IMG/VR virus record: IMGVR_UViG_3300050499_000294
Span: 98-64,097 of that record
Reading direction: 5' to 3' (one strand)
DNA from: a virus
Length of the DNA stretch: 64,000 nucleotides
Part shown: in pieces, positions 1 to 64,000 of the stretch
Layout: every line of letters begins with the position of its first letter
Numbering within the stretch: the stretch's first letter is position 1
Made by a program: the position numbers and the translations under genes
The notes under the pieces: generated by a model
Databases searched by the model: none
Told to the model about the DNA's origin: nothing
What the model saw: only the letters and a program-made list of their open reading frames with translations

Positions 1-779
1 GGCTCACCCCGCTGGGAGTCCCGCATGACCTGACACACTTCCTGCCCAGATAACGCCCGATTGTAGAGTTTAATGTCATCCATGGCGCCGGGAAAATAGA
101 GCGACGGCGCTGCCACGTCTAACGTGCCCACCACGGTCGGCAGCGTGGTCACCGGGTACATCGTCCCCGAGGCCCCATTAAACGTGGTGGGGAGACAGTT
201 GGTATACCCTTGCAAGCCCGTGGCACTACTGTAGGTATAGGCCAGATGCGTCCAGACCCCCACAGGAATGGCGCCAGGATTGGCATTGTCTTGTTGCAGG
301 TAACTGGACGTCGACGTGACAAACGACACGTTCATGCCTCCACTGGATCGCACGATAATATCGCGGAATCCACTATTATTCCCCCCCGTCACGAGGCCTT
401 GATAGTCGTTGCCGGTGGCGGTCCGCTTCATCCACAAGAGGATACTGACGGCGGGGGGCCACAACTGCGCAGTGACCGGATGGGTGGCATAATCATTCGT
501 TCCGTCGAAGCGCATTTCGCCCTGCCCGCCAGGCCGCGTCGTCGCCCCCGCGCCACTACTCCCCGCCGTGTCGATATTGGTCACGGCTAGCGGGAAGCGC
601 CCGGTAAGATCGTACCAGGTGCGTCCCCCGCTCACGCCTGCGACCACGCGCCACCAAGCGAGGAGCCCCTGGGCGGTCGGCGCATTCCGGTCCAGCCGGG
701 GTTGCGCGAGCGCTGGCGTACTCAGCAGCGTTAGCAGCAGGAGCAGCGCTAGGGTATTTGTAACACGTACGGGGTGCAT
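1..779 (-). CDS. Exported LamG/concanavalin-A-like domain protein, runs off the left edge
   Basis: Not in the ORF track because it has no stop in the window. Manual translation: MHPVRVTNTLALLLLLTLLSTPALAQ...MRFDGTNDY...GVWTHLAYTY...YFPGAMDDIKLYNRALSGQEV, typical LamG motifs after a signal peptide. Confidence 0.75.
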   Translation of the reverse strand, partial: MHPVRVTNTLALLLLLTLLSTPALAQPRLDRNAPTAQGLLAWWRVVAGVSGGRTWYDLTGRFPLAVTNIDTAGSSGAGATTRPGGQGEMRFDGTNDYATHPVTAQLWPPAVSILLWMKRTATGNDYQGLVTGGNNSGFRDIIVRSSGGMNVSFVTSTSSYLQQDNANPGAIPVGVWTHLAYTYSSATGLQGYTNCLPTTFNGASGTMYPVTTLPTVVGTLDVAAPSLYFPGAMDDIKLYNRALSGQEVCQVMRDSQRGE

Positions 780-1249
780 CGTAAGGTCCATGGGGCGCCC
801 TGGAGGGTCACGCCCGTGCCGTCATTTTTGAGGAGAGCCTTGAACACCCCCCGCGGGAGTTCAATGCTCGGAATCACAATGCGCTGGGCCGTGCTAACCG
901 CGCGCAGGGGAAAGATGAAATCAGGGATCCTGGCTGGATCAGCGCCAGTAGTACCGTCTTCAAAATTGGTGCCGTCTGCTTGCCGAATGAGCCACACCAC
1001 GACCGCCGTATTGGCTGCCACAGTCCCACTCCAGGCCCCAGTACTCAGCTCACAATCTGCGCGGGTGTAGTTGGCACTTGCAAGCGTAATGTTGCCAGAA
1101 AGCACGCTGGAGCCACTCGCCAATCCGGTACTCGTGGTAATCCAGGTGTCGATCGTGCCCCGGAGCCACACGAAGGGGGACGCGGCCCAGAGCGGTGACA
1201 CCCAGAGCACAAGACTCAGGAAAAGGAGGGAAGCAAGACGTGTCCTCAT
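749..1249 (-). CDS. Exported hypothetical protein, paralog of the C-terminal part of 25583..26332
   Basis: Signal peptide MRTRLASLLFLSLVLWVSPLWA; ITLAS...VWLIRQADGTNFED resembles ITLAS...VYGVQALDDTPTWPD. Confidence 0.7.
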   Translation of the reverse strand: MRTRLASLLFLSLVLWVSPLWAASPFVWLRGTIDTWITTSTGLASGSSVLSGNITLASANYTRADCELSTGAWSGTVAANTAVVVWLIRQADGTNFEDGTTGADPARIPDFIFPLRAVSTAQRIVIPSIELPRGVFKALLKNDGTGVTLQGAPWTLRCTPYVLQIP

Positions 1250-1881
1250 GGCAGTGGCCCTCCTCGGAGCGCGTACCGGATATCGTGCTGCGTCAAGAAG
1301 CCTTCCCAGACAAGAAAGCCTGGATCCGCAGTCGTGCCGGCATTGGTTCCGGTGACATAGATTTTTTCTGCGCGGGTGACGGCGCGTGACGACTGCTGTT
1401 TAATGTGGTTGCGATTATTCGTGGCATTGCCCGGGAGTTTGAAAATCGCATCGAGGGCACTGTGGACATTGGGCAAACTCGCGTCCATCACCAGGCTCGG
1501 GCCATCAAAAAAGTCATGAAAAGTCATCAACTCCTGAACAGTCAAGGTCAAGTAGCCATTGCCCTCAAAGATAAAGCTCGTATTGGCAGGAGACTTCTCA
1601 AAAAGAATCGTCTTGCGCGTCACGGCCGTTTTGTAGACCTGGAACGTGGGCGTCACTGGTTGGTTGTACCTGTCCGCAATGACCTGATCCCGCCCGGCGG
1701 CGACATCGGCTTGATTCTCGTTCACGTCCGTCACCGTAATTTGGGTCTTCAGTTGCTGATACTGCGCCTCGGTGAGGGTCGTTGCTGCGCCGCCCCAGAC
1801 TACCCAAGGCACTAAGAGGAGCAGCCCGCACACCAGCGTTATGCACCATCCTGAGCTAAAAAGAGTTCTTTGAGTCGCCAT
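1246..1881 (-). CDS. Exported hypothetical protein, paralog of 26344..26862
   Basis: Hydrophobic N-terminus; TRAEKIYVTGTNAGTTADPGFLVWEGFLT aligns with SQAEKLLIVPSSGTGTTASPAVMGFQGNLT. Confidence 0.75.
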   Translation of the reverse strand: MATQRTLFSSGWCITLVCGLLLLVPWVVWGGAATTLTEAQYQQLKTQITVTDVNENQADVAAGRDQVIADRYNQPVTPTFQVYKTAVTRKTILFEKSPANTSFIFEGNGYLTLTVQELMTFHDFFDGPSLVMDASLPNVHSALDAIFKLPGNATNNRNHIKQQSSRAVTRAEKIYVTGTNAGTTADPGFLVWEGFLTQHDIRYALRGGPLP

Positions 1882-1893
1882 GCATACACTCCA

Positions 1894-2865
1894 TCAGTTC
1901 GTAGCAATCACCTGATGTTTGCCGTCCGCTTGCGAATAGGACAAACCAATATCAAACCAGCCCATCCCGGCAGCCGTGGCAGGACAGGTCATGGCGAGAG
2001 GAATATTGGGCGACGGCAAAAAGCCTGCTGTGCTCAGCGTCAAGGTCTGCGCGTTGGTGCATTTGAGACTAATACGCGTCAGCGTGCCATCCGTCACCGT
2101 GCCACTCACGGTAATGGTGAGCGTCCCCGCCGCCCCGGTCATGGTGTGCCGGCACAGGGCGGCGATCTGCGCATTGCAGTTCAGGCTGGTGGCCGTGCCT
2201 GTACTCGTGGTAATGCCGCGCCCAATGCCCCGCGTGGTGGCCACGGCCCCATACTTGGCGGAGACCGCATTGTAGAGCACTTTCACGCGATCCGTCGTGG
2301 TGCCGTCTCCGGTGGTGGCACTCGGGAGCGGAATGCCGTTTTCGGTGGTATAGATGGCGTGCCACGTGAGCGCCCGGGGCGTGGTCGACTTAAACCGAAA
2401 CGAGACCTCTTGCTCCTCGGTGGGATTGCCGCCCGTGCCGATGGGCGCGTTGATCGTGAGGTCCCCGGTAATGCCATCGACCACCACGACATCGGTCGTA
2501 TCCAGATTGGGCGTAATGGACAACGGCGTCCCCGCCGGCGTATACGCGACCGCCTTGGGAACGATTTGCTTATTCGTGACCTTTTGCGGGGCTGTGAGCA
2601 TGACCACATTGCTAATATCGAGGGCGAATGCGGTACAAATCGTCGTGCCATCGGGGCGCCAGCCGCTCACAAAGTTGTTGCTGCCGCAATTAGTGAGCGT
2701 GCCCGCCCGCAGCTTGTTCAGGCGCAGGTTGCTACTATGCATCCGACCGCCCAGTTGCTGCGCCTCGCTGAGGGCGAACGTGCCGCTAGTGAGCAGGAAG
2801 AGCAGACAGAGCAGGCATCGTCGCATCATGAACACTCCCATAGGACAATACGGCCTAAAACTCAC
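1894..2865 (-). CDS. Exported Thr/Gly-rich tail-fibre-like protein
   Basis: Signal peptide MMRRCLLCLLFLLTSGTFALSEA; beta-rich fibre-like repeats; six Cys in the mature part; true start may be slightly downstream. Confidence 0.7.
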   Translation of the reverse strand: MSFRPYCPMGVFMMRRCLLCLLFLLTSGTFALSEAQQLGGRMHSSNLRLNKLRAGTLTNCGSNNFVSGWRPDGTTICTAFALDISNVVMLTAPQKVTNKQIVPKAVAYTPAGTPLSITPNLDTTDVVVVDGITGDLTINAPIGTGGNPTEEQEVSFRFKSTTPRALTWHAIYTTENGIPLPSATTGDGTTTDRVKVLYNAVSAKYGAVATTRGIGRGITTSTGTATSLNCNAQIAALCRHTMTGAAGTLTITVSGTVTDGTLTRISLKCTNAQTLTLSTAGFLPSPNIPLAMTCPATAAGMGWFDIGLSYSQADGKHQVIATN

Positions 2866-3382
2866 CGCAGCTTACAATAAGATTAATCCGGGTGGCCGCC
2901 GTCAGCGCGATCGTATAGGTGGCCTGGAGCGTATCGCCGCTGGCCAGTTGGATATAGGGATTCCCGTCGCTATCGAGCGGCAAGCCCGGCCAGAGCGTCG
3001 GCGCCAACAGGTTGAGGGCGGGTGTCCCACTGGCAAAGCCTTGACTCACGAGCGTCTGAGCCGCCACCCCGCCGAACCGGATGCCGCCGCTCACGATTTG
3101 CACCGTCACGAGATGCGTCGTCGTCCCGTCATCCGTGGTGAGCCACATCGCATTACAGCGCGCCCCGTTCGTGCCCGCGGCATAGAGCGTTTTATAGGTC
3201 CCTGCCGTGTCGGTGCCCTGGAGAAATTGCACCTTGCCCACCGTGGGCGTCTGCATGAAGACCGGACTATTGGGCGTGACTGCCGCCCAGCTTGACCCCG
3301 CCAGGAAGGCCCCTAGCAGGGCCAGGAAGCCCATCACTCGTCGTCCGCGCATCCTAGAGTCCTCCCGCGTTGGCATGGGCAC
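2855..3382 (-). CDS. Exported hypothetical virion-like protein
   Basis: Signal peptide MRGRRVMGFLALLGAFLAGSSWA; coupled to neighbouring genes. Confidence 0.7.
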   Translation of the reverse strand: MPMPTREDSRMRGRRVMGFLALLGAFLAGSSWAAVTPNSPVFMQTPTVGKVQFLQGTDTAGTYKTLYAAGTNGARCNAMWLTTDDGTTTHLVTVQIVSGGIRFGGVAAQTLVSQGFASGTPALNLLAPTLWPGLPLDSDGNPYIQLASGDTLQATYTIALTAATRINLIVSCGEF

Positions 3383-3827
3383 TGAGGGCCGTCGTGGCGG
3401 TCACAAAGGCCGGGACGCCGCCGCCCCCGCCCCCCCCGCCGGCGCCACCCGGCCCGCCGCCCGTCAGTTGCATGTTGGTGCCGTCATAGCAGACCGTGAT
3501 GATCTGTCCATTCGCAATGTCATTCGCGGCCAGGTCCGTCGACACCGTCGACACAAACTTCCGCAGCGCCTTCACGCCCCGGGCATTGATATTGAGCGTC
3601 GCCGCGCCCGTCACGGTATGGTTGGCCTGAAACATAAAGCATTGATTGGTCACATAGGCCCCAATCGGCGGGTTGAGCGTCAGCACATAGGCATTGCCGC
3701 TCCCCGTGGCCGTCCCGGCGTTGATCGTGCCTGCTACGGTCAAGTTCGAGTTAAAAAACTGCCCTTGTGCCCAGGCGGGCGTGCTCCACAGGGCCATCAG
3801 GAGCAGGGGGATCCCCAGGCGTCTCAC
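3354..3827 (-). CDS. Exported protein carrying a tail-fibre-type domain
   Basis: Signal peptide MRRLGIPLLLMALWSTPAWA; AYVLTLNPPIGAY...ATLNINARGVKALRK...DLAANDIANGQIITVCYDGTNMQL resembles a common phage fibre module. Confidence 0.75.
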   Translation of the reverse strand: MRRLGIPLLLMALWSTPAWAQGQFFNSNLTVAGTINAGTATGSGNAYVLTLNPPIGAYVTNQCFMFQANHTVTGAATLNINARGVKALRKFVSTVSTDLAANDIANGQIITVCYDGTNMQLTGGGPGGAGGGGGGGGVPAFVTATTALSAHANAGGL

Positions 3828-5317
3828 GCAAGACCTCCTTTCTGGGCGAGGGCTTCGAGCACCGTCACACGCTCGGCCAATTGCTCTTTCTCCTGGCGCA
3901 CCGTCTCCAGGAGCTGATACACCGTTTTGAGCGCATTGAGGAGCAGGTACGGCAGGGCCTCGGTATCGAGCGCCAGGAGGTCCGTCTCCTCGCTGTTAGG
4001 CGTCAGCACGCCCCGGCGACTCGTCACCATATAGGGCGCCACAGCCTGCACGACTTGCGCCCGCAGGCCGATGTGCCGCTGGCGCGTAATCGGGATGCCG
4101 CCCTGGCCGTTATAGCGAAACCAGATCGGATCGAGCGCCAGGAGCACCTCAAGCCCCTCCACAAACGGCTCGATATCCTTTTTGAGCCGTTCGTCTGAGG
4201 GACTGAGCCAACTGCCGCCACCCGGTTTGGTCGCTGTGCCGGTAATCATCAAATTGCCGCTATTATCGGTCCGCTGCACGACCGTCCCGGTTTTGTTCAG
4301 GGTTTCCACGGCCTCGCCGCTGCCCATCTGGAGGAGGAGTGCACCGTCGTCACTTAAGACGCGCACGGCTGAGGCATTCGTGACGCCCGCGTCCCGGATT
4401 TCAAAATCGGTCCCGGTAATGGCGGTGGCTTTGACGATGATCAGCCGCCCGCTCGTGGGGGTTACGAAGGTCATGACCACGTCATGCGAATTCGGATCTA
4501 CTGTAATGCTGTTGGGCAGCAGGCTCTGGCGCGGACTCGCGTTGTCATAGACAGCAAAGAGCAACGCGGACGTCCCGAGCCCATGCGTGGCGCCGGGCAC
4601 GCTCACCGTCGTGGCACTGGCAAAGGTGGCCACAAACCGTGGGCCGGCCGCACTGACAATGATCGTGCCACTCGCAGGCGTGACAAAAGTGACTGTTACA
4701 TCCGCCGTCGCCGGGGCAATACTGACGGGCACCTGCGTCAGGATATTCTGGCTGCCGCTCACGGTATAGACGCGTACGAGGAGGTCTGCAGTCCCCAGGG
4801 CGTGCGTACTGCCGGGAATACTCACGGTCGTCTGATTGGTAAAGGACACCGTATATTGCGGACTCGGCGCCGCGAGACTGATGATCCCCGTTTGCGGCGT
4901 GAGGAAGGTAAACGTGGCATCATAGGTGAGCGTATCAATGGCTACGGTATTGGGCTGAATCACCTGGCGCGGGGTTTCCGCATTGTACGCCTGGAAAAGC
5001 GGTGCGGGCGTGCCGAGGCGATGCGTGGTCCCCGCAATGGTGACGCTCGTGGTGGCATTGAAGGTAAAAAAGAGCGGGCTCTCGCCACCCCCAGGGAGAA
5101 ACTGCTGGAGCCGCGCGGCGAGCGAGCCAAACGTGCCTTGCGGATTGGAGCCGAGGACCGTCTGGACCGCGACCATGGCCGCCAAGGCATCGTTGATGAC
5201 TTCCGAATCCAGGCGACTGGCACTATCGGGAGCCATCGGCGGCGCATTGATAAACGTCTGCCGTGTGTCGATGACTCCTGGGTAGCCAGTCCCGATTCCC
5301 GCGCCGAGTTGAGCCAC
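3824..5317 (-). CDS. Tail fibre with C-terminal peptidase S74 intramolecular chaperone
   Basis: SDERLKKDIEP...IWFRYN...HIGLRAQVVQAVAP...C-terminal coiled coil; three internal repeats of about 70 aa. Confidence 0.85.
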   Translation of the reverse strand: MAQLGAGIGTGYPGVIDTRQTFINAPPMAPDSASRLDSEVINDALAAMVAVQTVLGSNPQGTFGSLAARLQQFLPGGGESPLFFTFNATTSVTIAGTTHRLGTPAPLFQAYNAETPRQVIQPNTVAIDTLTYDATFTFLTPQTGIISLAAPSPQYTVSFTNQTTVSIPGSTHALGTADLLVRVYTVSGSQNILTQVPVSIAPATADVTVTFVTPASGTIIVSAAGPRFVATFASATTVSVPGATHGLGTSALLFAVYDNASPRQSLLPNSITVDPNSHDVVMTFVTPTSGRLIIVKATAITGTDFEIRDAGVTNASAVRVLSDDGALLLQMGSGEAVETLNKTGTVVQRTDNSGNLMITGTATKPGGGSWLSPSDERLKKDIEPFVEGLEVLLALDPIWFRYNGQGGIPITRQRHIGLRAQVVQAVAPYMVTSRRGVLTPNSEETDLLALDTEALPYLLLNALKTVYQLLETVRQEKEQLAERVTVLEALAQKGGLA

Positions 5318-5353
5318 TTTAAACTCTCTTCTTACAAACTATGTTGTGTCATA

Positions 5354-5680
5354 TTAAGACTGTACTTTCAAGGCTTCGAGGGCCTCCACCCGCGTCGTCA
5401 GTGCCGCCACCTGCTCCGCCAGCGTCGTCAGCGTCACGCCTGTCCCAGTGAGAGAGGGACCCTGCGGCTGGAGGGTACGCGGGCGGACGTCCTGGACCAC
5501 CTGGTCCCCCAGCACGCGCCACTGCTCCTGCATGCGGGACGGCGCCGTCTCGTCGCGGATGAGATACCCATAGCCGGGCTCGTCCGCGCCGCGCTGGGCT
5601 TCCAGAAAGACCCGCGCATTACTTTCCCAGAGCCCGACAATGGTCCCGTCATCCGTGCGGTATTTGACCAGATAGGCCAT
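5354..5680 (-). CDS. Hypothetical tail-associated protein with C-terminal coiled coil
   Basis: Co-oriented between tip protein and fibre; LAEQVAALTTRVEALE. Confidence 0.65.
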   Translation of the reverse strand: MAYLVKYRTDDGTIVGLWESNARVFLEAQRGADEPGYGYLIRDETAPSRMQEQWRVLGDQVVQDVRPRTLQPQGPSLTGTGVTLTTLAEQVAALTTRVEALEALKVQS

Positions 5681-5683
5681 ACG

Positions 5684-8600
5684 CTAGCGCTGCCTCCGAA
5701 AGCCGACCATCTTGATATGATCGGCGCCGATGGAATTCCCGGCCACGCCTCCATTCTTAAACGTGCCCACAAAGGCTTTCGTCCCGCTAAAGCCACTGGG
5801 GGCGGTATAGACGCCCTGGCACACCATCGTACTGCGCCCCGGGTTATTCGTTTGGCCATACGCGAGTTCTGGCGACCCCGAAGCCGCGCTATTTTCCCGA
5901 ACGCGCAGCTCACACGCGTCGTCGAGCGTGGCCACGCTCACGGTGGCGGTGAGGGTCACCCAGACTTGATCGCCCTCGTTCAAATCAAACACAAGCGACG
6001 CCAGCGCCGTCTCACTGATCGTCACACTGAGCCCCACAATGTCCGTATACGACACGCTGTTGGTGACGGCGTTGACGTAGATCTTCTCCGTGACGACCGC
6101 GGACGGGGCAATGCCGGGCGTTTGCGCCCCGGTCTCCGGGCTCCACATGAGGGAGCCATCCGCGTGGTAAATCAGGATGCTATAGTTGGTCGGCCCTGCC
6201 GCAATCCGCCCAATCCAGACGCGAATCGTGCCGTTATCGTCCCGGAGAATGATCTGGCGATTGACGCCGTCAAGGACAATCGGGGCAATGGATCCGGCTA
6301 CCGGCCCCCCCAGGAACACCTGCGCGTTAATCGTGCCCGCAATGATTTTGTCAGCAGCCAGGTCCAGAATATGCGCATTGCGGATCAGCGCATCTTGGAT
6401 TTGAGCCACGCCCGTAATGACCGCCGTATCGGTGCGCAGATGCCCCGCATTAATGACCCCGGTTTTAATTCCGGCTGCCGTGACACCGCTCTCATTCGCG
6501 TCAAACATGAGGCCGCCGCCACTATTAAAAATCTGAATGCCGTACTGATCCGAGAGCGGCCCGAGCTTCCCCAAGAGGACGCGGTTATTGCCCAGGTACT
6601 GATCGCGGATGACCATCAGACTATTGGTGCCATCAATATAGACGCGATCCGCCACGCCAATACTGACCAGCGCCGTGAGCTTCCCGGTAAGGATTTTGGT
6701 CGCCACCAGGGAGCTAATGAAGGTGTCGTCCAGTTGCCCAGCGACGGCCGTCACCCCTGCCGTGGCCGAGACGGGGTGAAACGGCCCAATATTGCCCGAG
6801 GTATCTACTGGACGAATCCAATAATAGGCCCGCTGATTGGCGACAAACCCCGTATGTTCAAAGCTGTAGCTGCCTTGCCCAATCACCCCAGCCGTGCTGC
6901 GATCGTTGAGCCCCGACGTCCAGACCTCACAGTAGTCGTAATCCAGATCGCCCGGCGGCGTCCAGAGCAGCGCAATCTTTTGCACGGTGCCGACGGCATA
7001 GAGGTTCGCGGCGGCGCTCGGTGGCGTCCCATCGCGGCCCGTCGTAATGGACACCTCGGGATCGGTAAACGCACTGAGATTCGCCAGGCGATCAATCGCG
7101 GCAATTTTGGCAAAGACCGTCACATTGCCGGGGACAAAAATTTTGTAGGTACTATCAAACCGTCCCGGCTGCACGACGGTCGGGATGTTGGGTGATGCCA
7201 CCCGAAACACGAGTTGAAAGCCGTTGAGATCCTCTTCTCCCTGGGGGTTCCAGTGCGCCTGCACCCAGGTCATCACCGTCCCGTCCGCACTGGCATCCGT
7301 CCCCGTCGTAAGGCGGAGGCCGGTCGGCACGGCTGGTGGCGTATTGTCCAGTTTGTCGGCCGTGAGGGCCACGGGCGTAAAGGAGGCAATGGCACTCGGA
7401 ATGCCAATGCCAAACGAGTCATAGGGAATAATCTGGACATAATAGGTGATGCCCGCGAGCAGATCCGGAATGAGCAGCACCTGGAAATCAATGCCGACCG
7501 TCTGATTAGGGATCGTGGGCGGGTTCCCGGCATCGAGTAACACCAGGAAATGATCAAAATCCCGCGGGCGGATCCATTGTTTCCAATCAATCCGCACCGC
7601 CTCAAAGAGCGCCTGGGCTTCCGGTAAGATATTACTCATGTCGGGCGGCGCATTGGTCACGACGATCACCGCAGGATCGAGCGACAAGAGCCCGGTATTG
7701 GTGACTGCCCACACCATCACCTGGAGATCGCGTCGCGCCCCGGCGTAGCCGCTGCGAATCTGGTCTTCTTCGTTTTGCTGATGGGTATACGTCCACTGCA
7801 CGCTCTGGCCTGCGGGCGCCAGGGCCGCATTATAGGCCCGCAGCAAGTAGAGTTGCCCCGGCGCCCAGACTTGCACCACGTAGAAGGCCACAAAAAACGT
7901 CTCGCTAAAGAGCGGGCTATCCGCCACCGCATCCCACTCGACATGCAGGTCCCGGCCTTCCCACAGGGACACGCCCACGGCCTGGCCCTGGAGACGCAAG
8001 TTCCGCGGCGTCGCGGGGAAGTAGCCGGGCGTCGTGGGGCCGGCAATATGAATGACGACTTCCCGCGCACCGATATTATTGGGGACCCCCAGGTGCGAGA
8101 TGGGGACGACGCGGTACTGATACGTCGAGCCACTAATGGCCGTATAGTCATCCCAATCCAGCACATGCCCCCGGACCTGGGTGAGCGGCGTATAGTTATA
8201 GTTGGGGTCATTGGGGTCACTAATCGCTCCGGCGCCAATCGTCCCGGCCTCCACCTGCCCCATTTGCCCCGTCGCCAGGAGCACGCGGCGCAAGATCATG
8301 GCGCCCCCGTAGAGCGCATAGCCACTACTCAAGGGGGCGACGTCCCATGAGAGATTAATGACGCGCAGACTCGCGCCGCTCGTCTGAATCCGCGTCACTT
8401 CGGTTGCCACGAGCGAGAGGAGCGGCGGCGGCGGGCCTTCCGGGTTAAAGAGCGTCGTAATGACCCCCAGCGGCGACGCCACGGCCTCATCATAGATGCT
8501 CGGGTTGTGAATCAGCGCTTCGAGACTCACGGTCAAATCATTTTTGCGCCGCAGACTGGTCACCCGGAACGTGCGCGTATTGGCATTGGTGGCCAGCGTC

Positions 8601-10981
8601 CCAAACATGAACGTGGAGGTGCGCGGGACCGGAAAGAAACTGAGCTGCGCGGCCAGATGGAGCGTGCGCGTCGGGCCCAACGTGATGGTCAGGACCTCGC
8701 GGGCTTCGAGCGTATCGTCCTCATGACGCACGTACACGACATACGTGAGGTCCTGCTCAAAGAGGCAATCTTCATCGACGTGGAGGATGGCGGCATCGGA
8801 GCCTTGCTGGATGCGCCCGGACGTGCCCCAGCCCGGCAAGGGATGGGCAAAGCGAAAGAGATCATGCATCTGCAGCGGCAGCGCTTCCAGGGAACAGTCC
8901 ATCTCCAGGAGCACATTTTCAAAGCGCCGCCGATTGAGTTCATACTGGAGGGCGCGCATGACCCGGCTTGGCTTGGTCACGCCGCGCAAATCAAAGCTGT
9001 GCTTATGGACCTCAGGGGGCCAGTTGGCCAGCGTCGGCCAGGTAATGACGTCTTGCTCAAAGTCCTGATCTTCACTGGCAAAGCGCGCCTCCACGACGTT
9101 AATGGCGTCCACGTCCTGGATATAGGTGAGGCGCACATTCGTCACGGAGGTCCAGGAGAGGAGACACGTGGGCGTTTCGTCCCGCGTCGGGCGTGGTGTC
9201 CAGAGCCCGGCCGTTTTGAGGAGAATGCCGCGCGATCCGCCCATGGTTTCTAAGAAAAATTGCTGCGCCCGCGTTTCGCGGTCCAGCACGTAATTCAGCG
9301 TATGGCGCCGCTCACCCTGCATTTGCTGGTCACAATAGGCGGCGTAGAGGGCAAAGGCGGTGAGGTCCACCTCGCTATCTGGCACCCCCGTCCCATAGCG
9401 CCGATTGGTGAGCGCATCGAGCACACACCAGGCGGGGTTATCGGACCACGTTTCCGGGACCGCGAGGGAGCCCACGCGCACCTGACGCCCCCGCACCTCG
9501 ACCGTGATATTGGGTAAGGCCCCCCGCAAGGCATCGGTAGCCAGTGCGCGCAAGCCCAGCCAGGCCGTGTACGGATAGGCATACGTATCCGGGACGTATT
9601 CGGTCACACTTTCCAGGATACTCTTATACCGTGCCCGGAGTTCGTCCGTATTCCCCGCGCGGAGGTGCTGAATCTGAATATCGTAGGCTTGATACGGGAG
9701 CCCTTCGCGGCGGATCCCCAGGCGCACCGCCGCCGTGCGGTCGGCATTGACCTGAAAGGGCGTCCACGCGGACCAACTGCCCGTGCCGCGCGGCGCATAG
9801 CGATACTGGAGCACGGCATTATTGCTGTGCTTTTCGCCCTTGTCGTTGAGAAAATACAAGCCCTCGGGCCAGGCCAGGTTGAGGACAAAGGCATGCAACG
9901 CGGCGTTGGAGGTATAGGTGAGGGGGCTCTCGCCGATGTCGCGGCCGTCGGCAAACGTGTTGCGCGCCCCGCCAAACTCGGCAAAGGCCGGTTGATTGGC
10001 CGTGCCGAGGCCGGTATAGACCTGCACGCCCGGAAAGTTGGCCACGGGTTGGCCATTAATCTGAATCGTGTCCGTCAGGATGGCCTCAATCGGGCCTTCA
10101 CAGAGCCCGATCATGAGCGTCAGCGTGGGCGGATTGGTGATGGCCTGGTAGTTGCGCGAGCCCTGATTGTAGAGCATGGCCGTGCCGCCGCCCTGGTAAG
10201 GATGCGTGATACCCACGGCCCACGAGCTATCGAGGACAAACGTATCCGCATCGCCCACGTGAATCGCCCAGGTGGTATTTACTTCTGTTTTGCCTTGAAC
10301 GCCCTGGATCAACACAATCTGGCCCGTGACAAAGCCGTGATTGGGGGCGGTCACATACACAATGTCCGAGGGTTCCCCGTGCGTGACGTCACTAATCGTA
10401 GCGGTGTGGGCCGTGGTGCCATCGTCCACGACGACGGCGGCTTGATCGACAGTGGCCAGGAGGAGTTGCCCGCCAATGCGGTGGCGACCATACACGACCG
10501 GGACGACGGCGCCCGGCCCCACGGCGGTGCGAATCCCCTCAAAGCTAAAGGTGCGTTCGGCCTCGCCGCTCATCTGGTTTTGCTGCGGCAGCAGGAGCGG
10601 CTTCGGACGAAAGAGAAAATGGGACGCCGCCGAAACCGCGAGGCCGACCAGCAACGAGATACCAATCCCAATCAACGTCGCCGGTTCGCCCCACGTCGGC
10701 CAGAGCCAGAGTTCATCCCCGGCCTTCGGCACGTAGCGCGCGTAATGCTCAGGCAGGATCGTGGCCCCGTTCACGGTGACATGCCGCAAGTCTTCGCCCT
10801 CGGGCAGATAGGCATCGAGCGGATCGCCTGCCGGAAAGACCTCCCGCTGCACGCGCAAGTGTCCATCGGCGGCCCGCAGGGGCGACAGGACCAGGATACA
10901 GGTAACGGTGGCTACAGGAGCCGCCGCAACCGCGCAATCTGCATCAGGCGGGGCGCCCAACGCTTCGTCAACTCCATACAT
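5684..10981 (-). CDS. Tail tip/host-specificity protein (lambda gpI-gpJ-like fusion, FN3-like domains)
   Basis: 1765 aa; VPVVYGRHRIGG, GLCEGPI, WSDNPAWCVLDALTNRRYG motifs; position after the NlpC gene. Confidence 0.9.
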   Translation of the reverse strand: MYGVDEALGAPPDADCAVAAAPVATVTCILVLSPLRAADGHLRVQREVFPAGDPLDAYLPEGEDLRHVTVNGATILPEHYARYVPKAGDELWLWPTWGEPATLIGIGISLLVGLAVSAASHFLFRPKPLLLPQQNQMSGEAERTFSFEGIRTAVGPGAVVPVVYGRHRIGGQLLLATVDQAAVVVDDGTTAHTATISDVTHGEPSDIVYVTAPNHGFVTGQIVLIQGVQGKTEVNTTWAIHVGDADTFVLDSSWAVGITHPYQGGGTAMLYNQGSRNYQAITNPPTLTLMIGLCEGPIEAILTDTIQINGQPVANFPGVQVYTGLGTANQPAFAEFGGARNTFADGRDIGESPLTYTSNAALHAFVLNLAWPEGLYFLNDKGEKHSNNAVLQYRYAPRGTGSWSAWTPFQVNADRTAAVRLGIRREGLPYQAYDIQIQHLRAGNTDELRARYKSILESVTEYVPDTYAYPYTAWLGLRALATDALRGALPNITVEVRGRQVRVGSLAVPETWSDNPAWCVLDALTNRRYGTGVPDSEVDLTAFALYAAYCDQQMQGERRHTLNYVLDRETRAQQFFLETMGGSRGILLKTAGLWTPRPTRDETPTCLLSWTSVTNVRLTYIQDVDAINVVEARFASEDQDFEQDVITWPTLANWPPEVHKHSFDLRGVTKPSRVMRALQYELNRRRFENVLLEMDCSLEALPLQMHDLFRFAHPLPGWGTSGRIQQGSDAAILHVDEDCLFEQDLTYVVYVRHEDDTLEAREVLTITLGPTRTLHLAAQLSFFPVPRTSTFMFGTLATNANTRTFRVTSLRRKNDLTVSLEALIHNPSIYDEAVASPLGVITTLFNPEGPPPPLLSLVATEVTRIQTSGASLRVINLSWDVAPLSSGYALYGGAMILRRVLLATGQMGQVEAGTIGAGAISDPNDPNYNYTPLTQVRGHVLDWDDYTAISGSTYQYRVVPISHLGVPNNIGAREVVIHIAGPTTPGYFPATPRNLRLQGQAVGVSLWEGRDLHVEWDAVADSPLFSETFFVAFYVVQVWAPGQLYLLRAYNAALAPAGQSVQWTYTHQQNEEDQIRSGYAGARRDLQVMVWAVTNTGLLSLDPAVIVVTNAPPDMSNILPEAQALFEAVRIDWKQWIRPRDFDHFLVLLDAGNPPTIPNQTVGIDFQVLLIPDLLAGITYYVQIIPYDSFGIGIPSAIASFTPVALTADKLDNTPPAVPTGLRLTTGTDASADGTVMTWVQAHWNPQGEEDLNGFQLVFRVASPNIPTVVQPGRFDSTYKIFVPGNVTVFAKIAAIDRLANLSAFTDPEVSITTGRDGTPPSAAANLYAVGTVQKIALLWTPPGDLDYDYCEVWTSGLNDRSTAGVIGQGSYSFEHTGFVANQRAYYWIRPVDTSGNIGPFHPVSATAGVTAVAGQLDDTFISSLVATKILTGKLTALVSIGVADRVYIDGTNSLMVIRDQYLGNNRVLLGKLGPLSDQYGIQIFNSGGGLMFDANESGVTAAGIKTGVINAGHLRTDTAVITGVAQIQDALIRNAHILDLAADKIIAGTINAQVFLGGPVAGSIAPIVLDGVNRQIILRDDNGTIRVWIGRIAAGPTNYSILIYHADGSLMWSPETGAQTPGIAPSAVVTEKIYVNAVTNSVSYTDIVGLSVTISETALASLVFDLNEGDQVWVTLTATVSVATLDDACELRVRENSAASGSPELAYGQTNNPGRSTMVCQGVYTAPSGFSGTKAFVGTFKNGGVAGNSIGADHIKMVGFRRQR

Positions 10982-11295
10982 GTGCCCAGGTTCTTTCTCG
11001 TGTGCACAAACTGCCGACCATCACAAACAATCCCCACATGACTACTCGCCATGCCACGGGGACGGAAGATCAAAATGTCCCACACTTGCACCAGCGTGAG
11101 CGGATCACGGGGATCCTCCTGAAACCAGATCTCTTGGACTTGGGCGACCGCCGCTGCCGGGTCGGCGTCCAGATCAATGCCCCAGCCTTTGCCATACAGA
11201 TCCCGCAGGAGGTTCCAACAGTTATAGTCGTCATAACTGCGCCCGAGAATCGCATCCACGAGTGGGAAGATGTCAGGAACGACAATGCTGGTCAT
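10912..11295 (-). CDS. NlpC/P60 tail assembly protein (gpK-like)
   Basis: YNCWNLL (catalytic Cys) and HVGIV...FVH motifs. Confidence 0.8.
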   Translation of the reverse strand: MTSIVVPDIFPLVDAILGRSYDDYNCWNLLRDLYGKGWGIDLDADPAAAVAQVQEIWFQEDPRDPLTLVQVWDILIFRPRGMASSHVGIVCDGRQFVHTRKNLGTCMELTKRWAPRLMQIARLRRLL

Positions 11296-11307
11296 AATAT
11301 AACTTTT

Positions 11308-11814
11308 CTAGCTAAGCCTTCTAGGTATGTTCGGAAAGCCCCCGGACTGCGTGAACCGTCTTTTTGGTATTGTTCCTGAAAGAGTTATACCCTCGGCCTG
11401 GAGGTCGACCACCGCCGTGAGAAAGTCCGTCGCCACCTGCACGACCTGGAAGACTTCGCCTGTGCCAAAGGGCGTCGCGTCGGGCTGCTGCGTATCAATG
11501 GGCCAGATGGTCACCTCCCAGCGGCTATCCGGCCCCCAGTAGTGCTCGAGTAACGAGATAAACGCCTGATCCACATTGCCTACCGTCCCCCGCAGACGCA
11601 CCAGGGATTGACTCGTGGCGTCTTCGAGGGCGTCCACGTCCACGCTGGCACGGTTGTACCAGATGCCATGAAACGGAATATCCTGATCGTAATTGACCAA
11701 ACGATACGGGACGGGAGCGCCTGGTATAAATAGCTCGAAAAGCCAGGTAATGACATGATCCGATTGCAACTGATTTTTTTCCCGCACGAGCGCCGCTGAG
11801 AGAATACGGGGCAC
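11308..11814 (-). CDS. Minor tail protein (gpL/DUF1833-like)
   Basis: Position between Dit and NlpC; RLVNYDQDIPFHGIWY, IPKRRF motifs. Confidence 0.7.
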   Translation of the reverse strand: MPRILSAALVREKNQLQSDHVITWLFELFIPGAPVPYRLVNYDQDIPFHGIWYNRASVDVDALEDATSQSLVRLRGTVGNVDQAFISLLEHYWGPDSRWEVTIWPIDTQQPDATPFGTGEVFQVVQVATDFLTAVVDLQAEGITLSGTIPKRRFTQSGGFPNIPRRLS

Positions 11815-11848
11815 TAGACTTTCTCCGCTGCATAGAGGATACTCAGAG

Positions 11849-11907
11849 GTACGGCTATAAGCGGGGTTGCTACCGCTCGACCACCAGTCTCCACACTGGC
11901 GCCGTAC
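11849..11907 (+). promoter_or_regulatory. Three-way-junction RNA leader of HNH gene 1
   Basis: P1 GTACGGC/GCCGTAC, P2 AGCGG/CCGCT, P3 CCAGT/ACTGG; starts just after a -10-like GATACT at 11838. Confidence 0.45.
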
Positions 11908-11948
11908 GTTCTCCTTGTGGAGCCCTTCTCAACGTGGAGGTTGAGCCC

Positions 11949-12764
11949 ATGCCCGTGCTCTGTGTGTGCCTGAATCCTACCTGTCACAAGTCCTTTACTG
12001 CTTCTGCCTATCGTGTCCAACGTGGCCTGGTCAAATACTGCTCGCGCCAATGTGCTGGAGAGATAGCAAGTGCGCAGACCAGCACGCGTTTTTGGAACCG
12101 TGTCGCTGTGTGCGCGCATGGATGGGAGTGCCCCTATTGCTGCCACGTATGGACTGGCTTTCGGAATAAAGGCGGTTATGGCATCTTTCCTCTCAAAGAG
12201 GACGGACACTGGAACAACCGTCTGGCATCGCGTATGGTCTGGGCGTTGATTAACAACCGCCCGATTCCTGCTGGGCTGAATGTCCTGCATCATTGCGACA
12301 ACCCGCCGTGTACTAATTTGTACCATATCTATCTTGGGACACATAAGCAGAATACGACTGATGCGAAGAAGCGAAAACGCCTTGCCGTTGGCGAGCAACG
12401 AAGCCATCTGCGAGAACAAGACATTGCAGACATTCACCTGCTGTATCAACAAGGAGCGAAGTTGCGCGAATTGGCGGAACAATTTCAGCTTGATGGAACG
12501 TCTATTGGCGCCATTGTCCACGGCAAAACCTGGCAGCATATCGAACGGCCCTTTAGCGAAGAACAGGTGCTTACTTTTGTTTATGCACATCGACAGCGTG
12601 GAGCGAGCCACTCGCGAGCCAAGTTGACGGAAGAACAAGTACGTTCCATACGAACCATGCGAACGCAGGGCATAAGTGCTAGAGCCTTGGCGCAACAGTT
12701 TCAGGTGAGCCTGACCCAGATTAAAGATATTCTGAGAAGAAAATCGTGGAAGCATTTGCCCTAG
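11949..12764 (+). CDS. HNH homing endonuclease (antisense insertion)
   Basis: VLHHCDNPPCTNLYHIYLGTHKQN; N-terminal Zn-ribbon; two C-terminal HTH-like repeats; RBS GGAGG. Confidence 0.9.
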   Translation: MPVLCVCLNPTCHKSFTASAYRVQRGLVKYCSRQCAGEIASAQTSTRFWNRVAVCAHGWECPYCCHVWTGFRNKGGYGIFPLKEDGHWNNRLASRMVWALINNRPIPAGLNVLHHCDNPPCTNLYHIYLGTHKQNTTDAKKRKRLAVGEQRSHLREQDIADIHLLYQQGAKLRELAEQFQLDGTSIGAIVHGKTWQHIERPFSEEQVLTFVYAHRQRGASHSRAKLTEEQVRSIRTMRTQGISARALAQQFQVSLTQIKDILRRKSWKHLP

Positions 12765-12766
12765 GC

Positions 12767-13360
12767 CTAAAATTGTTCTTGGATTAGTACTACTAGATTG
12801 AATCTCCCGCGCCCTTGCGTGAAGACATCGGCGGCCTCGGGGCCAATCAACTTCACGGCGGGTTCCATCACGTCCTGAGCAAATCGGGCGGTCGCATTGG
12901 GGAGATACGGGACCGCGATCGCACTCCCCGTCCCGCCCTGAGCGGCCGAGCCATTGAGCGCAAAACTCGTGGAATCGAAGCGCGTCAGCGTCCAGAAGCC
13001 GTTGAGCCCGGCATGCGTCGCACTGTTGAGCCAGAGCCACTGATTGGTGACGTAGCTGTGCTGGAGCGTACAGACCACGGGCGTCGTGTTCGAGTAGTTG
13101 ACGCGATCCCCACCCGTGCGGTGCAGCCACTCAAACGACAGTACGCCCAGGCGTTGCTGGAGCAAGAAGTCGCGGAGCACGCGCATCTGCGGCGTCGTGA
13201 GCCCCAAATACTCCAACTGATACTGGCGCAAGGCCCGACTATGCTTGGGCCGACGCAGTTCGTACCCTTGGTCTGACTCGAACTGGTGCATTGGGTCATG
13301 TATGGCGGCAACCGAGATACTCGACGGTATGGGATCGATCGGATAGACGGCCATCCTCAA
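12767..13360 (-). CDS. Distal tail protein (gpM/Dit-like) with inserted beta-domain
   Basis: Immediately after the tape measure; ESDQGYELRR...RQYQLEY...LSFEW motifs. Confidence 0.65.
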   Translation of the reverse strand: MRMAVYPIDPIPSSISVAAIHDPMHQFESDQGYELRRPKHSRALRQYQLEYLGLTTPQMRVLRDFLLQQRLGVLSFEWLHRTGGDRVNYSNTTPVVCTLQHSYVTNQWLWLNSATHAGLNGFWTLTRFDSTSFALNGSAAQGGTGSAIAVPYLPNATARFAQDVMEPAVKLIGPEAADVFTQGRGRFNLVVLIQEQF

Positions 13361-13368
13361 CCTCGCCC

Positions 13369-16300
13369 TTAGCGCAGCGCCTGTAACGTCCGCGCAATGC
13401 GCGAACCTGACCCTTGACTGATTTCATTAAGAACTTCGTTGATAATCACCGCTTTCCCTAACGCGCGTTCCCGTGACGCCTCTTGCGCGGCCTGTTCCCG
13501 ATTGGCCACGTTGATCACGGTGACGCCCCCCATGGCTTGCCCCCCGGCCGTGGGTGCTGCGCGCATGGCGCCACTCATAAGCGCTTGCATTTGCGGCCGA
13601 TTGAGCACGTACTCGGGATTCATCGCGGGATTTTCGCCGGCGAGGATGGCCGTGGGGCGGTTGACAATCGCGCCGCCCTGGGCCTGCTGAAAAAACGTGG
13701 TCCCCGGCGCAATCCCGAGGGCAGCCTGGTTCCCGGCAGCGGTGCCAGTCGCTCCAGCCGCTCCAGGCGCGAACGCCGCGCCAATCGCCGTAATGCCCAG
13801 CCGTATGAGCATGCGGAAGCCCTCGTTCAGCGCAATCTGGGCCACCGAGTCGAGGATGCTCTTGGCCATGAGCCGGAAGGCATCGCTCACACGTTCCGTC
13901 CCGTCAATAATGCTGAGGAGCCCCTGCGTGATGGTCTGCGCGGCAGTATCGCCAATCCGCTCGGTGATCTGCATAATGTCGTTAAAGCGTTCTTGCGCGG
14001 TAATCGCGCGCAGCCGTGCTTCGTCGTCGGGGGTCAACTCCACCCCTTGCCGCCGCGCTTGTGCCCGGAGGCGGAGTTCGGCTCGCTCCTCGCGCGGTGC
14101 CCGGAGCCGTTCCAGTTGCGCCTCAATGCTCTGCGTCATCGCGTCGGAGGCCGCTTGCGCCTCGCGCTGCGCATCGGTACGGGCCTTGATCGCCGCAAAA
14201 CTGCTCTCCATCGCTTGTTTTTCTTCAATGAGCAGCCGGACATTTTCCGCCCGTGTCTGGATTTCCGCATCCTGGGGAAACTGCGCTGCCAGGCGCGCCG
14301 CCTCGCCTTCCTTGCGGGCATCCGCCGTGAGCGAATATTGCCGCTCCAAGCTCTTCAGGCTCTCCACGGCCTGAAAGCGCTTCTGCACTTCCTCCTCAAG
14401 GGCGCGAATATATTCCCGGCCCGTCGCCATGACCTGTTGGCGCCGTTCCCGCGCGTCGACGTCGCGCTGCCGCTCTTCCTCCTCAATGGCCTGGAGGTAT
14501 TCGCGGCCCGTCGCCCTGGTTTGCGCCAGCCGCTCGGTGTCAGGGGTTTGCGCTTCTTGCCCCGCGGCCAGGGCGCGTTGCTGGCGGCCAGCGGCATCGA
14601 GCATGCCCTGGATGGTCTGCGGGACACGCCGCAAAACATCCTGCGCAAAGGTCGCGTTTTCGCCGGTAGGAAGCGGGATGCCCCCGCGCGCCGGTCCCGC
14701 ATTGTAAGCAGTGAGCGCCCGCTCGACATTGCCATTGAACTTCTGGAGGAGTTCCGCAAAATAACTCATGCCCGCCCGGAGATTGGCTTCGGGCTCAAAC
14801 TCCCGGCCCCCGGCGCCATACGCGGCGGCCGTCCCCGGCATGAGTTGCATGAGGCCCTTGGCGCCCGCACGGGAGACAGCCTGCGGATTAAAGCCGGATT
14901 CCTGCTCGATTAAGGCGCGCATCAGGTTCGGATCGAGGCCTTTTTCGCCGGCAATCCGCTCAATCAGGGCATCAAGGGAGTTGGGCGCGCCACTCGGCGT
15001 AATCGTCCGGCGCAACCCTTCGCCCAGCTTGCCGATTTCTTCCTGCACGGCCTTGAGGGTCTTTTCCCAGGCTTTGAATTTCTGGTCTGCAATGTCGAGC
15101 GCGGAGAGAAAGGGCGCATTCAGCTCAATATCACGGATTTGCTGGCGCCCTTGGTCCAGGATTTTCGCTATGCGCTCTTCCGCCGCTTGCAGCGGCCGTT
15201 CGTCCGCCGCAATCTCAAACTTAAAGCCGACTTGCCCCCCCGGCCCAAAGCCTTCCGCTTGCAGCTTCTGTTGAAACTCGGCCATTGCCTTGCGCTGTTC
15301 GGCATCAACGGCTTGCAGCTTATCCCGAATGGCCCGCCGCTCCTCCGTCGTAAGCGGTCCCGCAAAGCCGGGGAGCATGCTCTCGACCAATTGCGAGGCC
15401 TGGGCGCCCGTAATCTGCGCCTGCAAGCGCTCCAACTCGGCCTGACGTTCCCGAATCGCGGGCGGGAAGCCCACACCGCCTCGCGGCAGAGCACCCACCG
15501 GGGGACCCGCTTCCCGACTACGTTCTTCCTGGACTTTACGCAAGGTAGCCAGCAGCGTCGTGGCAGCCTCGGCCAGGCTCCGGAGCGTGTCCAGGAGCCC
15601 GGAGGCCGCGATGGTTTCCCCAGCCAGCTTGATCTCGTTGCTCAGGCGCTGAAATGCGGCGGCGGCGGTATCGGTCGCGGTCGCCACGGCCCCGCCGAAC
15701 TCCATGCGAAAGCGCTCACTGAAGCGCCGGACGAACTCAATACTGTCCGTCCCCTTCTCGATCATCTTATTCAGTTCTTGCGTCGTCACCCCAAAGGCCC
15801 GCGCCGCAATCTGCGTGGCCCCAGGAATCGCTTCCGCCAGCTGTTGGCGTAATTCCTCTTGCGACACGATGCCTTTGGAGACCATCTGCTGGAGGGCGAG
15901 GAGCCCGCGCTCGGTCTGCTGCGAGCTTGCTCCCATGGCCCGCATGCCCACTACCATGTTTTCAAAGATGCGGGCGGCCTGCTCGCCCTGAATGGACGTG
16001 CCACGGGTCGCGGCGTCAAAGCGCCGGAAGTTTTCGGCGAGCGGGATGACTTCGATCCCCAACCGCTGCGCCAGGTTGATCATCTGCTGGAAGGCCGCAG
16101 CGCCGGCGCTCACGCCCTGGATGGCCGTAAATTGCTGGCGTAACTGTTGGAATTGCACGCCGACCGCGACGATACTCGTCGCCAACTCTTTCATCTGACT
16201 GATGATGGCGCCAATACTGGTGGCAATCCCGATGCCCCCGGCCACACTGAGCGCCGTACTCAGGGCCGCGCCCAGCCGTCCCGCATTCTGCGCCGCGTCT

Positions 16301-17463
16301 TGAGCGGCTTGCTGCTCCGCCGCCCGGCGTTCTTGGGCGAGTTGCCGTGCCTCCTGGGCCGCTTGGCGCGCGGCCACTTGCTGTTGTTGCACGGCGGCTT
16401 GTTGGGCCTGCGCTGCACGTTGGGCCGCTGCCGCGACTTCTTGCGCCGACTGCCGTGCCTCCTGGGCTGCTTGGCGGGACGCCACTTGCTGTTGTTGCAC
16501 CGCGGCTTGTTGGATTTGGGCCGTGCGCTGCGCCGCTGCCGCGACTTCTTGCGCGGCCTGGCGGGCTTCCTGAGCCGCGAGACGGGACGCGACTTGTTGT
16601 TGCTGCATCGCGGCCTGTTGCGCTTGCGCCGCGCGTTGGGCGGCGGCCGCGATGTCTTGGGCCGCCTGGCGGGCTTCCGTGGCCGCCGTGCGGGCCGCGA
16701 CTTGTTGTTGCTGGACGGCGGCTTGTTGGGCTTGCGCGGCCCGTTGCTGCACGGCGGCGACATCTTGCGCCGCTTGACGGGCGTCCGTCGCCTGTTGTTG
16801 ACTCGCCGCCTGCGCCAGCGCCTGCGTCTGCTGCCGGGTGCTCTGCGTCACCTGCTGCATGGCACTGGCCGTCTGGGTTGCCAATTGCGCGTACTGACTC
16901 GTCGCCTGCGAGAGCGCCGTATACGCTTGTGTCTGCGCCACTAGGGCCTGCGTGAGACTGGTCGAAGTTTGGGTCGTCTGCGGATCGACTTGCGAACGAC
17001 TCCCTGCCGCAGGAGCGGCGGGAAGGGACGCGCCAACGATCGCGGGTGCCTGCGCTTGCACGGATCTGACGGCAGCCTGGGCTTGCGTCAATTGTTGATA
17101 CGCACGCGCCTGGGCCGTGATGGCTTGCGTGAGGGCCGTCGCCGCCTGGGCCGATTGCTGCGTACTCTGCGCGATACTGGCCTGGCCCTGGCTCGCGGAC
17201 ATGAGCGCCTGGGTGAGCTGCTGAAGCGCACTGGCGGCCTGCGTAACGACTTGCACCTGTTGACTGAGCGCTTGGGCCAGCGCGAGCAAGGCTTGGGCGG
17301 TTTGCTGCGTCGTCTGCGCCGCCTGCGTCTGGCCCTGGCGGAGTTGGCCCATCGTCTGCTGGAGTTGCGAGAGCCGCTGCTGGGCCTGCGTCAGCGCCTG
17401 GTCAAAACCGCTGGCATCGATACGGAGGCGTGCCACCACATCGCCGACCACAATCTCCGCCAT
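13369..17463 (-). CDS. Tape measure protein with lytic transglycosylase (SLT) domain
   Basis: 1364 aa Ala/Gln-rich; tape-measure domain GIVSQEELRQQLAEAIPGA; SLT motifs IEQESGFNPQAVSRAGAKGLMQLMP and ALTAYNAGP. Confidence 0.95.
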   Translation of the reverse strand: MAEIVVGDVVARLRIDASGFDQALTQAQQRLSQLQQTMGQLRQGQTQAAQTTQQTAQALLALAQALSQQVQVVTQAASALQQLTQALMSASQGQASIAQSTQQSAQAATALTQAITAQARAYQQLTQAQAAVRSVQAQAPAIVGASLPAAPAAGSRSQVDPQTTQTSTSLTQALVAQTQAYTALSQATSQYAQLATQTASAMQQVTQSTRQQTQALAQAASQQQATDARQAAQDVAAVQQRAAQAQQAAVQQQQVAARTAATEARQAAQDIAAAAQRAAQAQQAAMQQQQVASRLAAQEARQAAQEVAAAAQRTAQIQQAAVQQQQVASRQAAQEARQSAQEVAAAAQRAAQAQQAAVQQQQVAARQAAQEARQLAQERRAAEQQAAQDAAQNAGRLGAALSTALSVAGGIGIATSIGAIISQMKELATSIVAVGVQFQQLRQQFTAIQGVSAGAAAFQQMINLAQRLGIEVIPLAENFRRFDAATRGTSIQGEQAARIFENMVVGMRAMGASSQQTERGLLALQQMVSKGIVSQEELRQQLAEAIPGATQIAARAFGVTTQELNKMIEKGTDSIEFVRRFSERFRMEFGGAVATATDTAAAAFQRLSNEIKLAGETIAASGLLDTLRSLAEAATTLLATLRKVQEERSREAGPPVGALPRGGVGFPPAIRERQAELERLQAQITGAQASQLVESMLPGFAGPLTTEERRAIRDKLQAVDAEQRKAMAEFQQKLQAEGFGPGGQVGFKFEIAADERPLQAAEERIAKILDQGRQQIRDIELNAPFLSALDIADQKFKAWEKTLKAVQEEIGKLGEGLRRTITPSGAPNSLDALIERIAGEKGLDPNLMRALIEQESGFNPQAVSRAGAKGLMQLMPGTAAAYGAGGREFEPEANLRAGMSYFAELLQKFNGNVERALTAYNAGPARGGIPLPTGENATFAQDVLRRVPQTIQGMLDAAGRQQRALAAGQEAQTPDTERLAQTRATGREYLQAIEEEERQRDVDARERRQQVMATGREYIRALEEEVQKRFQAVESLKSLERQYSLTADARKEGEAARLAAQFPQDAEIQTRAENVRLLIEEKQAMESSFAAIKARTDAQREAQAASDAMTQSIEAQLERLRAPREERAELRLRAQARRQGVELTPDDEARLRAITAQERFNDIMQITERIGDTAAQTITQGLLSIIDGTERVSDAFRLMAKSILDSVAQIALNEGFRMLIRLGITAIGAAFAPGAAGATGTAAGNQAALGIAPGTTFFQQAQGGAIVNRPTAILAGENPAMNPEYVLNRPQMQALMSGAMRAAPTAGGQAMGGVTVINVANREQAAQEASRERALGKAVIINEVLNEISQGSGSRIARTLQALR
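16300..16830 (-). repeat. About five tandem 108-nt (36-aa) repeats in the tape measure
   Basis: Repeated QQQQVAARQAAQEARQxAQEVAAAAQRAAQAQQAAV; boundaries approximate. Confidence 0.75.
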
Positions 17464-17820
17464 TTAAGCCTTCCTCTCCCCATTGGCCGTATACAAGCTA
17501 TGCAGTATCCCGATCCGCGCCTCCATCTCCTCCAGGCGTGGAGGCGGTGGCGGAGGCGGGGGCGGCTCGGGATACCCCAGCACGGCTAACATCTCGTCCA
17601 GCGTAAACGGGTCGCGGCGCTGATCCGTATCCCGGTGCACGTTCCAATACGCTTGCAGCAACATCGCCATCGGTCGTACCTGCCGGGTCTGCTGCTGCCA
17701 GTACGCCTCAGCCAGCAGGTGCCCTTCGAGAAACGTCATGCCCCAGAATTCGCCGTCGCTGACACCAAGACAGGTCCGTTCAAAGGCCCAGAGCTTGCCC
17801 CAGTCGATCCGGCCAAAGGG
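17464..17820 (-). CDS. Tail assembly chaperone T segment (GT fusion via -1 frameshift)
   Basis: The -1 frame is open from the slippery site: FGRIDWGKLWAFERTCLGVSDGEFWGMTFLE..., a typical T-segment motif. Confidence 0.75.
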   Translation of the reverse strand, partial: PFGRIDWGKLWAFERTCLGVSDGEFWGMTFLEGHLLAEAYWQQQTRQVRPMAMLLQAYWNVHRDTDQRRDPFTLDEMLAVLGYPEPPPPPPPPPRLEEMEARIGILHSLYTANGERKA

Positions 17821-18206
17821 TCGGTGTCGACGGCCTCCGCTGTGACGGCATCCACGGCGGCCTGCGGGCTCGCATGGCTCCAGGCCTGAAGGATCAGACC
17901 CACATAGGGAATAAGCCCCGTGGGATCCGCGTAGGGCAGGGCTTCTTCGACCTGGGCGAGCGTCAACGTCGGGTCTTCATGGAGGCAGCCTTGGTGCAGC
18001 ATCACGGAAATGTTAATATAGCTTAGTTTACTTAAGTCATTATCCAAGAGCATTTCACTGAGGCGCCGCACCCCTTCAAAGAACGTGTAGTCCCGCCCCC
18101 AGATCCGCGTGAGGGCCAACTCAATGTTCTTGACCGCCGCCCGTGTAAAGAGCAGCTGACGCGGCTTGTCGAGCTCAATGGGCACGAGGGCGACAATAGA
18201 GGGCAT
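17736..18206 (-). CDS. Tail assembly chaperone G
   Basis: Upstream of the tape measure; PIELDKPRQLLFT motif; slippery heptamer near its 3' end. Confidence 0.8.
   Translation of the reverse strand: MPSIVALVPIELDKPRQLLFTRAAVKNIELALTRIWGRDYTFFEGVRRLSEMLLDNDLSKLSYINISVMLHQGCLHEDPTLTLAQVEEALPYADPTGLIPYVGLILQAWSHASPQAAVDAVTAEAVDTDPLAGSTGASSGPLNGPVLVSATANSGA
17814..17820 (-). promoter_or_regulatory. Programmed -1 frameshift slippery site CCCTTTG
   Basis: G frame GAC CCT TTG shifts to CCC TTT, joining the open T frame. Confidence 0.75.
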
Positions 18207-18214
18207 AGCAACTC

Positions 18215-18667
18215 CTAGGCTGACGGCTTCAGTTCGGGCTCCCCTGCCGAGAGTCCCAGGTTGGCCGCCATGGGCGAGGCCACGTGCACGGTGGCCGTAT
18301 CCATAATGGTCACGGTCCCGTCGCCCATATCGGCATCGGCACTGACGGTCACGACGCTATCCCCGACGGTACTGCCCGCATTGACCCAGACAGAGGTCGC
18401 ATCAATCGTGTCGAGGGTGCATGTCCCCTCGACGCTCCACTGCGCCTCGCCATCAATCGGGGCGGGTTGGTCGCCGGGCGTCATCGGCTCAATCGCTAAC
18501 CGGATGCGCTCTTCCGTACTGATATGCAGATCCAGCGGCATGCTGCCTCCTGTTGTCGCCTGCACCGGCCCGACATGCCAGCGGAGACTGGGCGCGGCCG
18601 GCGTCGTCATGACCACCTGGTCAATGTGAATGGTGTCAATCGTAATGGTCGTGCCCATGCATGGCAC
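18215..18667 (-). CDS. Hypothetical Ig-like tail decoration protein
   Basis: Beta-rich acidic protein next to the tail tube gene; start uncertain. Confidence 0.5.
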   Translation of the reverse strand: MPCMGTTITIDTIHIDQVVMTTPAAPSLRWHVGPVQATTGGSMPLDLHISTEERIRLAIEPMTPGDQPAPIDGEAQWSVEGTCTLDTIDATSVWVNAGSTVGDSVVTVSADADMGDGTVTIMDTATVHVASPMAANLGLSAGEPELKPSA

Positions 18668-18685
18668 TTCCTGCGAGAGGATAGT

Positions 18686-19087
18686 TTAAAAAGTCACTGC
18701 CCCATCAACCGTCAGCTCGAATTCCAGGGGCAGCGCGCCATTGACCGGTGCGGACGGCACGCGGTAGCGCGTCACAAACGCGTTAAAAGTCCAGGTCGTG
18801 GCGCCGGTATTGGGAAAAACCACGGTAAAGACCGTCGAGGCGCGGTTAATCATCGCGGTCCGCAGGGCCACATGCTGCGCATTGGCGGGGACAAAGTTCG
18901 CGGACACGCGGATGGTGCCACCGTCGAGCAAGGTGGGGATTTTGCTAGCCCAATCACCGCCGTCGTGCGCGCTCACATCGACCACATTGAACTGTGCCCC
19001 GATTTCCGACACGTTAGTTATTTCTGGGATAGGCGTTCCCGCCATAGTAACAACTAAGCCAGTGGCCGCTATAGCCTGAGTCGGCAT
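18686..19087 (-). CDS. Major tail tube protein
   Basis: VVDVSAHD...IPTLLDGGTIRVSANFVP...WTFNAFVT...FELTVDG (lambda gpV-like). Confidence 0.85.
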   Translation of the reverse strand: MPTQAIAATGLVVTMAGTPIPEITNVSEIGAQFNVVDVSAHDGGDWASKIPTLLDGGTIRVSANFVPANAQHVALRTAMINRASTVFTVVFPNTGATTWTFNAFVTRYRVPSAPVNGALPLEFELTVDGAVTF

Positions 19088-19173
19088 AGTATAATCTTTC
19101 CTATAATAAGATAGTCTACATATATGATGCTTTTCCCTGTTTTTTCAGCCCCTCCTCGGCTATACTGAGAGGG

Positions 19174-19240
19174 TACTTGGTGAACGCCTTGCTAGCGTTC
19201 GTCAAAAGTCTCGTGTACTCACTTGCATGGGAGCCAAGTA
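19174..19240 (+). promoter_or_regulatory. Three-way-junction RNA leader of HNH gene 2
   Basis: P1 TACTTGG/CCAAGTA, P2 GAACGC/GCGTTC, linker GTCAAAAGT, P3 CTCGTGTA/TGCATGGG; TATACT at 19161. Confidence 0.5.
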
Positions 19241-19269
19241 CTCACCTTTACCTCAGTGAGGAGGCCCCT

Positions 19270-19950
19270 ATGGAAACCCCTGTGCACAAAGTCTGTCGTG
19301 GATGCGATCTGCTGAAATCCCTCGATGAGTTTGGTATTGACAAGTACACCAGCGATGGCAAAGCTACGCGCTGTATCCTGTGTAAGCGCCAAGGAAGTCT
19401 GAGATATCGTACCCAGCATCCTGAGAAGGTGCGTGCAGCTGTCGCACGCTGGCAACGCGAGAATCCTGAGAAACGACATGCCTATGAACAGGCGCATAAA
19501 GCGGAAAAACAGGCGCGAGGCAAAGCTCACTACCGGCAAAACAAAGCTTTGATGAATGCCCAAAGTGCGGCGTATTATGCAGCGCACCGGATGGCCCTGC
19601 GCCAAAAGCATGCCGACTGGTACGCGGAGCATCCTGACTGGATACAGGCCAAAGCCGATCGCCGGCGTACCGCAATGACTACGAGCTCTACCAACGACTT
19701 GACCGCCGCACAGTGGGAAGAAATCAAAAGTGCCTACGGTCATCGGTGTGTCTATTGCCGTCGCAAGATGAAACGCCTGACCCAAGACCACCTTACCCCC
19801 ATCAGTAAGGGCGGCGCGCACACACTGGCGAATGTGGTTCCTGCCTGCCAATCCTGCAACTCCAAGAAACATGCGAAGGCGCCTCTCATTCCTGTCCAAC
19901 CCTTACTGCTGACACTCGCTCCAGCCAAACCCTACAACAAGAGGGCCTAG
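19270..19950 (+). CDS. HNH endonuclease (antisense insertion)
   Basis: CVYC...TQDHLTPISKGGAHTLANVVPACQSCNSKK; RBS GGAGG before ATG 19270. Confidence 0.9.
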   Translation: METPVHKVCRGCDLLKSLDEFGIDKYTSDGKATRCILCKRQGSLRYRTQHPEKVRAAVARWQRENPEKRHAYEQAHKAEKQARGKAHYRQNKALMNAQSAAYYAAHRMALRQKHADWYAEHPDWIQAKADRRRTAMTTSSTNDLTAAQWEEIKSAYGHRCVYCRRKMKRLTQDHLTPISKGGAHTLANVVPACQSCNSKKHAKAPLIPVQPLLLTLAPAKPYNKRA

Positions 19951-20603
19951 GCTAAGATAGGCGCTCCATCAAATTCAAACGTGACTTGCCCCGTCAGTGC
20001 CCCTGCGACCGGCGCCTGATCGCGCCAACCCGTGACCCAACCAGACATCCACCATGTAGTCTTCGTCGCATTAGGCAGTACGAGGAGGTACGGACGACGA
20101 ATGCGATTTTCCATGAGATAGAGGAGGCCGGTGACTTCATTGTGCGTGCCATGTTCAGGGACGTGGTTGAGGACTAACCGCATGCTGTTATTGGAAAGCA
20201 TCGTCGGGATTTGCGAGCCCCATCCACCGATCCCGTCGTGAGCACTTACGTTAATCACCGACGCCATGATGCCCGCGTCCTGGATGTCCGTCACTTCCGC
20301 AATCGTGGCATACGTACTATCGAGGGTGAATACCCCACCCGACGTGTAGGCCCCGGTCCCCACTGAGCCCCGGAGCCGGGCGGTCGTGGGCGTCACGGCC
20401 TCAGCAATCCAGGTTCCATTCGCCCCGGTATTCCCGGCAACGCTGGTGACGGTCACCTTGGAGACATCGACAATCCCATGGACGGCTGCGGTGGTCACGA
20501 CAATCGGCGTGGCGTTGGTGGCAGCGGTAATGTTCAAAACAGCTGGAATACCGTCCCCGAGGCGCAGGGCTATTCCAAATGCGCTTATGGCAAGGGTTGG
20601 CAT
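19947..20603 (-). CDS. Second tail tube paralog with inserted FCCH-like beta-domain
   Basis: INVSAHDGIGGWGSQIPTML...WMSGWVTGWRDQAPVAGALTGQVTFEFDG is homologous to 18686..19087, plus an insert of about 70 aa. Confidence 0.8.
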   Translation of the reverse strand: MPTLAISAFGIALRLGDGIPAVLNITAATNATPIVVTTAAVHGIVDVSKVTVTSVAGNTGANGTWIAEAVTPTTARLRGSVGTGAYTSGGVFTLDSTYATIAEVTDIQDAGIMASVINVSAHDGIGGWGSQIPTMLSNNSMRLVLNHVPEHGTHNEVTGLLYLMENRIRRPYLLVLPNATKTTWWMSGWVTGWRDQAPVAGALTGQVTFEFDGAPILA

Positions 20604-20606
20604 GTG

Positions 20607-20855
20607 CTAGGCCCCCGCAGGCGTCGGCTGGGCCGGTTCGGGCTCGTCATCGGGGGCGGGTTCGTCGTCCGGAGCGGGCTCAGGAGGCGGAAACGGCGAT
20701 GGGGGTTCTCCCGCCGCGATGGCTGCCTGCAAGCGGACACAGTGCGCAATGTGGGCATCCATCCGCGCTTGTAGCAGCGTATCGTAGCCACAGGCGGGAC
20801 AGCGGAATTGGATGAGACCGGACCAGGATTCGGAGCGGTAGGGGGCATCGTCCAT
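20607..20855 (-). CDS. Small CxxC protein with acidic Pro-rich tail
   Basis: FRCPACGYDT...HIAHC; RBS GGAGG. Confidence 0.55.
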   Translation of the reverse strand: MDDAPYRSESWSGLIQFRCPACGYDTLLQARMDAHIAHCVRLQAAIAAGEPPSPFPPPEPAPDDEPAPDDEPEPAQPTPAGA

Positions 20856-20874
20856 GACGTGACCTCCAGCAACG

Positions 20875-20929
20875 ACAAAACCGCCGACAGCGACGAAGCA
20901 AACCGGTTGCTTCGAAACTCTGCGGCGGT
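20875..20929 (-). terminator. Long hairpin followed by TTTTGT, downstream of the CRISPR mini-array
   Basis: ACCGCCG...CGGCGGT outer stem with GAAGC/GCTTC inner stem; short U-run on the minus strand. Confidence 0.4.
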
Positions 20930-20974
20930 ATGTGTTACCTGGAGGATGCCAGGCGACCAGTGACTACCGTAGGA

Positions 20975-21064
20975 TTCACTCCCCCCACCATCGTGGGGAA
21001 CAGCACACGTACAGACACAGCGTCAAGCCATGTATCGGGTCATCCCCACACACGTGGGGAAGGC
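20975..21064 (-). CRISPR. Type I-E-like mini-array: repeat - 32-nt spacer - degenerate repeat, no cas genes
   Basis: Minus-strand repeat GCCTTCCCCACGTGTGTGGGGATGACCCG (21064-21036, 29 nt), spacer 21035-21004, second repeat CTGTTCCCCACGATGGTGGGGGGAGTGAA; 61-nt period. Confidence 0.7.
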
Positions 21065-21150
21065 CACCCTCTCAGCACTGCCTCTCAAAAGATATCGTGA
21101 GCCTAGCATACCCCCATACAAATCACACGACTTTTTTAGTAGTGCTCATC

Positions 21151-21543
21151 TCAGACAACAAAGGCCATATTTTCCACCGCAAACTGGACCTGAAAGGCGT
21201 CATGGCGCGTCCCGCTATCCCAGGTCCAGCGAAATTGCGCGACGCGGTACTCCAGCGCCAACTCGGGATCCACCATCGCCGTATCAGCAGGTTGAATCTG
21301 CCATTCGATGGTCGTGACGGCAGGAGAGCCAGCCGTCGTCACACTCACATCATTGGCATTCAGGACATTCTGGGCATTACGGCTATTGACGATCGTGCCG
21401 CTAATCACATCATAGTACGTGAGCGTCAGGGTCGTGAGCATGGACACCGGCACGCCTTCGCCCACACTATCGACGAGCAGAAACGTAAGGAGGCCAGTCG
21501 TCGCTTCGAGCAAGGTCGTGGACAACAAGGGAATCGTCGGCAT
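21151..21543 (-). CDS. Hypothetical structural protein
   Basis: Co-oriented in the tail module, beta-rich. Confidence 0.6.
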   Translation of the reverse strand: MPTIPLLSTTLLEATTGLLTFLLVDSVGEGVPVSMLTTLTLTYYDVISGTIVNSRNAQNVLNANDVSVTTAGSPAVTTIEWQIQPADTAMVDPELALEYRVAQFRWTWDSGTRHDAFQVQFAVENMAFVV

Positions 21544-21546
21544 AGA

Positions 21547-24500
21547 TCACCTCAAATCAGGATCGCGCGGGGACGCGGTACGCCGGAGAGTGCCGGCCTG
21601 CCCGTCCCCGCGCCGCAATGTTGGGCTGGTACCGGGGCTGGTACGCATGAGCGTGCCTGCCGTCTGGCTGCGCGTCAACGTGGCGGTCGTCGCTTGCCCC
21701 GTCCGTTGCAGCAGGGCGCCTGTGCCCATGAGGAGCAGGGGCATGTCGAGCATCGTGGCCCGCGCATTCGGCGTCGCACTACTCCCGCTGAGCGCACTGA
21801 GGAGCGCCCGCAGGCTCGTCTGAGTACTCAGCGGCGTGAGACTCACGGCGAGGAAAGCTGCGGCCAGATCGCGTAGTAGAGAGGCGGACGCGAGCGGCGT
21901 CTGACTGGCGAGGGCGAGCGTTGCCTGGAGGAAGCGGACGTAGGCCGCACTCGTCGGCGGCGTGAGACTCGCCGCGGCGAGGAAGGCCGTCAAACGCCGG
22001 AGGCTCACGGCCTGGGCAAGGGGCGTCTGGCTCGGGCCACTGAGGAACGCCTGGAGCCGTCGCACCAGTTGCCGGGCACTCACCGGCGTCGTACTGGTCC
22101 CGAGGAGACCCGCCTGGAAGGTCACACGCTTGGCCAGGATCGCGGCCGGGGTGGTACTGGTCCCCACGGCGATCACCCGCAACGCCCGGATCTGCCGGAG
22201 CACCGTGGCAGGCGTGGCACTACTCGGGGCAACTTGTGCCGTGAGGCGACGCCCCATCTGCCGCGCACTGGCGGGCGTCGTACTCGCCCCAAGGAGACTC
22301 GCCGTGAGGGAACGCACCCCGGCCTGTGCCGCCGTGGCGGGGGGCGTGACGCTCGCGGCAATGAGCACTGTACTGAGGCGTCTGGTCAGCGTGCGCGCAA
22401 CCGCAGGCGTCGTACTGGCGAGAGCGAGGTTCGTACTCAGGCGCCGTGCCAGGGAGCGGGCACTGGCCGGGGTCGTACTCGTTGCCGCCAGCGTCGCCGT
22501 GAGGGAGCGCACGGCACCCATGCTGGCGGTGGCCGTGGGCGTCTGGCTCGCCCCCAGGACCGCTGCCGTCAGCCGTCGCGCGAGTGTCCGGGCGCTGGCT
22601 AGCGTGAGACTGCTGGGCGCGAGCTGTGCCACGAGATGCCGGAGCGTGCCCATGGTCGCGGTCGCGGCGGGAGTCGTACTGGCCCCGCTGAGCGTTGCCT
22701 GGAGGCGGCGCGTGAACGTTGTCTGGCTGGCGGACGTGGTACTAGCGCCCAGCACTGCAGTCGTCAGCCGTCGCATCACCGTCCGCGCTGTCGTGGGCGT
22801 GGTACTCGTGCCACTGAGCGCGGCGCTGAGAGAGCGTACGGCGGTCACGGAGGCTTGGGCGGGTGGGGTGGTACTGGCTCCGGGCAGGGCAGCCGCAAAG
22901 CGATGCAGGACCGTCACCGCGCTCGTGGACGTCGTACTGGTCACAGGAAGCCCCGCGGCGAGGCGCCGTGTCACCGTGCGCGCACTCGCCGGGGTCGTGC
23001 TCTGGCCGCTGAGAACCGCCGTCAGACGCCGCAGGGTGAGCACAAGAGCCGTGGCACTGGGCGTCGTACTGGCCGCAGGCAGCGCGGCCTGGAGACGGCG
23101 TACGCTCGTCTGCGCACTGGTAGGTGTGGCGCTACTGCCAGGAAGGACACCCGTGAGGCGCCGGACCGTGGTGGGCCGGGCAGCGGCGGGGGTGGTACTC
23201 GCCCCGGCGAGCGTCGTCGTCAGGCGTCGCGTGAGCGTCCGGGCGGCAACGGGGGTGGTGCTGGCCCCGGCGAGTTGGCCGGTCAGGCGCCGCGTCAGCG
23301 TGCGCGCACTGACGGGCGTGGTACTGGTTCCAGCCAGCGCCGCCGTGAGCCGCCGCGTAGTCAGCAGCGTGGCCGTCGCTGCAGGGGTGGTACTACTGCC
23401 GAGCGCCGCCGCACTGAGGCGCCGCGTCACGGTCCGGGCACTTGTCGGGGTCGTACTCGTCCCCACCAGGTTCGCGGCAAAATGGGCGCCGGGGGGCGCC
23501 GGCGGCTGATACTGGAGAAACAGCACCGTGACATAGGGCGGCAGCATATCCGCCACGCTGTCCAGCGTCGGCGTGGTGGCGCCCGAGGTGGGAGCGGTCG
23601 AACCTGTATTGGGCCAGGTATGGGTATGCGTATCAGGCGGCGCGTTGGTGGCGCCAACGGTCCGCGCTTCCGAGGCACCCACCCCACCCGTCACCGTATG
23701 CACATGCGCGGCAATCGCGTGCGTATGCCCCGTCGCCGTGTGTCCATGGCTCGCGGTCGAGCCGCCACTACCGCCAATGGCGGCGACGGTAGAGGCACCT
23801 TTGACAAAGAGGCTGCGCAGGTCGGGAGTGCTGTTCGTGCCGTCACACAATACCCAATCTGTAGGAATCGTGGCGACTGTGCCGAGCCAGAGAGCGATAA
23901 TGCCGCTGGTCTTTTGCAGCGCGCCACTGACGTTTTGGAGATAGGCGAGGAGCCAGTACGGCGGCTCCGGGATACTGGCGCTGGTGGTACTATCCGTTTG
24001 CGCCGTCACGACTGGCGCAGGCGTACTGAAGGTAAGGGCGTGTGTGTGCGTGGCCGTCGCCACATTGGCCGTGGCCCCGCCGATGCTGCCGGTAGTGAGG
24101 GCTTCCGTGCGCTGACTACTGGTCACGCCGGGATGCGTATGGCTATACGTGCCGCCGTGACTGTGACTGGCAATGGTATGCGCATGGGTCGTGGCGCCGC
24201 CGCCCGTCCCGCCCGGTGCCCCGGCCGCCGGTGCCCCTTTGAGAAACGTTCCCCGGTAGTCCGGTCGTCCCCCGGCGCCATCACACAGGGACCAGTTAGC
24301 GGGCGCTCCGGCACTATCCGCCCACAGGCCAATGGTGGAGGCCGGAAAGCCATGAGTCACACCCTGGGACATGAGAAAGAGGGTTTCGACATACGCCGGC
24401 TCATGGTTCACCGTATCCGTACTGGGCGCCTCGGTCGTGAGCGTCGTCACGGGGTTGGGCGCGGCGGGATTCGAGCCGTGCGTATGCACCATAGGCGGGT

Positions 24501-25563
24501 TCGTGGTGCCCGTATCGCGCGTTGAGGGTGTCCCTCCCGTCCCCGTCGTATTGGGCGTCGTATGGGTATGCGCCGTGGTGTGGTCATGGGTCGTCGTGGG
24601 ATGCGTATGCGTGGCGCTCCCGCCCGTGGCACCCCCATTGGCACTCGCCGCGGCGCCCCGTGGATAGCGGCCATCAAGGGCGGTGGCGCGTGTCCACCCG
24701 GCAGGAATACTGGCGACGCTGCCGCTCCAGAGGACCGTAATCCCGGTAGCGATGGCGTCAGGATCGACGGGGACGGATATCCCGACAGGGACGACATGCA
24801 GCGGCGCGCGCCAGCGCAACTCCTGCGGATAGCGGAGGCAGGAGTCGCGGTAGAGGCGCCGCACCTCACTCGCACTCAAGGCCCGATTGTAGAGGCGGCA
24901 ATCGTCGAGTTGCCCTGGCAGATAAATATTGTTATAGCCACGCCCGAGCCACACGGTCCCGCTCACGGAGCCGGTCGCGGTACTGGCGATGCTCCCCCCC
25001 AGGACGCCATTCTTATAGATACTCAGCGTGCTACTGTCATGCGTCAGGGTGAGATAGGTCCAGGCCCCGACCGTATAGGGCACGCCAATGTGGGTATCTG
25101 AGCCCGTCCAGTTAAACGCCCACAGGCGGTCGTCCCCGGTCAGACTGGTGCGGTAGAGGCCAAAATACCCGGCATTCTCGGCGACAATGCCTTGCCCAAA
25201 ATAGACAGAGCTAATGGAGGGCGCCGTTCCCAGCGGCAAGACCCAGAGACTGACCGTGGCGGCCGTGGGGGTAATGTAGGTGGCCAGCGTTCCGGGGACG
25301 GCCAGGTGATCGTCCGTCCCATCAAAGCGCAGCGCGGCCCACCCGCCCGGACGTGTCGAGGCACCCCACCCGCTCGTGGCGGTCGAGGCACTCATGCCCG
25401 TCAAAGTGGCCGGAAGACGCTTCGCCAGATCGACCAGGCGCCGGCCCCCCACGCGCTTGGGGAGGAGCAACCACCAGGCCGTGAGCCCACGGTTCAGCGG
25501 TGCCTCCCAGGCGATGGGCTGGCCATAGTCCAGGCTGCGGGGACCCAGCAGATGCAGCGGCAT
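21547..25563 (-). CDS. Large tail appendage protein: LamG domain + three tail-collar-like modules + long repeat region
   Basis: LRFDGTDD...LDDCRLYNRALS; IPAGW, NWSLCDG...PDYRGTFLKGA, DWVLCDG...PDLRSLFVKGA; many RRLxAxLxGxSTTP repeats. Confidence 0.8.
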   Translation of the reverse strand: MPLHLLGPRSLDYGQPIAWEAPLNRGLTAWWLLLPKRVGGRRLVDLAKRLPATLTGMSASTATSGWGASTRPGGWAALRFDGTDDHLAVPGTLATYITPTAATVSLWVLPLGTAPSISSVYFGQGIVAENAGYFGLYRTSLTGDDRLWAFNWTGSDTHIGVPYTVGAWTYLTLTHDSSTLSIYKNGVLGGSIASTATGSVSGTVWLGRGYNNIYLPGQLDDCRLYNRALSASEVRRLYRDSCLRYPQELRWRAPLHVVPVGISVPVDPDAIATGITVLWSGSVASIPAGWTRATALDGRYPRGAAASANGGATGGSATHTHPTTTHDHTTAHTHTTPNTTGTGGTPSTRDTGTTNPPMVHTHGSNPAAPNPVTTLTTEAPSTDTVNHEPAYVETLFLMSQGVTHGFPASTIGLWADSAGAPANWSLCDGAGGRPDYRGTFLKGAPAAGAPGGTGGGATTHAHTIASHSHGGTYSHTHPGVTSSQRTEALTTGSIGGATANVATATHTHALTFSTPAPVVTAQTDSTTSASIPEPPYWLLAYLQNVSGALQKTSGIIALWLGTVATIPTDWVLCDGTNSTPDLRSLFVKGASTVAAIGGSGGSTASHGHTATGHTHAIAAHVHTVTGGVGASEARTVGATNAPPDTHTHTWPNTGSTAPTSGATTPTLDSVADMLPPYVTVLFLQYQPPAPPGAHFAANLVGTSTTPTSARTVTRRLSAAALGSSTTPAATATLLTTRRLTAALAGTSTTPVSARTLTRRLTGQLAGASTTPVAARTLTRRLTTTLAGASTTPAAARPTTVRRLTGVLPGSSATPTSAQTSVRRLQAALPAASTTPSATALVLTLRRLTAVLSGQSTTPASARTVTRRLAAGLPVTSTTSTSAVTVLHRFAAALPGASTTPPAQASVTAVRSLSAALSGTSTTPTTARTVMRRLTTAVLGASTTSASQTTFTRRLQATLSGASTTPAATATMGTLRHLVAQLAPSSLTLASARTLARRLTAAVLGASQTPTATASMGAVRSLTATLAATSTTPASARSLARRLSTNLALASTTPAVARTLTRRLSTVLIAASVTPPATAAQAGVRSLTASLLGASTTPASARQMGRRLTAQVAPSSATPATVLRQIRALRVIAVGTSTTPAAILAKRVTFQAGLLGTSTTPVSARQLVRRLQAFLSGPSQTPLAQAVSLRRLTAFLAAASLTPPTSAAYVRFLQATLALASQTPLASASLLRDLAAAFLAVSLTPLSTQTSLRALLSALSGSSATPNARATMLDMPLLLMGTGALLQRTGQATTATLTRSQTAGTLMRTSPGTSPTLRRGDGQAGTLRRTASPRDPDLR
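21760..23480 (-). repeat. More than 20 tandem repeats of about 21-23 aa (RRLTAALAGTSTTPASARTLT)
   Basis: Visible in the translation and as recurring gtcgtactg/gtggtactg in the DNA; boundaries approximate. Confidence 0.8.
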
Positions 25564-25582
25564 GGCACGGCCCCCTTCGGAC

Positions 25583-26332
25583 TCAGATGGCGGTCAGATA
25601 GGCCCCGATATAGGCGAGACTATGCAGCGAGCCAGTGGCGTGCAGGTTCTGGCCGGTATTATGCGACACGAAAACACTGAAGCGTTTGGGGACAAAGCCA
25701 AAGGCTTCCGCGAGGGTCAAAGTCCGGATGGGATAGTCCACGGCCGTGGACGCGCTCACGGCAGTGACCCCGAGGAGGATGAAGGCACTATCGAGGATGT
25801 AGGCATTGGTGACGGTGCACCCGGCATCGCTGCCCGTCATGGTGTCGGGCCAGGTCGGGGTATCGTCCAGGGCCTGCACGCCATAGACGCGGATTTCGGT
25901 ATCCACCGTCGGGGCGGAGGTGCCGGTAGTAATGGCCACAGTGATACGCCCGTCAATATAGAGATCCGAGGTATTGACGATGGCCGCCGATTCCCGTCCG
26001 ATCAGAAAGGTGGCGGAGGTAGCGAGCGAGGCGAGCGTAATCGTCAGCGGGGTCGAGGCCGCGTAGGCAATTTTGACGTTGGCGTTCTCTTTCAAGGCCA
26101 ACCACCAGGGGGCCTCGCCGGTCTGCTGGTAGGGCCGGTCATCGAAGTGTGGTGGTAGGCGCCGAGCAGGGGAAAGAAATTCAAAGTCGTGCCCCCGGTG
26201 CTTGACCTCCCACTCCCAGAGTTCCGCCGTAAAGTCCTGGAGCGTACGCCCGAGACGATGCCGGTGCTGGCAGGTCCAGCAGTACGCATCGAGGTCGAGC
26301 CGCACGCGGGCGTCTGGGGCACTAGGCGTCAT
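25583..26332 (-). CDS. Tail-associated protein with N-terminal CxxC..H motif; signal-less paralog of 749..1249
   Basis: YCWTCQHRH...KHRGH, then ITLASLA... domain. Confidence 0.65.
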   Translation of the reverse strand: MTPSAPDARVRLDLDAYCWTCQHRHRLGRTLQDFTAELWEWEVKHRGHDFEFLSPARRLPPHFDDRPYQQTGEAPWWLALKENANVKIAYAASTPLTITLASLATSATFLIGRESAAIVNTSDLYIDGRITVAITTGTSAPTVDTEIRVYGVQALDDTPTWPDTMTGSDAGCTVTNAYILDSAFILLGVTAVSASTAVDYPIRTLTLAEAFGFVPKRFSVFVSHNTGQNLHATGSLHSLAYIGAYLTAI

Positions 26333-26343
26333 GACGGTCTCCT

Positions 26344-26862
26344 CTAGGGAATGGCCCAGGCTTGTTCCACATCACTCCCGGTGAGGTTGCCCTGAAAGCC
26401 CATGACGGCAGGACTGGCCGTGGTGCCCGTACCACTGCTGGGGACGATGAGGAGCTTTTCGGCCTGCGAGGCTTTCTCGCGGCCCAGGGCGAGAAGAAAA
26501 TTGACCTGGGTCTGCGAGGCGCCCTGCCCGCCAAAAATGGCCTGCCAGCCGGCACGGGTTTGCGCCAGCGACGGATTGACGACCCCTGGATTAAACATGC
26601 GCGCCCAGGCATCCCGGTCTTGCACCGTTTGCGCCTTGTAGGTGGCCCAGTTCCACAGGGTATCGTCAGGGGAGGTCGCTTCGTACACCTCTTGTTCCGC
26701 CAGTGCCGTGCGCCAGACCCAGAAATCGGGCGATGCCACCTGGTTATAGCCAGCCGCAATCGTATAGGCGTTTTCGCCCGTGTGCGCCAGGGATCCATAC
26801 ACCGGATGCGCGGCAATGTCGGCTTTGAGGAGCGTCAACTGCTGGGTGGTCAGTGGCACCAA
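26344..26862 (-). CDS. Tail-associated protein; signal-less paralog of 1246..1881
   Basis: Shared LTxxQxxxLK...I, AEK..V..GTGTTASP...G.LT..D motifs. Confidence 0.75.
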   Translation of the reverse strand: MVPLTTQQLTLLKADIAAHPVYGSLAHTGENAYTIAAGYNQVASPDFWVWRTALAEQEVYEATSPDDTLWNWATYKAQTVQDRDAWARMFNPGVVNPSLAQTRAGWQAIFGGQGASQTQVNFLLALGREKASQAEKLLIVPSSGTGTTASPAVMGFQGNLTGSDVEQAWAIP

Positions 26863-27022
26863 TCTATCCTTCTCATGGCGGCGTGTGCTACACTACGCCC
26901 GCCCTCGCGCCAGAGTGGGAGCCAGGCGCGTCCTCGCGGGGCCCCCGGATACGATGACGTCCGCGCAAGCCCTCCAACGGTGCGACCAGGACGACCGCAG
27001 CGACAACCACAGCCCGAGGGTC

Positions 27023-27862
27023 CTACGTCATTGACACGTCAAAAGCCCCTATATCAAACTGAACTGTGTCAGATGCGTTTACAGTTTGATCGACAATCGA
27101 GGCATTATCATACCCAATAATATTCCCGGCTCCACTCGCGCTATCGATAATAAAGCAGCTCGTAATGGTGCCCCACGTCGCCGTCGGCGTCGTAAACGTG
27201 ATGGCGGCGACATTATCGAGCGCGCCGCCGCTGGCGTTGGTCCAGGTCGGCGCCGCCCCGCCGTTGATATTGACAAGTTTGCGGCTGTACCCGGTGGCCG
27301 CGGTGCTCACCTCCGTCACGTTCGCCTCGGTCGCCGCAGTATCGGCAATCGTCGCCGTCGCTAGGCCGATGTACGTGGCCGGCTTCGTATACGCCTGGTT
27401 ACGAAACATGCGATTCAGGAGCAGGTGCACACAGACATCGACAAAGCCCGCGCCTGATGAGGCGTTGAATTGGACCTGGAGTTCACCGCTGGGAATCGTG
27501 GGCGTATTCCCCGTGACCGGCGCAAAGGAGGCCGTAAACGAGCCATACGCCAGGACATTGCCCGCGCCATGCGTGTTGGTATCGACAATGGCCCAGTCCG
27601 TCACGGTGCCCCAGGCGCCCGAGGCCTGCGGAAAGGTCACGGCGCCGCTCTGAATGACGCGGCGGGTGGCGGCGGCGCCAAAGGTCACGGCCGTGCGCGC
27701 ATACCCGTTGGCATTGGTGACTTCGCTCATGCTCGCACCCGTGGACGTGTCGGTCAGCGTGCCGGTCGAGAGCGCCACATACACGGTCGCAACACTAGTA
27801 TAAGCAGTATTAAATATATGGTTCAATAAGGCATTTTCGGCATAGTCTGATAAGGACCCCAT
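27023..27862 (-). CDS. Tail protein made of two tandem copies of one domain
   Basis: LLNHIF...YVAL...EVT..GYAR...ITFP...WGTVT...D...GN.L occurs twice. Confidence 0.75.
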   Translation of the reverse strand: MGSLSDYAENALLNHIFNTAYTSVATVYVALSTGTLTDTSTGASMSEVTNANGYARTAVTFGAAATRRVIQSGAVTFPQASGAWGTVTDWAIVDTNTHGAGNVLAYGSFTASFAPVTGNTPTIPSGELQVQFNASSGAGFVDVCVHLLLNRMFRNQAYTKPATYIGLATATIADTAATEANVTEVSTAATGYSRKLVNINGGAAPTWTNASGGALDNVAAITFTTPTATWGTITSCFIIDSASGAGNIIGYDNASIVDQTVNASDTVQFDIGAFDVSMT

Positions 27863-27873
27863 CGCTTTGTCCT

Positions 27874-28281
27874 TTACAACGCCCGTGCACAGCGCACGTT
27901 AAAGAGCAGCACGGGCCGCTGAAAATCATCGGTGCGCAGCCAGTAGGGACTCTGGAGCGCCTGGAGCCAGAGATAAAACGTGCCACTGAGCGACGCATTC
28001 TGCACGCCGTCGAGCACGTCCCAGGCCGCCTGTGCTGCCGCCCGTGCCGCCGGATAGCCGTAGGGTGCCCCACGCGTGGCGACTTGCACCACGGGCTGCT
28101 CGTAGCGCGCCACCGGCACGTCATGGCTGCGCATGGGCGGCAACCCCGGCACTTCGATCAAGGCCAGAATGGGCGCCGTGTTCTCGATCGTATCGAGTGG
28201 GAACCCCCCCTTAAACAGCGTATTCCCCACGGCGCCCACGCCTTGACTCTGGAGATATGCGCCTAACTCGTCCAGCAGCAT
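27874..28281 (-). CDS. Tail terminator / minor capsid-type protein
   Basis: YEQPVVQVATRG...FNVRC; position after HK97 gp10-like gene. Confidence 0.7.
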   Translation of the reverse strand: MLLDELGAYLQSQGVGAVGNTLFKGGFPLDTIENTAPILALIEVPGLPPMRSHDVPVARYEQPVVQVATRGAPYGYPAARAAAQAAWDVLDGVQNASLSGTFYLWLQALQSPYWLRTDDFQRPVLLFNVRCARAL

Positions 28282-28284
28282 ACG

Positions 28285-28554
28285 CTACTCATCCTTCACA
28301 CTGCGGTAGACATGCGTTTCGGTCAGCGCCACGTCGGGCTGAATGAGCCCGTCCCGCACGTAAAAGGTGAGCGTCACGTCGCCGTGCATGCCCTTGCGCA
28401 GCAGCTCGCGCCATTGTTCCTCGAGTAACTGGAGGATGGTCCGCCGTTGCTGGACATTAAAGGGTCGCTCATACAGCACAGCTTTACGGGCGTCGGCCAG
28501 CTCAGGGAGCGGGTTGCCATAGCCGTCGTGGCGCATAAACTGGGGCATGCTCAC
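28285..28554 (-). CDS. Hypothetical protein
   Basis: Overlap-coupled to neighbours. Confidence 0.5.
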   Translation of the reverse strand: MSMPQFMRHDGYGNPLPELADARKAVLYERPFNVQQRRTILQLLEEQWRELLRKGMHGDVTLTFYVRDGLIQPDVALTETHVYRSVKDE

Positions 28555-28985
28555 CCTCGCAGGGCCGGGCCAATGATGGCGCCAAAGCGTTCGGCCATGC
28601 CGCCGGTCGCGGCGAAAAACGGCGATGAGAGATAATGCGCCTGTCCGCCGTTGGGATGGTTGAGCGTGGTATCTTCATGAATACGGATCGCATAGGGCGC
28701 GAGCCCATGGCCTCCCGACCGAATGATCATCTCCAAGACGGCCCCGCGCTCGACCGGCCCTTCCGTCATGCCGCTCGACACCAGCAACCCGGTATCAATA
28801 GGAGTAAGAAACCGACTCTCTTCCAGAATGCGATCGGCTTCCGTCATGAGGGCACGCGCCGCCCCATCCCGCGCCTGTGGCAGGAGCCGCTGCCAGGCTT
28901 GGCGCAGGGCCTCGATCCCTTCAAGCTCAATGGTGATCACACTATTGCCTCCCAATGGTCCTTCGCCCCTTGCGGCGTCTTCCAC
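28551..28985 (-). CDS. HK97 gp10-like head-tail joining protein
   Basis: TPIDTGLLVSS...YAIRIHE...GQAHYL motif. Confidence 0.8.
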   Translation of the reverse strand: MEDAARGEGPLGGNSVITIELEGIEALRQAWQRLLPQARDGAARALMTEADRILEESRFLTPIDTGLLVSSGMTEGPVERGAVLEMIIRSGGHGLAPYAIRIHEDTTLNHPNGGQAHYLSSPFFAATGGMAERFGAIIGPALRG

Positions 28986-29251
28986 AGATCAAGCCGCTCG
29001 ATGGCCGGGCTCGTGCCGTCTTCGAGCGTCAGTTTGTGGCGAATATCCAGCGCCACCGTGCCGTCAAAGAAGAGCAGCGCCCGGCTGACCCGCTCTTGCC
29101 CTTGCGCATTGGTAAAGACCTGTGTGCGGTATTCGACCCGGCAGGGCGTCGCCACAGGCGTGCCATACGTGGGCGCGCCATAGCCGTCCTGGCCCGTGTA
29201 GGGGGCTACCAGGACCGTATCCGTTAAGAAAGCGACGAGGGCGCTATGCAT
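28937..29251 (-). CDS. Head closure protein (SPP1 gp16-like)
   Basis: DGYGAPTYGTPVATPCRVE motif and position. Confidence 0.75.
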   Translation of the reverse strand: MHSALVAFLTDTVLVAPYTGQDGYGAPTYGTPVATPCRVEYRTQVFTNAQGQERVSRALLFFDGTVALDIRHKLTLEDGTSPAIERLDLWKTPQGAKDHWEAIV

Positions 29252-29258
29252 CGGCCCC

Positions 29259-29789
29259 TCATGTGCGCAGAATGGGAATAGCGATCATGCCCGCCATGAC
29301 GCCATAGCCTTTGAGCAACGCGCGGACCTCACTGGGGACGCTCGTTACCGGTGAGGCCCCCACGACGGGATTCGGGTTATCCTGGTACGTGATCGTCGTC
29401 CCGCCAATCTTCGTGGACTTAATCCCTGCCGTCTGCCCGCCGTTGGGCTGACTCAGCGTCGTATCGCCCAAGAGCGCCAGCGCATAGACCGCCGTTGCCT
29501 GCTCCAGCCGAACGGGAATGAGCAGCGGATCAATCGGCTGCCCGTAGCGATCCACCTGCCCCGTTTGCGGCCAGGCGAGGGCCTGCGTCGGTGTCGTGGG
29601 CGTGCCGTACCAGTGGACCAGGCTATCGAGCAGGCTCGTGGCCCACATCAGCGCCGGGGCCGCATCCCCACTCACCAGCGCAGCGTCCCACGCGTCGTGA
29701 TACGGGCGCTGCTGGAGGTACAGGGTCGCATCGGCTACAGTCACGTAACTGTTACTAGAAATACCACCTGGCGTCGCATCCAGCGCCAT
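29259..29789 (-). CDS. Head-tail adaptor (DnaT-like/gp15-like)
   Basis: NSYVTVADA...QALAWPQ...IP..LEQAT...KSTKIG; start trimmed to ATG 29789. Confidence 0.75.
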   Translation of the reverse strand: MALDATPGGISSNSYVTVADATLYLQQRPYHDAWDAALVSGDAAPALMWATSLLDSLVHWYGTPTTPTQALAWPQTGQVDRYGQPIDPLLIPVRLEQATAVYALALLGDTTLSQPNGGQTAGIKSTKIGGTTITYQDNPNPVVGASPVTSVPSEVRALLKGYGVMAGMIAIPILRT

Positions 29790-29985
29790 GACTAAGAGCC
29801 TCCCACTGTGGCCGAGCGCTTCCAGCGTATCCGCACACAGAAATGACCCAACTCCAGACTCCACACCACATACGGCGCCTCTTCCACGTCGAGACAATAC
29901 CACCAGCGCCAGTCTGACAGCTCAGGATACCAACCCCAGGACAGCCAGGGCGTGACGTGATGCGCCACGGCGTCTGCATCCTTCC

Positions 29986-30393
29986 CTATTCACTACGCCG
30001 CGAGGCAGGCGGCGTCGCCGGGGGCGTACTACTACTCGCGGTCGCCTGGTGGCTCCGCGTGGTACTGCGGGCGCTCGGACTCGCGGCCGGTGTCGGCGCC
30101 ATCACGACCACCTGCGCGCCTTCGGGCACGCCCGCGAGCAGCTCCGCCTGCTCATTCGCCTTGGCACGGGCCTCCTCGCGCTCCTCCTCGGTCTGGAGCT
30201 CAGGATGCGTGGCGCCCTGGCCGGTCCGGAAGCGGCTCATCGCCGAGGCGCGGGCCTCGGGCTCCACCTCCTTGCCGCCTGGCGGGACGGGCGTATAATC
30301 GCCCAGGCGCACGGCTTCGGCGGCATCGACGGTGTGCATGTAGGTGGGGGAGCCACCTTCTTTCTCGTACACAATAACTGGATTTTGCGGCAT
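29986..30393 (-). CDS. Hypothetical head-associated protein
   Basis: Co-oriented after the capsid decoration gene; low-complexity C-terminus. Confidence 0.55.
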   Translation of the reverse strand: MPQNPVIVYEKEGGSPTYMHTVDAAEAVRLGDYTPVPPGGKEVEPEARASAMSRFRTGQGATHPELQTEEEREEARAKANEQAELLAGVPEGAQVVVMAPTPAASPSARSTTRSHQATASSSTPPATPPASRRSE

Positions 30394-30423
30394 TTTATAC
30401 TACTCCTCTCAAATATATACCAG

Positions 30424-30852
30424 TTAGATAAATGTAAAAATATCCCCAACGTCCACCGCAAGGCCGTTATTATTACTTGTCTTAGTAATAAAAGATCCAG
30501 CGACTATGCCAGGCGTGGTCCCGCCGATGGCATAGTTGACGCGGATGAATTTACTATCATTGTCGAGCCCCTGCGCCACATTGCCCTGCATCGGAATATG
30601 CACTCGCCCTGCAGCCGTCGTCGGCGTAACGGTATAGGACGCTATGGTTGTATACGTTCCACCCACAAGGTCACTCACTTGCAAATTGAACGTATAGGTC
30701 CCAGTGGCAACGGTGCCGGACCAATGGAGCACCCAATCACACGTTGGGAGGGTACGGGGGTAGGCGAGAATGCCTGTTCCAGAGCCGTTGGCGGCAAGGG
30801 CAGCGCCAGGTGTCAGGAGCGAAAGCGCGGCGTCATAAACCGCAGTCGTCAT
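30424..30852 (-). CDS. Probable capsid cement/decoration protein (Bbp16-like)
   Basis: Follows the MCP; beta-rich; LQVSD...KFIRVNY motif. Confidence 0.6.
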   Translation of the reverse strand: MTTAVYDAALSLLTPGAALAANGSGTGILAYPRTLPTCDWVLHWSGTVATGTYTFNLQVSDLVGGTYTTIASYTVTPTTAAGRVHIPMQGNVAQGLDNDSKFIRVNYAIGGTTPGIVAGSFITKTSNNNGLAVDVGDIFTFI

Positions 30853-30911
30853 AGTACTATCTCCTTTAGAACCTTCTCGTGTGAGAGCATATGTTGTATA
30901 CTCTAGCGTTG

Positions 30912-30976
30912 GTTAGGTTGGAGGTCGCTCCTCCCGATAAAGTCCTGCGTGGTCCTTGTCCATGTGGGAGCCTAAC
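30912..30976 (+). promoter_or_regulatory. Three-way-junction RNA leader of HNH gene 3
   Basis: P1 GTTAGGTT/AGCCTAAC, P2 GGAGG/CCTCC, linker CGATAAAGT, P3 CCTGCGTGG/CCATGTGGG; TATACT at 30897. Confidence 0.5.
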
Positions 30977-31009
30977 TACCCCACTCTGACCATACAAGGA
31001 GGTCATTCC

Positions 31010-31894
31010 ATGCCTGCTCATCGTGTGCCCCGTGTCCAACTCCTCTGTGCCTACGAGCCATGTGCGAAGCCCTTTGAGGCCATGCCTGGCGAAGCCAAGC
31101 GTGGAGGAGTCCGGTATTGTTCGCCCACATGCCGAAGCTTGGCGAGACAGCAACCTCGCGTCTTTCCTCAAATGCTGGCCTGTGCCTATGCCCCATGCGG
31201 TCAAACCTTTGCCGTGATGCCGTGGCAAACCACCATCTGGAAATACTGCTCGACGGCGTGTTACCACGCAGCCCGGCTGACACAGAGCCACGAGGCCTTT
31301 GCGGCACGCTTCTGGAGTAAGGTCGACAAGACCCCTGGCTATGGCCCTCAAGGTCTCTGTTGGCTGTGGAGAGGCGCAACCCATGCGAACGGCTACGGGA
31401 ATTTTCGCGCCACACCCTACAAGGAAGGGAATGTGAGCGCGCACATCGTCAGCTGGTTCCTCAAAACAGGAGAATGGCCCCCAGAAGGCCTGTTTGTGCT
31501 CCATGCATGCGATGTCAAGGCATGCGTCAACAACGAAGCGTGCCTCTTTCTTGGTACGCACATAGAGAATGTGCAGGACATGATGAGCAAGGGGCGGGGA
31601 ATCATGCAGACAAACCCTGAGCGTGTCCATGCAGGGGTACGCCGATGGAATCTTGAGAATCCTACGCGCCCGCAGACAAGTGGCGATAGGAACGGTATGC
31701 GCTTGCATCCTGAGTCTATCCTGCGTGGCGACAACAGCCCCGTACACAAGATTACTGAGGCACAAGTCGAAGAGGCACGCAGGTTGTATGCAACTGGAGA
31801 GTGGACCCTGAGCCAATTGGGTTTGCGCTATGGGGTTACAGCTCCAGCTATTCGCTACCGCATACGTCTTCATAAGCAGCCTTCTAATGACTAG
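31010..31894 (+). CDS. HNH homing endonuclease (antisense insertion)
   Basis: VLHACDVKACVNNEACLFLGTHIEN; two N-terminal Zn-ribbons; C-terminal HTH. Confidence 0.9.
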   Translation: MPAHRVPRVQLLCAYEPCAKPFEAMPGEAKRGGVRYCSPTCRSLARQQPRVFPQMLACAYAPCGQTFAVMPWQTTIWKYCSTACYHAARLTQSHEAFAARFWSKVDKTPGYGPQGLCWLWRGATHANGYGNFRATPYKEGNVSAHIVSWFLKTGEWPPEGLFVLHACDVKACVNNEACLFLGTHIENVQDMMSKGRGIMQTNPERVHAGVRRWNLENPTRPQTSGDRNGMRLHPESILRGDNSPVHKITEAQVEEARRLYATGEWTLSQLGLRYGVTAPAIRYRIRLHKQPSND

Positions 31895-31899
31895 ATATA

Positions 31900-32835
31900 C
31901 TATACCACAACGGCTGCATCTTTTATGCCTCGTAGTCTTGCAACTGATCTACCATGGAATACTGCAATGGAGGCGAACCACTCGACCCTGGTCCTAAAGA
32001 CCGGTTTTGCTTCTAATTCTCCTAGGTCTCTTACGTCTAAAGGCCCATTTTGTATCCCTACTACGCCGCCGTCGCCAAACTGGACCGCATAAACGCTGGT
32101 ACTGGCGGCGGCGCCCCCGCCCGGATTCGCCTCGGTAAACGGCAGGATGTCGTTCCCAACATTATCTTCGCGGGCAATGAGGATCGGAATGCCGTTGTAG
32201 GCCATGACGCGCTGCCCGAACTGATTGGGGTCCCATGTAATGAACCCGCCCACCGCCGTATTGCGCGCTGCCTGCGCCAACCTGAGTGCCATCGTGTTGT
32301 TCATAATGAGGTAGTTAGGGTCATCGACCTTGCTGATCAGCGTATCGAGCTTGAACAAGGAGAGCGCATCCCCGCCCGACGTGGCCCCGGCATCGAGGAG
32401 TTGTGAACTCCCTGGCGGGATACGCCGTTGCAGCCCATCAAATTCTCGAGGGTCGGCTGAACTGTCACCTTTTATAAAAGCGAGGGTCCAGCGGTGGGCA
32501 AGGGCCTTGACCTTCAGACCCTCCTGCACGCTGCGTTGGTTGGCTCCCATCGTTCGCGTGATAAACCGGTCAACATCGAGGTCTCCGCCAGCAATGACAA
32601 GGGATTCCGTGATGGGGTTCAGCACTCCAACCGACTCCGTAAAACCTTCGTTCACTCCGCGAAATCCCACGCCGGGCAAAATATCCTCACGATTATACTT
32701 CAGCGCATTGCCAGCGATTCCTTCAAAAGGTAACACTCTGAGGATGTCAGAATTCCTCGCGTACATTTCCACAATTGCCGTGCGGGCGACATCGCCCGAA
32801 TTGAGCTTGGACGCTTCCACGATGGTCAGGGCCAT
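31900..32835 (-). CDS. Major capsid protein (BPP-1 Bbp17-like HK97 fold)
   Basis: ILRVLPFEGIAGNALKYNRE..LPGVGFRGVNEG; EFDGLQRR; RTRVEWF. Confidence 0.9.
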   Translation of the reverse strand: MALTIVEASKLNSGDVARTAIVEMYARNSDILRVLPFEGIAGNALKYNREDILPGVGFRGVNEGFTESVGVLNPITESLVIAGGDLDVDRFITRTMGANQRSVQEGLKVKALAHRWTLAFIKGDSSADPREFDGLQRRIPPGSSQLLDAGATSGGDALSLFKLDTLISKVDDPNYLIMNNTMALRLAQAARNTAVGGFITWDPNQFGQRVMAYNGIPILIAREDNVGNDILPFTEANPGGGAAASTSVYAVQFGDGGVVGIQNGPLDVRDLGELEAKPVFRTRVEWFASIAVFHGRSVARLRGIKDAAVVV

Positions 32836-32907
32836 AGGGATGTTTCCTCCACGGATGTGCCCTCGCCCTGCCTCAGCGCCCTGCCAGGAGGCTCGTCAGG
32901 GGAGGAG

Positions 32908-33687
32908 TTAGCGGGTTTGCGTCGCCTGCCACTCACGGAAGCGGGTCAGGCGTTCTGCCGGATTCGTGATACTGTTCCAGTCGATGCCCGCGCCATTGCC
33001 GCTATGACTTGCCGGGGCACCACCGCCGGACGACGGCGGCCACAGGTGCGGCGCCTGGCCACTGGCTTTGAGCGTGGTAATCCACTCGCTCGGATTCAGG
33101 GCATTGACGCCATCTTTGCCGTAAATCGTATCATCACCGTTTTTGGCGATCACATTCCCTTTATCGTCCAGGTCGGTGAACACGGACAGCCCGCGTTGTA
33201 CCGCATCGTCAACTGCTTTCTCATACACACCGTTTTTTGTGACCGCGTCAAGGAGTGCCGTTTTGATGCGGTCCTGGCGCCAGCGGCGATCCAGATCGGC
33301 GGCGGTCGTTTTCAGCTGATCATTCTCGCGTTTCAGGGTGCCTACCTGGCGTTCATGATCGGCCCGCATGCTGTCGGTACGTTTAGCGATGAGCACCTCG
33401 ATGCCTTGACGGTCGTAAATATCGGCATCGTCCAAGCCCTTGACGCGCTCTTGCATCTTCCGGTGTTCATCAGGATCGATGCCTTCATAGCGCGTCTTCA
33501 TATCTACGAGCTGCTTCTCGACTTCCCGACGTACCGTGCGCTCGGTCGTCAGGGCTTCTTGCAGCTTGGGAATGCCATCGAGTGAGGGTTCGGTCTGGAG
33601 AATCCATTTCCCCTCATGCTCGGCATAGAGTTCGCGGAAGCTGTCAGGAATCTCTCCCGCAGCCGTATACCATTGTTTCAGCGCCAT
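32908..33687 (-). CDS. Capsid scaffolding protein
   Basis: Coiled-coil protein upstream of the MCP; LYAEHEGKWIL, APHLWPPSSGGGA; start trimmed to MALKQWY. Confidence 0.8.
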   Translation of the reverse strand: MALKQWYTAAGEIPDSFRELYAEHEGKWILQTEPSLDGIPKLQEALTTERTVRREVEKQLVDMKTRYEGIDPDEHRKMQERVKGLDDADIYDRQGIEVLIAKRTDSMRADHERQVGTLKRENDQLKTTAADLDRRWRQDRIKTALLDAVTKNGVYEKAVDDAVQRGLSVFTDLDDKGNVIAKNGDDTIYGKDGVNALNPSEWITTLKASGQAPHLWPPSSGGGAPASHSGNGAGIDWNSITNPAERLTRFREWQATQTR

Positions 33688-33904
33688 ACAGCACCCTCTC
33701 GGTGTGTGTGGTTGGGCCGGCATCTCGCCAGCCATGGACCAAAGACCGCTGCATCTCACAGCGGGAGCGGGGCACCAAAAAAAGCGGCCTCCAGGAATCG
33801 TGTTCCCGAAGGCCGCTTGCGAGACAGAGGCGGATCTCACCCGAGGGCAAGAGCGAATTATGCGCTAAGGTTGTGGATAACTTGGGGAAAAGTCAAGAAA
33901 TATT

Positions 33905-34132
33905 TCACGGCTGGCGTTGTTCCAACGCACGCACCCGCTGCTCCAAGCTATTGAGCTGGTGCTGCAGTGGAAAAGGCTCGGGCACCGTAGCGGCACGGCG
34001 CAGGTCGTGGAGGGTGAGCCCCAGGATGGCCCCACACATGAAGATCGTGAAGAGCAAGATGCCCACCCAGATCCGATCCGCCAGGGGAGGGATCGCGTGG
34101 AGGACGCGGCGAGACCAGGGATCGGGGGGCAT
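33905..34132 (-). CDS. Small single-pass membrane protein
   Basis: IWVGILLFTIFMCGAILGLTL segment plus coiled coil. Confidence 0.55.
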   Translation of the reverse strand: MPPDPWSRRVLHAIPPLADRIWVGILLFTIFMCGAILGLTLHDLRRAATVPEPFPLQHQLNSLEQRVRALEQRQP

Positions 34133-34140
34133 AGGGGCTC

Positions 34141-34500
34141 CTAGTGCGATGTCTTGCGGAATTGGACGGTAGACCCATCCTCATAGGCTTGCATGATCGC
34201 CGGGATTTCCTCCGCCATCGCGCGGAGTTTCTTGTCGTCCCACTTCGGCCTGTGCACGTACGTGACCGTCACGTAGGGCACCTTCTGCGTCTGCTTCAAC
34301 GTCAGAATGGCGGGCTTAATGAGGGCTTGCAGGGTCTCCATCTGGAAGGTCAAGGCTGCGGTATGCTGGGCAAGCTCCCCTTCAAGACGGGTAATCTGTG
34401 TTTGGTATGGGGCGGCTATCTCCTGATACGTCTTGGAGAGGTGAGAAAGCTCCGCTAACCAGCCGCGTAGGTCTTCGAGGGTAGGGTCGGCCATACGCAT
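34141..34500 (-). CDS. Coiled-coil protein, Gam/Gp157-like
   Basis: Helical N-terminus then VTYVHRPKWDDKKL...STVQFR; family call tentative. Confidence 0.4.
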   Translation of the reverse strand: MRMADPTLEDLRGWLAELSHLSKTYQEIAAPYQTQITRLEGELAQHTAALTFQMETLQALIKPAILTLKQTQKVPYVTVTYVHRPKWDDKKLRAMAEEIPAIMQAYEDGSTVQFRKTSH

Positions 34501-34506
34501 TGCTCC

Positions 34507-35703
34507 TTAGACGGTAGGCCGTACGGCTACCTGAATAGATTTGACGGCATTCACCGCAAACCGTGCATGTTTGGCACCCGCCATAGCGACAGGGCTCATA
34601 CTGAGAAAATTGCGATTGAAGTTATAGAGCGTCGTCATGAGTTGCCAGCCTTCCTCTTCGAGCAAGCTCACGACTTTATAGCCAAGAGGTATATGCTGTT
34701 GCTTACGCAAGAGATCATCGGTCATGATGACCAAAATACCCTCAGGGGTGAGGCAGCGAGCAACTTGGTTGATAGCCGCTTTGAGGCCCTCCCGCCACTC
34801 TGCAAAGACATGCCCTAGCTCAGTATATTTGCCTTTCGCTATTGTCAGATAGGGGGGGTCGCAGATAGCGAGGTGGGCACATTGATCAGGAAACGGGAGA
34901 CTTATACGGGCATCGGCCTGTACAATCGCTGGATGCTGCGGGGCAATGTCCGCCATGAGGGCATAGCGTGGTCCGCTAAATTCTGCCTGCGTCACGTGCT
35001 GAAAATGGGTGTACCGCTTGAGAGTGGCTGCGAGGAGACCACCACCTGCGAAGGGATCAAGCACGGTATCGCCGGGATTGGAGAAGTAATGGATGAGGTT
35101 CGCATACAGGGCGGGATTGACCCCGCCTTCAAAGCCATCGAGGCGCTTATCGTCAGCGGCAAAGACCCAATGATTTGACACCTTGAGATCAAAGTCAGGG
35201 CGATACACGCCCTGTGCGGCATCGACACGGGCACGAATGGCACGCCGCAGTTCTGTCCGAAGAGGGCGAGTCTCTTCCGCCCAAGCGCGGACTTCTTCTT
35301 TTTCTGTACGTGGCAAATTACAGTTTGCCATGTGTCGATAGGCTTCATAGGGCAAGATATTATTGCCGGCAATAATATCTGGCCACGTTGCAAAGAGTTT
35401 GCGTGCATTAGCAAGAAACGAGGGCCGCACGGCAGGTTGCCGTTGCGTCTCCAGCCATGCTCGCAGGTCCATATTGGCCTTCTTGCTGATCTCATGCCGC
35501 GGTTTTCCATGCATCGCCGGATGGCGAAGTACTTCTTCGTCAAAGTCTCTCACTAATTGCGCTTTGTCCCAGCTCGTCGTCGCCTCGCGTGCTTCAATCG
35601 CAATGAAGGCTTGCCCATAGCGAGCAATAAGAGCTTCCCATGTTTCCTGGCTGGGGTCCTTTAGAGAAACGTCGACAAGATGTAATGCTGGAGCAGTGGC
35701 CAT
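34507..35703 (-). CDS. Amino-DNA methyltransferase (m6A/m4C) with helical N-terminal domain
   Basis: PGDTVLDPFAGGG (motif I) and ICDPPY (motif IV); TAATG-coupled to the ATPase. Confidence 0.85.
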   Translation of the reverse strand: MATAPALHLVDVSLKDPSQETWEALIARYGQAFIAIEAREATTSWDKAQLVRDFDEEVLRHPAMHGKPRHEISKKANMDLRAWLETQRQPAVRPSFLANARKLFATWPDIIAGNNILPYEAYRHMANCNLPRTEKEEVRAWAEETRPLRTELRRAIRARVDAAQGVYRPDFDLKVSNHWVFAADDKRLDGFEGGVNPALYANLIHYFSNPGDTVLDPFAGGGLLAATLKRYTHFQHVTQAEFSGPRYALMADIAPQHPAIVQADARISLPFPDQCAHLAICDPPYLTIAKGKYTELGHVFAEWREGLKAAINQVARCLTPEGILVIMTDDLLRKQQHIPLGYKVVSLLEEEGWQLMTTLYNFNRNFLSMSPVAMAGAKHARFAVNAVKSIQVAVRPTV

Positions 35704-37340
35704 TAGTGCCGTCTCCTAAAGATTGCAGGATTCGCGGCAATTAACGCCGCTGTTGCATCCCCACCGAAGGGATGGACCGTCGTAAAGTTGCCTTCCGTAC
35801 CGAGATTGTTCTCCTGGCCCTTGCCCACCCAGAAAAAGCCGCCCTGGAGTTCGAGGCGGTCATAGGTTTCCAGCCCTTCTTTGAGCAACACCTCTTCTAA
35901 ATGGCGCCGGTCTGTTCCGCTGCCCAACCCGCGACCAAACCACACCATCTGCGACTGGGTTAAGACCGTTTTCGCCACTTCGGCAATGCGTTGGGCAATA
36001 ACCATCCAGCCGACGCCATATTTACGCGTTTCACGGTAGGCCCGATTCACGACCGACCGTGTTTCATTGGTATCATCGACTCGCGCTTCGGGGACCCACC
36101 GCGTCCCCTCATCCAAAACCACGAGGGCATTGTTTTGTTGCCCCTGGGTATAGCGCCTTTGAGCATGCTGCGTCAGATGCTCCATGAGTTCCCTCATGAC
36201 GTAGACTTGTTCTTTTTCCCGGAGATACCGCGAATCCATCCGTATAACCACCTTGCGCCCATGCTCTAAAATACTCTGGACAAGATCACCCATGCGTTCG
36301 CGGCCATCAAAGAACTGCCTGACGCGCTCAAAGTCACGCTCAAAAGCCCGACGCCGAGCAGGCTGTGTCTGCAATTGAGCGACTTCTTGCAGCTTGGCTT
36401 TCTGGGTATTGCCGCCCCCGGCATAACAGGAGCCAATATGGACGCCAACGGCGTCAAGCACGCGCTCACTCGTCAGTTCCGCAATGGTGACATCCTTCTC
36501 ACCAAAAATCTCTTCGCTCACAAGCTCCCCCAACCTATAGGCAATGTCGTCGCGCATATTCCCTATATGCCGATGGAACGGAAACACCAGGAGATCAGCC
36601 AACGTGGCTCGATCGGTCATGCAAATGTCCTGGACATTGAGCACCTCAACCTTGATCCCCGCAGCCTGACAGACCTCCAGATAATTCCAATGGAAGTCGC
36701 CTCGATCATGGCGCGTGGCATCCGAGAGATCGCCCGCCGTATCGGGCATAAGTAAGCCCATCTGTGGATGTGCGCAGAGCTTCCCAGCGATCAACATCAG
36801 CGCAAAAACCGTTTTGCCTGATCCCGTTTGGCCATAAACCGCATACAAGCGGGCCTCCCCATACCCACCGTCTTCAACTCGGCCAAAATTGCGATTGATA
36901 ATCGTTGCGAGAATCTCTGGGGTATTGGGAATATGGCCCAGTGCGAGCCGATACCGCTCATCTTTCTCATTGTAGAGTCGTGTGAGATGGTCACTATCTG
37001 CGAGGGCAATGAGCGTCCCAGTCGATGGCCAGGCTTGTTGCGGGATTTTGACGTTTTTGGCATCGACCGTCCCAATAATCTGAATGGTCGATTGCTCAAT
37101 ATCGACTTCGCGGGACCATTGCTCCACGCGACCATGAACCATGAGATAGGGCTTGAAGGCAGGATCGTCATGAATCGGATTGCTCAGATTAATAGGCCCC
37201 ATGCGTCCCACAATGAGATTTAACTCGACCGGCAAGGCGACATATTGTCCTGTCAGCGGGGTTCCACGAGCCTCGTGGAGAATCGTACAGTAAATAAGGC
37301 CATCTTTGACACCATCGAGCGTCGCAATCCATCGTTCCAT
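35703..37340 (-). CDS. herA: HerA/FtsK-family ATPase
   Basis: N-terminal HAS-barrel-like region; Walker A GQTGSGKT; Walker B LVVLDEG; RETRKYGVGWMVIAQR; RBS AAGGAG before ATG 37340. Confidence 0.85.
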   Translation of the reverse strand: MERWIATLDGVKDGLIYCTILHEARGTPLTGQYVALPVELNLIVGRMGPINLSNPIHDDPAFKPYLMVHGRVEQWSREVDIEQSTIQIIGTVDAKNVKIPQQAWPSTGTLIALADSDHLTRLYNEKDERYRLALGHIPNTPEILATIINRNFGRVEDGGYGEARLYAVYGQTGSGKTVFALMLIAGKLCAHPQMGLLMPDTAGDLSDATRHDRGDFHWNYLEVCQAAGIKVEVLNVQDICMTDRATLADLLVFPFHRHIGNMRDDIAYRLGELVSEEIFGEKDVTIAELTSERVLDAVGVHIGSCYAGGGNTQKAKLQEVAQLQTQPARRRAFERDFERVRQFFDGRERMGDLVQSILEHGRKVVIRMDSRYLREKEQVYVMRELMEHLTQHAQRRYTQGQQNNALVVLDEGTRWVPEARVDDTNETRSVVNRAYRETRKYGVGWMVIAQRIAEVAKTVLTQSQMVWFGRGLGSGTDRRHLEEVLLKEGLETYDRLELQGGFFWVGKGQENNLGTEGNFTTVHPFGGDATAALIAANPAIFRRRH

Positions 37341-37359
37341 CAGACTCCTTTCGTCCGGG

Positions 37360-38394
37360 TTAGATGAGTGTTCTAGCCGGATCGAAAAAGGGCGTACGTG
37401 GAAAATTGAACATGCCGTAGAGCGTCGCAATGGCTGATAACCGCTTCGTCGTCCAATCCGCCAGAAACTGGGGCCAGGGCTCCACGCTTCGATCTGCCGT
37501 ATGGTACGTGAGGGCGGAAAGTAACGGCATCAGCCATGTATCATCACAGAGCCTCTCTAGCCGTGCTTCAATACGTAAGGCCCGTGAAAACGGATGGGGT
37601 TTAAAATAGGTCATGCCTAAGCGCCGCTCATAGAAATCACGCAGGGCCTGCCGCTCGTCATGCTTGAATCCACGCTTTTCCACGCCAAACCGGCCTTTAG
37701 TCCCTGTGACAAGCGGCTCTGGCGCGAGAAATTCTCCTGGCTGGAGTATCTGTCCAAGGAGTTCACGATCGGAGACAAGCGCACGATCAAACTGGTGTGT
37801 TCTGGCCTGAAGAGCCGCAAGCGTAATACGCTCACTACTCTTGCTCATCGCAATCACTTCAGGATTCTCAAGCAGGGCGAGAAAGCCGCCATCAACGACC
37901 AACCTTTCATACGCTCGATTAATACCAGCATTCCTCGTCCCACCGTTTATACGCCGCGTAATCGTTTGATTCACTTCCATGAGCATCGACCAGAATGACG
38001 TATCGGCAATCGTGGGCGTACAGCTGTCGACCAACAAGATATTTTCCGCGAGCATACGTAAAGGCGTACGGGCCAAGCTCAATTCTTCACCATTAATACC
38101 AGTTTCACGGATAGGGTCGCCGAACGACGTTTGGCCATCGGCATCGACACGGACTGCTTGAATCAAAATAGAACAGATATCGCCGAGCGGGACATCAATG
38201 ACCGCCGCATCCACTGCACCTAATGACGTGGGAGGCGCTGCTTCCACCGTGCGGATATGGAGCAAATCGCGCAACTCAGTGGCATCTTCCAGGAGGTTCA
38301 GTCTTTCGCCAATTTGACGAAGGAAGTCCTGATTGTCGGCAATCCATGGCGCGATTAGCCGTTCAGGAATAGGCCGTGACTCCTCCGCCATCAC
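37360..38394 (-). CDS. nurA: NurA-like nuclease (RNase H/PIWI-related fold)
   Basis: GAVDAA, RMLAE, IADTS, AMSKSS, LRIE and PWPQFLAD correspond to NurA motifs; directly upstream of HerA. Confidence 0.7.
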   Translation of the reverse strand: MMAEESRPIPERLIAPWIADNQDFLRQIGERLNLLEDATELRDLLHIRTVEAAPPTSLGAVDAAVIDVPLGDICSILIQAVRVDADGQTSFGDPIRETGINGEELSLARTPLRMLAENILLVDSCTPTIADTSFWSMLMEVNQTITRRINGGTRNAGINRAYERLVVDGGFLALLENPEVIAMSKSSERITLAALQARTHQFDRALVSDRELLGQILQPGEFLAPEPLVTGTKGRFGVEKRGFKHDERQALRDFYERRLGMTYFKPHPFSRALRIEARLERLCDDTWLMPLLSALTYHTADRSVEPWPQFLADWTTKRLSAIATLYGMFNFPRTPFFDPARTLI

Positions 38395-38573
38395 TCCTCC
38401 TCTCTATGCATAGAGGAATGCCGTGCCTGCTGCTGGCGTTCCTGTTCAGCCTGGACAAGCCCCTCCTCAAGAAAGCGGCGCAACAATTCTGCTTGTTTCA
38501 TTCCAAGCACGTCAGCCAGCGCCTTGAGCCGTACATATTGTTGTGCCGCAATATGGACAGTAATTTTTTTCAT
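38391..38573 (-). CDS. Ribbon-helix-helix (CopG-like) regulator heading the NurA-HerA operon
   Basis: MKKITVHIAAQQYVRLKALADVLGMKQAELLRRFLEEGL. Confidence 0.75.
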   Translation of the reverse strand: MKKITVHIAAQQYVRLKALADVLGMKQAELLRRFLEEGLVQAEQERQQQARHSSMHREEE

Positions 38574-38622
38574 GATATCATTGTATGGCGAAAAGACTGA
38601 TGAAAGCAAGAGGAAAACCGTG

Positions 38623-38820
38623 ATGTGTGACGACGCCGACCTGCCCGACCATGACTTCGAATCCATCTACGGCCATGCCGCCCTGCACGCACGGACCCTG
38701 GCCCGCCTCGATGCGATTGCCCGCAAGATGGAGGCGCAGGCGCATGACTTCCACGCCTGGCTCGCCACGCGGGAGGTCCCACGACACTCGGCCCCGCCCA
38801 CGGGCGTGCAGGACCGGTGA
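38623..38820 (+). CDS. Small hypothetical protein
   Basis: RBS GAGG; divergent from the RHH gene. Confidence 0.4.
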   Translation: MCDDADLPDHDFESIYGHAALHARTLARLDAIARKMEAQAHDFHAWLATREVPRHSAPPTGVQDR

Positions 38821-38995
38821 GGATCTGCTACACTCCTGGCTACTCGTGAATGCTTGTGTAGTCACTGGGGCGGGCCGGAACCCGCCCTGGTCGCTTCTCT
38901 CGCCTCCCTCCGCTTGCCTAGCACAATCTCTTCGTGTAGGGTAGCCCCGCATCGCCGTTTACACGACATACCTGTCTAGCACAAGGAGACACGTC

Positions 38996-39520
38996 ATGAT
39001 CCGTCACCCTCGCTCCCGGCTCGTCGCCAGCTTCCTGGCCCTGTGCCTGAGCGCCACCGGCGCCCTGGCCGCCATCACGAGCAGCCTCGATCCGTCGCAA
39101 GCCCCCTCGGGGACCCATCTGCAAACGGGCACCATTGGCTGTAGCGTCAATGCCGACCAGTCCGTCACCTGTAGCACGTTTGAACTGGCGGGCGTCGGTC
39201 ATACTGACGCGAACGTCAGCCTGAACGCCAGCTACAGCGCCACCGTGGATTGTTTCAACCACGGCGCGAATCGAAATAATCCGATTGAGTCACACACGAC
39301 GAGTTTTAGTGCAAGTACGCAGATTACCGTCACGTCGGGAAAGAATGGCCGGTTGAGCGTGCCAGCACAGAGCGTCAATCCTACCATTGTCGCGCAGGGC
39401 TGCCCTAATCCGAACTGGACGCCGGTTATTCGTGCAGGGACGCTGGCGTTGGTGAGTTTTAGCTATGAGCTGACGTTTGAGGACTTTAACGACCCGTATA
39501 TTCTGATCACAGGCCCATAG
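38996..39520 (+). CDS. Exported moron protein with four Cys
   Basis: Signal peptide ...LVASFLALCLSATGALA; strong RBS AAGGAG; opposite strand to flanking genes. Confidence 0.8.
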   Translation: MIRHPRSRLVASFLALCLSATGALAAITSSLDPSQAPSGTHLQTGTIGCSVNADQSVTCSTFELAGVGHTDANVSLNASYSATVDCFNHGANRNNPIESHTTSFSASTQITVTSGKNGRLSVPAQSVNPTIVAQGCPNPNWTPVIRAGTLALVSFSYELTFEDFNDPYILITGP

Positions 39521-39645
39521 TTCGTATAAAACTATGGGATATAGACATGGCAAGGCATCGCCGTCTAGGCACGGCGCGACGTGACGTGTCGAGGCTGGCC
39601 AAGGCAAGGCCCCGCTGGCCTGTCCCATGCGAGCTGCCCGCCGCC

Positions 39646-39978
39646 CTAGCCCAAGTCCGGGGGACATGCGGAGGGCGGCTGCTTCTCTAAGCCAATCAAC
39701 CGATTATCGGCCGCATCAATCGCTTTAATCAACTCGTCAACCTTGGTCTGAAGCGCCGTCTCTTGATGCGTTTGGGTATGTTGAATCAAAATGACGAGAA
39801 TCCAGGTTGTCCACGTGAGCAAACTGGTGGGGATGAGATTCCAGAGGTCGCCCCAGTGGAAGACGGGGCCTAATGCTAGCCAGAGCCCAAAGGCCAACAC
39901 GGACCCGAGAAACATCCAGGCCGACCCGGCAACCAGGCTCGCCGTCGTGGCTAGGCGATAAAACCAGTCCGCCTGCAC
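39646..39978 (-). CDS. Low-affinity iron permease (Fet4-like) family membrane protein
   Basis: Two TM segments, then LIQHTQTHQETALQTKVDELIKAIDAADNRLIGLE, matching the family LIQNTQNRD..A.Q.KLDELI motif. Confidence 0.75.
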   Translation of the reverse strand: MQADWFYRLATTASLVAGSAWMFLGSVLAFGLWLALGPVFHWGDLWNLIPTSLLTWTTWILVILIQHTQTHQETALQTKVDELIKAIDAADNRLIGLEKQPPSACPPDLG

Positions 39979-39993
39979 GCAGTCTCCTCCACG

Positions 39994-40221
39994 CTAGCGG
40001 ACCACGCTTGCGCCGTCCAGCACCGCGTCGCTGATCCGTGACAACTCATAGCTTTTTGAGGGCATCACGAGCCGCAGATCACATTGCGAGAGATACCCGT
40101 GCGCGAAGTGCCAGGCGAGGGAGCCATTCTTTTGCAGCTCCAGCGCACACGCCAGCATGCGCAGGTGCTCTTCGGTCACGCCATGCAGTTCAAGTCGTTC
40201 CCACACGAGCGCATCAAGCAT
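39994..40221 (-). CDS. Hypothetical protein
   Basis: MLDALVWERLELHG...; coupled in the small-gene cluster. Confidence 0.5.
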   Translation of the reverse strand: MLDALVWERLELHGVTEEHLRMLACALELQKNGSLAWHFAHGYLSQCDLRLVMPSKSYELSRISDAVLDGASVVR

Positions 40222-40423
40222 CGGGCACCTCCCGGCGCGGGTTGAGGCATTCCCAGCCCGCAAAGTGTTCGGGCTGCATCGACTCCTGGGTATACGTCGC
40301 CACCCAGCAGGTTTCGCCCACCCACAGCCAGCCGGGGGCCGCAGGGAGGCGCGGCAGATGCGCCCGCACGAAGGCCTCCAGCGTCGCACTAATGGGCGGC
40401 AGGAGCCGACCCTCGAATAGCAT
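40214..40423 (-). CDS. Hypothetical protein
   Basis: RBS GGGAGG; MLFEGRLLPP... Confidence 0.45.
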   Translation of the reverse strand: MLFEGRLLPPISATLEAFVRAHLPRLPAAPGWLWVGETCWVATYTQESMQPEHFAGWECLNPRREVPDA

Positions 40424-40500
40424 AGTGTCCCTCCCGCTCACGCCGCCTGGCCGCAGACGTGGGCGCCGCCTCAAAGCCCTAATCCGTCCACAACAGGCAC

Positions 40501-40719
40501 TCATGCCGACGTCTCCGGGAGTTCCTCGGGCAATGTGAAGGTATACGTCAGCCGGTAACTCCCCGGCGTTTCCGCATCGAGGCGCCAGCGCAGACTCTGC
40601 GCCTGCTGCGGGAGGGCGCCATGCGCATGCAGGAGGGCCTCAATGGCCACCATCGTGCGCCCGGCCATGAGCCGCGCGGGGAGCCACACCTCGCCCGTGA
40701 GCGTCAGGGTTCCAGGCAT
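40501..40719 (-). CDS. Hypothetical protein
   Basis: RBS AGGAGG; MPGTLTLTG... Confidence 0.5.
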   Translation of the reverse strand: MPGTLTLTGEVWLPARLMAGRTMVAIEALLHAHGALPQQAQSLRWRLDAETPGSYRLTYTFTLPEELPETSA

Positions 40720-40901
40720 GGATCCTCCTGCGCCTCTCGGAGACAATGCGCGGCGTGCAGCTGCCGTTCTAAGCGCTCCAGGACTGTTTGTGGATCTGGA
40801 GGCGCCTCCTCGCGTGCGTAGAAGCCGGGCTCGGGCTCATAGTCCAACTCGTCGTCCGGCTGTTGCTGCCAATGCGTGTACCGGGCATCGCGCGGGGTCA
40901 T
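40704..40901 (-). CDS. Hypothetical acidic protein
   Basis: RBS AAGGA; MTPRDARYTHW... Confidence 0.45.
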   Translation of the reverse strand: MTPRDARYTHWQQQPDDELDYEPEPGFYAREEAPPDPQTVLERLERQLHAAHCLREAQEDPCLEP

Positions 40902-40938
40902 GAGTGGAGATCCTTCGCCGGGAGCCGCATGACACTCA

Positions 40939-41223
40939 TCATGGTCGCTCCTTGTGCTGCAACACGTCCTGCGCCCAGGTCGGGGCCGGGAACACCGTGG
41001 CAATCCCGCTCAAATTCCCATGGCGCCCATAATAGGCCCGCAAGGCGTGGAGGGAGACCTGGCTCAGCATGGAGACCCCCGCACGCTGAGCCAGGGTCCA
41101 CACAATCTGGCGCACGCGGGTCGCGGACAGGCCATAGTCGTGGGCCACACGCCCATACGAAGCGCCCTGGCGCACGCGGGTCGCAATGGCCAGATCGCGT
41201 AGCGCACGGGTGGGGTCGCTCAT
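40939..41223 (-). CDS. Small HTH-like protein
   Basis: GASYGRVAHDYGLSATRVRQIV (sigma-70 region 4-like). Confidence 0.6.
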   Translation of the reverse strand: MSDPTRALRDLAIATRVRQGASYGRVAHDYGLSATRVRQIVWTLAQRAGVSMLSQVSLHALRAYYGRHGNLSGIATVFPAPTWAQDVLQHKERP

Positions 41224-41420
41224 GGCGCTTCCTTCGCGGTCTGCCCGTAGGGACCTTGGGCGGGATCATACGTCCTGGGGACCCGCTCCAGGTAAACGTG
41301 GCAGACGACACAGTAGGCAAAATCAATATCCTGGACATGGAAACTGATACTATTGCACAGGAGACAGAGGAGCGCGGGTTTTTCCGCAAGCGTGAGGATG
41401 CGGTACGCGTCGGTGATCAT
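41220..41420 (-). CDS. Small Zn-ribbon protein
   Basis: CLLCNSISFH..D...YCVVCH. Confidence 0.6.
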   Translation of the reverse strand: MITDAYRILTLAEKPALLCLLCNSISFHVQDIDFAYCVVCHVYLERVPRTYDPAQGPYGQTAKEAP

Positions 41421-41653
41421 GCGCCGAACTCCTCGAGCGTCAACGGCTGGCCCGTGGCCGCCTCCAAGGGTTGAAGCCAGGCCAGGAGGTCTGGGGTATC
41501 CACCGGATAGGGGCGCTCATAGTCGTAGACCACATACCGATCGTTGATGTCACGTCCCCACAAATAGGGGACGAGCATGGCACACTCGTCGGTCGTAAAA
41601 ACGGGGACGCCCCGACGCAGAATGACATAGCGATGTCGGGCATTCAAGCTCAT
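41417..41653 (-). CDS. Hypothetical protein ending in a copy of the minor-head C-terminus
   Basis: Ends TGQPLTLEEFGA; ATGA-coupled on both sides. Confidence 0.55.
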   Translation of the reverse strand: MSLNARHRYVILRRGVPVFTTDECAMLVPYLWGRDINDRYVVYDYERPYPVDTPDLLAWLQPLEAATGQPLTLEEFGA

Positions 41654-42693
41654 GCCCCGAGCTCCTCCAGCGTCAATGGCTTGCCCGTAGCCGCCTCGAT
41701 TAATTGTTTCACCGTGAGCGATCCAGCACGAAACATGCGTGCCCGCGTTGGCCCTAAGACCGCATCCTGATAGGCCGTATCGCGGCGTGCCAGCCAGCTA
41801 CTCACGCTGTCGTTTGGCACGCGACCTCCTCCCGGTACCACCGGGATAAAGCTCGAACGTCAGGCGATATGGTACGGCACACCGGAGAGATAGGGAATGC
41901 TATGCCCCACCGGCGTATGATCGGCATCGGCGGTATACCGGAGGCCATTACGCGCCAGGCAGACGTGTGACGTGCGCGAATCGAGAATCGAATGATGTTC
42001 AATTTGAACTGCATCACTATTCACCATTGCCGTTGCAACGCGCGCCTCACTCACCGCATTGGTCGTCTGCGTGCGTAAGAGGCGTGCGGCATCCTCTTTC
42101 GCCTTCGCCATAATCCCATCTTGAAAGCCGTTCGCCGCCGTCCCTTGCACCCGTGCCGCGAGAGTCGGGAGGGGCTCCTCCAGGCTGACCCCCACCATGA
42201 GCGAATCGCCCACGCGGGTCACGAGCCCAGCGGCGGCGCGGCTCCACCAGTCGTCCCCGGTCGTGCTCAAGTCCGTGGGTGTGGCCGGGCTGGGGATGAG
42301 CGTCTGACGCACGGCCCGGCGCAAGGTCGTCTCGCTGGGCATCTCGTCAATGGTGCGGATCTCCGTCTCGGTATTCACAATGCGCCGCGTGACACGGGCC
42401 TCTTGCTCGGCCAGGGCCACGAGAAACGCGTCCACGTCGCGGGCAATCTGGGCGTACCGGGTCGTTACAAGGGGATCAATCTCATCCCGCACCAGGAATT
42501 GCACCGCCCGGCGCCGCGCCACGAGAAAGCTAAACTGCGCGGGATCGGCCTCCCGGAGTGCATGCAACAGATCCTGCTCCAGCAAGAGCAAGACCGCCCA
42601 GACCTCCTGGCGCTGGTGCGTCTCGGCCCGGCCCACCTGGAGCAAGCGCGCGGTGAAAGCGTCGGCAATCTGCGCATTGACGGGCTCGGTCAT
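41650..42693 (-). CDS. Minor head morphogenesis protein (SPP1 gp7/Mu gpF family) with one in-frame TGA at 41862-41860
   Basis: SILDSRTSHVCLARNG...VPYHIA*RSSFIP...YQDAVLGPTRARMFRAG; both track ORFs share one frame (1044 nt total). Confidence 0.85.
41830..41859 (-). promoter_or_regulatory. Candidate bacterial SECIS hairpin
   Basis: After TGA: 13 nt, then TCCCGGT-GGT-ACCGGGA perfect stem with G at the start of the loop. Confidence 0.5.
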
Positions 42694-42965
42694 GCGACGC
42701 CGTCGTCTGCGGCACGCCTAGCGTCTTCGGCATCAAGCCAGGCTTCCAGAGCCCGCATCCGCGTCGCCGGGGAAACGAGTGAGAGGTCCGCATCGCCGCC
42801 TCGGCGGTCTGCGGCGATAAACGCCGCCCGGAGGGCCTCCAGAGAGGCCATCGCGCCCTCTAGCGTCCCATCAGCGCCCGGATACACCGTGGGCTTCCCG
42901 TCTCCTAACGTACTCATATGTTGCACTCTCCCACCCCGTCGTGGGGCATTTACGGACTCGGCCAT
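42690..42965 (-). CDS. Hypothetical protein
   Basis: Coupled to the minor head gene. Confidence 0.45.
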   Translation of the reverse strand: MAESVNAPRRGGRVQHMSTLGDGKPTVYPGADGTLEGAMASLEALRAAFIAADRRGGDADLSLVSPATRMRALEAWLDAEDARRAADDGVA

Positions 42966-43204
42966 AATACCTCATCGAGCACTTCGAAACATTCGACCCG
43001 CCCATCGGTGTGTAGCTTGTACCGGGCCACCACGATCGACTCTCCCGCCTCGTCAAGGGCCTTGGCCTCCACCAGGACATCCTCGGCAGGGGCGTACGCG
43101 GCCATCACGTGGGCAATCGTTTCTTCGAAGACGCGACGGGCATGGGCACGGTCATCACGCATTAGCCACCTCTGGCGCGATACGGCCGTGGCATACTCCG
43201 CCAT
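42950..43204 (-). CDS. Hypothetical protein
   Basis: Co-oriented small ORF. Confidence 0.5.
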   Translation of the reverse strand: MAEYATAVSRQRWLMRDDRAHARRVFEETIAHVMAAYAPAEDVLVEAKALDEAGESIVVARYKLHTDGRVECFEVLDEVLWPSP

Positions 43205-43270
43205 GACCGTGGCGATAGTCTCTTCAAAGTTTCAATCCCTTCCAGGGAAGTGACGACCATACCCATGCCG

Positions 43271-43690
43271 CTACACCGTGAGCCGCAGCCGACTCGTCTC
43301 GGGCAGCGCTTCGTCATGCCGCTCCCACTCACCACCCCCGACAGGTATCTGGATTTCTCCGCTAAAACCCGCCGGCTGAACAATCGATGAGGCCCAGCGA
43401 AATAATTCGCGCTCGACACTTGCTTGGAGCCGCTGCAAGACCTGGAGATACTCCAACTCGGCATCGCCCGCCTTGGGGTCGAGATGCCCCAACGCCTGGC
43501 GCATGACCTGCTCTTCTTCCGGCGTGGTCTTGGGATCAGGCGGGGTCTCGCCAATGAGCCCATGCCCCTCGGGATCGGCCAGCATATGCTGGAGCGTCAC
43601 CACGAGTTGGCGGAGCTTATCCACGTAGCCTTGCGTCATGTCGGCGTCGTGATCAAGGGCCTGAATCATCGCATCGACTAAGGCTTCCAT
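43271..43690 (-). CDS. Hypothetical protein
   Basis: MEALVDAMIQ..., helical. Confidence 0.5.
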   Translation of the reverse strand: MEALVDAMIQALDHDADMTQGYVDKLRQLVVTLQHMLADPEGHGLIGETPPDPKTTPEEEQVMRQALGHLDPKAGDAELEYLQVLQRLQASVERELFRWASSIVQPAGFSGEIQIPVGGGEWERHDEALPETSRLRLTV

Positions 43691-43710
43691 CGTTGGATCG
43701 TAAGGTTCCA

Positions 43711-43914
43711 CTAGGGCTCTCCTAACGTTTGCAATTCTTCGGTAACACACGTCTGCACGTCCACCAGGAGTTGACGATAAGAACGGGGTGATTCCGCCCG
43801 GGGGCGAAAGGTCATGAGGAGCCGCTGCAACGCATAGGCCCGGTCTTCCTGGAGCATGCGCAGACGGATTTCCTCCTGGAGGATCTCAAAGTTCGCCGTG
43901 GTGTGCTCAGCCAT
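43711..43914 (-). CDS. Hypothetical protein
   Basis: Co-oriented small ORF. Confidence 0.5.
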   Translation of the reverse strand: MAEHTTANFEILQEEIRLRMLQEDRAYALQRLLMTFRPRAESPRSYRQLLVDVQTCVTEELQTLGEP

Positions 43915-43917
43915 CGA

Positions 43918-44109
43918 CTATCCTCGCTTGCGCAAGCCCCGACGGGCAAGGCGTTTGCGGCCGGCCGCACCGGCACGCTTGGCAATATACGTCGCCAGGG
44001 CAAAGGCATTCCCTTTCCGCAACCCCCGACGCTTCAGTTGTTCGGCGACTTTACCCCGAGCGGCTCGGGCCTTGGTCCCCGTCTTAAAGGATACCTTCTT
44101 CTTGGCCAT
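43918..44109 (-). CDS. Small very basic protein
   Basis: 23 of 63 residues Lys/Arg; RBS GGAGG directly after the portal stop. Confidence 0.6.
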   Translation of the reverse strand: MAKKKVSFKTGTKARAARGKVAEQLKRRGLRKGNAFALATYIAKRAGAAGRKRLARRGLRKRG

Positions 44110-44118
44110 CGCACCCTC

Positions 44119-45669
44119 CTAAGCCACCTGCCGCGTCGTCCCATTGCGTCCCGGTGGTGGGGTTCCTGGTCCTGGAGGCAGCATGGCGAGCGGCCGTTGG
44201 GCTTGCTCGTCTTCAATCAGCGCCTGTTCTTCCTCTACAGGCACAAGTGGCCTTGCAATCTCCCCACGTTGTAAACAGAAATAGAACGTTTCGTACGAAA
44301 TAGTACCGTTGAGCAACGCTTGCATCAAGGCCAGGAGCATCTGCGGTTGCATCACATTCGATACGAGGTCCTTGTTGAGGACCACATGCACGGACGGATC
44401 ATCCACATTTTCAGTGAGGCCCTGCCACCACGCGTGCACTTGCAGTGCCCACGTGAGCCCTTGACTGACGCTGCTCACGAGGCTCTGCACGGGGCTATCG
44501 CTGCCCGCCATGCGCCACTGCACACCCGTGGCCGTTTCCTGGGTCTCCGGTGGACCTTCGAGGAGCCGCGCGCCCATCGCGGCCATCATTTGCAGATCGG
44601 CTTTGAGGGCGTTCTCGTGCGGCTGGAGGCCCTGCCCGTGAAACTCGACGATCCCCACCTTGGCTTGATTATCGGGCAGGAAGAGGGCCGAGCTGGCCCC
44701 CACGTACAGCTCCGGGGGCGCTTCCATGTTGGCGGCAATGTAGAACTGCGGCATGGCGGTCAAGTGTAAGGCATGCTCGTAGTCCGCGCTGTGGCGCCAG
44801 TTCAAAAAGTTCCTTTGGACTAAGCCTTCGAGGAGCGACTTCTCGGGCGTCGGCTCGAGCGAAAACGGCGCCATGAAGCAGAACGGGAGGAAGTCGAGCG
44901 GTTGCCCCTGGCGGGTCGGCATCCACACCCGCTGGAGCGTTGCGGCCTGGGCATTGGTACGCTGGCCAATCGGATCTTCCAGCCACAAGCTCACCTCGTA
45001 GAGCCCCCGTTCATTCAAGCGCAGCACGCGGTACTGAATCTGGTCTTTGACCACAAAGAAGTCGGGCGTCCCCCACGGGCCTTGTGGGACCTGCACACAT
45101 TCCCGCAGCACCACGAGCGACAGGATCGTATCGCCCCCCCGCTGCATCGTGCGCCAGTTAATAATCTCCTCGGCCTGGTACGCCACCCAGTACGGGCGAC
45201 TCTGCGGCGGCGGCGGGAGCAACTGACCATCGGGCGTGAGGTCACCGGTCGGGAAGTCGACCAGGATGCCGAAGCGCCCCATGAGTAAGGTCTCACGCAC
45301 CGCCTCTTCACAGAACATGCGCAGCGAAATGCCGGTCTGCGTAATGTCGGCCAGTTGCGGCTCTAAGGCAGCAGGCCCTACGAGTTGCGGCTCGTGGCGG
45401 AATACCGAGCCGGTAATCCCATGCACGGCGTGTTCTGTGGCACTCGTCCACGCGGGGCGATCCCGATACGCGGCGTACTGTTCATCGCGGCGCATCCCCG
45501 CTGGGCGTGGCAGATACGCCGTCCCATTGCGCGCTGTGGACGTACTGCGGCGGACGGCATCGAGGGGCTGTGCCGACTTGACGGCGGCTTCGCCCAGGTA
45601 GCCGTCGCGCAGCATCGCCCAGAGCGGCAGCATGGCACGATACGCCGGATGCGGAAGCGTGACACTCAT
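44119..45669 (-). CDS. Portal protein (DUF4055 type)
   Basis: After the terminase; RPYWVAYQAEEIINW, NWRHSADYEHALHLTAMP motifs. Confidence 0.9.
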   Translation of the reverse strand: MSVTLPHPAYRAMLPLWAMLRDGYLGEAAVKSAQPLDAVRRSTSTARNGTAYLPRPAGMRRDEQYAAYRDRPAWTSATEHAVHGITGSVFRHEPQLVGPAALEPQLADITQTGISLRMFCEEAVRETLLMGRFGILVDFPTGDLTPDGQLLPPPPQSRPYWVAYQAEEIINWRTMQRGGDTILSLVVLRECVQVPQGPWGTPDFFVVKDQIQYRVLRLNERGLYEVSLWLEDPIGQRTNAQAATLQRVWMPTRQGQPLDFLPFCFMAPFSLEPTPEKSLLEGLVQRNFLNWRHSADYEHALHLTAMPQFYIAANMEAPPELYVGASSALFLPDNQAKVGIVEFHGQGLQPHENALKADLQMMAAMGARLLEGPPETQETATGVQWRMAGSDSPVQSLVSSVSQGLTWALQVHAWWQGLTENVDDPSVHVVLNKDLVSNVMQPQMLLALMQALLNGTISYETFYFCLQRGEIARPLVPVEEEQALIEDEQAQRPLAMLPPGPGTPPPGRNGTTRQVA

Positions 45670-47123
45670 ATATGCAACTCCATCGCCAAACTCCTACGCG
45701 GCGGCGGCGCAAACGTACAGCCGAGTGCATCGGCAAGATCACACGAATGCCCGAGACGCTTGCGGATATGGTCTTTATCTTCAACCACGAGTTGTCCCTG
45801 GCTATCAAACCCATACCCCACACTCGCCAATTCCCCCGCGAGGTCCTCGCACGCGTTCGCAGCCGGTGCACAAAACACCGGCTGGGCCGTCCGCAGCCAC
45901 TCCGCCACTTCCAGCCAGAGATAATCGCGGAGGAGACGTGGCTTCGCCTCCGCAGGATGACGCACGACGGGAGCCTTCTCCGCCACATTCACCGCCGTAA
46001 TGCCGACACGGATCACGCCCTGACGTTTTAACTCCGCAAGGCGATCATAGACACCTGCACCCAACCCAATGACATCAATGGCGACTTCTTCCACCTGCCA
46101 GGGCTCCAAGACCGCGAGAATACAGCCGACCGTGGCCATGGTGTCCTGACGTGCATAGACCTTGATCTGGTCAATGAGACTCCCATGCCGCAAGACAAGC
46201 GCTGTACGATCTGAACCCAGTCGCGCCACATCTACGCCAAGCCGCCGCACCCCACCAGGCTCGCGTCGTTCACGAGTCAGACAGGGCTCGGTGAGCTCCA
46301 GGGAGATCAGCACGTCGTCGGCTTGGCGCGGGAATTCGCCGTCCGCGCGCACGCGCACCACATTGGAGCCTTCGCCCCACTTCGCCACGAGGCGGGGGCG
46401 GTAGGAGGCATCCACCAACGGCGAATCCTGCGAGCGAAAGTGCAGCGTGGTATAACTGCCCCGGTCCTTGTGATGGGAGGCGTAGAACGTGCCATTGGTG
46501 CGGGTGGGATTCCCCAACATGAGGACGCGGGCCTCGGGCGTCGAGAGCGCCCCTTCCGCCGCCTCAAACACTTCTTCGGGCATGCCGCTGGCTTCATCAA
46601 GGACGAAGAGCAGATGCGTCGCATGAAAGCCCTGGAGGGCTTCGGGGTTTTCCTTGCGAGCGGTGCGGGCGAACGCGCCCCATTCTTTCGCGCTGGGGTC
46701 CACGAGACTATCCGTGAGGAGCTTAAAAAGCCGCGAGAGCCAGAAGCGCGGCGGGTCGCCACGGGCGGCGCTGAGGGCATCCGCATGCCGACGCCACTTA
46801 CTGAGCTCGCCCCACAAAATGTCGCGGAGCTGATGCGAGGAAGGAGCCGAACAGGGGACTTTGGCATAGTCGTGGGTTTCGAGCATCCAACTCACCGCCC
46901 AGGCGGCACTCGAACTTTTGCCAATGCCGTGCCCAGAGCGCACCGAGACTTTCGCGCCGGGAGGGAGGATGGCCTCCAGAATCTGGGACTGCTGCAGCGT
47001 GGGCTCCATACCAAAGCGTTGGCGGACATAGAGGACGGGGTTCTCGCGCCAGCGGTCGCGCAGTTCGAGATACTGCTCGAAGGCCGACGCGGGCTCCGCG
47101 AGGTCAGTGAGGAGTGTCGCCAT
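45666..47123 (-). CDS. terL: Terminase large subunit
   Basis: VRSGHGIGKS (Walker A), LDEASG (Walker B), GVDVARLGSD and DLADAL nuclease motifs. Confidence 0.95.
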   Translation of the reverse strand: MATLLTDLAEPASAFEQYLELRDRWRENPVLYVRQRFGMEPTLQQSQILEAILPPGAKVSVRSGHGIGKSSSAAWAVSWMLETHDYAKVPCSAPSSHQLRDILWGELSKWRRHADALSAARGDPPRFWLSRLFKLLTDSLVDPSAKEWGAFARTARKENPEALQGFHATHLLFVLDEASGMPEEVFEAAEGALSTPEARVLMLGNPTRTNGTFYASHHKDRGSYTTLHFRSQDSPLVDASYRPRLVAKWGEGSNVVRVRADGEFPRQADDVLISLELTEPCLTRERREPGGVRRLGVDVARLGSDRTALVLRHGSLIDQIKVYARQDTMATVGCILAVLEPWQVEEVAIDVIGLGAGVYDRLAELKRQGVIRVGITAVNVAEKAPVVRHPAEAKPRLLRDYLWLEVAEWLRTAQPVFCAPAANACEDLAGELASVGYGFDSQGQLVVEDKDHIRKRLGHSCDLADALGCTFAPPPRRSLAMELHI

Positions 47124-47535
47124 TGGGAGCCTTTCGCGCTTGAGCCAGGAGGCTGGCCAGCCCGTCACTCAGTTCCACATCGAGACGTTGCTTCGCGGGA
47201 GCCAACTCGGGGTCGATCCGTTCGAGGACTTGGAGCGCGAGCAGCCCATTGCCGTCTTTAATAGTCCGCAGGAGTGCCGCACGGGAGGCATGTTCGAGAT
47301 CGACCAGCCAGCGCTTGCGGGCTTCGGCAAGCGCCAAGGCCCAGTGGTCTTTGCGAGATTCCCACGTGGCAATAGTGCGGATCGACCGCCCCACTGCACG
47401 CGCTGCATCCAACTGGGTAGCGCCCATCATCCGAAGATACGCGGCAAGGATACATTTTTCCCAATAGGGGATAGGCGGCGGGTTGGCACGCTGCGCATAG
47501 GCAACTTTTGGGGGAGGCCGGTGAGCAAACGCCAT
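47104..47535 (-). CDS. terS: Terminase small subunit
   Basis: N-terminal HTH (GATQLDAARAVGRSIRTIATWE) upstream of terL. Confidence 0.7.
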   Translation of the reverse strand: MAFAHRPPPKVAYAQRANPPPIPYWEKCILAAYLRMMGATQLDAARAVGRSIRTIATWESRKDHWALALAEARKRWLVDLEHASRAALLRTIKDGNGLLALQVLERIDPELAPAKQRLDVELSDGLASLLAQARKAPNGDTPH

Positions 47536-47539
47536 CGCA

Positions 47540-47878
47540 CTACACCGGCGCCGGAACCGGCAGCGGGGTCGTGGGCGCGGGCGTGGCGTCCTGCGGGAGC
47601 ACCGTCACCGCCAGCCAGGGGCCGACGTCTGCAGTCGGCACGACCGTCTTCAGCGTCGCACCGAGGCGCGCTTCATAGGCATCGCTGCTCATCGTGGCGG
47701 CATGCATCGTATCGCCCACAAAGCCCGGCGGCAGTTCGAACGTCAGCGGGATGGTACACGCGGCACAGCGCAGGCGCACGAGGACCTGATAGCGCTGACC
47801 CTGGGGGAGCATAGCCGTGGGCCGGGCCTGGACCTGGGCTTCAATGTTGGTGTGCGGACACGCGGGCTTTTCCGCCAT
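47540..47878 (-). CDS. Hypothetical CxxC protein
   Basis: RBS GGAGG; LRCAACTIP. Confidence 0.5.
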   Translation of the reverse strand: MAEKPACPHTNIEAQVQARPTAMLPQGQRYQVLVRLRCAACTIPLTFELPPGFVGDTMHAATMSSDAYEARLGATLKTVVPTADVGPWLAVTVLPQDATPAPTTPLPVPAPV

Positions 47879-48147
47879 CGACCGCCTCCTCGGGGAATAG
47901 ACGCACCAAGAGCAAGTCTCTTCTCTCTAGGAGAGAGAGTAGGGATGGGGTGAGATGGGCGTGCTCGACGTGCGCGAGCCAAGAGGGCGGTTGAGGCCCC
48001 CTCGCCACTGTGGCGCCCAAGCCAAACGCAAGACCAACGGTCAAAGCGGATACCACAGAACAGAATCAAATACGCCCTACTAGTGTGCGAGAGACGGAGG
48101 GGGGATGTCAAGCGAAAAAGGAAGGCGGAAGAGGCGGGAAGCCGCAG

Positions 48148-48363
48148 TTACGCCTCCGTCAAACCAAGCAGATAATCGGTACTCACCTTGAGTGCCGACG
48201 CCAAGCGCACAAAGCGCGGCAGATTCGGCATCGCTGTCCCACGCTCATACTTACTAATATCCGTCTTAAAGACCTGCGCCTTTCCAGCAAGGGCTTCCTG
48301 GCTCAGATCGGCCCGCCGCCGCGCCAGTAACAGGCGCTCCTGAAAGATATGCAATCGCTCCAT
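48148..48363 (-). CDS. XRE-family HTH repressor/Cro-like protein
   Basis: LSQEALAGKAQVFKTDISKYERG...LASALKVSTDYLLG. Confidence 0.9.
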   Translation of the reverse strand: MERLHIFQERLLLARRRADLSQEALAGKAQVFKTDISKYERGTAMPNLPRFVRLASALKVSTDYLLGLTEA

Positions 48364-48381
48364 GTCGTACCTCCTGTATCA

Positions 48382-48410
48382 AGAATACCAAAAAGTGAAA
48401 TTATTTTCAA
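48382..48410 (-). promoter_or_regulatory. Sigma70-type promoter for the XRE gene
   Basis: TTGAAA-17 nt-TATTCT on the minus strand. Confidence 0.65.
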
Positions 48411-48438
48411 GTTTTAATTCTTTGTTGCTCTTTTCTGC

Positions 48439-48467
48439 TTGCCAATGTAAGCGAAGTCAGCTATACT
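48439..48467 (+). promoter_or_regulatory. Sigma70-type promoter of the early operon
   Basis: TTGCCA-17 nt-TATACT, back-to-back with the repressor promoter. Confidence 0.7.
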
Positions 48468-48665
48468 AGTAATCAGTTGGTTGGTTGATTGACAAGGCGA
48501 TGGGCGCTACAGAGTTGAGTACCTCATGTGTGCCGGCACTTAAGAAACCGGGGAGGGAAAGACAGAGCCAGGGCGAGAACGGGAACAGACCCCCGGAAGG
48601 CTACTGAAGACAAACGCCCCACCAGGAGAGCATTGAACGCGACGATCCTGGCGACGAGAGACAAC

Positions 48666-48715
48666 GGTGTCTGAGGCTGTGGGCCTCACTGACGAGTTGG
48701 AAACAACGAAACACC
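48666..48715 (+). ncRNA. Hammerhead ribozyme (type III)
   Basis: GGTG-TC^, stem I TGAGGC/GCCTCA, core CTGACGA, stem II GTTG-GAAA-CAAC, GAAA, stem III CACC; predicted cleavage after C48671. Confidence 0.9.
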
Positions 48716-48730
48716 AAGGAGAATGAGACG

Positions 48731-48940
48731 ATGACCACCACAACCCTCGACACCACCATTGCCCGCATCCTGACGGCCCTCGACAACGATTCAACGACCT
48801 GTATGGCCGTGCTGGAGGAGGTCCAGGCCTACCGCTGGGCGCATCCGTCTGATGGTGTGGCGGACGCGATCACCGACGCCGTGCGCACCTGGCATGCCGC
48901 GTATGCACGCCGGATGCAGGAATGGTGGAGGCAGGTGTGA
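48731..48940 (+). CDS. Small hypothetical early protein between the two ribozymes
   Basis: RBS AAGGAG; 69 aa. Confidence 0.7.
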   Translation: MTTTTLDTTIARILTALDNDSTTCMAVLEEVQAYRWAHPSDGVADAITDAVRTWHAAYARRMQEWWRQV

Positions 48941-49000
48941 GACGACCCCGGAAAACGACCAGACGACCCACGGTAACGCCTGTGTATGTCCCTGAATAAC

Positions 49001-49066
49001 GCAGAGTGCGCCAGCCCCACGCTGGCGGAATGCGGCCCCGCACGGTGCGGGACGGTCACAAGCCCG
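49001..49066 (+). ncRNA. Twister ribozyme (P5-type permutation)
   Basis: GCA-GAGTG-P1(CGCCAGC/GCTGGCG)-G^AA-TGC-GGCC-P3-CGG-TCACAAGC-CCG; CAC/GTG pseudoknot complementary; predicted cleavage 49028/49029. Confidence 0.85.
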
Positions 49067-49088
49067 AACAACCAAGGAGACACGAACC

Positions 49089-49283
49089 ATGATTCACGTA
49101 AACACGCGCCAGTACGAAGTCTGCCACGGCCACACGCCCCGGCAACCCCGCGGCGCACCGACGGCTTTGTGGGCCATCCAGATCGATGACGATCCGGCCC
49201 CGCGCTATCTCCGCATGCACCTCCGGGACGCGATCGCCCAAGCCAAAGCCTGGGCGACGACCTCCATCACCATTCTCCCCTAA
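49089..49283 (+). CDS. Small hypothetical early protein
   Basis: RBS AAGGAG directly after the twister. Confidence 0.65.
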   Translation: MIHVNTRQYEVCHGHTPRQPRGAPTALWAIQIDDDPAPRYLRMHLRDAIAQAKAWATTSITILP

Positions 49284-49307
49284 CCGCACCACCAAGGAGA
49301 CACGACC

Positions 49308-49841
49308 ATGACGATCACCCAGTTTGACACCGACCTCCGCGCCCTGGCTGAGCGGGCCAGCACCAAGTACCCTGCCGATACGAAGCGCATCGCCAAAGCG
49401 CTCCTCCTCGCCCTGAACGGCCATGTCCACGTCAACCCCGATAGCACCTGTGTCGTCACCTCGCAGGCAGACCCGGAGGTGGTCTACCGGGTCGCGCACG
49501 GCACGTGCGACTGTCCCGATGCCGTGCAGCATCCAGAGACGGCCTGCAAACATCGCTATGCCGCCGCGATGGTCAAACGCGCGCAGCGCCCCCGCATCAC
49601 CTATCGGGCGACGTACAAGGGCGACCAGGGCCAGGCGATCCGCGACGAGCAGATGCGCGTGTGGTTTCAGAGCGATGCCACGGATGAGGTCACGCGCCTG
49701 TATGACCACGACCGAGCCAATCTGCAACTTCATGGGCACCTGGGGTTAGTGGCCGAAGCCAAGCTGGCAGATCTTCAGCAAGGCGCGGACCTTGCTCGCC
49801 TTGAGGCCCACAAGACCGAGGCAACTATCCTCAACGCCTAG
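49308..49841 (+). CDS. SWIM zinc-finger-like protein
   Basis: GTCDCPD...ACKHRYAA. Confidence 0.7.
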   Translation: MTITQFDTDLRALAERASTKYPADTKRIAKALLLALNGHVHVNPDSTCVVTSQADPEVVYRVAHGTCDCPDAVQHPETACKHRYAAAMVKRAQRPRITYRATYKGDQGQAIRDEQMRVWFQSDATDEVTRLYDHDRANLQLHGHLGLVAEAKLADLQQGADLARLEAHKTEATILNA

Positions 49842-49857
49842 GAGGGGCAGACAGCCA

Positions 49858-50805
49858 ATGGAGGTAGCGTGCGATATCTGTGGGCAGCGGTTTCCCACCA
49901 ACCGGCCCCGACAACTACGCTGCTCACCAGCTTGTAGCAAAGCGGCGAAGGAGCGCTGGGGACGTACCAAGAGAGGCGTCATCCCAGCGCGTATGCGCGG
50001 GGCCATCATGCAATGCCTCATCTGTGGCAACGACTTGATGCGAAAAGGCGCGACACAGCAATACTGTGCGGTATGCAAAAAGATCCACGAAAAAGCCTAT
50101 GCGCGACGCTATAAAGGCAGTGCAGAAGAGAGATGCATTGGCGCGATCTTCTCCTGTGTCGTCTGCGGAACAAGCACCGCGCGCACAGGAGCGCATCAGA
50201 AGTATTGCTCAGATACCTGTTATGCCATAGCCAACGTGCGCCGAGACAGGATGCGACATGCTCGTGTACTAATCGTCGGCTCACTTTTCTCGTGTCATAC
50301 CTGTGGCAAGACGAGCAGGCGCGGGCGCAATTGGCGACAAAAATACTGCTCAGACGTCTGCCGAAGAGCAGGAGAGCGCACAGCAAAACGTGAGCGATTA
50401 GGGCGAACACAATTTGTTGGTGCCCTCTTTGCCTGTGCTATCTGCGGCACGGAAGCCCTGCGGACGACTGGATCACAAATTTATTGCTCAGAGGAGTGCT
50501 ATCAGACCGCCGCCTATCGTCATCGGGCAGCACGCATCAAGACAAGCATAGGCACGCGCTATACGCGACGACACATCTTTACCAGAGATGGCTGGCGCTG
50601 CCAATCGTGCTGGAAAAAGGTGCGAGATAACGTGCCGCTTCGCCATAGCGCACGTGCCACCATTGACCATATTCTCCCCCTCACGAAAGGCGGACTTGAA
50701 TGTGAAAGTAACGTCCACACGCTCTGCTGGCCCTGTAATCACGCCAAAGGAAACCGCGTAGGATCGAATGATCAATTACGGCTGGCACTGGGCGAGATCA
50801 TATAA
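49858..50805 (+). CDS. HNH endonuclease with five tandem Zn-ribbon modules
   Basis: Repeated CxxCG...Q.YCSxxC; C-terminal TIDHILPLTKGG...NVHTLCWPCNHAKG. Confidence 0.85.
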   Translation: MEVACDICGQRFPTNRPRQLRCSPACSKAAKERWGRTKRGVIPARMRGAIMQCLICGNDLMRKGATQQYCAVCKKIHEKAYARRYKGSAEERCIGAIFSCVVCGTSTARTGAHQKYCSDTCYAIANVRRDRMRHARVLIVGSLFSCHTCGKTSRRGRNWRQKYCSDVCRRAGERTAKRERLGRTQFVGALFACAICGTEALRTTGSQIYCSEECYQTAAYRHRAARIKTSIGTRYTRRHIFTRDGWRCQSCWKKVRDNVPLRHSARATIDHILPLTKGGLECESNVHTLCWPCNHAKGNRVGSNDQLRLALGEII

Positions 50806-50821
50806 CAAAGGAGACGACCCC

Positions 50822-51061
50822 ATGACCACGATTCCCGCTTTCTGGCAGGACCTCGATACCTGGACAATCAGCGCTGACGTGCGCCCGTCCCTCACGACCC
50901 GCGCCCTGGTACGCCCCGAGACGTATTACCAGAGCCTCTATGACGCTGACCTGCTGTGCTATGTGTGCACAGACCGCCCCTGGACGCGGCAGGCCCGCTG
51001 GTGTACCGCGCTCATATGTGCGGACTGTGCCGAGGGCGAACCGAACCCCGAAGAAGACTAG
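50822..51061 (+). CDS. Small Cys-containing protein
   Basis: RBS AAGGAG; CYVC...ICADC. Confidence 0.55.
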   Translation: MTTIPAFWQDLDTWTISADVRPSLTTRALVRPETYYQSLYDADLLCYVCTDRPWTRQARWCTALICADCAEGEPNPEED

Positions 51062-51169
51062 GCAGAGGCACGCAGAGGCAGAGGGCGAGGTGGTCGCAGT
51101 CACCCCGCCCTCTCACATGGAAAGACATGCAACATTCACCCAAGCAGTATACCACGAAAGGATGACCCA

Positions 51170-51565
51170 ATGACCCGCAAAAGTATTGCCCTCTGGACAC
51201 TCGCCTGGACGCTCGCAGCCCTGCTCCTCATCGCGTGGGTTGCCCTGGCTGAGGCGGGCGGCGCGCCCAAAAAACGACCATCGACCGCAACGGACGCGCT
51301 GCCTGTGAACCTGACACGGATGTGTCCCCTCCTCGGGGAATATGCGGCCACGGTCGCCGCGTCCCGCGATGCGGGGACCACGCTCAGTGGCAGTCTCCAC
51401 CTCATTCGGCAGGAGACAAGGATGCAGGGCATGGATAGCAATTTACAGGCGATCCTCCAAGAGATTGTCTACCAGGTCTACCGCTATCCGTCCATCACCC
51501 CGCGCCAGGTGCAACAGGTAGCCGAGCGCGCTTGTTGGGAAACCCAGGCAGGCGCAACGCACTAG
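51170..51565 (+). CDS. Exported two-Cys protein
   Basis: Signal peptide; paralog of 51813..52229. Confidence 0.7.
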   Translation: MTRKSIALWTLAWTLAALLLIAWVALAEAGGAPKKRPSTATDALPVNLTRMCPLLGEYAATVAASRDAGTTLSGSLHLIRQETRMQGMDSNLQAILQEIVYQVYRYPSITPRQVQQVAERACWETQAGATH

Positions 51566-51578
51566 GAGAAAGAAGAGA

Positions 51579-51791
51579 ATGGCTATGACCCTGCGTCTGC
51601 ACGTCCTCACGACCACGGCCGCGCCCGATGGCAGCCGCCTGTGCCTGCTCCAAGTCGACGGCCTCTACCGGGTGGTCCACGTCGCCCCGGACGGCCTCCT
51701 GACGCGCCTGCCCCCGCCGCCCACGGCGGACTTAGAAGAGGCGTATACGCACCTGATTGCCGCTGTGCGCGCCCGCGCAAGGCGGTCCTAA
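51579..51791 (+). CDS. Hypothetical protein
   Basis: Co-oriented small ORF. Confidence 0.5.
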   Translation: MAMTLRLHVLTTTAAPDGSRLCLLQVDGLYRVVHVAPDGLLTRLPPPPTADLEEAYTHLIAAVRARARRS

Positions 51792-51812
51792 CACCACCAC
51801 GAAGGAGATCCC

Positions 51813-52229
51813 ATGTCCCGCACCACCACGACCCTGGCTCTGGCTCTGAGCACGCTGCTCCTCGCCGGGACGACCACCCTGGCCGGGCCGAAACGCCCGC
51901 CTGCTGCCGCCACCACGGCGCTGCTCACGACGTATCTGACGCCGATGGAGCAACTCTGCCAGGCGCGTGGCCACGCCACGCGCACCCTCGCGCAGAACCG
52001 TGATCGCGGGATCAGCCGCTTTACGGCCCTGGCCCTCGTACGCCGCGAACAGGCGACCAGCGGCATTCCGCCGGTCATTCTGGCCACCTATGAGGCACTC
52101 ATCCGCCTCGTCTACGACTTCCCGGACCTCCCCCCCACCCTGCTGCAACACGCGATTGAACGCGAGTGCCTCAAGGTCGCAGCTGCCCTGCCAGCCACCG
52201 AGGCCGACGCCGCACGGCTGCGCTACTAA
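51813..52229 (+). CDS. Exported two-Cys protein
   Basis: Signal peptide; C...A..RD.G......VY.YP...ER.C shared with 51170..51565. Confidence 0.7.
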   Translation: MSRTTTTLALALSTLLLAGTTTLAGPKRPPAAATTALLTTYLTPMEQLCQARGHATRTLAQNRDRGISRFTALALVRREQATSGIPPVILATYEALIRLVYDFPDLPPTLLQHAIERECLKVAAALPATEADAARLRY

Positions 52230-52347
52230 CGTGACCCCGACTGGGATTGACGCCCGCATTTGGGCTTGTCTCTCGGATCCCCACGGACTAGGATGCCCCC
52301 GTGCCTCGCCCGCCCTGAGCATGCCCCATGCGGTGAGAAGGAAACGT

Positions 52348-52770
52348 ATGCGACCGCAGCATCGATGGACCGAAGCTGACGCGATTGCCCACGCGCAACG
52401 CCACGGGTTGACGCTTGACCCGGCGCTGACGGTGCGCCCGCCTGACCTCCCCGATGACACCCCAGAAGGCAGCCTGCTGGCACGAGTGAGACGGCTGGCG
52501 ACCGATAATGGCTGGCTCACTTTTCATACGCACGACTCCAGGCGCAGCGAATACGGTTTTCCGGATCTGGTGTGCACGGATGGCACGGCTGTACTGATGT
52601 ATGAGCTCAAGACGAACAGCGGGAAACTGACGCCCGAGCAACAGCGCTGGCTGTCCCTGCTCGAGCACACAGGCAAGGTCGAGGCAGGAATCTGGAGACC
52701 ACGAGACTTTGCCCAGATAAGCGCACGCTTAACCCGCAAGGAGACCCAGCATGAAACAGACACCGTATAG
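52348..52770 (+). CDS. VRR-NUC domain nuclease
   Basis: GFPDLVC...YELKTNSGKLTPEQQRW. Confidence 0.85.
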   Translation: MRPQHRWTEADAIAHAQRHGLTLDPALTVRPPDLPDDTPEGSLLARVRRLATDNGWLTFHTHDSRRSEYGFPDLVCTDGTAVLMYELKTNSGKLTPEQQRWLSLLEHTGKVEAGIWRPRDFAQISARLTRKETQHETDTV

Positions 52771-52803
52771 CCCCGAGGAGATCTCCATGACCACCGACGA
52801 CTG

Positions 52804-53298
52804 TTGGCAGGTGATGGCCAGCCTGGGCGACTGGATGGAGGGCAGGCATTGACCATAGCACGGAATATCAATGAACGATTCTTTGAAAAGGTCCGTCACG
52901 ATGCAAGTGGGTGTTGGCTCTGGGAAGCTGGCCTAACAGACCACGGCTATGGAACATTTCGTCTAGGCGGACGCAGCGATGGCAAAATCTATGCCCATAT
53001 TTATACGTATGAACTCTTGATTGGTCGTGTACCAGATGGGCTTGAATTAGATCATCTCTGCCGCACTCCCTCTTGTTGTAATCCATGGCATCTTGAGCCA
53101 GTAACGCACCGCATCAATAGTCTTCGTGGCATCTCGCCTACTATCCTGATGCATCGAGCCAATCTCTGTAAACGCGGCCATTCTCTGCTTGGTGACAATG
53201 CCTATGTCAGACCTAGTGGCGAGCGCAACTGCCGTATCTGTCTGCGTATGCGCAAAAGTATTGTCTGGAAAACCCGCACACGCGAGGAGCTTGTATGA
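52804..53298 (+). CDS. HNH endonuclease
   Basis: GCWLWEAG...YAHIYTYEL...ELDHLCRTPSCCNPWHLEPVTHRIN; real start probably TTG 52849. Confidence 0.9.
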   Translation: MAGDGQPGRLDGGQALTIARNINERFFEKVRHDASGCWLWEAGLTDHGYGTFRLGGRSDGKIYAHIYTYELLIGRVPDGLELDHLCRTPSCCNPWHLEPVTHRINSLRGISPTILMHRANLCKRGHSLLGDNAYVRPSGERNCRICLRMRKSIVWKTRTREELV

Positions 53299-53507
53299 TG
53301 CAGGATGAAACGTGTTGGTTATGTTCCACGCCTCCGGGCACGATGACGCGCAAGCTGCACGAGACGTGCTGTACCTGTGGCTTTGCCCTGACCGCCCACC
53401 GCTACGGCCATCCCCATGCGCTGGCCGTAGTAGGCTGTGCGGCCTTTCTGGCGGCGCTGCCACTGCCACCGCAACCCGAGACAAACGCGCAACCGGCGCT
53501 CTTTTGA
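53295..53507 (+). CDS. Small Cys/His protein ending AQPALF
   Basis: Coupled to the HNH gene; CCTCG..HRYGH. Confidence 0.5.
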   Translation: MMQDETCWLCSTPPGTMTRKLHETCCTCGFALTAHRYGHPHALAVVGCAAFLAALPLPPQPETNAQPALF

Positions 53508-53521
53508 AAGGAGGCCCTCCC

Positions 53522-53839
53522 ATGCGACGTCCGCCCGTCCTCGGTCCTATCAACGGCGGTCTGCTCGTGCTGCTCGTGGCAGCGTATCTCCTCGCCACCG
53601 TTGTGCGCGACACGACCGTACCTCTCTCCGCGCCCCCCGTCCAGACGCGCGCCCTGACCGATGGCGATGTGCTCCACTTGCTCGATCGCGGCGACCCGTA
53701 CACGACGCAAGTGCTGCGCGATATTTACCACATCTACCGCCGACGCGGTCAGGACGTGCCGACGGCGTATCAGGGGACCATGGAGGCATGGCGGCAGGCG
53801 CTCAATGCTGCACCACCGCCGCGCCTGCGCTCCCTCTAA
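53522..53839 (+). CDS. Membrane-anchored hypothetical protein
   Basis: RBS AGGAGG; GLLVLLVAAYLLATVV. Confidence 0.55.
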   Translation: MRRPPVLGPINGGLLVLLVAAYLLATVVRDTTVPLSAPPVQTRALTDGDVLHLLDRGDPYTTQVLRDIYHIYRRRGQDVPTAYQGTMEAWRQALNAAPPPRLRSL

Positions 53840-53887
53840 AGACGGCAACGACTGGAAACCGCTGGCGCCGCCACCACCACCTGAACT

Positions 53888-54200
53888 GGACGCGCAACCG
53901 GCGCTGTTCTGAGGAGAAACGTGATGTCTGAACTCATGCCATTCGCTGTTCGGCAATTAGGCAGTGATACCGTGAATACCGTGAATGCGCGTGATCTCTA
54001 TAGCTACCTGGAACTGACTAAACCGTACGCCGATTGGATCAAGATGCAGCTTCGGCGTGCCCATCTCCTTGAAAATAGGGATTATGTAGTTTATCACCAA
54101 GAAGTGAAAAACCCCCAAGGAGGCCGCCCGGCACGCGAACACCATCTCACCCTGAAACGGACGCGCAAGTCGCGTTGTTCTGAGGAGAAACGTGATGTCT
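53888..54200 (+). repeat. 42-nt direct repeats (53888-53929, 54159-54200) flanking the AntA fragment
   Basis: GGACGCGCAAnnnGCGyTGTTCTGAGGAGAAACGTGATGTCT, 38/42 identical; partial third copy at 53485-53507. Confidence 0.85.
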
Positions 54201-54202
54201 AA
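53921..54202 (+). pseudogene. Truncated AntA/AntB antirepressor N-terminal domain
   Basis: TVNARDLYSYLE...YADWIK...ENRDY...GGRPAREHHLTL, then runs into the repeat. Confidence 0.7.
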
Positions 54203-54899
54203 TCTGATTCCATTTCACTTTGGCACGCGTGAAGTCCGCATACAACTTGATGAGAACGGTAAACCATGGTGGGTAGCAAAAGATGTCTGTGAAGTTTTAG
54301 ACTTGCGCAATGTTTCAGATGCCGTCGGGAGGCTAGAGACAGGCGAGAAGGGTATCGCTCTGGTCGATAAACTGTTGATTATTAATGAATCAGGACTCTA
54401 CCGTTTGATTTTCAGGAGTGATAAGCCTGAAGCCAAACGGTTTCAATCGTGGGTTTTTGAAGAGGTCCTACCCCAAATCCGTAAGACCGGCACATATGCC
54501 CCCCCCCAGGTGAAAAACCCGGCCCACCAGTTGCTCATTGATACCGTGGTCCGTCTCGATGCCGTCGAGCAACGGGCGCTGGAAGCGGAGCACCGTGCCG
54601 AGGAAGCGAACGCGAACGCCCGCCGCGCCTTAGAAACGCAACTCTTTTTCACTATTGCGGAGTATGTCTATATCAACCATCTACAGAAGCAGATCCCGGA
54701 ATCGGCCTACAAAGCCTGTAGCGATCATCTGCGCGCGTACTGTCTCGACCACGGCATCCCGTTCCGTAAGGCGGCGGTGGGCGGGAAACGCTGGGAGGAC
54801 GAGTATAGCTTTCACACGAACGTCTACACCGAAGCGTTGCCCGGCTGGCTCAAACGCCGCTTCTCGCAGGCCACGTTGCATATCATGCCTACGAGTTAG
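54192..54899 (+). CDS. Bro-N family antirepressor
   Basis: PWWVAKDVCEVLDL...INESGLYRLIFRSDKPEAKRFQSWVFEEVLPQIRKTG. Confidence 0.9.
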   Translation: MMSNLIPFHFGTREVRIQLDENGKPWWVAKDVCEVLDLRNVSDAVGRLETGEKGIALVDKLLIINESGLYRLIFRSDKPEAKRFQSWVFEEVLPQIRKTGTYAPPQVKNPAHQLLIDTVVRLDAVEQRALEAEHRAEEANANARRALETQLFFTIAEYVYINHLQKQIPESAYKACSDHLRAYCLDHGIPFRKAAVGGKRWEDEYSFHTNVYTEALPGWLKRRFSQATLHIMPTS

Positions 54900-54968
54900 C
54901 AGCGTCCCGCTCAGTCCGACGCCGTACCCCAACCTAGGCGCGCCGCTGGCGCTATCTGAAGGAGCAAC

Positions 54969-57033
54969 ATGCATCAGCCACGAAAGGATCTGGGCGAAGT
55001 GCTTCAGGACACCTGGTCGGCCTGTTATGACACAGGCTGGCAAGGCTTGATCTGTCCTGAAGCCTTCGCCCACTGAGGACCCCGCCAAATTTTCCCGCAG
55101 CTTGATCCAGCGTATCTATCAGCACTGCGCCGCCGAGGGATGGCTGGCACCAGGATCAACAGTACTAGATTGCTTCGCGGGTACCGGACTCGGGGGGTTG
55201 GATGCCGCCCTCGCCGGCTATCGTTTTATCGGTGTAGAGTTGGAGGCGCGTTTTTGCGCCCTGGCCCACGGCTTTGACTGTGGCGGCTCGGACGCCAAGC
55301 ACGAGGCCTGTAGCCAGCAAGAATCCCACGAGCCGCACCACGTCACGGGAAACCTGGAGTTGTGGCAACGGCGCTACGGGCACCTCCCGCAGTGGGTGGC
55401 GCCGACGCTGCTCCAAGGCGATTCGCGGGCACTGGGGACCGTACTGCGGGACCAGATCACGGCATGCGTGGCCTCGCCACCATTCGGTGCAGAACAATCA
55501 GGCGGGGGCATTGCGATAACCGGCACTCCTAGCCAACGCAAGTCCCCTGGCTCTACGTCACCTGTAGGCTATCAGCATCAGGGCACGGCCCCCGGTCAGC
55601 TCGGCGCGCTCCCCCCCGGCTCGCTCGATGCGGCGATCGCCTCCCCGCCCCATGTCCACGGCCTGGGCAAAGAGCATACCTACTCCGACCACGCCAAGCG
55701 CGAGCGGGACAGCCACAGCGGCATCTACCGCGACAAGGGCATTGCCGACCCGTACTATGGCAGTGACCCGGCGCAACTGGGGAACCTGCCAGCGGGGTCG
55801 CTCGATGCGTGCCTGAGTAGCCCGCCGTACGCAGACGGTTGTCACCGCACAGGCGGGACAAATACCCCCCCCGCAGTACGCGGCGATGGGACGGCCTTCA
55901 GAGAAGGGCAAAGCATGGCGTTTACTCACTACGGCAGCGCCCCGGCGCAGCTGGGGAACCTGCCAGCGGGGTCGGTGGAGGCGGCGATCTCGTCGCCCCC
56001 GTATGAGGCCAGTGTCACGGTAGGCCATGCACCAGAGAAGGACATTGCCAGGGCTGTCGCCGCAGGGCATACGCTTGCCTCCATGGGGAATCCCGGCGGG
56101 CAACTCCGCTATGCCTTTGAATATGGCACCGACCCGGCTCAGCTTGGCAACGAGCACGGCACCACGTTTTGGGAAGCCAGTAAGCAGATACTCGAGCAAG
56201 TAGTGGCCCTATTAAAACCAAATGGCATTGCCGTATGGGTGGTCAAATCATACGTGCGCGAAGGGCAAATTGTTGATTTTCCAGGACAATGGAGAACTTT
56301 ATGCGAATCCCTGGGCCTGGTCACGCTACACGAGCACCACGCGCTCCTGGTCGAGGACCACGGCACGCAGGGTTCGCTGTTTGGCGCCGACACCACACAC
56401 CGCACCGAGCGCAAGAGCTTCTTCCGCCGCCTGCATGAGAAGAAGCGCCCCGACCTGGCGATTGATTATGAGGTGGTCCTGTGTATGCAGAAGCGCGAGG
56501 GGACGACAGCAGGGAATGTTGAGGTGTGCGTAAGTTCCCCACCGTATGCGGCCCACACCGTCCACGGCAACGATGGTATTGACTGGGCACGCGCCAGCAA
56601 TGACGGCCAAACACGGGGCCAGTCGGCGGCAGCCGACTATGGTCACACTGAGGGCCAACTGGGGGCGATGCCCGCCGGCAGCCTCGACGCGTGTGTGAGT
56701 AGCCCCCCGTATAACCTCCCCATGTCCCAGGACCATAACGGCAGTCGGGGCGGCGCTCGGGGCACAACCCCGAGCGAGCAGGGCGCATTCGTGAAGTATG
56801 GCAGCACGCCGGGACAACTCGAAGGCATGCCCCCCGGCAGCCTGGACGCCGTGGTGAGTAGCCCGCCCTATGCCGCGTCCTTCCGTGGACAGACGGAGAC
56901 GGCGACGCGCATAGAACTGGAGAAACGGTTTCCACACTGGCACACCGGTGGACGCTCGCAACTTGATACGCCACGTGGCTACGGCACCACGCCGGGCAAC
57001 CTGGGCAACCTCCCCGAGGGCCTGACGCCCTAG
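54969..57033 (+). CDS. Modular amino-DNA methyltransferase with seven SPP(Y/F/H) modules; frame interrupted at 55074-55080
   Basis: RBS and ATG 54969 give ...EAFAH then TGA; the +1 frame resumes PAKFSRSLIQRIY...VLDCFAGTG (motif I); seven SPPx blocks. Confidence 0.8.
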
Positions 57034-57046
57034 CAAGGAGTCCTCC

Positions 57047-57295
57047 ATGCGCCGCACCTCCACCGCCCGGCGCCGTGCCTATCGGCAGTTGCTGCGCGAT
57101 CCGCGCTGGCAGCAGACGCGCCTGCGCATCTTCGCCCGCGATCACTGGACCTGCCAAGCGTGCGGGGCCACGACGCGGGAGTTGCAGGTGCACCACAAGT
57201 GGTACGTGGCGGGGGTGTTGCCCTGGGAGGTCCCGCCCCAGGCGCTGGTGACCCTCTGTGTGGACTGCCACAGGAAGCAGAAGAAGCGGCACTAA
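57047..57295 (+). CDS. Small HNH nuclease
   Basis: CQACG...LQVHHKWY...LVTLCVDCH. Confidence 0.85.
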   Translation: MRRTSTARRRAYRQLLRDPRWQQTRLRIFARDHWTCQACGATTRELQVHHKWYVAGVLPWEVPPQALVTLCVDCHRKQKKRH

Positions 57296-57569
57296 CGGTC
57301 AGGGACCTCCTGCTGCCAGGGCCAGGCATCGGTCGGGACGCCCAGACAGAATAGCAAGCGTTTGTGGGGATAGAGCCGTACCGCCGTGGCTTCGGCGAGG
57401 GCTTGCATGGCCAAGTCGTGGACCACGATGGTGTCCCCGTCCAGGGCGCCGTCGAGGGCGTCGGCCAACGCAGTGGGCCAGTTCCCCGAGGGCAGGAGAT
57501 GGACGAGGCTATGGGCCTCCAGGCGCGGGTACTCAGGCATTGGGACCTCCATCGGAGAAAGGATACGTG

Positions 57570-57806
57570 ATGAGCCCGACCCAGCACCAGGCGCTGCCCG
57601 CCGCGCATCGCCGCCACCTCTGGCTGCCCGCCAGCACTACCACGCTCACGCTGATGATGCCGTCGGGCGAGAGCTACGCCTTCCAGACGTGGCGTGATCC
57701 CATCCGGCGCCTGGTCGCCGATCATGTCATGTGTACGGAAGCGCCGGAGCCGCACTGGTTGCACAAACAGGTGCAGGCGGAGCCGCTGCTGCCGCTGTCG
57801 CGCTAA
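57570..57806 (+). CDS. Hypothetical protein
   Basis: RBS AAAGGA; the overlapping minus ORF 57292..57552 is an alternative or additional gene. Confidence 0.4.
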   Translation: MSPTQHQALPAAHRRHLWLPASTTTLTLMMPSGESYAFQTWRDPIRRLVADHVMCTEAPEPHWLHKQVQAEPLLPLSR

Positions 57807-57818
57807 GAAGAAACGGGG

Positions 57819-58022
57819 CTAGAGCGCCCCGTCGCGGTCGCCGGGCGCGACGAGTTGGTGGAACAAGACACGCTCGGGCATGACCTTGTCCCGCTTCGCT
57901 TTCTCCCGCAAGGCAATTTCCATGATGGCCGAATGACTCAAACAGTGCAGCTCGCTTAAGAGTTCCAGGAGTTCCTTGGCACTCGCCGAGAGCCGCACCG
58001 TCGTGGTGACTCTCTTGAGCAT
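57819..58022 (-). CDS. Ribbon-helix-helix protein
   Basis: TTTVRLSASAKELLELLSELHCLSHSAIMEIALRE. Confidence 0.75.
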   Translation of the reverse strand: MLKRVTTTVRLSASAKELLELLSELHCLSHSAIMEIALREKAKRDKVMPERVLFHQLVAPGDRDGAL

Positions 58023-58094
58023 ATTTTCTCCTTGCTAATCGACTTCATTGTGCCTTAATATTGCTATAAGTATGACACAAAATCGTCTGCCATG

Positions 58095-58298
58095 CTAGGA
58101 GGTTTGTGTTTTGCGGCGCTCCTCGGTGAGCAAGCGCCGGATCATAGGAGAAAGCCGCTCGGGTTGATGCTTCGCCCACTCCAGTAACTCTGCTGGCAGG
58201 TGGATATGGGTATCCACCATACCCGCCTGCTTCACCGGCCCGCGCTTTTTATGCACACGCTCAGAAGGAGGTGTATCCGTGGGATATAGATTAGCCAA
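58095..58298 (-). CDS. RHH/BrnA-like DNA-binding protein
   Basis: KKRGP...THIHLPAELLEWAK...LSPMIRRLL. Confidence 0.65.
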   Translation of the reverse strand: MANLYPTDTPPSERVHKKRGPVKQAGMVDTHIHLPAELLEWAKHQPERLSPMIRRLLTEERRKTQTS

Positions 58299-58358
58299 TT
58301 ATTTACCCTCTCGCAAGCTAGGGGTGGTAGCCACGCATGCCGCCAAGAGGATACACCT

Positions 58359-58937
58359 ATGACGCCACTCTCAGAACACCGTTGGTACACCCCCGCCGAG
58401 TGTAGTGCCCTCGTGCTGGGGGTGCAGCATGGCAGCCGCTACTGTGCCCCTTGCCCCGCCTGCCAGTCCTCGCGCACGGACGCCTTAAGTATCACCGAAG
58501 GCAAAGATCGCGACGGCCACCCGATGACGCTGCTCTACTGCTTTGCGCACCAGTGCCCCATTGAAGATATCTGTGCCGCCATGGGGATCGAGGTCCGCAA
58601 CCTATTTTGTATCCATCCTGACTACGCCAGGGCCACCCGCTACGCCCCCAGAGCCAGGAGCCCACGCATCGACCGGCTCAAGAGCCTGGAGGAGCCGACG
58701 CCTGACGAGATTGCCCAGATATTGCTGGAAGAGATGATCGTCTCAGACCCCCAGTGGATACAGGTATGCGCACCCGCCAGGACAAAGCTATGGGAGTTGG
58801 CCCAAGCGAGTCCGAAGACGAAGGAGGCGATCACGAAAGCGCTCTACGATGCCCACCTTTCACCCGTCTATTTCTGGGAGACCCTGGCTGCTGACGTGGA
58901 AAGGGGGGGCGATGGCCATAACGTTACACCAAGCTGA
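58359..58937 (+). CDS. Primase-type zinc-binding domain protein
   Basis: CPAC...DALSITEG...LLYCFAHQCPIEDICAAMGI. Confidence 0.7.
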   Translation: MTPLSEHRWYTPAECSALVLGVQHGSRYCAPCPACQSSRTDALSITEGKDRDGHPMTLLYCFAHQCPIEDICAAMGIEVRNLFCIHPDYARATRYAPRARSPRIDRLKSLEEPTPDEIAQILLEEMIVSDPQWIQVCAPARTKLWELAQASPKTKEAITKALYDAHLSPVYFWETLAADVERGGDGHNVTPS

Positions 58938-60123
58938 GTTGCTCGAACTGTTAGAGAAGAAAGGCACGAGTCCTGAGACCTGGGTTGATCCGCACAACCT
59001 GATGGAGTTGGGACGGATGCTTGAGGAGAAGAGTCTCAATGCGCGCATCTTCCGCGCCGCCAGGCTAGCGAGCTACAGCCGGCAAGACATTCTTGAGGCG
59101 ATTGCCGATGCGCAACGGCGCAACAATGGGCACTCTCCCACACGCCTCGCCCATGAAACGCTGACCGAACTCCTTGCGGCTGACATCCCGGCACCGCTCC
59201 AACTGTTTGAAGGGCTGATGCACGAAGGCATGTTGCTGTTTGGTGGCAAGAGCAAGCGCGGGAAGTCCTGGCTCATGTTCGACCTTGCCCTGAGCCTGGC
59301 CGTGGGGCGGGCGGGTTTTCGGCATTTCCCCTGCCCAGAGCCCCGCCCCATTTTGTACCTCGCCCTTGAAGACGGACGTGCCAGGCTCCAGGGACGGGCG
59401 CGGACGATCCAGCCAAACCTGACGACCGCCAACGCCTTTCATCTCATGTACAACTTTCCCGCCCTCGCCGATGGTGGCCTAGAACTCTTAGCCGAGGCGA
59501 TTGCGCAGGAGCACTACGGCCTGGTCGTTATTGACGTGCTCGGGAAACTGGAGTCCCCCAAGAACGGCAGAACCGAGAAGAATTACCATGATATTTACGA
59601 GATGTTTACCCCTCTCCAGGACTTGCGCAAGCAACATCCCTTCTGCTTAGCCATGCTGACCCACTTACGCAAACAGGATGCCGATGACATCTTTGATAGC
59701 CTGCTCGGCTCGGTGGCCTATCAGGGCGCGCAAGATGTCTTGTGGGTCTTGGAGCGCAAACCCAAAGATGATTATGCGTTCCTGCATATTCGGGACAAGG
59801 ACGCCGACGATACGACCATTGCCTTGCGCTTCTTAGAGGGGCATTGGGAATACATTGGTGAGGGGGATGAATATCAGATGACCCGTGATCAACGCAAAAT
59901 CATCAAAATTCTGGCGGAAGAACATCGAGAGATGGGGATCGAAGAGATACGCAAAGCCTGTGAATGGCCTGACGCAAAATATGGCTACACTCGCAAACTG
60001 CTCGTCACTATGGTCAAAGATGATCTCATTCATCATTCAAGCTATGGAAAATACAGTGCGACGGTCCGTGCAACCAAAGAGATGATCTTAGAGGATGAAG
60101 CCGATGATTCGGTCCCATTTTAG
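58912..60123 (+). CDS. AAA_25/RepA-like replicative helicase
   Basis: GGKSKRGKSW (Walker A), LYLALED, LVVIDVL (Walker B), THLRK; C-terminal winged-helix-like region. Confidence 0.85.
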   Translation: MAITLHQAELLELLEKKGTSPETWVDPHNLMELGRMLEEKSLNARIFRAARLASYSRQDILEAIADAQRRNNGHSPTRLAHETLTELLAADIPAPLQLFEGLMHEGMLLFGGKSKRGKSWLMFDLALSLAVGRAGFRHFPCPEPRPILYLALEDGRARLQGRARTIQPNLTTANAFHLMYNFPALADGGLELLAEAIAQEHYGLVVIDVLGKLESPKNGRTEKNYHDIYEMFTPLQDLRKQHPFCLAMLTHLRKQDADDIFDSLLGSVAYQGAQDVLWVLERKPKDDYAFLHIRDKDADDTTIALRFLEGHWEYIGEGDEYQMTRDQRKIIKILAEEHREMGIEEIRKACEWPDAKYGYTRKLLVTMVKDDLIHHSSYGKYSATVRATKEMILEDEADDSVPF

Positions 60124-60139
60124 CGTGTTGCGTTCAAAA

Positions 60140-60375
60140 GTAACACTTCACAACTTGGGCAACTTGGACAACTTTGGCAACTCTACAAGAGGACATTTAT
60201 GCCTAGGAATATGTTAACTATGATATCTATAAGTTGTACTAATGCTGTATTAGTGCAACTTATACACCTTTATATTCATAGGGTTATGGGGAAGTTGTCT
60301 TTTTTGTCCAAGTGGCCCAACTGTTACTTTTGACTCGAAGACGCGCGCGCGCGTGAAGATACCTCGCGCGTGAAG
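60140..60375. repeat. Candidate replication origin (iteron-like repeats plus AT-rich stretch)
   Basis: CAACTTGGG/CAACTTGGA/CAACTTTGG/CAACTC run, AT-rich core and (C)GCGCGTGAAGA repeats, directly after the helicase. Confidence 0.5.
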
Positions 60376-60396
60376 ACGTCTTAGGAGGAAATCACT

Positions 60397-60858
60397 ATGG
60401 CACAAACAATGCGACAGCGGATCGCTTCAGATTGGCGGGAGTGGTGGGACGAACGAGTAGCCATTATGGAAATTGATGGCGGTCTGTCACACGAGAAAGC
60501 TGAGGAAAAGGCAACCGTCTGTCTGTTGGATTGGGCAAAGACCCATAAGCCCCTTGATTATTCACATGAGGGAAAAGTGTATGTGATCCATGAAGAGGGT
60601 ACCGCGCTCTACAAGATTGGGCGGAGCTGGTCTCCCTGGAATCGTCGGAAGCAACTCCAAGAAGGCGCCGCCAGGCCCTTGCATCTCCTGCGTGAAATCT
60701 ATCATTACGATTGCTTTACCTTAGAGCGGGAACTGCACAAACGCTACAAGAAGTACCGTGTTCGTGGCGAATGGTTTGCCTTGCCTCAACAGCTACTTAC
60801 CGCATTGCTCGAAGAAGACTTTACCTGTAACCGTGGCAAAGGAGTGCAAGACCTATGA
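60397..60858 (+). CDS. GIY-YIG (T5orf172/MUG113-like) domain protein
   Basis: VYVI...YKIGRS...RRKQLQ...LERELHKRY...RGEWF. Confidence 0.8.
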   Translation: MAQTMRQRIASDWREWWDERVAIMEIDGGLSHEKAEEKATVCLLDWAKTHKPLDYSHEGKVYVIHEEGTALYKIGRSWSPWNRRKQLQEGAARPLHLLREIYHYDCFTLERELHKRYKKYRVRGEWFALPQQLLTALLEEDFTCNRGKGVQDL

Positions 60859-61124
60859 CACCTCCTCTTCCCACCTGGCTCACACCAGCACAGCGCGCCG
60901 TCTATATCGCCTGTGCCCACATCTCGAACCGCACCATGGCGGACGCCACCATCGCCGAGTGCCAGGCCGTCAGTGCCGATGCCCACGTTGGTGCGACCTA
61001 CGCGCGGCTCAGCGACGTCGCCCTGAGCGGGGATGTGCTGGGCACCCAGGCAGCCGCCCAGGCCTACAACGCCGCGCTGCGCGAGGCCCTGACGCGCGTA
61101 CGAGCGAGGGAGGCCCATGGATAG
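60855..61124 (+). CDS. Hypothetical protein
   Basis: ATGA-coupled. Confidence 0.55.
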   Translation: MTPPLPTWLTPAQRAVYIACAHISNRTMADATIAECQAVSADAHVGATYARLSDVALSGDVLGTQAAAQAYNAALREALTRVRAREAHG

Positions 61125-61395
61125 AGTCTACAAAGAGCTGCGGCAGGGCGAGGCCCCCGACGTCCCCGACCCTGCCGTGCGGGACTGCGTGCTACGCCTG
61201 GCGCTCGTGTGTATGGCCCTCGACCCTACGAGCGCCCTGACGCCCGACCAGCGCGCCTGGGTGAGAGCCCTCCAGCAGCGCACGACGCCGTTTACTGAGG
61301 GCGAACGTACCCGGCTCAAGGCACCCATCCTCACCTGGGTCGGAGCGCGGATGCCGCGGTGCCTGGATGTCGTGAAAAAACAGTTTGACGGGTAG
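61117..61395 (+). CDS. Hypothetical protein
   Basis: RBS GGAGG. Confidence 0.55.
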   Translation: MDRVYKELRQGEAPDVPDPAVRDCVLRLALVCMALDPTSALTPDQRAWVRALQQRTTPFTEGERTRLKAPILTWVGARMPRCLDVVKKQFDG

Positions 61396-61455
61396 CGCAG
61401 CATGGAATACACTCTATTCACTTTATTCATGCGTGCCACATAGAAAGGATGCGCC

Positions 61456-61641
61456 ATGGCCCCGAGCCCAACGAGTCAAATTACGATAGTGTTTGACCGC
61501 GAACGGATGCGCGAGTTTCGTGCGGAATGTATCCGCCGCGATACGACGCCGACTGAGGAGTTACGCCGCTTCATGGATCAACGCTTAGACGAGTGGCTGC
61601 ACGCCACCCAAGGAGCCCCCGATGGCCGAGACCGCCGTTAG
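61456..61641 (+). CDS. Small RHH/ParG-like protein
   Basis: ITIVFDRERMREFRAECIRRDTTPTEELRRFM. Confidence 0.65.
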   Translation: MAPSPTSQITIVFDRERMREFRAECIRRDTTPTEELRRFMDQRLDEWLHATQGAPDGRDRR

Positions 61642-62719
61642 TCGCAAGTCGGCGCTACTGCCTGCACCCGTGGTGAGCACCATGCGCGACCTCATGCCCG
61701 ATGTCTACAAGCTGCTCCCCCCCGACATCACCAGCGAGCAATTCCGCGCCGCCTGCTGGCTCGAACTCACCGGCAACAAAGACGTGTCCGAGTGCGTCGT
61801 TGAAAGCATTCGGGACGCGATCATTTACGCCGCCAATTATGGCCTCATGCCGGGCAGAGATGCCCACTTTATCGCCTACAAACAGAAGAAATACCGGAAC
61901 CAGAAGGGCCTACAGTGCATCCCGACCTACTTTGGCGTTATCCGCACGCTGGACCGCACCGGCAAAGTGCGCCGGGCCTTCGCCCATCCCGTCCACGAGG
62001 GGGACGAATGGTCCTTTGATATGTTCCAGGATCGTCCCGTGCATCGCCCTGCCGTCACGCTGGGCAAGAAGCCCGGTGCCGAGTTGTTTTATTACGGCGC
62101 GGTCATGTTCAAGTCGGGCGACTGCGCCTTTGAGGTCCTGACGCTGGAGGACCTGGACGCGATTCGCCGCCGCGCGCCTGGGCATGAAAGCGGTCCCTGG
62201 GTGAGCGATACGGTCATGATGAAGCGCAAAACTGCCATTAAGCGCGTCGCCAAGTACGTGCAGCTGACGCCAGACCTGCGCCAGTTCTTTGAGGGAGACG
62301 ACGAGCGCGAGAAAGAAGACATCCCCCAGGCACGCCACCAGCAAAATGTGATTGATCTCTTTGGTGAGGGGGCCGACCCCACCGCCCACGGTGCTCCGGC
62401 GGCCGTCCCGCAGCCCGTCCCGCAGCCCGTAGAACCCGACAACCCGCTCATCGTGCGCATTGAGGAGGTGCTGACGCAGCGCGGCCTGGAGTATGACGCC
62501 CGTGCGGACTGGTGGGAACGGATGGCGGCGACGTACCCCGACCTGGGGGAACCGACCACTCTGGCGATGCTCTATGATGCGCTTGTGAGCGAGAATGCCC
62601 CTAGAAACCCCCAGGATGGCCCAGGAGCCACGAAGTCCCCCAGGGAAGGGGGTACGGACGTCAGGACGCCAGAAGCTGCCAAGCAGCCTGACGAGGACAT
62701 CGACTTCTTTTCTGAGTAG
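61622..62719 (+). CDS. recT: RecT-family single-strand annealing recombinase
   Basis: AANYGLMPG...AHFIAY...PTYFGVI...GPWVSDTVMMKRKTAIKRVAKY; acidic C-terminal DIDFFSE. Confidence 0.9.
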   Translation: MAETAVSRKSALLPAPVVSTMRDLMPDVYKLLPPDITSEQFRAACWLELTGNKDVSECVVESIRDAIIYAANYGLMPGRDAHFIAYKQKKYRNQKGLQCIPTYFGVIRTLDRTGKVRRAFAHPVHEGDEWSFDMFQDRPVHRPAVTLGKKPGAELFYYGAVMFKSGDCAFEVLTLEDLDAIRRRAPGHESGPWVSDTVMMKRKTAIKRVAKYVQLTPDLRQFFEGDDEREKEDIPQARHQQNVIDLFGEGADPTAHGAPAAVPQPVPQPVEPDNPLIVRIEEVLTQRGLEYDARADWWERMAATYPDLGEPTTLAMLYDALVSENAPRNPQDGPGATKSPREGGTDVRTPEAAKQPDEDIDFFSE

Positions 62720-62794
62720 ACGGATAACACGCGGTTGTTCGACCTACTAATGTGACAGATTTTAGTATGAAATTAGTAGAGAGAAAGGAGCCCC

Positions 62795-62994
62795 ATGCTG
62801 ACGCCCTGCCATGAGCGACACCCCCACAGGAGCATACCTATACGCCACAGATTCGTGATGATGGTGAGGCCAATATCTGGAAATGTGGCCGCTGTGGATA
62901 CAGGACGCCGTGGACAGTCGGCGACTATGCGGAAGCCTATGTCGAGGGCGACAGGATATCCCGTGCGCAATCAAAGCACAGACACCACCTGTAA
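62795..62994 (+). pseudogene. Small CxxC protein with apparent frameshift near 62820
   Basis: Plausible frame PQEHTY...WKCGRCGYRTPW...* has no in-frame start; the ATGs at 62795 and 62811 are in other frames around a C5 run. Confidence 0.35.
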
Positions 62995-63006
62995 AGGAGA
63001 CTACCC

Positions 63007-63228
63007 ATGCATCCCAATGACGAAAGCGTGCGCTATGTGCGCGGGGAGCAGCACCACCACGCGACCATTACCAATGCGGTCGCGCAGGACATTCTGCGCC
63101 TTTGGCAGGCACGTCGCAAGGAGTACGGCATCCAAACGGCACTGGCCCGGCAGTTCCAGGTGTCCCACGGCGTCGTGCACAATATTATTCACGGCAAAAG
63201 CTGGCGCGTCGCCACACGCCAGCCCTGA
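63007..63228 (+). CDS. Stand-alone HNH-associated HTH domain
   Basis: RGEQHHHATIT...LARQFQVS...NIIHGKSW resembles the C-termini of the HNH genes at 11949 and 31010. Confidence 0.65.
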   Translation: MHPNDESVRYVRGEQHHHATITNAVAQDILRLWQARRKEYGIQTALARQFQVSHGVVHNIIHGKSWRVATRQP

Positions 63229-63254
63229 GAGGATCCACGCTAAGGAGGGAACCG

Positions 63255-63493
63255 ATGCCCCTGCCCACCCCCTATCGTCGCCTCGAGTTTCGCGCCCACG
63301 AGTTGGCCCGCGTCGAGCACTCCCTGGCGGATTGTATTGCCGCCGCACTCGCCCTGGTCCACGACACCTTGCGCCCCTGGAAGGTGTGGTGTTTGCCTAC
63401 GATGGGGTGGATGTCTTTCTCGACAGCACGTCCCGGAGCGTTGACCAACTGGTAGCAGAGTATACGTGCCTCGTCCAGGAACGCGGGCACTAG
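63255..63493 (+). pseudogene. Small protein with apparent frameshift near 63378
   Basis: MPLPTPYRRLEF...HDTLRP continues plausibly only in another frame (EGVVFAYDGVDVFLD...). Confidence 0.35.
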
Positions 63494-63503
63494 GACGGAC
63501 CTC

Positions 63504-63743
63504 ATGGCTACATCATACTGTCCCGCCCTGCACCCCGAGCAGCACGCCCACGACCTTGCCCATGCCCGCTACGCCACCCCGAGCCAGGACGGTTGGTGGA
63601 TCTATCTGTGCTGCGGCAACTGTGGCACGTGCTACCGCGAGGCGGTGAGTGTCTGGGAGACCGAGCTCCGACGCCGCGAGCAGCACGCCGCCATCGTCGC
63701 CGCCGCCGTGCCACACGATCGCTTTTATCGGCACGGCATCTAG
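63504..63743 (+). CDS. Small CxxC protein
   Basis: YLCCGNCGTC. Confidence 0.55.
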   Translation: MATSYCPALHPEQHAHDLAHARYATPSQDGWWIYLCCGNCGTCYREAVSVWETELRRREQHAAIVAAAVPHDRFYRHGI

Positions 63744-63767
63744 GCAGCCACTACGCGAGGAGTCTCT

Positions 63768-63986
63768 ATGAGCAGTCCGCTCTGGGGATGGTGGCCCTGG
63801 ACCACGCCCCTCATGGGCCTGATCGTGGTCCTTCTGGCCTGTCTCTGCGCCGCCGGCTGTGTCAGGAGCCTGCACCGGGGAGCGTCTCGGCCTCTGCGCA
63901 GTCTCACGATGGCCCTGGGCTCCTTCGCGCTGATGCTTGGGTGTCTGCATGATGCGTTGCTCTTGCTGGAGCCCCTCTTGCCGTGA
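63768..63986 (+). CDS. Small two-TM membrane protein
   Basis: RBS GAGGAG; two hydrophobic segments. Confidence 0.55.
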   Translation: MSSPLWGWWPWTTPLMGLIVVLLACLCAAGCVRSLHRGASRPLRSLTMALGSFALMLGCLHDALLLLEPLLP

Positions 63987-64000
63987 TAGGAGGATTCCTG

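Follow-up and report, generated by a model that had tools for sequence, protein, structure and literature searches.

Signal-bearing fibre-, lectin- and enzyme-like genes behind the S74 tail fibre gene of a rhizosphere phage

Tailed-phage fibres are not known to be made by folding outside the cytoplasm. In an uncultured rhizosphere phage, six fibre-, lectin- or enzyme-like genes (P1 to P6), all on the minus strand and directly 3′ of an S74 tail fibre gene, encoded products with predicted export signals, which raised the question of where these products fold and what they are for. The sequence comparison indicated that the P1–P6 set is very probably folded outside the cytoplasm, that its products are highly likely to be exported into the periplasm of a diderm host, and that they may act (probability roughly 0.4) as a free kit that binds and cuts glycans and is released at lysis. 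No description of signal-bearing phage fibre sets was found in print.

Gene run and genomic context

The window (the whole 64,000-nt stretch analysed) contained P1 to P6, the S74 tail fibre gene, and a GpJ-like tail tip gene (Table 1). P6 extended 96 nt beyond the left edge of the window, with its final 32 residues outside and its stop codon forming bases 1–3 of the viral record. Identical, longer metagenome contigs added genes for a beta-helix protein and a GH9 glucanase, giving a run of eight signal-bearing genes in the full element; these two enzymes and the lysis-like genes (see below) lay outside the view of the first-pass annotation, which had been made from the window alone. That annotation listed all six minus-strand ORFs as they stand, but three details were corrected, including the starts of P2 (ATG 3352 instead of 3382, fixed by the Shine-Dalgarno site GGGAGGA) and P3 (ATG 2829 instead of 2865).

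Table 1. Positions of the signal-bearing run, the neighbouring tail genes and the internal fibre cassette
Feature	Position in window	Strand	Description
P1	3354..3827	-	157 aa; GTG start
P2	2855..3352	-	165 aa; ATG start
P3	1894..2829	-	311 aa; ATG start
P4	1246..1881	-	211 aa
P5	749..1249	-	166 aa
P6 (LamG)	1..791	-	295 aa in full; start 791 or 779
S74 tail fibre	3824..5317	-	497 aa; C-terminal S74 intramolecular chaperone (PF13884, E 5e-12); phrog_1980 tail fibre
GpJ-like tail tip protein	5684..10981	-	1765 aa, no signal; PF24801 FNIII-A_GpJ
LamG protein	21547..25563	-	1338 aa, signal-less; N-terminal LamG = P6 paralog; internal fibre cassette
ORF	25583..26332		internal fibre cassette
Signal-less P4 paralog	26344..26862	-	internal fibre cassette
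Gp80-like	27023..27862		Gp80 fibre domain, E 3e-48; internal fibre cassette
Beta-helix protein	left of window		819 aa, signal; fold begins right after signal; choice-of-anchor Q domain
GH9 glucanase	left of window		620 aa, signal; full-length GH9 match, E 2e-60

The S74 fibre had no signal and no Cys. The GpJ-like protein was about 25% identical to J proteins of Rhizobium phages, and the position of its gene placed the cassette at the end of a siphovirus-type tail operon. The GTG start of P1 overlapped the S74 stop by 4 nt, and neighbouring stops and starts overlapped or nearly abutted along the cassette; promoter and terminator counts within the cassette equalled those of shuffled sequence, with none above chance, and cassette GC3 (0.66–0.80) was like that of the tail genes, with no GC shift. 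The cassette genes are presumably expressed late, together with the tail operon. Use as a lysogen adhesin or moron (Lom or Bor type) was the least favoured, because the genes were translationally coupled to the tail operon without a promoter or terminator of their own; their composition was also like that of tail genes.

The viral record had been trimmed from an 87.8-kb circle, which also bore a conjugative type IV secretion system (T4SS). The T4SS genes (TraF-type peptidase, coupling protein, and relaxase) were located about 5 kb beyond P6, and signal-bearing beta-helix genes also flanked the T4SS on its far side. This arrangement, together with a viral record cut exactly at the LamG stop, would suit a cassette that is plasmid cargo of the adjoining conjugative module and merely abuts the tail genes, but such an origin is very improbable: P1 overlapped the S74 stop codon, relatives at 53–87% identity kept the gene order GpJ, small ORF, S74, and signal genes, the cassette of L022 came after Baseplate_J-type tail genes and the 4.4 kb downstream of it contained no T4SS gene, and P2-like genes were located in phage fibre or lysis regions. 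T4SS genes were likewise absent from the examined stretches of L027 and a 42-kb contig. The signal run of L025 came after regulators, not tail genes.

A lysis-like trio (i-spanin-like, lipoprotein, and two-TM genes) came after the cassette in this element and in L022; of the trio, its first, i-spanin-like gene came after the cassette in L012, and a lysozyme gene did so in L023, L024, and L026.

Export signals and cysteines

Signals were called with a strict rule of our own: a net positive N-region, at least 10 uncharged residues with a mean Kyte-Doolittle value of at least 2.0, and small residues at −3/−1; those of the beta-helix and GH9 proteins were judged by eye. The rule marked 8/69 ORFs of at least 80 aa in the whole record, six of them being P1 to P6 (permutation P of a run of at least six, 2e-5), which bore out the initial observation of six consecutive signal-bearing genes after the S74 fibre. 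All six passed as Sec/signal peptidase I signals, with the following predicted cleavage sites: (i) AWA|QGQ in P1, whose GTG was preceded at 6 nt by AGGAGG; (ii) WAA|VTPNS in P2; (iii) ALS|EAQQ in P3; (iv) near WG|GAATT in P4; (v) LWA|ASPF in P5; and (vi) ALA|QPR in P6, whose two candidate starts had no clear Shine-Dalgarno site. Lipoprotein (SPase II) and Tat signals were rejected: P1 to P6 contained no lipobox Cys, there was no conserved S/T-R-R-x-F-L-K motif, and the twin arginines of P1 to P3 were replaced by K or single R in homologs, which pointed to Sec rather than Tat signals.

Conservation of the signals in homologous phage cassettes, which the first-pass annotation had proposed as a check, was found: 113/118 full-length P2-family homologs passed the strict rule, and the relatives at 53–87% identity kept their signals. 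Pairwise identity in the P2 family was 31% in the signal versus 66% in the mature part, and the mature N-terminus AVTPNS was conserved immediately after AxA. The P1, P3, P4, and P5 orthologs in L009–L012 kept the pattern of charge, hydrophobic core, and AxA despite sequence drift. On these comparisons, the signals of the run look functional.

Recounting gave 2, 2, 6, 0, 2, and 2 mature Cys in P1 to P6, respectively, in agreement with the counts first reported. Cys presence, as compared across homologs, followed the signal in three families: (i) in P5, 11 relatives in alignment A1 kept the signal and both Cys, while five distant homologs (143–148 aa) began at the mature N-terminus and had no Cys in the columns of C66/C158; (ii) in LamG, the signal-less paralog had no Cys at either P6 Cys position; and (iii) in P1/P3 fibres, P3 homologs had 1.76% Cys with a hydrophobic N-terminus versus 0.35% without (p = 3e-13), and P1-domain fibres had 1.31% with a signal versus 0.42% without.

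The hydrophobic N-termini could instead stem from wrongly placed start codons or tether what are ordinary cytoplasmic fibre parts to the cytoplasmic membrane, a reading to which we give hardly any weight. Distant homologs of P5, P4, P2, and P1/P3 did exist without the segment, as the first-pass annotation had considered, but those starting downstream of it were only distant Cys-free ones, for which gain of a signal by one branch fits better than a wrong start call. Against such a reading, Shine-Dalgarno sites set the long P1–P5 starts ahead of the hydrophobic segment, the charge/hydrophobic/AxA pattern was kept across hundreds of homologs while sequence drifted, the mature N-terminus was conserved right after the cleavage site, and Cys enrichment went with the segment.

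Modules of the mature proteins

Judged from homology and predicted fold, the mature parts of the run are virion-type modules. P1 (matching phrog_28171, E 2e-7) comprised a signal, a beta-rich fibre N-terminal domain (residues ~21–121), a poly-Gly linker, and a 20-residue C-terminal tail. Its residues 1–121 shared 43–63% identity with the signal and N-domain of 487–1206-aa fibres with a P3-like C-terminus, and relatives of the domain included Collar- or S74-bearing fibres; one relative, P0335, combined a hydrophobic signal-like N-terminus and the P1 domain with precomputed Pfam hits PF12708 and PF13884 (S74). The P1 domain started at about residue 33 in signal-bearing fibres versus about 125 in signal-less ones; the former had no particle-anchoring N-terminal region, the domain coming straight after the signal. 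Because the signal occupies the place of the N-terminal region of the cytoplasmic homologs, the exported fibres are unlikely to be built into the tail in the cytoplasm.

Behind its signal, P2 had a jelly-roll domain in which one Cys pair (C66, C162) was invariant. Its homologs formed at least 388 clusters, and a signal was present in nearly all that were tested. The top fold match of its AF2 model (pLDDT 90.8) was the phage KHP40 cement protein (Z 9.3), with further matches to the phage 7-7-1 fibre tip and Ena pili. A P2-type gene directly followed a fibre gene with a conserved fibre C-terminus in four lineages, and the P1 C-terminal tail was common to the genes upstream of every P2-like gene in these four lineages; P2 probably serves the fibre C-terminus as a partner (cap or chaperone). 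Homology of P2 to Tfa or gp38 was rejected, its jelly-roll being nearest to phage cement proteins.

P3 consisted of a signal and a two-domain distal tail-fibre tip, four of its six Cys being nearly invariant. It had 720 representative proteins at E<1e-3 and aligned to the C-terminal end of fibres of up to 1858 aa; its AF2 model (pLDDT 85) matched in Foldseek the phage Mu fibre–Tfa complex 6o38 (E 4e-7), the CBA120 TSP4 N-terminus, and many BFVD tail fibres (E 1e-11).

P4 carried a signal and a virus-only domain, and its Atlas structural neighbours were viral proteins of 156–182 aa matching residues 33–206; P5 carried a signal and a beta-rich domain containing a single Cys pair (C66, C158); P6 carried a signal and a LamG_3 lectin-like domain (PF13385, E 2e-19). 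Compared to the signal-less internal fibre cassette (Table 1), P4 was 30% identical to its signal-less paralog (E 6e-14) and P6 was 34% identical to the N-terminal LamG of the 1338-aa protein (E 2e-25). By these homologies, P4–P5–LamG is an exported copy of a fibre cassette.

Proposed role and known systems

The first-pass annotation had proposed an exported, disulfide-bonded fibre set; its export and Cys parts were well supported by comparison, but none of the four uses that it listed (receptor decoys, superinfection blockers, lysogen adhesins, and fibre parts added after lysis) was shown. The two enzymes and the lysis-like genes shift the weight to proteins acting on surface glycans at or after lysis. 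Each product would carry a cleavable Sec/signal peptidase I signal and be sent to the periplasm of a two-membrane host, where its Cys pairs would be oxidised; pre-lysis action would be limited to the periplasm, since no outer-membrane route was evident. The downstream spanin-/holin-like genes would then release the exported proteins together with the progeny, mostly as a free disulfide-hardened kit (lectin-like binders, beta-helix enzyme, and cellulase) that binds and cuts polysaccharides of the host surface in the vicinity of the lysing cell; progeny would thereby be released and spread more readily and would not become stuck to debris. In favour of this role, the enzymes of the run resembled secreted ones (Table 1), and two further signal-bearing beta-helix genes lay far from the tail genes. 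To our knowledge, GH9 cellulases and signal-bearing beta-helix enzymes are not described phage products. Against a free kit, mature Cys counts were odd in the beta-helix protein (15) and GH9 (5), it would make little sense for free molecules to be long fibres whose N-domain is conserved and whose tips vary, and an exported cassette that has kept P4 and P5 looks more like an assembled appendage than like loose enzymes.

Such an appendage could be a virion part matured in the periplasm: exported fibres and the LamG/spike complex would fold and form disulfides there and dock on finished particles, e.g., onto the S74 fibre, once holin and spanins mix the compartments, giving a second, oxidised receptor-binding set. 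Every module was of virion type, the genes occupied the exact side-fibre position and were coupled to the S74 fibre, relatives had two long signal-bearing fibres at that position (905/976 aa and 487/511 aa) whose conserved N-domain and varying tips resembled anchored fibres, the multi-gene cassette moved as a whole, and the fibre-partner pair moved together; fibreless T4 particles, moreover, take up fibres in vitro. This assembly is nevertheless somewhat unlikely: the N-terminal region found ahead of this domain in cytoplasmic fibres was missing from the signal-bearing ones, no particle-binding domain was present in the beta-helix or GH9 protein, fibres without a signal were already available to the phage (GpJ, S74, and the 1338-aa LamG protein), the L025 run was not behind tail genes, and such a route is not described in print. 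If true, part of the host-recognition apparatus would be made in a separate compartment from the rest of the virus, giving disulfide-hardened receptor-binding proteins beyond the reach of a reducing cytoplasm.

Display on the cell envelope during infection or lysogeny, in the manner of the MAT fibres (see below), is unlikely. The exported fibres would there act as adhesins, mask receptors against superinfection, or aid mating for the conjugative part of the element. The layout of signal, conserved beta-rich N-domain, and variable tips, the domain combination of P0335, the full T4SS next to the cassette, and a beta-helix protein domain typical of surface-anchored bacterial proteins are consistent with display, but the genes were coupled to the late tail operon with neither a promoter of their own nor a GC shift, lysis genes lay directly downstream, no lipobox, recognised outer-membrane or sorting domain, or beta-barrel was present, and the T4SS was absent from the L022, L027, and 42-kb contig stretches given above.

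The cassette was compared with five kinds of known systems. In Porphyromonas phages, products of genes of unknown function have Gln at +1 behind SPase I signals and were interpreted as envelope modifiers (Matrishin et al. 2023, PMC10367356); P1 and P6 likewise expose Gln at +1, but PMC10367356 names no fibre or tail modules among those proteins and no consecutive-gene run. The mosaic adhesive trimer (MAT) fibres of Bdellovibrio bacteriovorus have tips that vary behind a signal and a conserved beta-rich N-domain, an S74 chaperone forms the end of a subset, and they are encoded by chromosomal genes of a predator and were shown on its surface (Caulton et al. 2024, PMC10769870). The likeness lies in the domain layout, with the relative P0335 also bearing S74, while the genes here belong to the late genes of a phage and have lysis genes behind them, and the fibre is split into separate signal-bearing P1 and P3.

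The Mu and lambda fibres with Tfa (PDB 6o38) and T4-type gp37 with gp38 are pairs of a fibre and a downstream partner. The present locus resembled them in having the small conserved P2 gene directly after the fibre gene and a P3 that folds like the Mu fibre tip, but here both partners had signal peptides and Cys pairs, and P2 had a jelly-roll, not the Tfa/gp38 fold. T5 Llp, phi80/N15 Cor, and lambda Lom and Bor are exported proteins encoded beside receptor-binding genes and acting on the host envelope instead of in the particle; each is a small lipoprotein or outer-membrane barrel encoded singly, in many cases with its own promoter. Export-signal genes beside fibre genes were common to both, but the present cassette had eight coupled genes, no lipobox, and virion fibre modules plus glycan-active enzymes. 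Known free phage depolymerases are cytoplasmic tailspikes released at lysis, and the endolysin Lys44 of Oenococcus phage fOg44 is exported via the host Sec system; the likeness of the present set to both is that of late phage enzymes acting outside the cytoplasm.

Composition and setting of the signal-bearing run

The six consecutive minus-strand genes following the S74 fibre, namely P1 (fibre N-domain), P2 (jelly-roll), P3 (fibre tip), P4 (virus-only domain), P5 (beta-rich), and P6 (LamG), were all in place and each bore a signal, as the first-pass annotation had claimed. Each of the six products had at its N-terminus a positive region followed by a Leu-rich core, with small residues at both −3 and −1, a lipobox was found in none of the six, and the mature Cys counts of P1 to P6 (2, 2, 6, 0, 2, and 2) matched those of that annotation. 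The starts of P1 to P5 were fixed by Shine-Dalgarno sites; P1 overlapped the S74 fibre stop by 4 nt, and P6 extended 96 nt beyond the window edge, with its stop at record bases 1-3. Under a strict rule (net positive N-terminus, at least 10 uncharged residues with a mean Kyte-Doolittle value of at least 2.0, and small residues at −3/−1, applied to ORFs of at least 80 aa), 8 of the 69 record ORFs were positive, and six of these eight made up the P1 to P6 run (permutation test, P = 2e-5). Identical metagenome contigs running past P6 added two further signal-bearing genes, giving a cassette of eight in a row: (i) a beta-helix protein and (ii) a GH9 glucanase, a cellulase family that is, to our knowledge, unusual in a phage genome. 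Outside the tail region, two more ORFs had signal-like N-termini (window 38996-39520 and 51170-51565, both plus strand), the former adjoining a minus-strand membrane protein gene (39646-39978) with a low-affinity iron permease family match (PF04120, E 4e-21).

Locations of the features discussed (L001, L002, L014, and L018, metagenome stretches of the same element; other coordinates, window)
Feature	Location	Remarks
P1	start GTG 3827 (−)	fibre N-domain
P2	start ATG 3352 (−)	jelly-roll
P3	start ATG 2829 (−)	fibre tip
P4	start 1881 (−)	virus-only domain
P5	start 1249 (−)	beta-rich
P6	start 791 or 779 (−)	LamG; no clear Shine-Dalgarno site
GpJ-like tip protein	5-47 kb region	1765 aa
Fibre with S74 chaperone at C-terminus	5-47 kb region	497 aa
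NlpC/P60 protein	5-47 kb region	
Tape measure protein	5-47 kb region	SLT domain
Capsid protein	5-47 kb region	
Portal; Mu-F-like head protein	5-47 kb region	
Terminase-position ORF	5-47 kb region	no family hit
Internal signal-less fibre cassette	26344-27862 and 21547-25563	between head-completion and tail genes
Signal-less P4 paralog	26344-26862	
Signal-less P6 paralog	N-terminus of 21547-25563	
Glycan-active set	L001:11357-15689; L018:16183-18378	819-aa beta-helix with choice-of-anchor Q; full-length GH9 with CelD_N; 347-aa Pel9A-like beta-helix; 368-aa protein
Lysis-like trio	L018:92-1007 (= L001:16613-17528)	just left of window
Joining DNA beyond both window ends	L014:12663-21098, L018:1-18378, L002:4215-13369	

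The source virus record (64,380 nt) was a cut-out of a larger element, trimmed exactly at a gene boundary. Its right end was linked to its left end via 23,409 nt on one 52-kb ENA contig (99.98-100% identity), and the whole element is thus an 87.8-kb circle or a permuted genome, with which a listed 87,512-nt contig was in agreement. A complete phage and conjugative functions are united in it: the joining stretch carried an MPF-T-like type IV secretion system (VirB4, VirB6, VirB8, VirB9, and VirB10 plus a pilin-like ORF; VirB4 was ~32% identical to IncP-type TrbE), a TraF-type S26 peptidase, a VirD4-like coupling protein, and a MobA/MobL relaxase. The S26 peptidase was rejected as a dedicated processor of the cassette because it is of the TraF pilin-processing type and because the 4.4 kb following the cassette in L022, a relative, lacked a counterpart. 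The head module (window 34507-37430) was inserted with lower-GC DNA encoding a HerA/Zot-like ATPase (575 aa) and an N6/N4 DNA methylase (398 aa). No known phage matched 12 kb of the element by megablast and the portals of the nearest phages were only ~33% identical, so no close cultured phage is available; at least seven rhizosphere metagenome runs contained at least 80% of the sampled words from its DNA, and the locus was present in no RNA run. A genome-contig search for the host gave one match, a Chthonomonadaceae MAG with a P5 homolog (41% identity), and a P2-like gene was found neither in this MAG nor in 301 sampled genomes of the same phylum. A small ORF in a P2-bearing relative (L026:14147-14437) ended in a PEP-CTERM sorting signal (VPEP, hydrophobic stretch, and RKGRK), which suggests a host with exosortase.

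Stops and starts overlapped or abutted throughout the run, promoter-like and terminator-like sites within it showed no excess over shuffled sequence, and its GC3 was like that of the tail genes, which together point to late co-expression rather than a moron; that the cassette is cargo of the conjugative module was given very little credence. Past GH9 came a reversed KilA-N gene and then the lysis-like trio: (i) a 171-aa i-spanin-like protein (N-terminal TM segment, coiled coil, and Pro-rich end), (ii) a 73-aa lipoprotein with an LSSGC lipobox, and (iii) a 52-aa two-TM protein, whose L022 homolog had DUF3309. The same trio followed the cassette in L022 (from a phage with a Baseplate_J backbone), and at least its first gene did so in a second relative. 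No endolysin could be recognised within the element, and the idea that GH9 or the beta-helix protein serves as an unnoticed one was rejected, with nothing in its support. Elsewhere, the runs containing P2-like genes preceded lysozyme genes and comprised three to six proteins with signals, the large ones being mostly Cys-rich; one such run followed regulators instead of tail genes.

Conservation of the signals and linked cysteines

Four lines of evidence indicated that the cassette signals are real, and retention of these proteins in the cytoplasm would be highly improbable. Homologous cassettes kept the signals with different sequences: relatives at 53-87% identity shared the order GpJ, small ORF, S74, and signal genes, and every ortholog had a signal of differing sequence. 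The P2 family comprised at least 388 clusters (388 matches at E ≤0.01 among candidates), and signals were present on hundreds of P3- and P1-type fibres. The strict rule was passed by 113 of 118 full-length P2 homologs, pairwise identity was 31% in signals versus 66% in mature sequences, AVTPNS opened the mature protein directly after AxA, and two Cys were invariant. C66 and C158 were kept in P5 relatives with a signal, whereas five distant P5 homologs beginning at the mature N-terminus had no Cys at either of the two aligned columns; the signal-less LamG paralog in the same genome was likewise without either P6 Cys. Across 139 P3 homologs, median Cys content was 1.76% where the N-terminus was hydrophobic versus 0.35% where it was not (p = 3e-13), and the values for P1-domain fibres were 1.31% versus 0.42%; shared ancestry inflated these p-values, but all four families agreed in direction.

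The fourth line was the spanin-like pair past the cassette, from which the host should possess an outer membrane and hence a periplasm, and export with oxidative folding there would be the main reading, at a probability of roughly 85%. Gln occurred very often at +1 after the predicted cleavage, as in P1 and P6 (window 3768 and 704) and many P3-/P1-type fibres (..A|QGQLING). Bacteroidetes signal peptidase I substrates are reported to follow a pyroglutamate "Q rule", which this Gln recalls; Bacteroidetes is indicated neither by the type of type IV secretion system nor by GC content.

Fibre relationships and the site of the signal

The P3 model (pLDDT 85) matched the phage Mu fibre in its Tfa complex, the CBA120 TSP4 N-terminus, and many viral fibres, and P3 corresponded to the C-terminal tip of fibres of up to 1858 aa (720 representative proteins). 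P1 matched the N-terminal end of such P3-tipped fibres (signal plus N-domain, 43-63% identity), so that P1 and P3 are fused in relatives; close relatives with the same backbone had two long signal-bearing fibres right after S74 (905/976 aa and 487/511 aa). The predicted complex of mature P3 and mature P1 scored 0.00, counting neither for nor against binding. PDB sequence searches with P1, the P3 profile, and the P5 profile gave no real match, P1 hitting only scFv linkers via poly-Gly. The P1 domain began near residue 33 in the 34 fibres whose N-terminus was hydrophobic but near residue 125, behind an ordinary fibre N-terminus, in the 47 lacking such a segment; the signal thus occupies the place of the N-terminal region of cytoplasmic relatives, the replaced region presumably being the anchor.

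P2 was modelled as a jelly-roll (pLDDT 90.8), its closest folds being those of phage cement proteins, Ena pili, and the fibre tip of phage 7-7-1. Genes directly preceding a P2-like gene shared, in four separate lineages, a ~20-residue tail ending in GG[L/I], from which P2 is probably a cap or chaperone for the fibre C-terminus. The alignment of P5 with P2 was confined to the signal region. The order P4-P5-P6 repeated a signal-less cassette (143, 145, 268, and 751 aa) closing the structural module of another phage. The internal signal-less cassette of the element itself, in which a Gp80 "fiber I" domain protein and the P4 paralog are accompanied by a 249-aa ORF and a 1338-aa LamG protein, is probably the source of neck or head fibres; paralogy of P5 with ORF 25583-26332 was dropped as unsupported (nothing by BLAST, 5% probability by hhalign). 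The C-terminal ends of P6 and its L022 ortholog displayed a conserved FFPFF, and a signal-less homolog in another relative had a similar FRPYF 13 residues before its end.

Candidate uses and comparison with known systems

Three uses of the exported proteins were weighed. The tentatively preferred one is that lectin-like binders and enzymes would be exported and set free at lysis, and would then bind and cut surface glycans. It is favoured by both enzymes being typical of bacterial secretomes and having no particle-binding domain, by the absence of the N-terminal region from exported fibres, and by a further two beta-helix genes with signals, located well away from the tail genes, which brought the signal-bearing glycan-active proteins of the element to four (the 368-aa one, starting at the right end of the record, had a faint precomputed Beta_helix match). 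Docking of the exported proteins onto virions at lysis is rather unlikely, its arguments being the gene position, the conservation of the N-domain, and the finding that whole cassettes were relocated jointly with a fibre partner. Display of the exported fibres on the cell surface is less probable still: the layout matches that of MAT fibres, but two features speak against it, late coupling with the tail operon and the presence of lysis genes after the cassette.

Conserved, widespread fibre modules with export signals and signal-linked Cys would mean either that some phages assemble components of their adsorption apparatus extracytoplasmically or that phages routinely secrete fibre-derived lectins and enzymes, remodelling the host surface. 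Under either reading, metagenome fibre annotation would change, a "tail fibre" match no longer implying a virion protein, and the modules would supply glycan binders and depolymerases with natural disulfide stabilisation, as well as a possible ancestry for MAT-type bacterial adhesins.

Textbook assembly of tailed phages is wholly cytoplasmic, and literature text searches found no paper on Sec signals for tailed-phage fibre sets. The nearest published cases were (i) MAT fibres (PMC10769870), in all 21 of which a conserved beta-rich domain directly followed the signal, the same layout of signal and beta-rich N-domain as in the signal-bearing phage fibres, and (ii) Porphyromonas phages (PMC10367356) with unnamed signal-bearing genes. 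New here are a siphovirus-type case whose core tail proteins (GpJ and S74) are without signals, signal-less P4 and LamG paralogs within the same genome, the signal replacing the fibre N-terminal region, the pairing of fibre tail and P2, and the attached enzymes.

Follow-up and report, generated by a model that had tools for sequence, protein, structure and literature searches.

Several phages export proteins that are encoded beside their receptor-binding genes, including Llp of T5, Cor of phi80 and N15, and Lom of lambda, and fibres of the Bd2133 type are phage-fibre-like adhesins that are exported to the bacterial surface. The phage depolymerases described so far are, to our knowledge, either virion-bound or freed by lysis, and we know of none that is exported by the Sec route. 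A periplasmic β-helix depolymerase of the Vi antigen is reported from bacteria (PMC6003464), and Gp80 of the podophage GP4 is described as the monomer of a chain-like fibre (PMC13730344).

Two versions of a three-gene module

IMG/VR record IMGVR_UViG_3300050499_000294 derives from an uncultured soil prophage, and the stretch analysed here (the window; 64,000 nucleotides, positions 98 to 64,097 of the record) contains two three-gene cassettes, A and B, with every gene on the minus strand (Table 1). An earlier note made from the sequence had proposed that these are two copies of one tail cassette, and all three gene pairs are indeed homologous and in the same order (P0003/P0006, P0002/P0005, and P0001 with the N-terminus of P0004), by a combination of sequence, profile and fold comparisons. 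P0003 and P0006 share 30% identity over 138 aa by BLASTP (E 6e-14), and P0001 shares 33% identity over 233 aa with the P0004 N-terminus (E 2e-27), the match taking in ~60 residues that precede the Pfam LamG region. Both LamG regions span the full Laminin_G_3 profile (PF13385; positions 1-151 and 1-150 of 151, at 70.5 and 70.2 bits for P0001 and P0004) and pass its curated gathering threshold of 27.6 bits.

The P0002/P0005 pair gives nothing by BLASTP and is supported by profile comparison, which the earlier note had suggested, and by the fold matches of the two models. Comparison of the two family alignments with hhalign gives 86% probability (E 4.7e-6, 116 columns) onto P0005 residues 101-246, the P0005-family HMM scores up to 36.9 bits against P0002-family proteins that lack a signal peptide, and P0225 bridges the pair with BLASTP matches to both proteins. 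AF2 models of P0002 and P0005 (pLDDT 82 and 88) are both jelly-rolls whose fold matches coincide in chain and range, with BcsB 67-207 at Z 8.9 and 8.0, PNGase F at Z 7.6 and 9.1, FBNSV at Z 8.1 and 7.3, and TNF/BclA at Z ~7.3. The jelly-roll has no Pfam match and its nearest folds are PNGase F domains and CBM36/CBM6 (Z 8.7-9.3), values of 8-9 being in the range of a common arrangement; these matches do not show sugar binding.

That the resemblance reflects chance, or nothing beyond a shared common domain such as LamG and no kinship of whole cassettes, could be argued from the invisibility of the middle pair to BLASTP and from the commonness of LamG and jelly-roll folds. It is very improbable, being refuted by the E-values of the three pairs (that of the middle one from profiles), by their like order and orientation, and by the recurrence of the identical three-gene order in at least 10 further loci. 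The module consists of a small protein (the P0006/P0003 family), a CBM/TNF-like jelly-roll protein (the P0005/P0002 family) and a LamG lectin-like protein, and its signal-peptide-less form is also present in the distant phage contigs L009-L015. The jelly-roll family has ~1,300 representatives at 50% identity, and two of the three module families are without a Pfam or PHROG entry. Searches of 50,697 cultured-phage records by tblastn with P0005, P0006, P0225 and P0166 gave no match, and no studied phage can serve as a guide.

Table 1. Features of the two cassettes and their neighbours, in window coordinates.
Feature	Coordinates	Strand	Description
P0001, cassette B gene 3	1..791	-	LamG protein, at least 295 aa; predicted signal peptide 1-29; FFPFF tail
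P0002, cassette B gene 2	749..1249	-	166 aa; predicted signal peptide 1-22; jelly-roll 27-165; Cys pair C66/C158
P0003, cassette B gene 1	1246..1881	-	211 aa; predicted signal peptide residues 1-~31
P0228	1894-2865	-	Predicted signal peptide; exported block
P0229	2855-3382	-	Predicted signal peptide; exported block
P0230	3354-3827	-	Predicted signal peptide; tail-fibre-tip-like, phrog_28171 (phage family, function unknown)
Cytoplasmic tail fibre	3824..5317	-	S74-type C-terminal region; phrog_1980 and related families
P0004, cassette A gene 3	21547..25563	-	1338 aa
P0004 LamG domain	24799-25563	-	Residues 1-255
P0004 fibre part		-	Residues 268-684; phrog_5795 'tail protein', E 2.8e-34
P0004 tandem repeats	21694-23496	-	Residues ~690-1290; ~27 repeats of 21-23 aa each
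P0005, cassette A gene 2	25583..26332	-	249 aa; jelly-roll at residues 85-249
P0006, cassette A gene 1	26344..26862	-	172 aa; no signal peptide
Gp80-type gene adjoining cassette A	27023..27862	-	Two tandem Gp80 domains (PF23140)

Cassette A and its virion setting

Cassette A is flanked on one side by tail-terminator (PF12691) and Gp80-type chain-fibre (PF23140) genes, which lie directly upstream, and on the other side by the major tail gene. The Gp80-type gene matches PF23140 at 164 bits (curated threshold 27) in two stretches (E 2.6e-48), and the presence of this two-domain neighbour identifies the slot occupied by cassette A as a virion fibre module. We note that cassette A is probably a virion side or neck fibre adhesin together with accessory subunits, which would be made and used in the cytoplasm, with the LamG domain fused to a fibre of ~1,100 aa and with the jelly-roll protein bearing an N-terminal domain of ~80 aa whose CxxC...H...KHxxH motif is zinc-ribbon-like in appearance. 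The middle part of P0004 contains WxxCDG...PDxRG motifs, which we take to be a lead towards a tail-collar protein only, and has no match to the phage tail collar family PF07484 at E <= 0.1. The P0006 family, which lacks Pfam and PHROG entries, has Atlas relatives that are 91-100% viral; the profile of the P0003/P0006 family finds only noise among PDB sequences (E 0.3), and its Atlas structure neighbours are viral clusters without names.

Cassette B and the exported block

The earlier note had also placed one copy in the cytoplasm and the other outside it, and this is borne out by the location of cassette A among the virion fibre genes of the late operon and by the confinement of predicted signal peptides to the left-hand copy, P0001-P0003, with none in P0004-P0006. 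Signal peptides were called heuristically from hydropathy and cleavage motifs rather than with a trained predictor. P0001-P0003 each have the basic n-region, h-region of at least 10 hydrophobic residues and small residues at -3/-1 of a Sec (type I) signal, with hydropathy maxima (11 residues) of 2.7-3.0 versus 0.15-0.96 in P0004-P0006, and likely cleavage sites of ALA↓QP, LWA↓AS and VWG↓GA. The P0001 gene extends 97 nt past the start of the window, as far as the record goes (residue 295); its relatives are 280-301 aa long with the same FFPFF end, and P0001 is therefore essentially complete. The C-terminal ALRGxPLP motif of P0003 is common to the exported lineage.

The idea of a three-gene cassette holds with regard to order and homology, but the trio is not self-contained and occupies the middle of a block that comprises at least seven proteins with signal peptides. 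By the same hydropathy and cleavage-motif calls, each of the six genes between 3827 and 1 bears a signal peptide, the S74 fibre gene being the last signal-peptide-less gene ahead of them. From this fibre gene onward the block genes overlap or abut, with P0230 overlapping the fibre gene end by 4 nt and P0228-P0230 overlapping or abutting one another. In consensus scans, promoter- and terminator-like sites are no commoner than in shuffled sequence. A phage 'moron', i.e. an autonomous unit, was considered and rejected, there being no promoter or terminator of its own in these scans and the genes running directly on from the late genes.

A pair of cysteines at the columns of P0002 C66/C158 is present in 34 of the 38 jelly-roll members with a signal peptide and in none of the 121 without one. 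P0001 and P0002 are weakly predicted to form a complex, with a score of 0.48 (best control 0.00), at least 59% of contacts agreeing between runs and partner pLDDT values of at least 83; of 80 solved complexes 58 attained the mark used, as did 2 of 110 mismatched pairs, with only 7 of the 80 solved complexes and both mismatches attaining it at 0.60 or below.

Lineages and genomic neighbourhood

The earlier note had proposed that a virion module was duplicated and re-routed; a duplication within this phage is contradicted by the phylogeny of the two copies, in which the exported P0003-like and P0001 lineages are apart from P0006 and P0004. In the LamG tree P0001 groups with the exported LamGs of contigs L021, L004 and L002, one of which is of the Baseplate_J type, and a sister relationship between P0001 and P0004 is rejected by the AU test (p 5.5e-6). 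P0003 and 17 other members of the signal-peptide clade, some of which are N-terminally cut gene calls, lie on one side of a branch that separates them from P0006 (SH-aLRT 100). Exported and virion forms do not fall into two clean clades in the LamG tree (3 changes), and the signal-peptide label requires just 4 changes in the jelly-roll tree. From these sequence relationships we conclude that a single conserved three-gene module of phages is present here in two versions that separated long ago, and that the two cassettes are not recent duplicates.

The exported trio is located after tail or fibre genes and before signal-peptide β-helix proteins in L002, L004, L017, L018/19, L021 and L025, and such β-helix proteins (PF13229/PF05048) end the block in every relative with enough sequence. 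One exported jelly-roll, P0343, is followed by a gene for a 1267-aa LamG protein, with no β-helix match recorded. The record studied here ends in or just after P0001 and a β-helix gene of this phage would lie outside it, its presence being predicted from relatives that are 75-87% identical in neighbouring genes. In L004, an ORF of 247 aa that separates the homologues of P0003 and P0002 appears to be spurious, being Arg/Cys-rich and having no relatives. Comparison of the far flanks of the relatives with the window by tblastx gives mostly noise, with one credible match of the L004 end to the window at ~54.8 kb. PHROG scans of candidate lysis ORFs revealed no spanin or endolysin.

Possible roles of the exported block

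The reading that we tentatively favour, while giving it a little short of an even chance, is that cassette B provides glycan recognition within an exported set, made late in infection, that binds and degrades polysaccharide, with cassette A as the virion form. Cassette B belongs to a separate and widespread exported lineage, each member having a predicted cleavable Sec signal peptide, in which the jelly-roll has gained its Cys pair. Its genes are translationally coupled to the tail-fibre gene, amid fibre-like proteins with predicted signal peptides, and in the relatives this run closes with putative right-handed β-helix enzymes that have signal peptides as well. The exported proteins may form a complex and bind glycan, and the set would target polysaccharide of the host itself, at the surface or in the periplasm. 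It would probably serve to release progeny from the matrix, to prevent them from re-adsorbing to debris, or to remove a receptor.

An alternative, in line with the soluble mimic suggested in the earlier note, is that the exported trio masks the receptor of the virion fibre from the periplasmic or outer face, or acts as a soluble competitor, giving superinfection exclusion or protection of progeny with no enzymatic action. The trio is paralogous to the virion adhesion module and lies beside receptor-binding genes, a position like that of llp, cor and lom in the textbook accounts of T5, phi80 and lambda, and both LamG domains are hypervariable, being the most divergent regions between sister phages (35-36% identity compared to 85-95% for the backbone). 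However, the exported and virion LamGs are no closer within one phage than between phages (33% versus 31%, and 26% versus 31%), which gives no support for a shared specificity, and the trio is consistently linked to signal-peptide β-helix proteins, its genes being coupled to the late operon and not forming a prophage-expressed unit. A lipoprotein superinfection-exclusion factor of the Llp or Cor type was rejected, as no Cys follows the predicted cleavage sites (and no lipobox is present) and PADLOC has no match for the exported proteins; NCBIfam gave nothing useful. We consider a masking or decoy role unlikely. Conversion of the lysogen, through secreted lectins and glycanases that serve adhesion, biofilm remodelling or polysaccharide foraging and have no relation to the phage receptor, also seems to us an unlikely account. 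A GH9 cellulase-type lipoprotein is encoded behind the β-helix protein in L002, the L017 block adjoins TrbI/VirB8/TrbL genes, and the jelly-roll resembles the CBMs of plant-polysaccharide enzymes, but the want of a separate promoter or terminator in our scans and the overlap with late genes count against it, as does the retention of the block after tail-fibre genes in several phage backbones. Moreover, the family is rare in cellular genomes, with a single locus among the GTDB species genomes (on a 2.8-kb contig of a Neisseriales MAG) and occurrence in 2 of 400 genomes of the same class.

The exported proteins could instead be virion parts, with fibre-like, lectin-like and β-helix proteins folding with disulfides in the periplasm and joining particles after lysis as second fibres or spikes. 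The block occupies the position at which distal fibres and tailspikes are usually encoded, and it is coupled to the S74 fibre gene; it has virion-type domains (the fibre-tip-like P0230, and the β-helix proteins that come next in relatives); it follows the tail genes in both J-type and Baseplate_J-type backbones; and the Cys pair tracks the signal peptide. Against this, a J protein, the S74 fibre and the cassette A fibre are already made in the cytoplasm, the mature N-termini have no evident docking domain, and a literature search found no precedent for periplasm-matured virion parts in tailed phages, nor do we know of one. We regard this as quite improbable. A broader form, in which fibre, lectin and spike proteins pass through Sec as a complete second set, fold with disulfides in the periplasm and either arm particles after lysis or act as a free 'bind and destroy' counterpart to the virion adhesin, is unlikely in our estimation; if true, tailed phages would have a previously undescribed route of assembly or egress, one that is kept across several backbones.

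Genes of tail-fibre type that lie downstream of a central fibre gene are routinely annotated as receptor-binding proteins of the virion. Here a whole run of such genes encodes predicted export signals together with disulfide signatures, and this pattern recurs among several lineages of uncultured phages. Should the proteins indeed be exported, host-range prediction or phage engineering that counts them among the virion components would be in error. The two cassettes are also a natural experiment, in which each of three families has one cytoplasmic virion form and one predicted exported form, and they open to study the re-use of adhesion modules and the balance of binding versus destruction on receptor glycans.

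Comparison with known systems

The Gp80 domains that adjoin cassette A recall the chain-like fibres of the podophages GP4 (gp80), A1002 (gp40/gp41) and VP1 (gp11), although the phage in the window is long-tailed, of the type with J, tape-measure and major-tail proteins, and the cassette A proteins themselves are not Gp80-like; the accessible part of the account of those fibres has no LamG or jelly-roll partner (PMC13730344). The C-terminal domains of the Bdellovibrio Bd2133 mosaic adhesive trimer fibre (PDB 8ond, 8ok3) are like both jelly-roll models (Z 6.6-7.1), but this is a generic jelly-roll likeness without sequence kinship, and the Bd2133 fibres are encoded by chromosomal predator genes and not by a phage late operon. 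Phage depolymerases, which include β-helix tailspikes and soluble forms, and the Vi-antigen depolymerase resemble the right-handed β-helix proteins encoded behind the trio in the relatives; these differ from the known phage depolymerases in carrying signal peptides, with a putative activity, and the corresponding gene lies outside the window.

Llp of T5, Cor and Lom resemble the exported block in being phage-encoded, in having export signals and in adjoining tail-fibre or receptor-binding genes, and they act on the host envelope with respect to the receptor of their own phage. Each of them is a lone small lipoprotein or outer-membrane protein that has no relationship to virion proteins, and none is homologous to the block. 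The exported block, in contrast, is multi-gene, is without a lipobox, includes paralogues of virion fibre-module proteins, and is coupled to the late operon.

Genome setting of the two cassettes

The IMG/VR source record is a provirus of 64,380 bases, of which the window spans 98-64097, and from ~32 kb down to base 1 there are minus-strand genes only, forming a single structural operon. This runs from the head genes through the tail terminator and a two-domain Gp80 protein to cassette A (P0006, the jelly-roll protein P0005, and P0004, a LamG fibre protein), followed by the major tail protein, the tape-measure protein, a lambda-J-like central fibre, an S74-type fibre, and six genes each starting with a signal peptide, the final three being cassette B (P0003, P0002 and P0001). 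The C-terminal half of P0004 contains ~27 tandem repeats of 21-23 aa ('RLtaxLxGxSTTPxxA...'), which register at the DNA level in short stretches only.

Locations of features in the window and in related contigs (L numbers; L001 is the window's own record)
Feature	Location	Strand	Basis
P0006	26344-26862	-	
P0005	25583-26332	-	
P0004	21547-25563	-	
P0003	1246-1881	-	
P0002	749-1249	-	
P0001	3-791	-	
P0230, P0229, P0228	3354-3827, 2855-3382, 1894-2865		
P0004 repeats, residues ~690-1290	21694-23496	-	protein sequence
P0005 CxxC...H...KHxxH motif, residues ~17-50	26183-26284	-	sequence and beta-beta-alpha model
Tail terminator	27874-28281	-	PF12691
Two tandem Gp80 chain-fibre domains, 279 aa	27023-27862	-	PF23140, E 2.6e-48
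Tandem P0005-like genes	L009:9956-11405; L010:7780-9229		
Beta-helix proteins	L002:11940-18524; L004:12564-17351; L021:11356-16070		
'(R)FFPFF..P' tail	L001:1-100	-	
Small membrane protein	L017:15508-15828; L018:16363-16821; L021:16086-16556		conserved after beta-helix genes
1,651-aa protein	L025:983-5938		
Block with type IV secretion genes	L017:16112-20591		

Relationship of the cassettes

The three pairs of cassette genes are homologous and in identical order, as the earlier note had claimed, and they also share the same orientation. The outer pairs match by BLASTP (P0003 and P0006, E 6e-14, 30% identity; P0001 and the first 250 residues of P0004, E 2e-27, 33% identity, reaching upstream of the Pfam LamG region), and the middle pair is joined by profile, HMM and fold evidence. 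P0002 has no BLASTP match to P0005; hhalign of the family alignments (29 sequences for P0002, 37 for P0005) matches the P0002 family to the P0005 C-terminal domain over 116 columns (E 4.7e-6, 86% probability). A HMMER search with the P0002 profile finds 1,303 representatives, the majority ~145 aa long and without signal peptide; the P0005-family HMM matches many of these (best 36.9 bits), and one, P0225, has BLASTP matches to both P0002 and P0005. AlphaFold models of P0002 and P0005 are confident (pLDDT 88 and 82), each has a jelly-roll, and exhaustive structural alignment gives common chains over common ranges (BcsB 67-207, PNGase F, nanovirus capsid, TNF-family members, BclA and the Bd2133 fibre tip). 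Fold likeness at Z 8-9 points to a common jelly-roll and not to a function.

The further proposal, that one cassette was duplicated from the other within this phage, is not borne out, as the two fall in separate lineages in the gene-1 and LamG trees. In the gene-1 tree, with very long rows left out, a branch at 100% SH-aLRT sets apart P0003, its close relatives and 17 other signal-peptide-clade members (some being N-terminally cut gene calls), and P0006 is among forms without signal peptide; an ALRGxPLP C-terminal motif is common to the exported P0003-type proteins. In the LamG tree P0001 clusters with exported LamGs from L021, L004 and L002, and P0004 with its L006 orthologue; a tree constrained to join P0001 with P0004 is worse by 49 log-likelihood units (AU p 5.5e-6). 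The signal-peptide-less trio of a small protein, a jelly-roll and a LamG protein recurs in distant phage contigs, often adjoining head genes. L009 and L010 have two tandem P0005-like genes upstream of the LamG protein.

Export and specificity

Judged heuristically, cassette B has signal peptides and cassette A lacks them, in agreement with the earlier note: P0001-P0003 have classical n-h-c signals with small residues at -3 and -1, and P0004-P0006 have none. Among 159 jelly-roll family members, cysteines at both the P0002 C66 and C158 columns occur in 34 of 38 with a signal peptide and in 0 of 121 without. The N-terminal domain of P0005, the cytoplasmic paralogue, carries a CxxC...H...KHxxH motif that is conserved in full-length relatives and missing from short forms (~167 aa) and the exported paralogue, and would fit a reducing compartment. 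These two independent signatures are consistent with a real compartment difference.

Backbone proteins of the window phage and its sister phage are 85-95% identical. The two phages differ most in their LamG domains, with 36% identity between the virion copies and 35% between the exported ones, which fits a putative role for both as specificity determinants. Within one phage, the LamGs of the two cassettes resemble each other no more than they resemble the LamGs of its sister, and a shared ligand is therefore unsupported.

The exported block

Cassette B belongs to a longer exported block. In the sister phage L002, the gene after the LamG gene encodes a signal-peptide protein of 1,569 aa with right-handed beta-helix repeats, and the next one a GH9 lipoprotein with a lipobox-like VAAC. 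This order recurs in L004, L017, L018/L019, L021 (a Baseplate_J-type contig with two beta-helix paralogues) and L025 (which carries an S74 fibre homologue): a fibre-like protein with a P0228-like end, gene 1, the jelly-roll, a LamG terminating in FFPFF, and one or two right-handed beta-helix proteins (735-1,595 aa in L002, L004 and L021), all with signal peptides. Because the window's record ends at P0001, we infer its beta-helix gene from these relatives.

All exported LamG proteins (L001, L002, L004, L017, L018, L021 and L025) close with a Pro-rich linker and '(R)FFPFF..P' tail, which may be a docking peptide. Three unrelated backbones conserve, 3' of their beta-helix genes, a small membrane protein ('LGITGPIVIPV...GWIRS') that may act as a holin-like or anchoring partner. 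A single signal-peptide protein in L025, with a P0230-like start and P0228-like end, seems to correspond to three separate window genes (P0230, P0229 and P0228). In L017 the block adjoins TrbI, VirB8 and TrbL genes, and so may also be carried by conjugative elements.

Genes of the window's block overlap or abut one another and the S74 fibre gene, and promoter and terminator scans of it gave matches at chance level only; the gene arrangement suggests co-expression with the late genes. A predicted complex of mature P0001 and P0002 scores 0.48 (best control 0.00; passes at or below 0.60 are weak) against a mark that 58 of 80 solved complexes pass, as do 2 of 110 mismatches; with at least 59% of contacts agreeing between runs and partner pLDDT of at least 83, this hints at an association.

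Possible roles and comparison with known systems

The most probable role of cassette A is that of a virion adhesin, on a side or neck fibre, accompanied by two accessory subunits. For cassette B we tentatively favor, at somewhat less than even chances, glycan recognition within an exported set that would bind and degrade polysaccharide and be produced late in infection. Masking of the receptor by the exported trio and cargo of benefit to the host are both unlikely, and fibres maturing in the periplasm and joining particles after lysis are slightly less likely still.

Literature searches did not turn up any exported paralogue of a virion fibre module, and no described system matches the exported cassette; tblastn of P0005, P0006, P0225 and P0166 against 50,697 cultured-phage records found none of these families. 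The Gp80 domain is the monomer of a chain-like fibre in the podophages GP4 and A1002, whereas here it is encoded immediately after the tail terminator of a long-tailed phage.

Follow-up and report, generated by a model that had tools for sequence, protein, structure and literature searches.

Two type I-E-like CRISPR repeats enclosing a single spacer lie among the structural genes of an uncultivated phage, in a 64,000-nt stretch of DNA that was analysed as a whole and is referred to here as the window. This locus raises the question whether the repeats form a genuine CRISPR array and, if so, to what use a phage might put an array that stands alone, without cas genes beside it.

A repeat-spacer-repeat unit in the tail gene cluster of a rhizosphere siphovirus

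The window belongs to a 64,380-nt IMG/VR virus entry that is labelled as a provirus and is approximately 70% complete. The minus strand holds nearly all genes between positions 750 and 54,000, and the repeats are found on the same strand, within the 295-nt intergenic gap that separates the genes of a 130-aa and an 82-aa protein (Table 1) and that we term the cassette. The 130-aa protein is a conserved phage protein without a Pfam or PHROG match. Upstream of the array lies the gene of a 1338-aa LamG tail protein, and the genes of the major tail protein, the tail tube protein and a 1364-aa tape measure protein are located downstream. Type I-E cas genes, searched for as Cas6e (PF08798) and Cas7e (PF09344), were not found in the 64-kb record, as far as this record, being about 70% complete, reaches; we therefore filed the element as an orphan mini-array and not as a CRISPR-Cas locus. 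The preliminary description of this DNA had likewise placed a cas-less array within the tail operon, and phage structural genes are indeed present on both sides. The record contains no gene for a tyrosine integrase or a serine recombinase, and no acr-like neighbour gene was recognised near the array. The metagenome runs containing the locus are from rhizosphere and soil, none of them RNA, and the carrier is an uncultivated rhizosphere siphovirus.

Table 1. Features of the array, its cassette and the neighbouring genes (positions in the window)
Feature	Position	Strand	Details
130-aa protein gene (upstream neighbour)	21151..21543	minus	32 metagenome homologues at E <= 1e-10
Promoter, predicted	21100..21137	minus	from sequence and from conservation of the motif among sister phages
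A6 tract of predicted promoter	21137-21132	minus	
-35-like GTGTGA	21128-21123	minus	followed by a 17-nt gap
Extended -10 TGC-TAGGCT	21108-21100	minus	
Leader	21065..21099	minus	predicted transcription start to repeat 1
Repeat 1	21064..21036	minus	GCCTTCCCCACGTGTGTGGGGATGACCCG; 29 nt, type I-E-like; read from sequence
Putative crRNA 5' handle	21043-21036	minus	AUGACCCG; last 8 nt of repeat 1
Spacer	21035..21004	minus	ATACATGGCTTGACGCTGTGTCTGTACGTGTG; 32 nt; read from sequence
Repeat 2 (terminal)	21003..20975	minus	CTGTTCCCCACGATGGTGGGGGGAGTGAA; 29 nt, last 8 nt degenerate
Putative crRNA 3' hairpin	21003-20983	minus	first 21 nt of repeat 2
Conserved 3' module	20929..20969	minus	18-mer CGGTAGTCACTGGTCGCC, hairpin P1 (20953-20938), linker TAACACATA
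Long G+C-rich hairpin and T run	20875..20928	minus	read as intrinsic terminator
82-aa protein gene (downstream neighbour)	20607..20855	minus	called in all related contigs
Major tail protein gene	19947..20603	minus	PHROG 584 and 158

The two repeats start 61 nt apart. They differ from each other outside the stem only, mainly in the last 8 nt of repeat 2, and each of them forms a hairpin of 7 bp closed by a 4-nt loop (-13.2 kcal/mol for repeat 1 and -13.3 kcal/mol for repeat 2). Type I-E arrays are characterised by repeats of 28-29 nt that form a G+C stem of 7 bp closed by a 4-nt loop and end in a 3' AUxxxCCG handle, by spacers of 32-33 nt and by a 61-nt period, and all of these properties were found here. 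Within the 64-kb window the core pattern of the repeat is confined to the array, with four strand-wise matches compared to 0.18 expected, a count that was reached by none of 100 shuffles.

In the type I-E system of E. coli, the Cas6e cut site lies before the last 8 nt of the repeat. The degenerate 8 nt of repeat 2 are situated past this point, so that a single crRNA of 61 nt carrying the handle AUGACCCG can be drawn; given the usual I-E cut position, it would be expected to extend from 21043 to 20983. The preliminary description had placed a 32-nt spacer between a 29-nt repeat and a degenerate second copy with an intact hairpin, and had proposed one mature crRNA with this handle. We recovered the same spacer letters and the same coordinates on the minus strand, the fold of repeat 2 agrees with an intact hairpin, and the crRNA can be derived as proposed from the predicted cleavage. 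Together, these properties support the structural reading of the locus as a type I-E-type repeat-spacer-repeat unit on the late-gene strand.

Two further features of the window lie outside the cassette. A match to the Rfam type-P5 twister ribozyme was found on the plus strand at 49000-49067 (44.9 bits, with a gathering score of 37.6), and an HNH endonuclease gene is positioned antisense between the major tail and tail tube genes (19177-19950, plus strand). In the related contigs L130, L131/L138 and L141 a late-strand gene replaces this HNH gene, and cassette and neighbour proteins are otherwise identical.

The array is embedded in a cassette with a predicted promoter, a conserved 3' module and a terminator-like hairpin

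The motif TGnTAGnnT of the predicted promoter keeps its position in all cassette types found among the sister phages described below, the empty ones included. Since a consensus promoter scanner made no call at this position, the cassette promoter is a prediction that rests on this conservation. From the stop codon of the 130-aa gene to repeat 1, the sequence is 87-88% identical to that of the sister contigs L143 and L146. Over 86 nt (21065-21150) its G+C content is 46.5%, compared to approximately 61% locally, as anticipated by the earlier mention of an AT-richer leader upstream of the array.

The 3' module follows in all sister cassettes, whether they contain repeats or none, and the pairing of its hairpin P1 is maintained through changes of U-A to C-G. 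The 18-mer CGGTAGTCACTGGTCGCC at the beginning of this module (20952-20969, minus strand) is invariant in seven cassette types, repeatless ones included, in which the flanking genes differ by 10-30%; the empty cassette of L144 and the composite cassette of L146 read GAGTCACTGGTCGCC at this place. The 18-mer could be a protein-binding or RNA element.

The long G+C-rich hairpin with its T run, which comes next, is likewise common to all cassette versions. The consensus fold contains five compensatory pairs overall, four of which belong to this long hairpin, the stable element of the centroid fold. A terminator scan gave a match at 20896-20880, within the hairpin and T run; a terminator-like hairpin downstream of the array had been noted before. 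We read this hairpin as an element that would end a short cassette transcript immediately ahead of the ribosome site of the 82-aa gene. Such a layout is reminiscent of the 6S RNA of phage lambda, a short constitutive transcript that stops ahead of the late genes.

The repeat shares its core with genuine type I-E arrays

To judge the likeness of the window repeat to those of known arrays, metagenomes were scanned with the 21-nt core of repeat 1. It is present as an exact copy in 59 metagenome loci, many of which are arrays of up to 80 repeats at a period of 61 nt. The window repeat matches the consensus of these genuine arrays, GTGTTCCCCACGTGTGTGGGGATGAACCG, in 26 of 29 positions. Because the core is that of genuine arrays and only 3 of 29 positions differ from their consensus, the likeness to type I-E is not coincidental. 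A coincidental match had been named beforehand as an outcome that would speak against a CRISPR origin, and the identity of the core with that of arrays of up to 80 units removes this concern. In a set of 13 repeats, comprising 12 phage-borne ones and one from a genuine array, the hairpin is paired in 98.9% of the cells, and one A-U pair is changed to G-C in five of them.

Other comparisons yielded no counterpart. The array stretch did not match any Rfam CRISPR repeat family, even at E values up to 10. The handle ATGACCCG was present in no genuine array among the 59 metagenome loci, a search of 800 genomes from two phyla gave no array with it, and the window leader did not match the leaders of the retrieved genuine arrays.

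Several metagenome loci with a single match, among them L088, L094 and L125, contain one exact copy of the core and no run of repeats. Such loci may represent variant arrays, or else additional solitary units carried by mobile elements. On an unrelated viral contig (L002:200-235, minus strand) a lone I-E repeat with the same 21-nt core is located directly after a gene with an integrase-like ending and is followed by a terminator-like hairpin, which makes it a candidate solitary repeat unit.

Sister phages carry different arrays, single units or no repeat at the same site

Sister phages were searched with two neighbouring proteins as queries, the major tail protein serving as anchor. This yielded about 15 IMG/VR contigs with a major tail protein 87-96% identical to that of the window and further contigs from JGI, ENA and Logan. 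The 295-nt cassette of the window is letter-identical in at least 13 contigs (JGI, ENA and Logan, from several samples), two of which are incomplete. These contigs include genomes that differ by the HNH gene beside the major tail gene.

Contents of other kinds were found at this site in the remaining sister phages. L004 and L005 carry a different 32-nt spacer with two intact I-E repeats, which are also of a different variant, L143 has three I-E repeats and two spacers, and L146 has five I-E repeats of mixed variants, three spacers and a truncated second copy of the 3' module. The array of L011 is built from an unrelated 37-nt repeat that ends in ATTGAAAC and is present four times, together with three spacers, and partial units of this 37-nt repeat with one spacer are present in L006, L008 and L018. 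Single repeat units occur directly after the same predicted promoter in two groups of contigs (L010, L012 and L013; L014-L016 and L019), and L026, L144 and L147 have the site without any repeat. Arrays with different spacers are thus located at the same position in L004/L005, L143, L146, L011 and L006. The spacers of L143 and L146 are 30-32 nt long and all differ from that of the window, and throughout the cassette family the spacers have no sequence in common. The reading as a mini-array, put forward in the preliminary description for the window only, is strengthened by the finding that this site carries further mini-arrays, with spacers of their own, in sister phages.

The distant sister L143 allowed conservation inside and outside the cassette to be compared. 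Its nucleotide identity to the window is 71% in the 130-aa gene, 81% in the 82-aa gene and 80.5% in the major tail gene, but 87% in the leader and 90% in the 3' module. The last repeat of L143 (1211-1239) is the homologue of the degenerate terminal repeat of the window, and a separate contig from a soil run independently contains the same extra unit as L143. As leader and 3' module are kept while the genes of L143 diverge and the spacers differ, we conclude that the cassette flanks are under constraint and that the spacers turn over.

In L146 the composite array (1679-1959) has the handles ATGACCCG, ATGCCCCG, ATGAACCG (twice) and ATGCACCC, and the truncated duplicate of the 3' module sits between repeats 4 and 5. 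A fourth spacer of L146 was considered and rejected, the stretch being the truncated module copy that stems from cassette fusion. L146 is a fusion of two cassettes and shows that cassettes fuse by recombination. The repeats within L143 differ from one another, as do those within L146; for these mixed arrays, judged from their sequences, assembly by recombination appears to fit better than stepwise adaptation.

The window spacer is confined to its own phage lineage, and a sister spacer matches the neighbouring gene of relatives

The window spacer has no match in the 64-kb window at up to 3 mismatches, and in a position-by-position scan against shuffled spacers its best partial matches were at the null level. 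Both searches agree with the earlier inspection by eye. Comparison with phages and plasmids, which the preliminary description had proposed as a check, revealed no protospacer: among 50,697 phage records and 72,556 plasmids only chance hits of 20 nt were obtained (E = 9). The spacer was also without a match in five sister records and in the collected sister and metagenome loci, without a protospacer in IMG/VR (exact 24-mer, and a pattern left free at every sixth base) and in JGI metagenomes, and no match was retrieved among cas-flanked metagenome arrays. It was seen only in its own phage lineage, identical in each of the contigs that share the cassette. The six other I-E spacers of the family have no target in the sequences collected for this analysis, and a search of IMG/VR with the spacers of L004 and L006 returned only their own arrays.

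A target was found for spacer 2 of L011 (33 nt), which matches the ribosome site and the start of the 82-aa gene of sister phages, at a distance of at most about 100 nt from the cassette. In L010, L012 and L013 the first 29 of 33 nt match, with three mismatches that are all near the far end. L026, L014 and L147 have five mismatches and the window has nine, and in the genome of L011 itself the match is limited to 15 nt. Spacers of archaeal virus mini-arrays match array-adjacent genes of close relatives and not those of the carrier (Medvedeva et al. 2019, PMC6858448). The same spacer pattern is cited there for phage mini-arrays, and the reason for the proximity is left unexplained.

Indications of the host

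The window contains no host flanks. A scan of species genomes returned distant domain-level matches and no close prophage, cultured phage relatives were not found, and a protein atlas contained viral clusters only. The genuine arrays with the same core are from sludge, digester and sediment samples, and none of their 1,217 spacers matches the phage family.

Three sister contigs (L154:10373-20351, L155 and L156) continue past window position 1 with a P-type conjugation gene set comprising TraG/VirD4, VirB4/TrbE, TrbL, VirB8, CagX/VirB9, TrbI/VirB10 and an S26 peptidase. It is located directly after tail-fibre genes, a beta-helix protein and a GH9 cellulase, its gene order is identical in the three contigs, and a marker gene of the set is present in 14 contigs. 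TraG is at most 49% and TrbE about 32% identical to proteins of known plasmids. This arrangement represents either a prophage beside a transfer region or a phage-conjugative hybrid. The VirB9- and VirB10-like genes in the sister contigs indicate a host with an outer membrane.

Possible functions of the cassette RNA

The repeat anatomy, the core shared with genuine arrays and the sister arrays identify the locus as a genuine Cas-less type I-E mini-CRISPR in what would be a dedicated small-RNA cassette, in the order predicted promoter, leader, repeat, spacer, terminal repeat, hairpin module and putative terminator. As to its function, we favour a mini-array that would provide the type I-E system of the host with one crRNA against competing elements, and on the sequence evidence at hand we assign this reading a probability of about 0.5. 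According to this model, the cassette would be transcribed on the late-gene strand, and Cas6e of the host would cut at the 3' base of each repeat hairpin. The crRNA of 61 nt released in this way would consist of AUGACCCG, the 32-nt spacer and the 21-nt hairpin. Loaded with it, host Cascade together with Cas3 would be directed at a competing mobile element bearing the protospacer, and the competitor would be kept out of cells occupied by the phage. The turnover of spacers at the site and the match of spacer 2 of L011 to sister phages speak for this reading. Against it stand the lack of a protospacer for the window spacer and for the six other I-E spacers in the collections covered, the lack of the handle ATGACCCG in genuine arrays among the loci and genomes searched, and the mixed repeats within L143 and L146.

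Alternatively, the cassette RNA may act as an anti-CRISPR and disarm the host I-E system instead of using it, which is the main rival reading and which we consider less likely. This could occur in two forms. The repeat could sequester Cas6e and Cas7 as a decoy or competitor, similar to a Racr, or the transcript could be a crRNA-like regulator similar to a Cracr, whose spacer pairs in part with a host cas promoter and shuts it down. The single units behind the same predicted promoter in L010, L012 and L013 and in L014-L016 and L019 have the anatomy of the solitary units shown to be Racrs, and a non-targeting crRNA also lowers interference by competition (PMC10651486). Moreover, the mixed repeat variants in L143 and L146 resemble multiplexed Cracr arrays, and the lack of a protospacer in the mobile-element collections fits a spacer that is host-directed or without target. 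However, the unit in the window is complete, with repeat, spacer and repeat, and is not solitary; its spacer has the canonical 32 nt, compared to 21 and 24 nt in the tested I-E Cracrs. A family of spacers without common sequence would also be unexpected if one conserved promoter were the target, and the neighbourhood of the array lacks a recognised acr-like gene. Borrowing of the host machinery and anti-CRISPR activity are compatible with each other, so that one role does not exclude the other. Repression directed at a promoter, which the preliminary description had raised because the spacer contains TTGACG, is a further possible role.

It is also conceivable that the array is an inert relic, that is, a piece of a host array that was gained by recombination and is carried without function. 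Rearrangement of cassettes by recombination is evident from L146, three sister contigs (L026, L144 and L147) have no repeats at the site, and repeat 2 of the window is degenerate. The degenerate part is, however, restricted to the nucleotides past the predicted cut site, as in the terminal repeats of working arrays, and both hairpins are intact. Furthermore, no variation of the cassette was seen among at least 13 contigs, whereas adjacent DNA varies between lineages, conservation is higher in its leader and 3' module than in the genes on either side, and two unrelated repeat types have been kept at one site by independent lineages. In view of these conservation data, we regard a relic as unlikely.

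Another idea, which we consider a long shot, is that the cassette is a homing element guided by CRISPR, the spacers of which would target the allele adjoining the cassette site in sister phages. In a co-infection, host Cas proteins would cut the rival genome at this place, and repair from the resident genome would copy the cassette in. Homing would explain why the protospacer of L011 spacer 2 lies within about 100 nt of the cassette, similar to the proximity reported for archaeal mini-arrays (PMC6858448), and it would account for the variety of cassettes at one site of near-identical phages, including the fused cassette of L146.

Finally, a chance pair of palindromes that merely resembles CRISPR repeats, to which the failure to match an Rfam CRISPR repeat family at E values up to 10 might have pointed, is excluded by the shuffles, the 21-nt identity with genuine array repeats, the exact 61-nt spacing and the homologous arrays in sister phages.

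Comparison with known systems

With the ends of chromosomal I-E arrays, the window unit shares repeat length, hairpin, handle, spacer length and a terminal repeat that is degenerate at its 3' end. Unlike orphan or terminal parts of such arrays, it lies among phage structural genes, contains a single spacer, and has its own predicted promoter and terminator as well as a leader that is unlike those of the retrieved arrays.

Two groups of RNA anti-CRISPRs offer a second comparison. Racrs are solitary repeat units, for which I-E examples exist (Camara-Wilpert et al. 2023, PMC10651486). The window resembles them in that a phage carries a repeat mimic downstream of a predicted promoter of its own and no cas genes. 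In contrast to a Racr, which is a single unit without spacer or second repeat, it possesses a full spacer and a second repeat and would be able to yield a normal crRNA, and no acr gene was recognised nearby; the Racr form is matched by the single-unit cassettes of sister phages such as L010 and L014. Phage I-E Cracr arrays have been described with 2-3 units aimed at different host variants, and the casA promoter is silenced by crRNA-like regulators of such phage I-E arrays (Liu et al., bioRxiv 10.1101/2024.10.29.618823). Cas-less I-E-type units in a phage, one degenerate repeat-like unit and the mixed variants in sister arrays are Cracr-like. The 32-nt spacer of the window differs from the 21-24 nt of the tested Cracrs.

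A third comparison is offered by virus-borne mini-arrays, such as those of the Sulfolobus viruses SPV1 and SPV2 and of phages and prophages (PMC6858448), which have also been modelled (PMC7099407). They have one or two spacers, no cas genes, an intergenic site in a viral genome and a promoter-bearing leader in front, and relatives carry arrays with other spacers at the same position. The window corresponds to this description as an IMG/VR virus record in which one spacer is flanked by structural genes and Cas6e and Cas7e were not found, and its family does so with respect to the arrays of relatives. L011 additionally shares the property that a spacer targets the neighbouring gene of close relatives and not the own genome. 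Unlike in the Sulfolobus viruses, the host of the window phage is bacterial and the repeat is of type I-E, and the window spacer is without a related-virus target in the collections searched. A further difference lies in the site itself, which forms a bounded cassette, has a conserved RNA module and a predicted terminator on its downstream side, and holds two unrelated repeat types in close relatives.

Cas-less viral mini-arrays are already known, and there are few bacterial cases with a family-wide picture. The added interest of this one is a single bounded cassette site which, across a phage family, is occupied by units of either of two CRISPR types or stands empty. The family therefore constitutes a natural series with which it can be asked whether such RNAs arm a phage against its rivals or disarm its host, and how phages and hosts exchange repeat units. 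Its repeat types, at the same time, provide a handle for finding the host.
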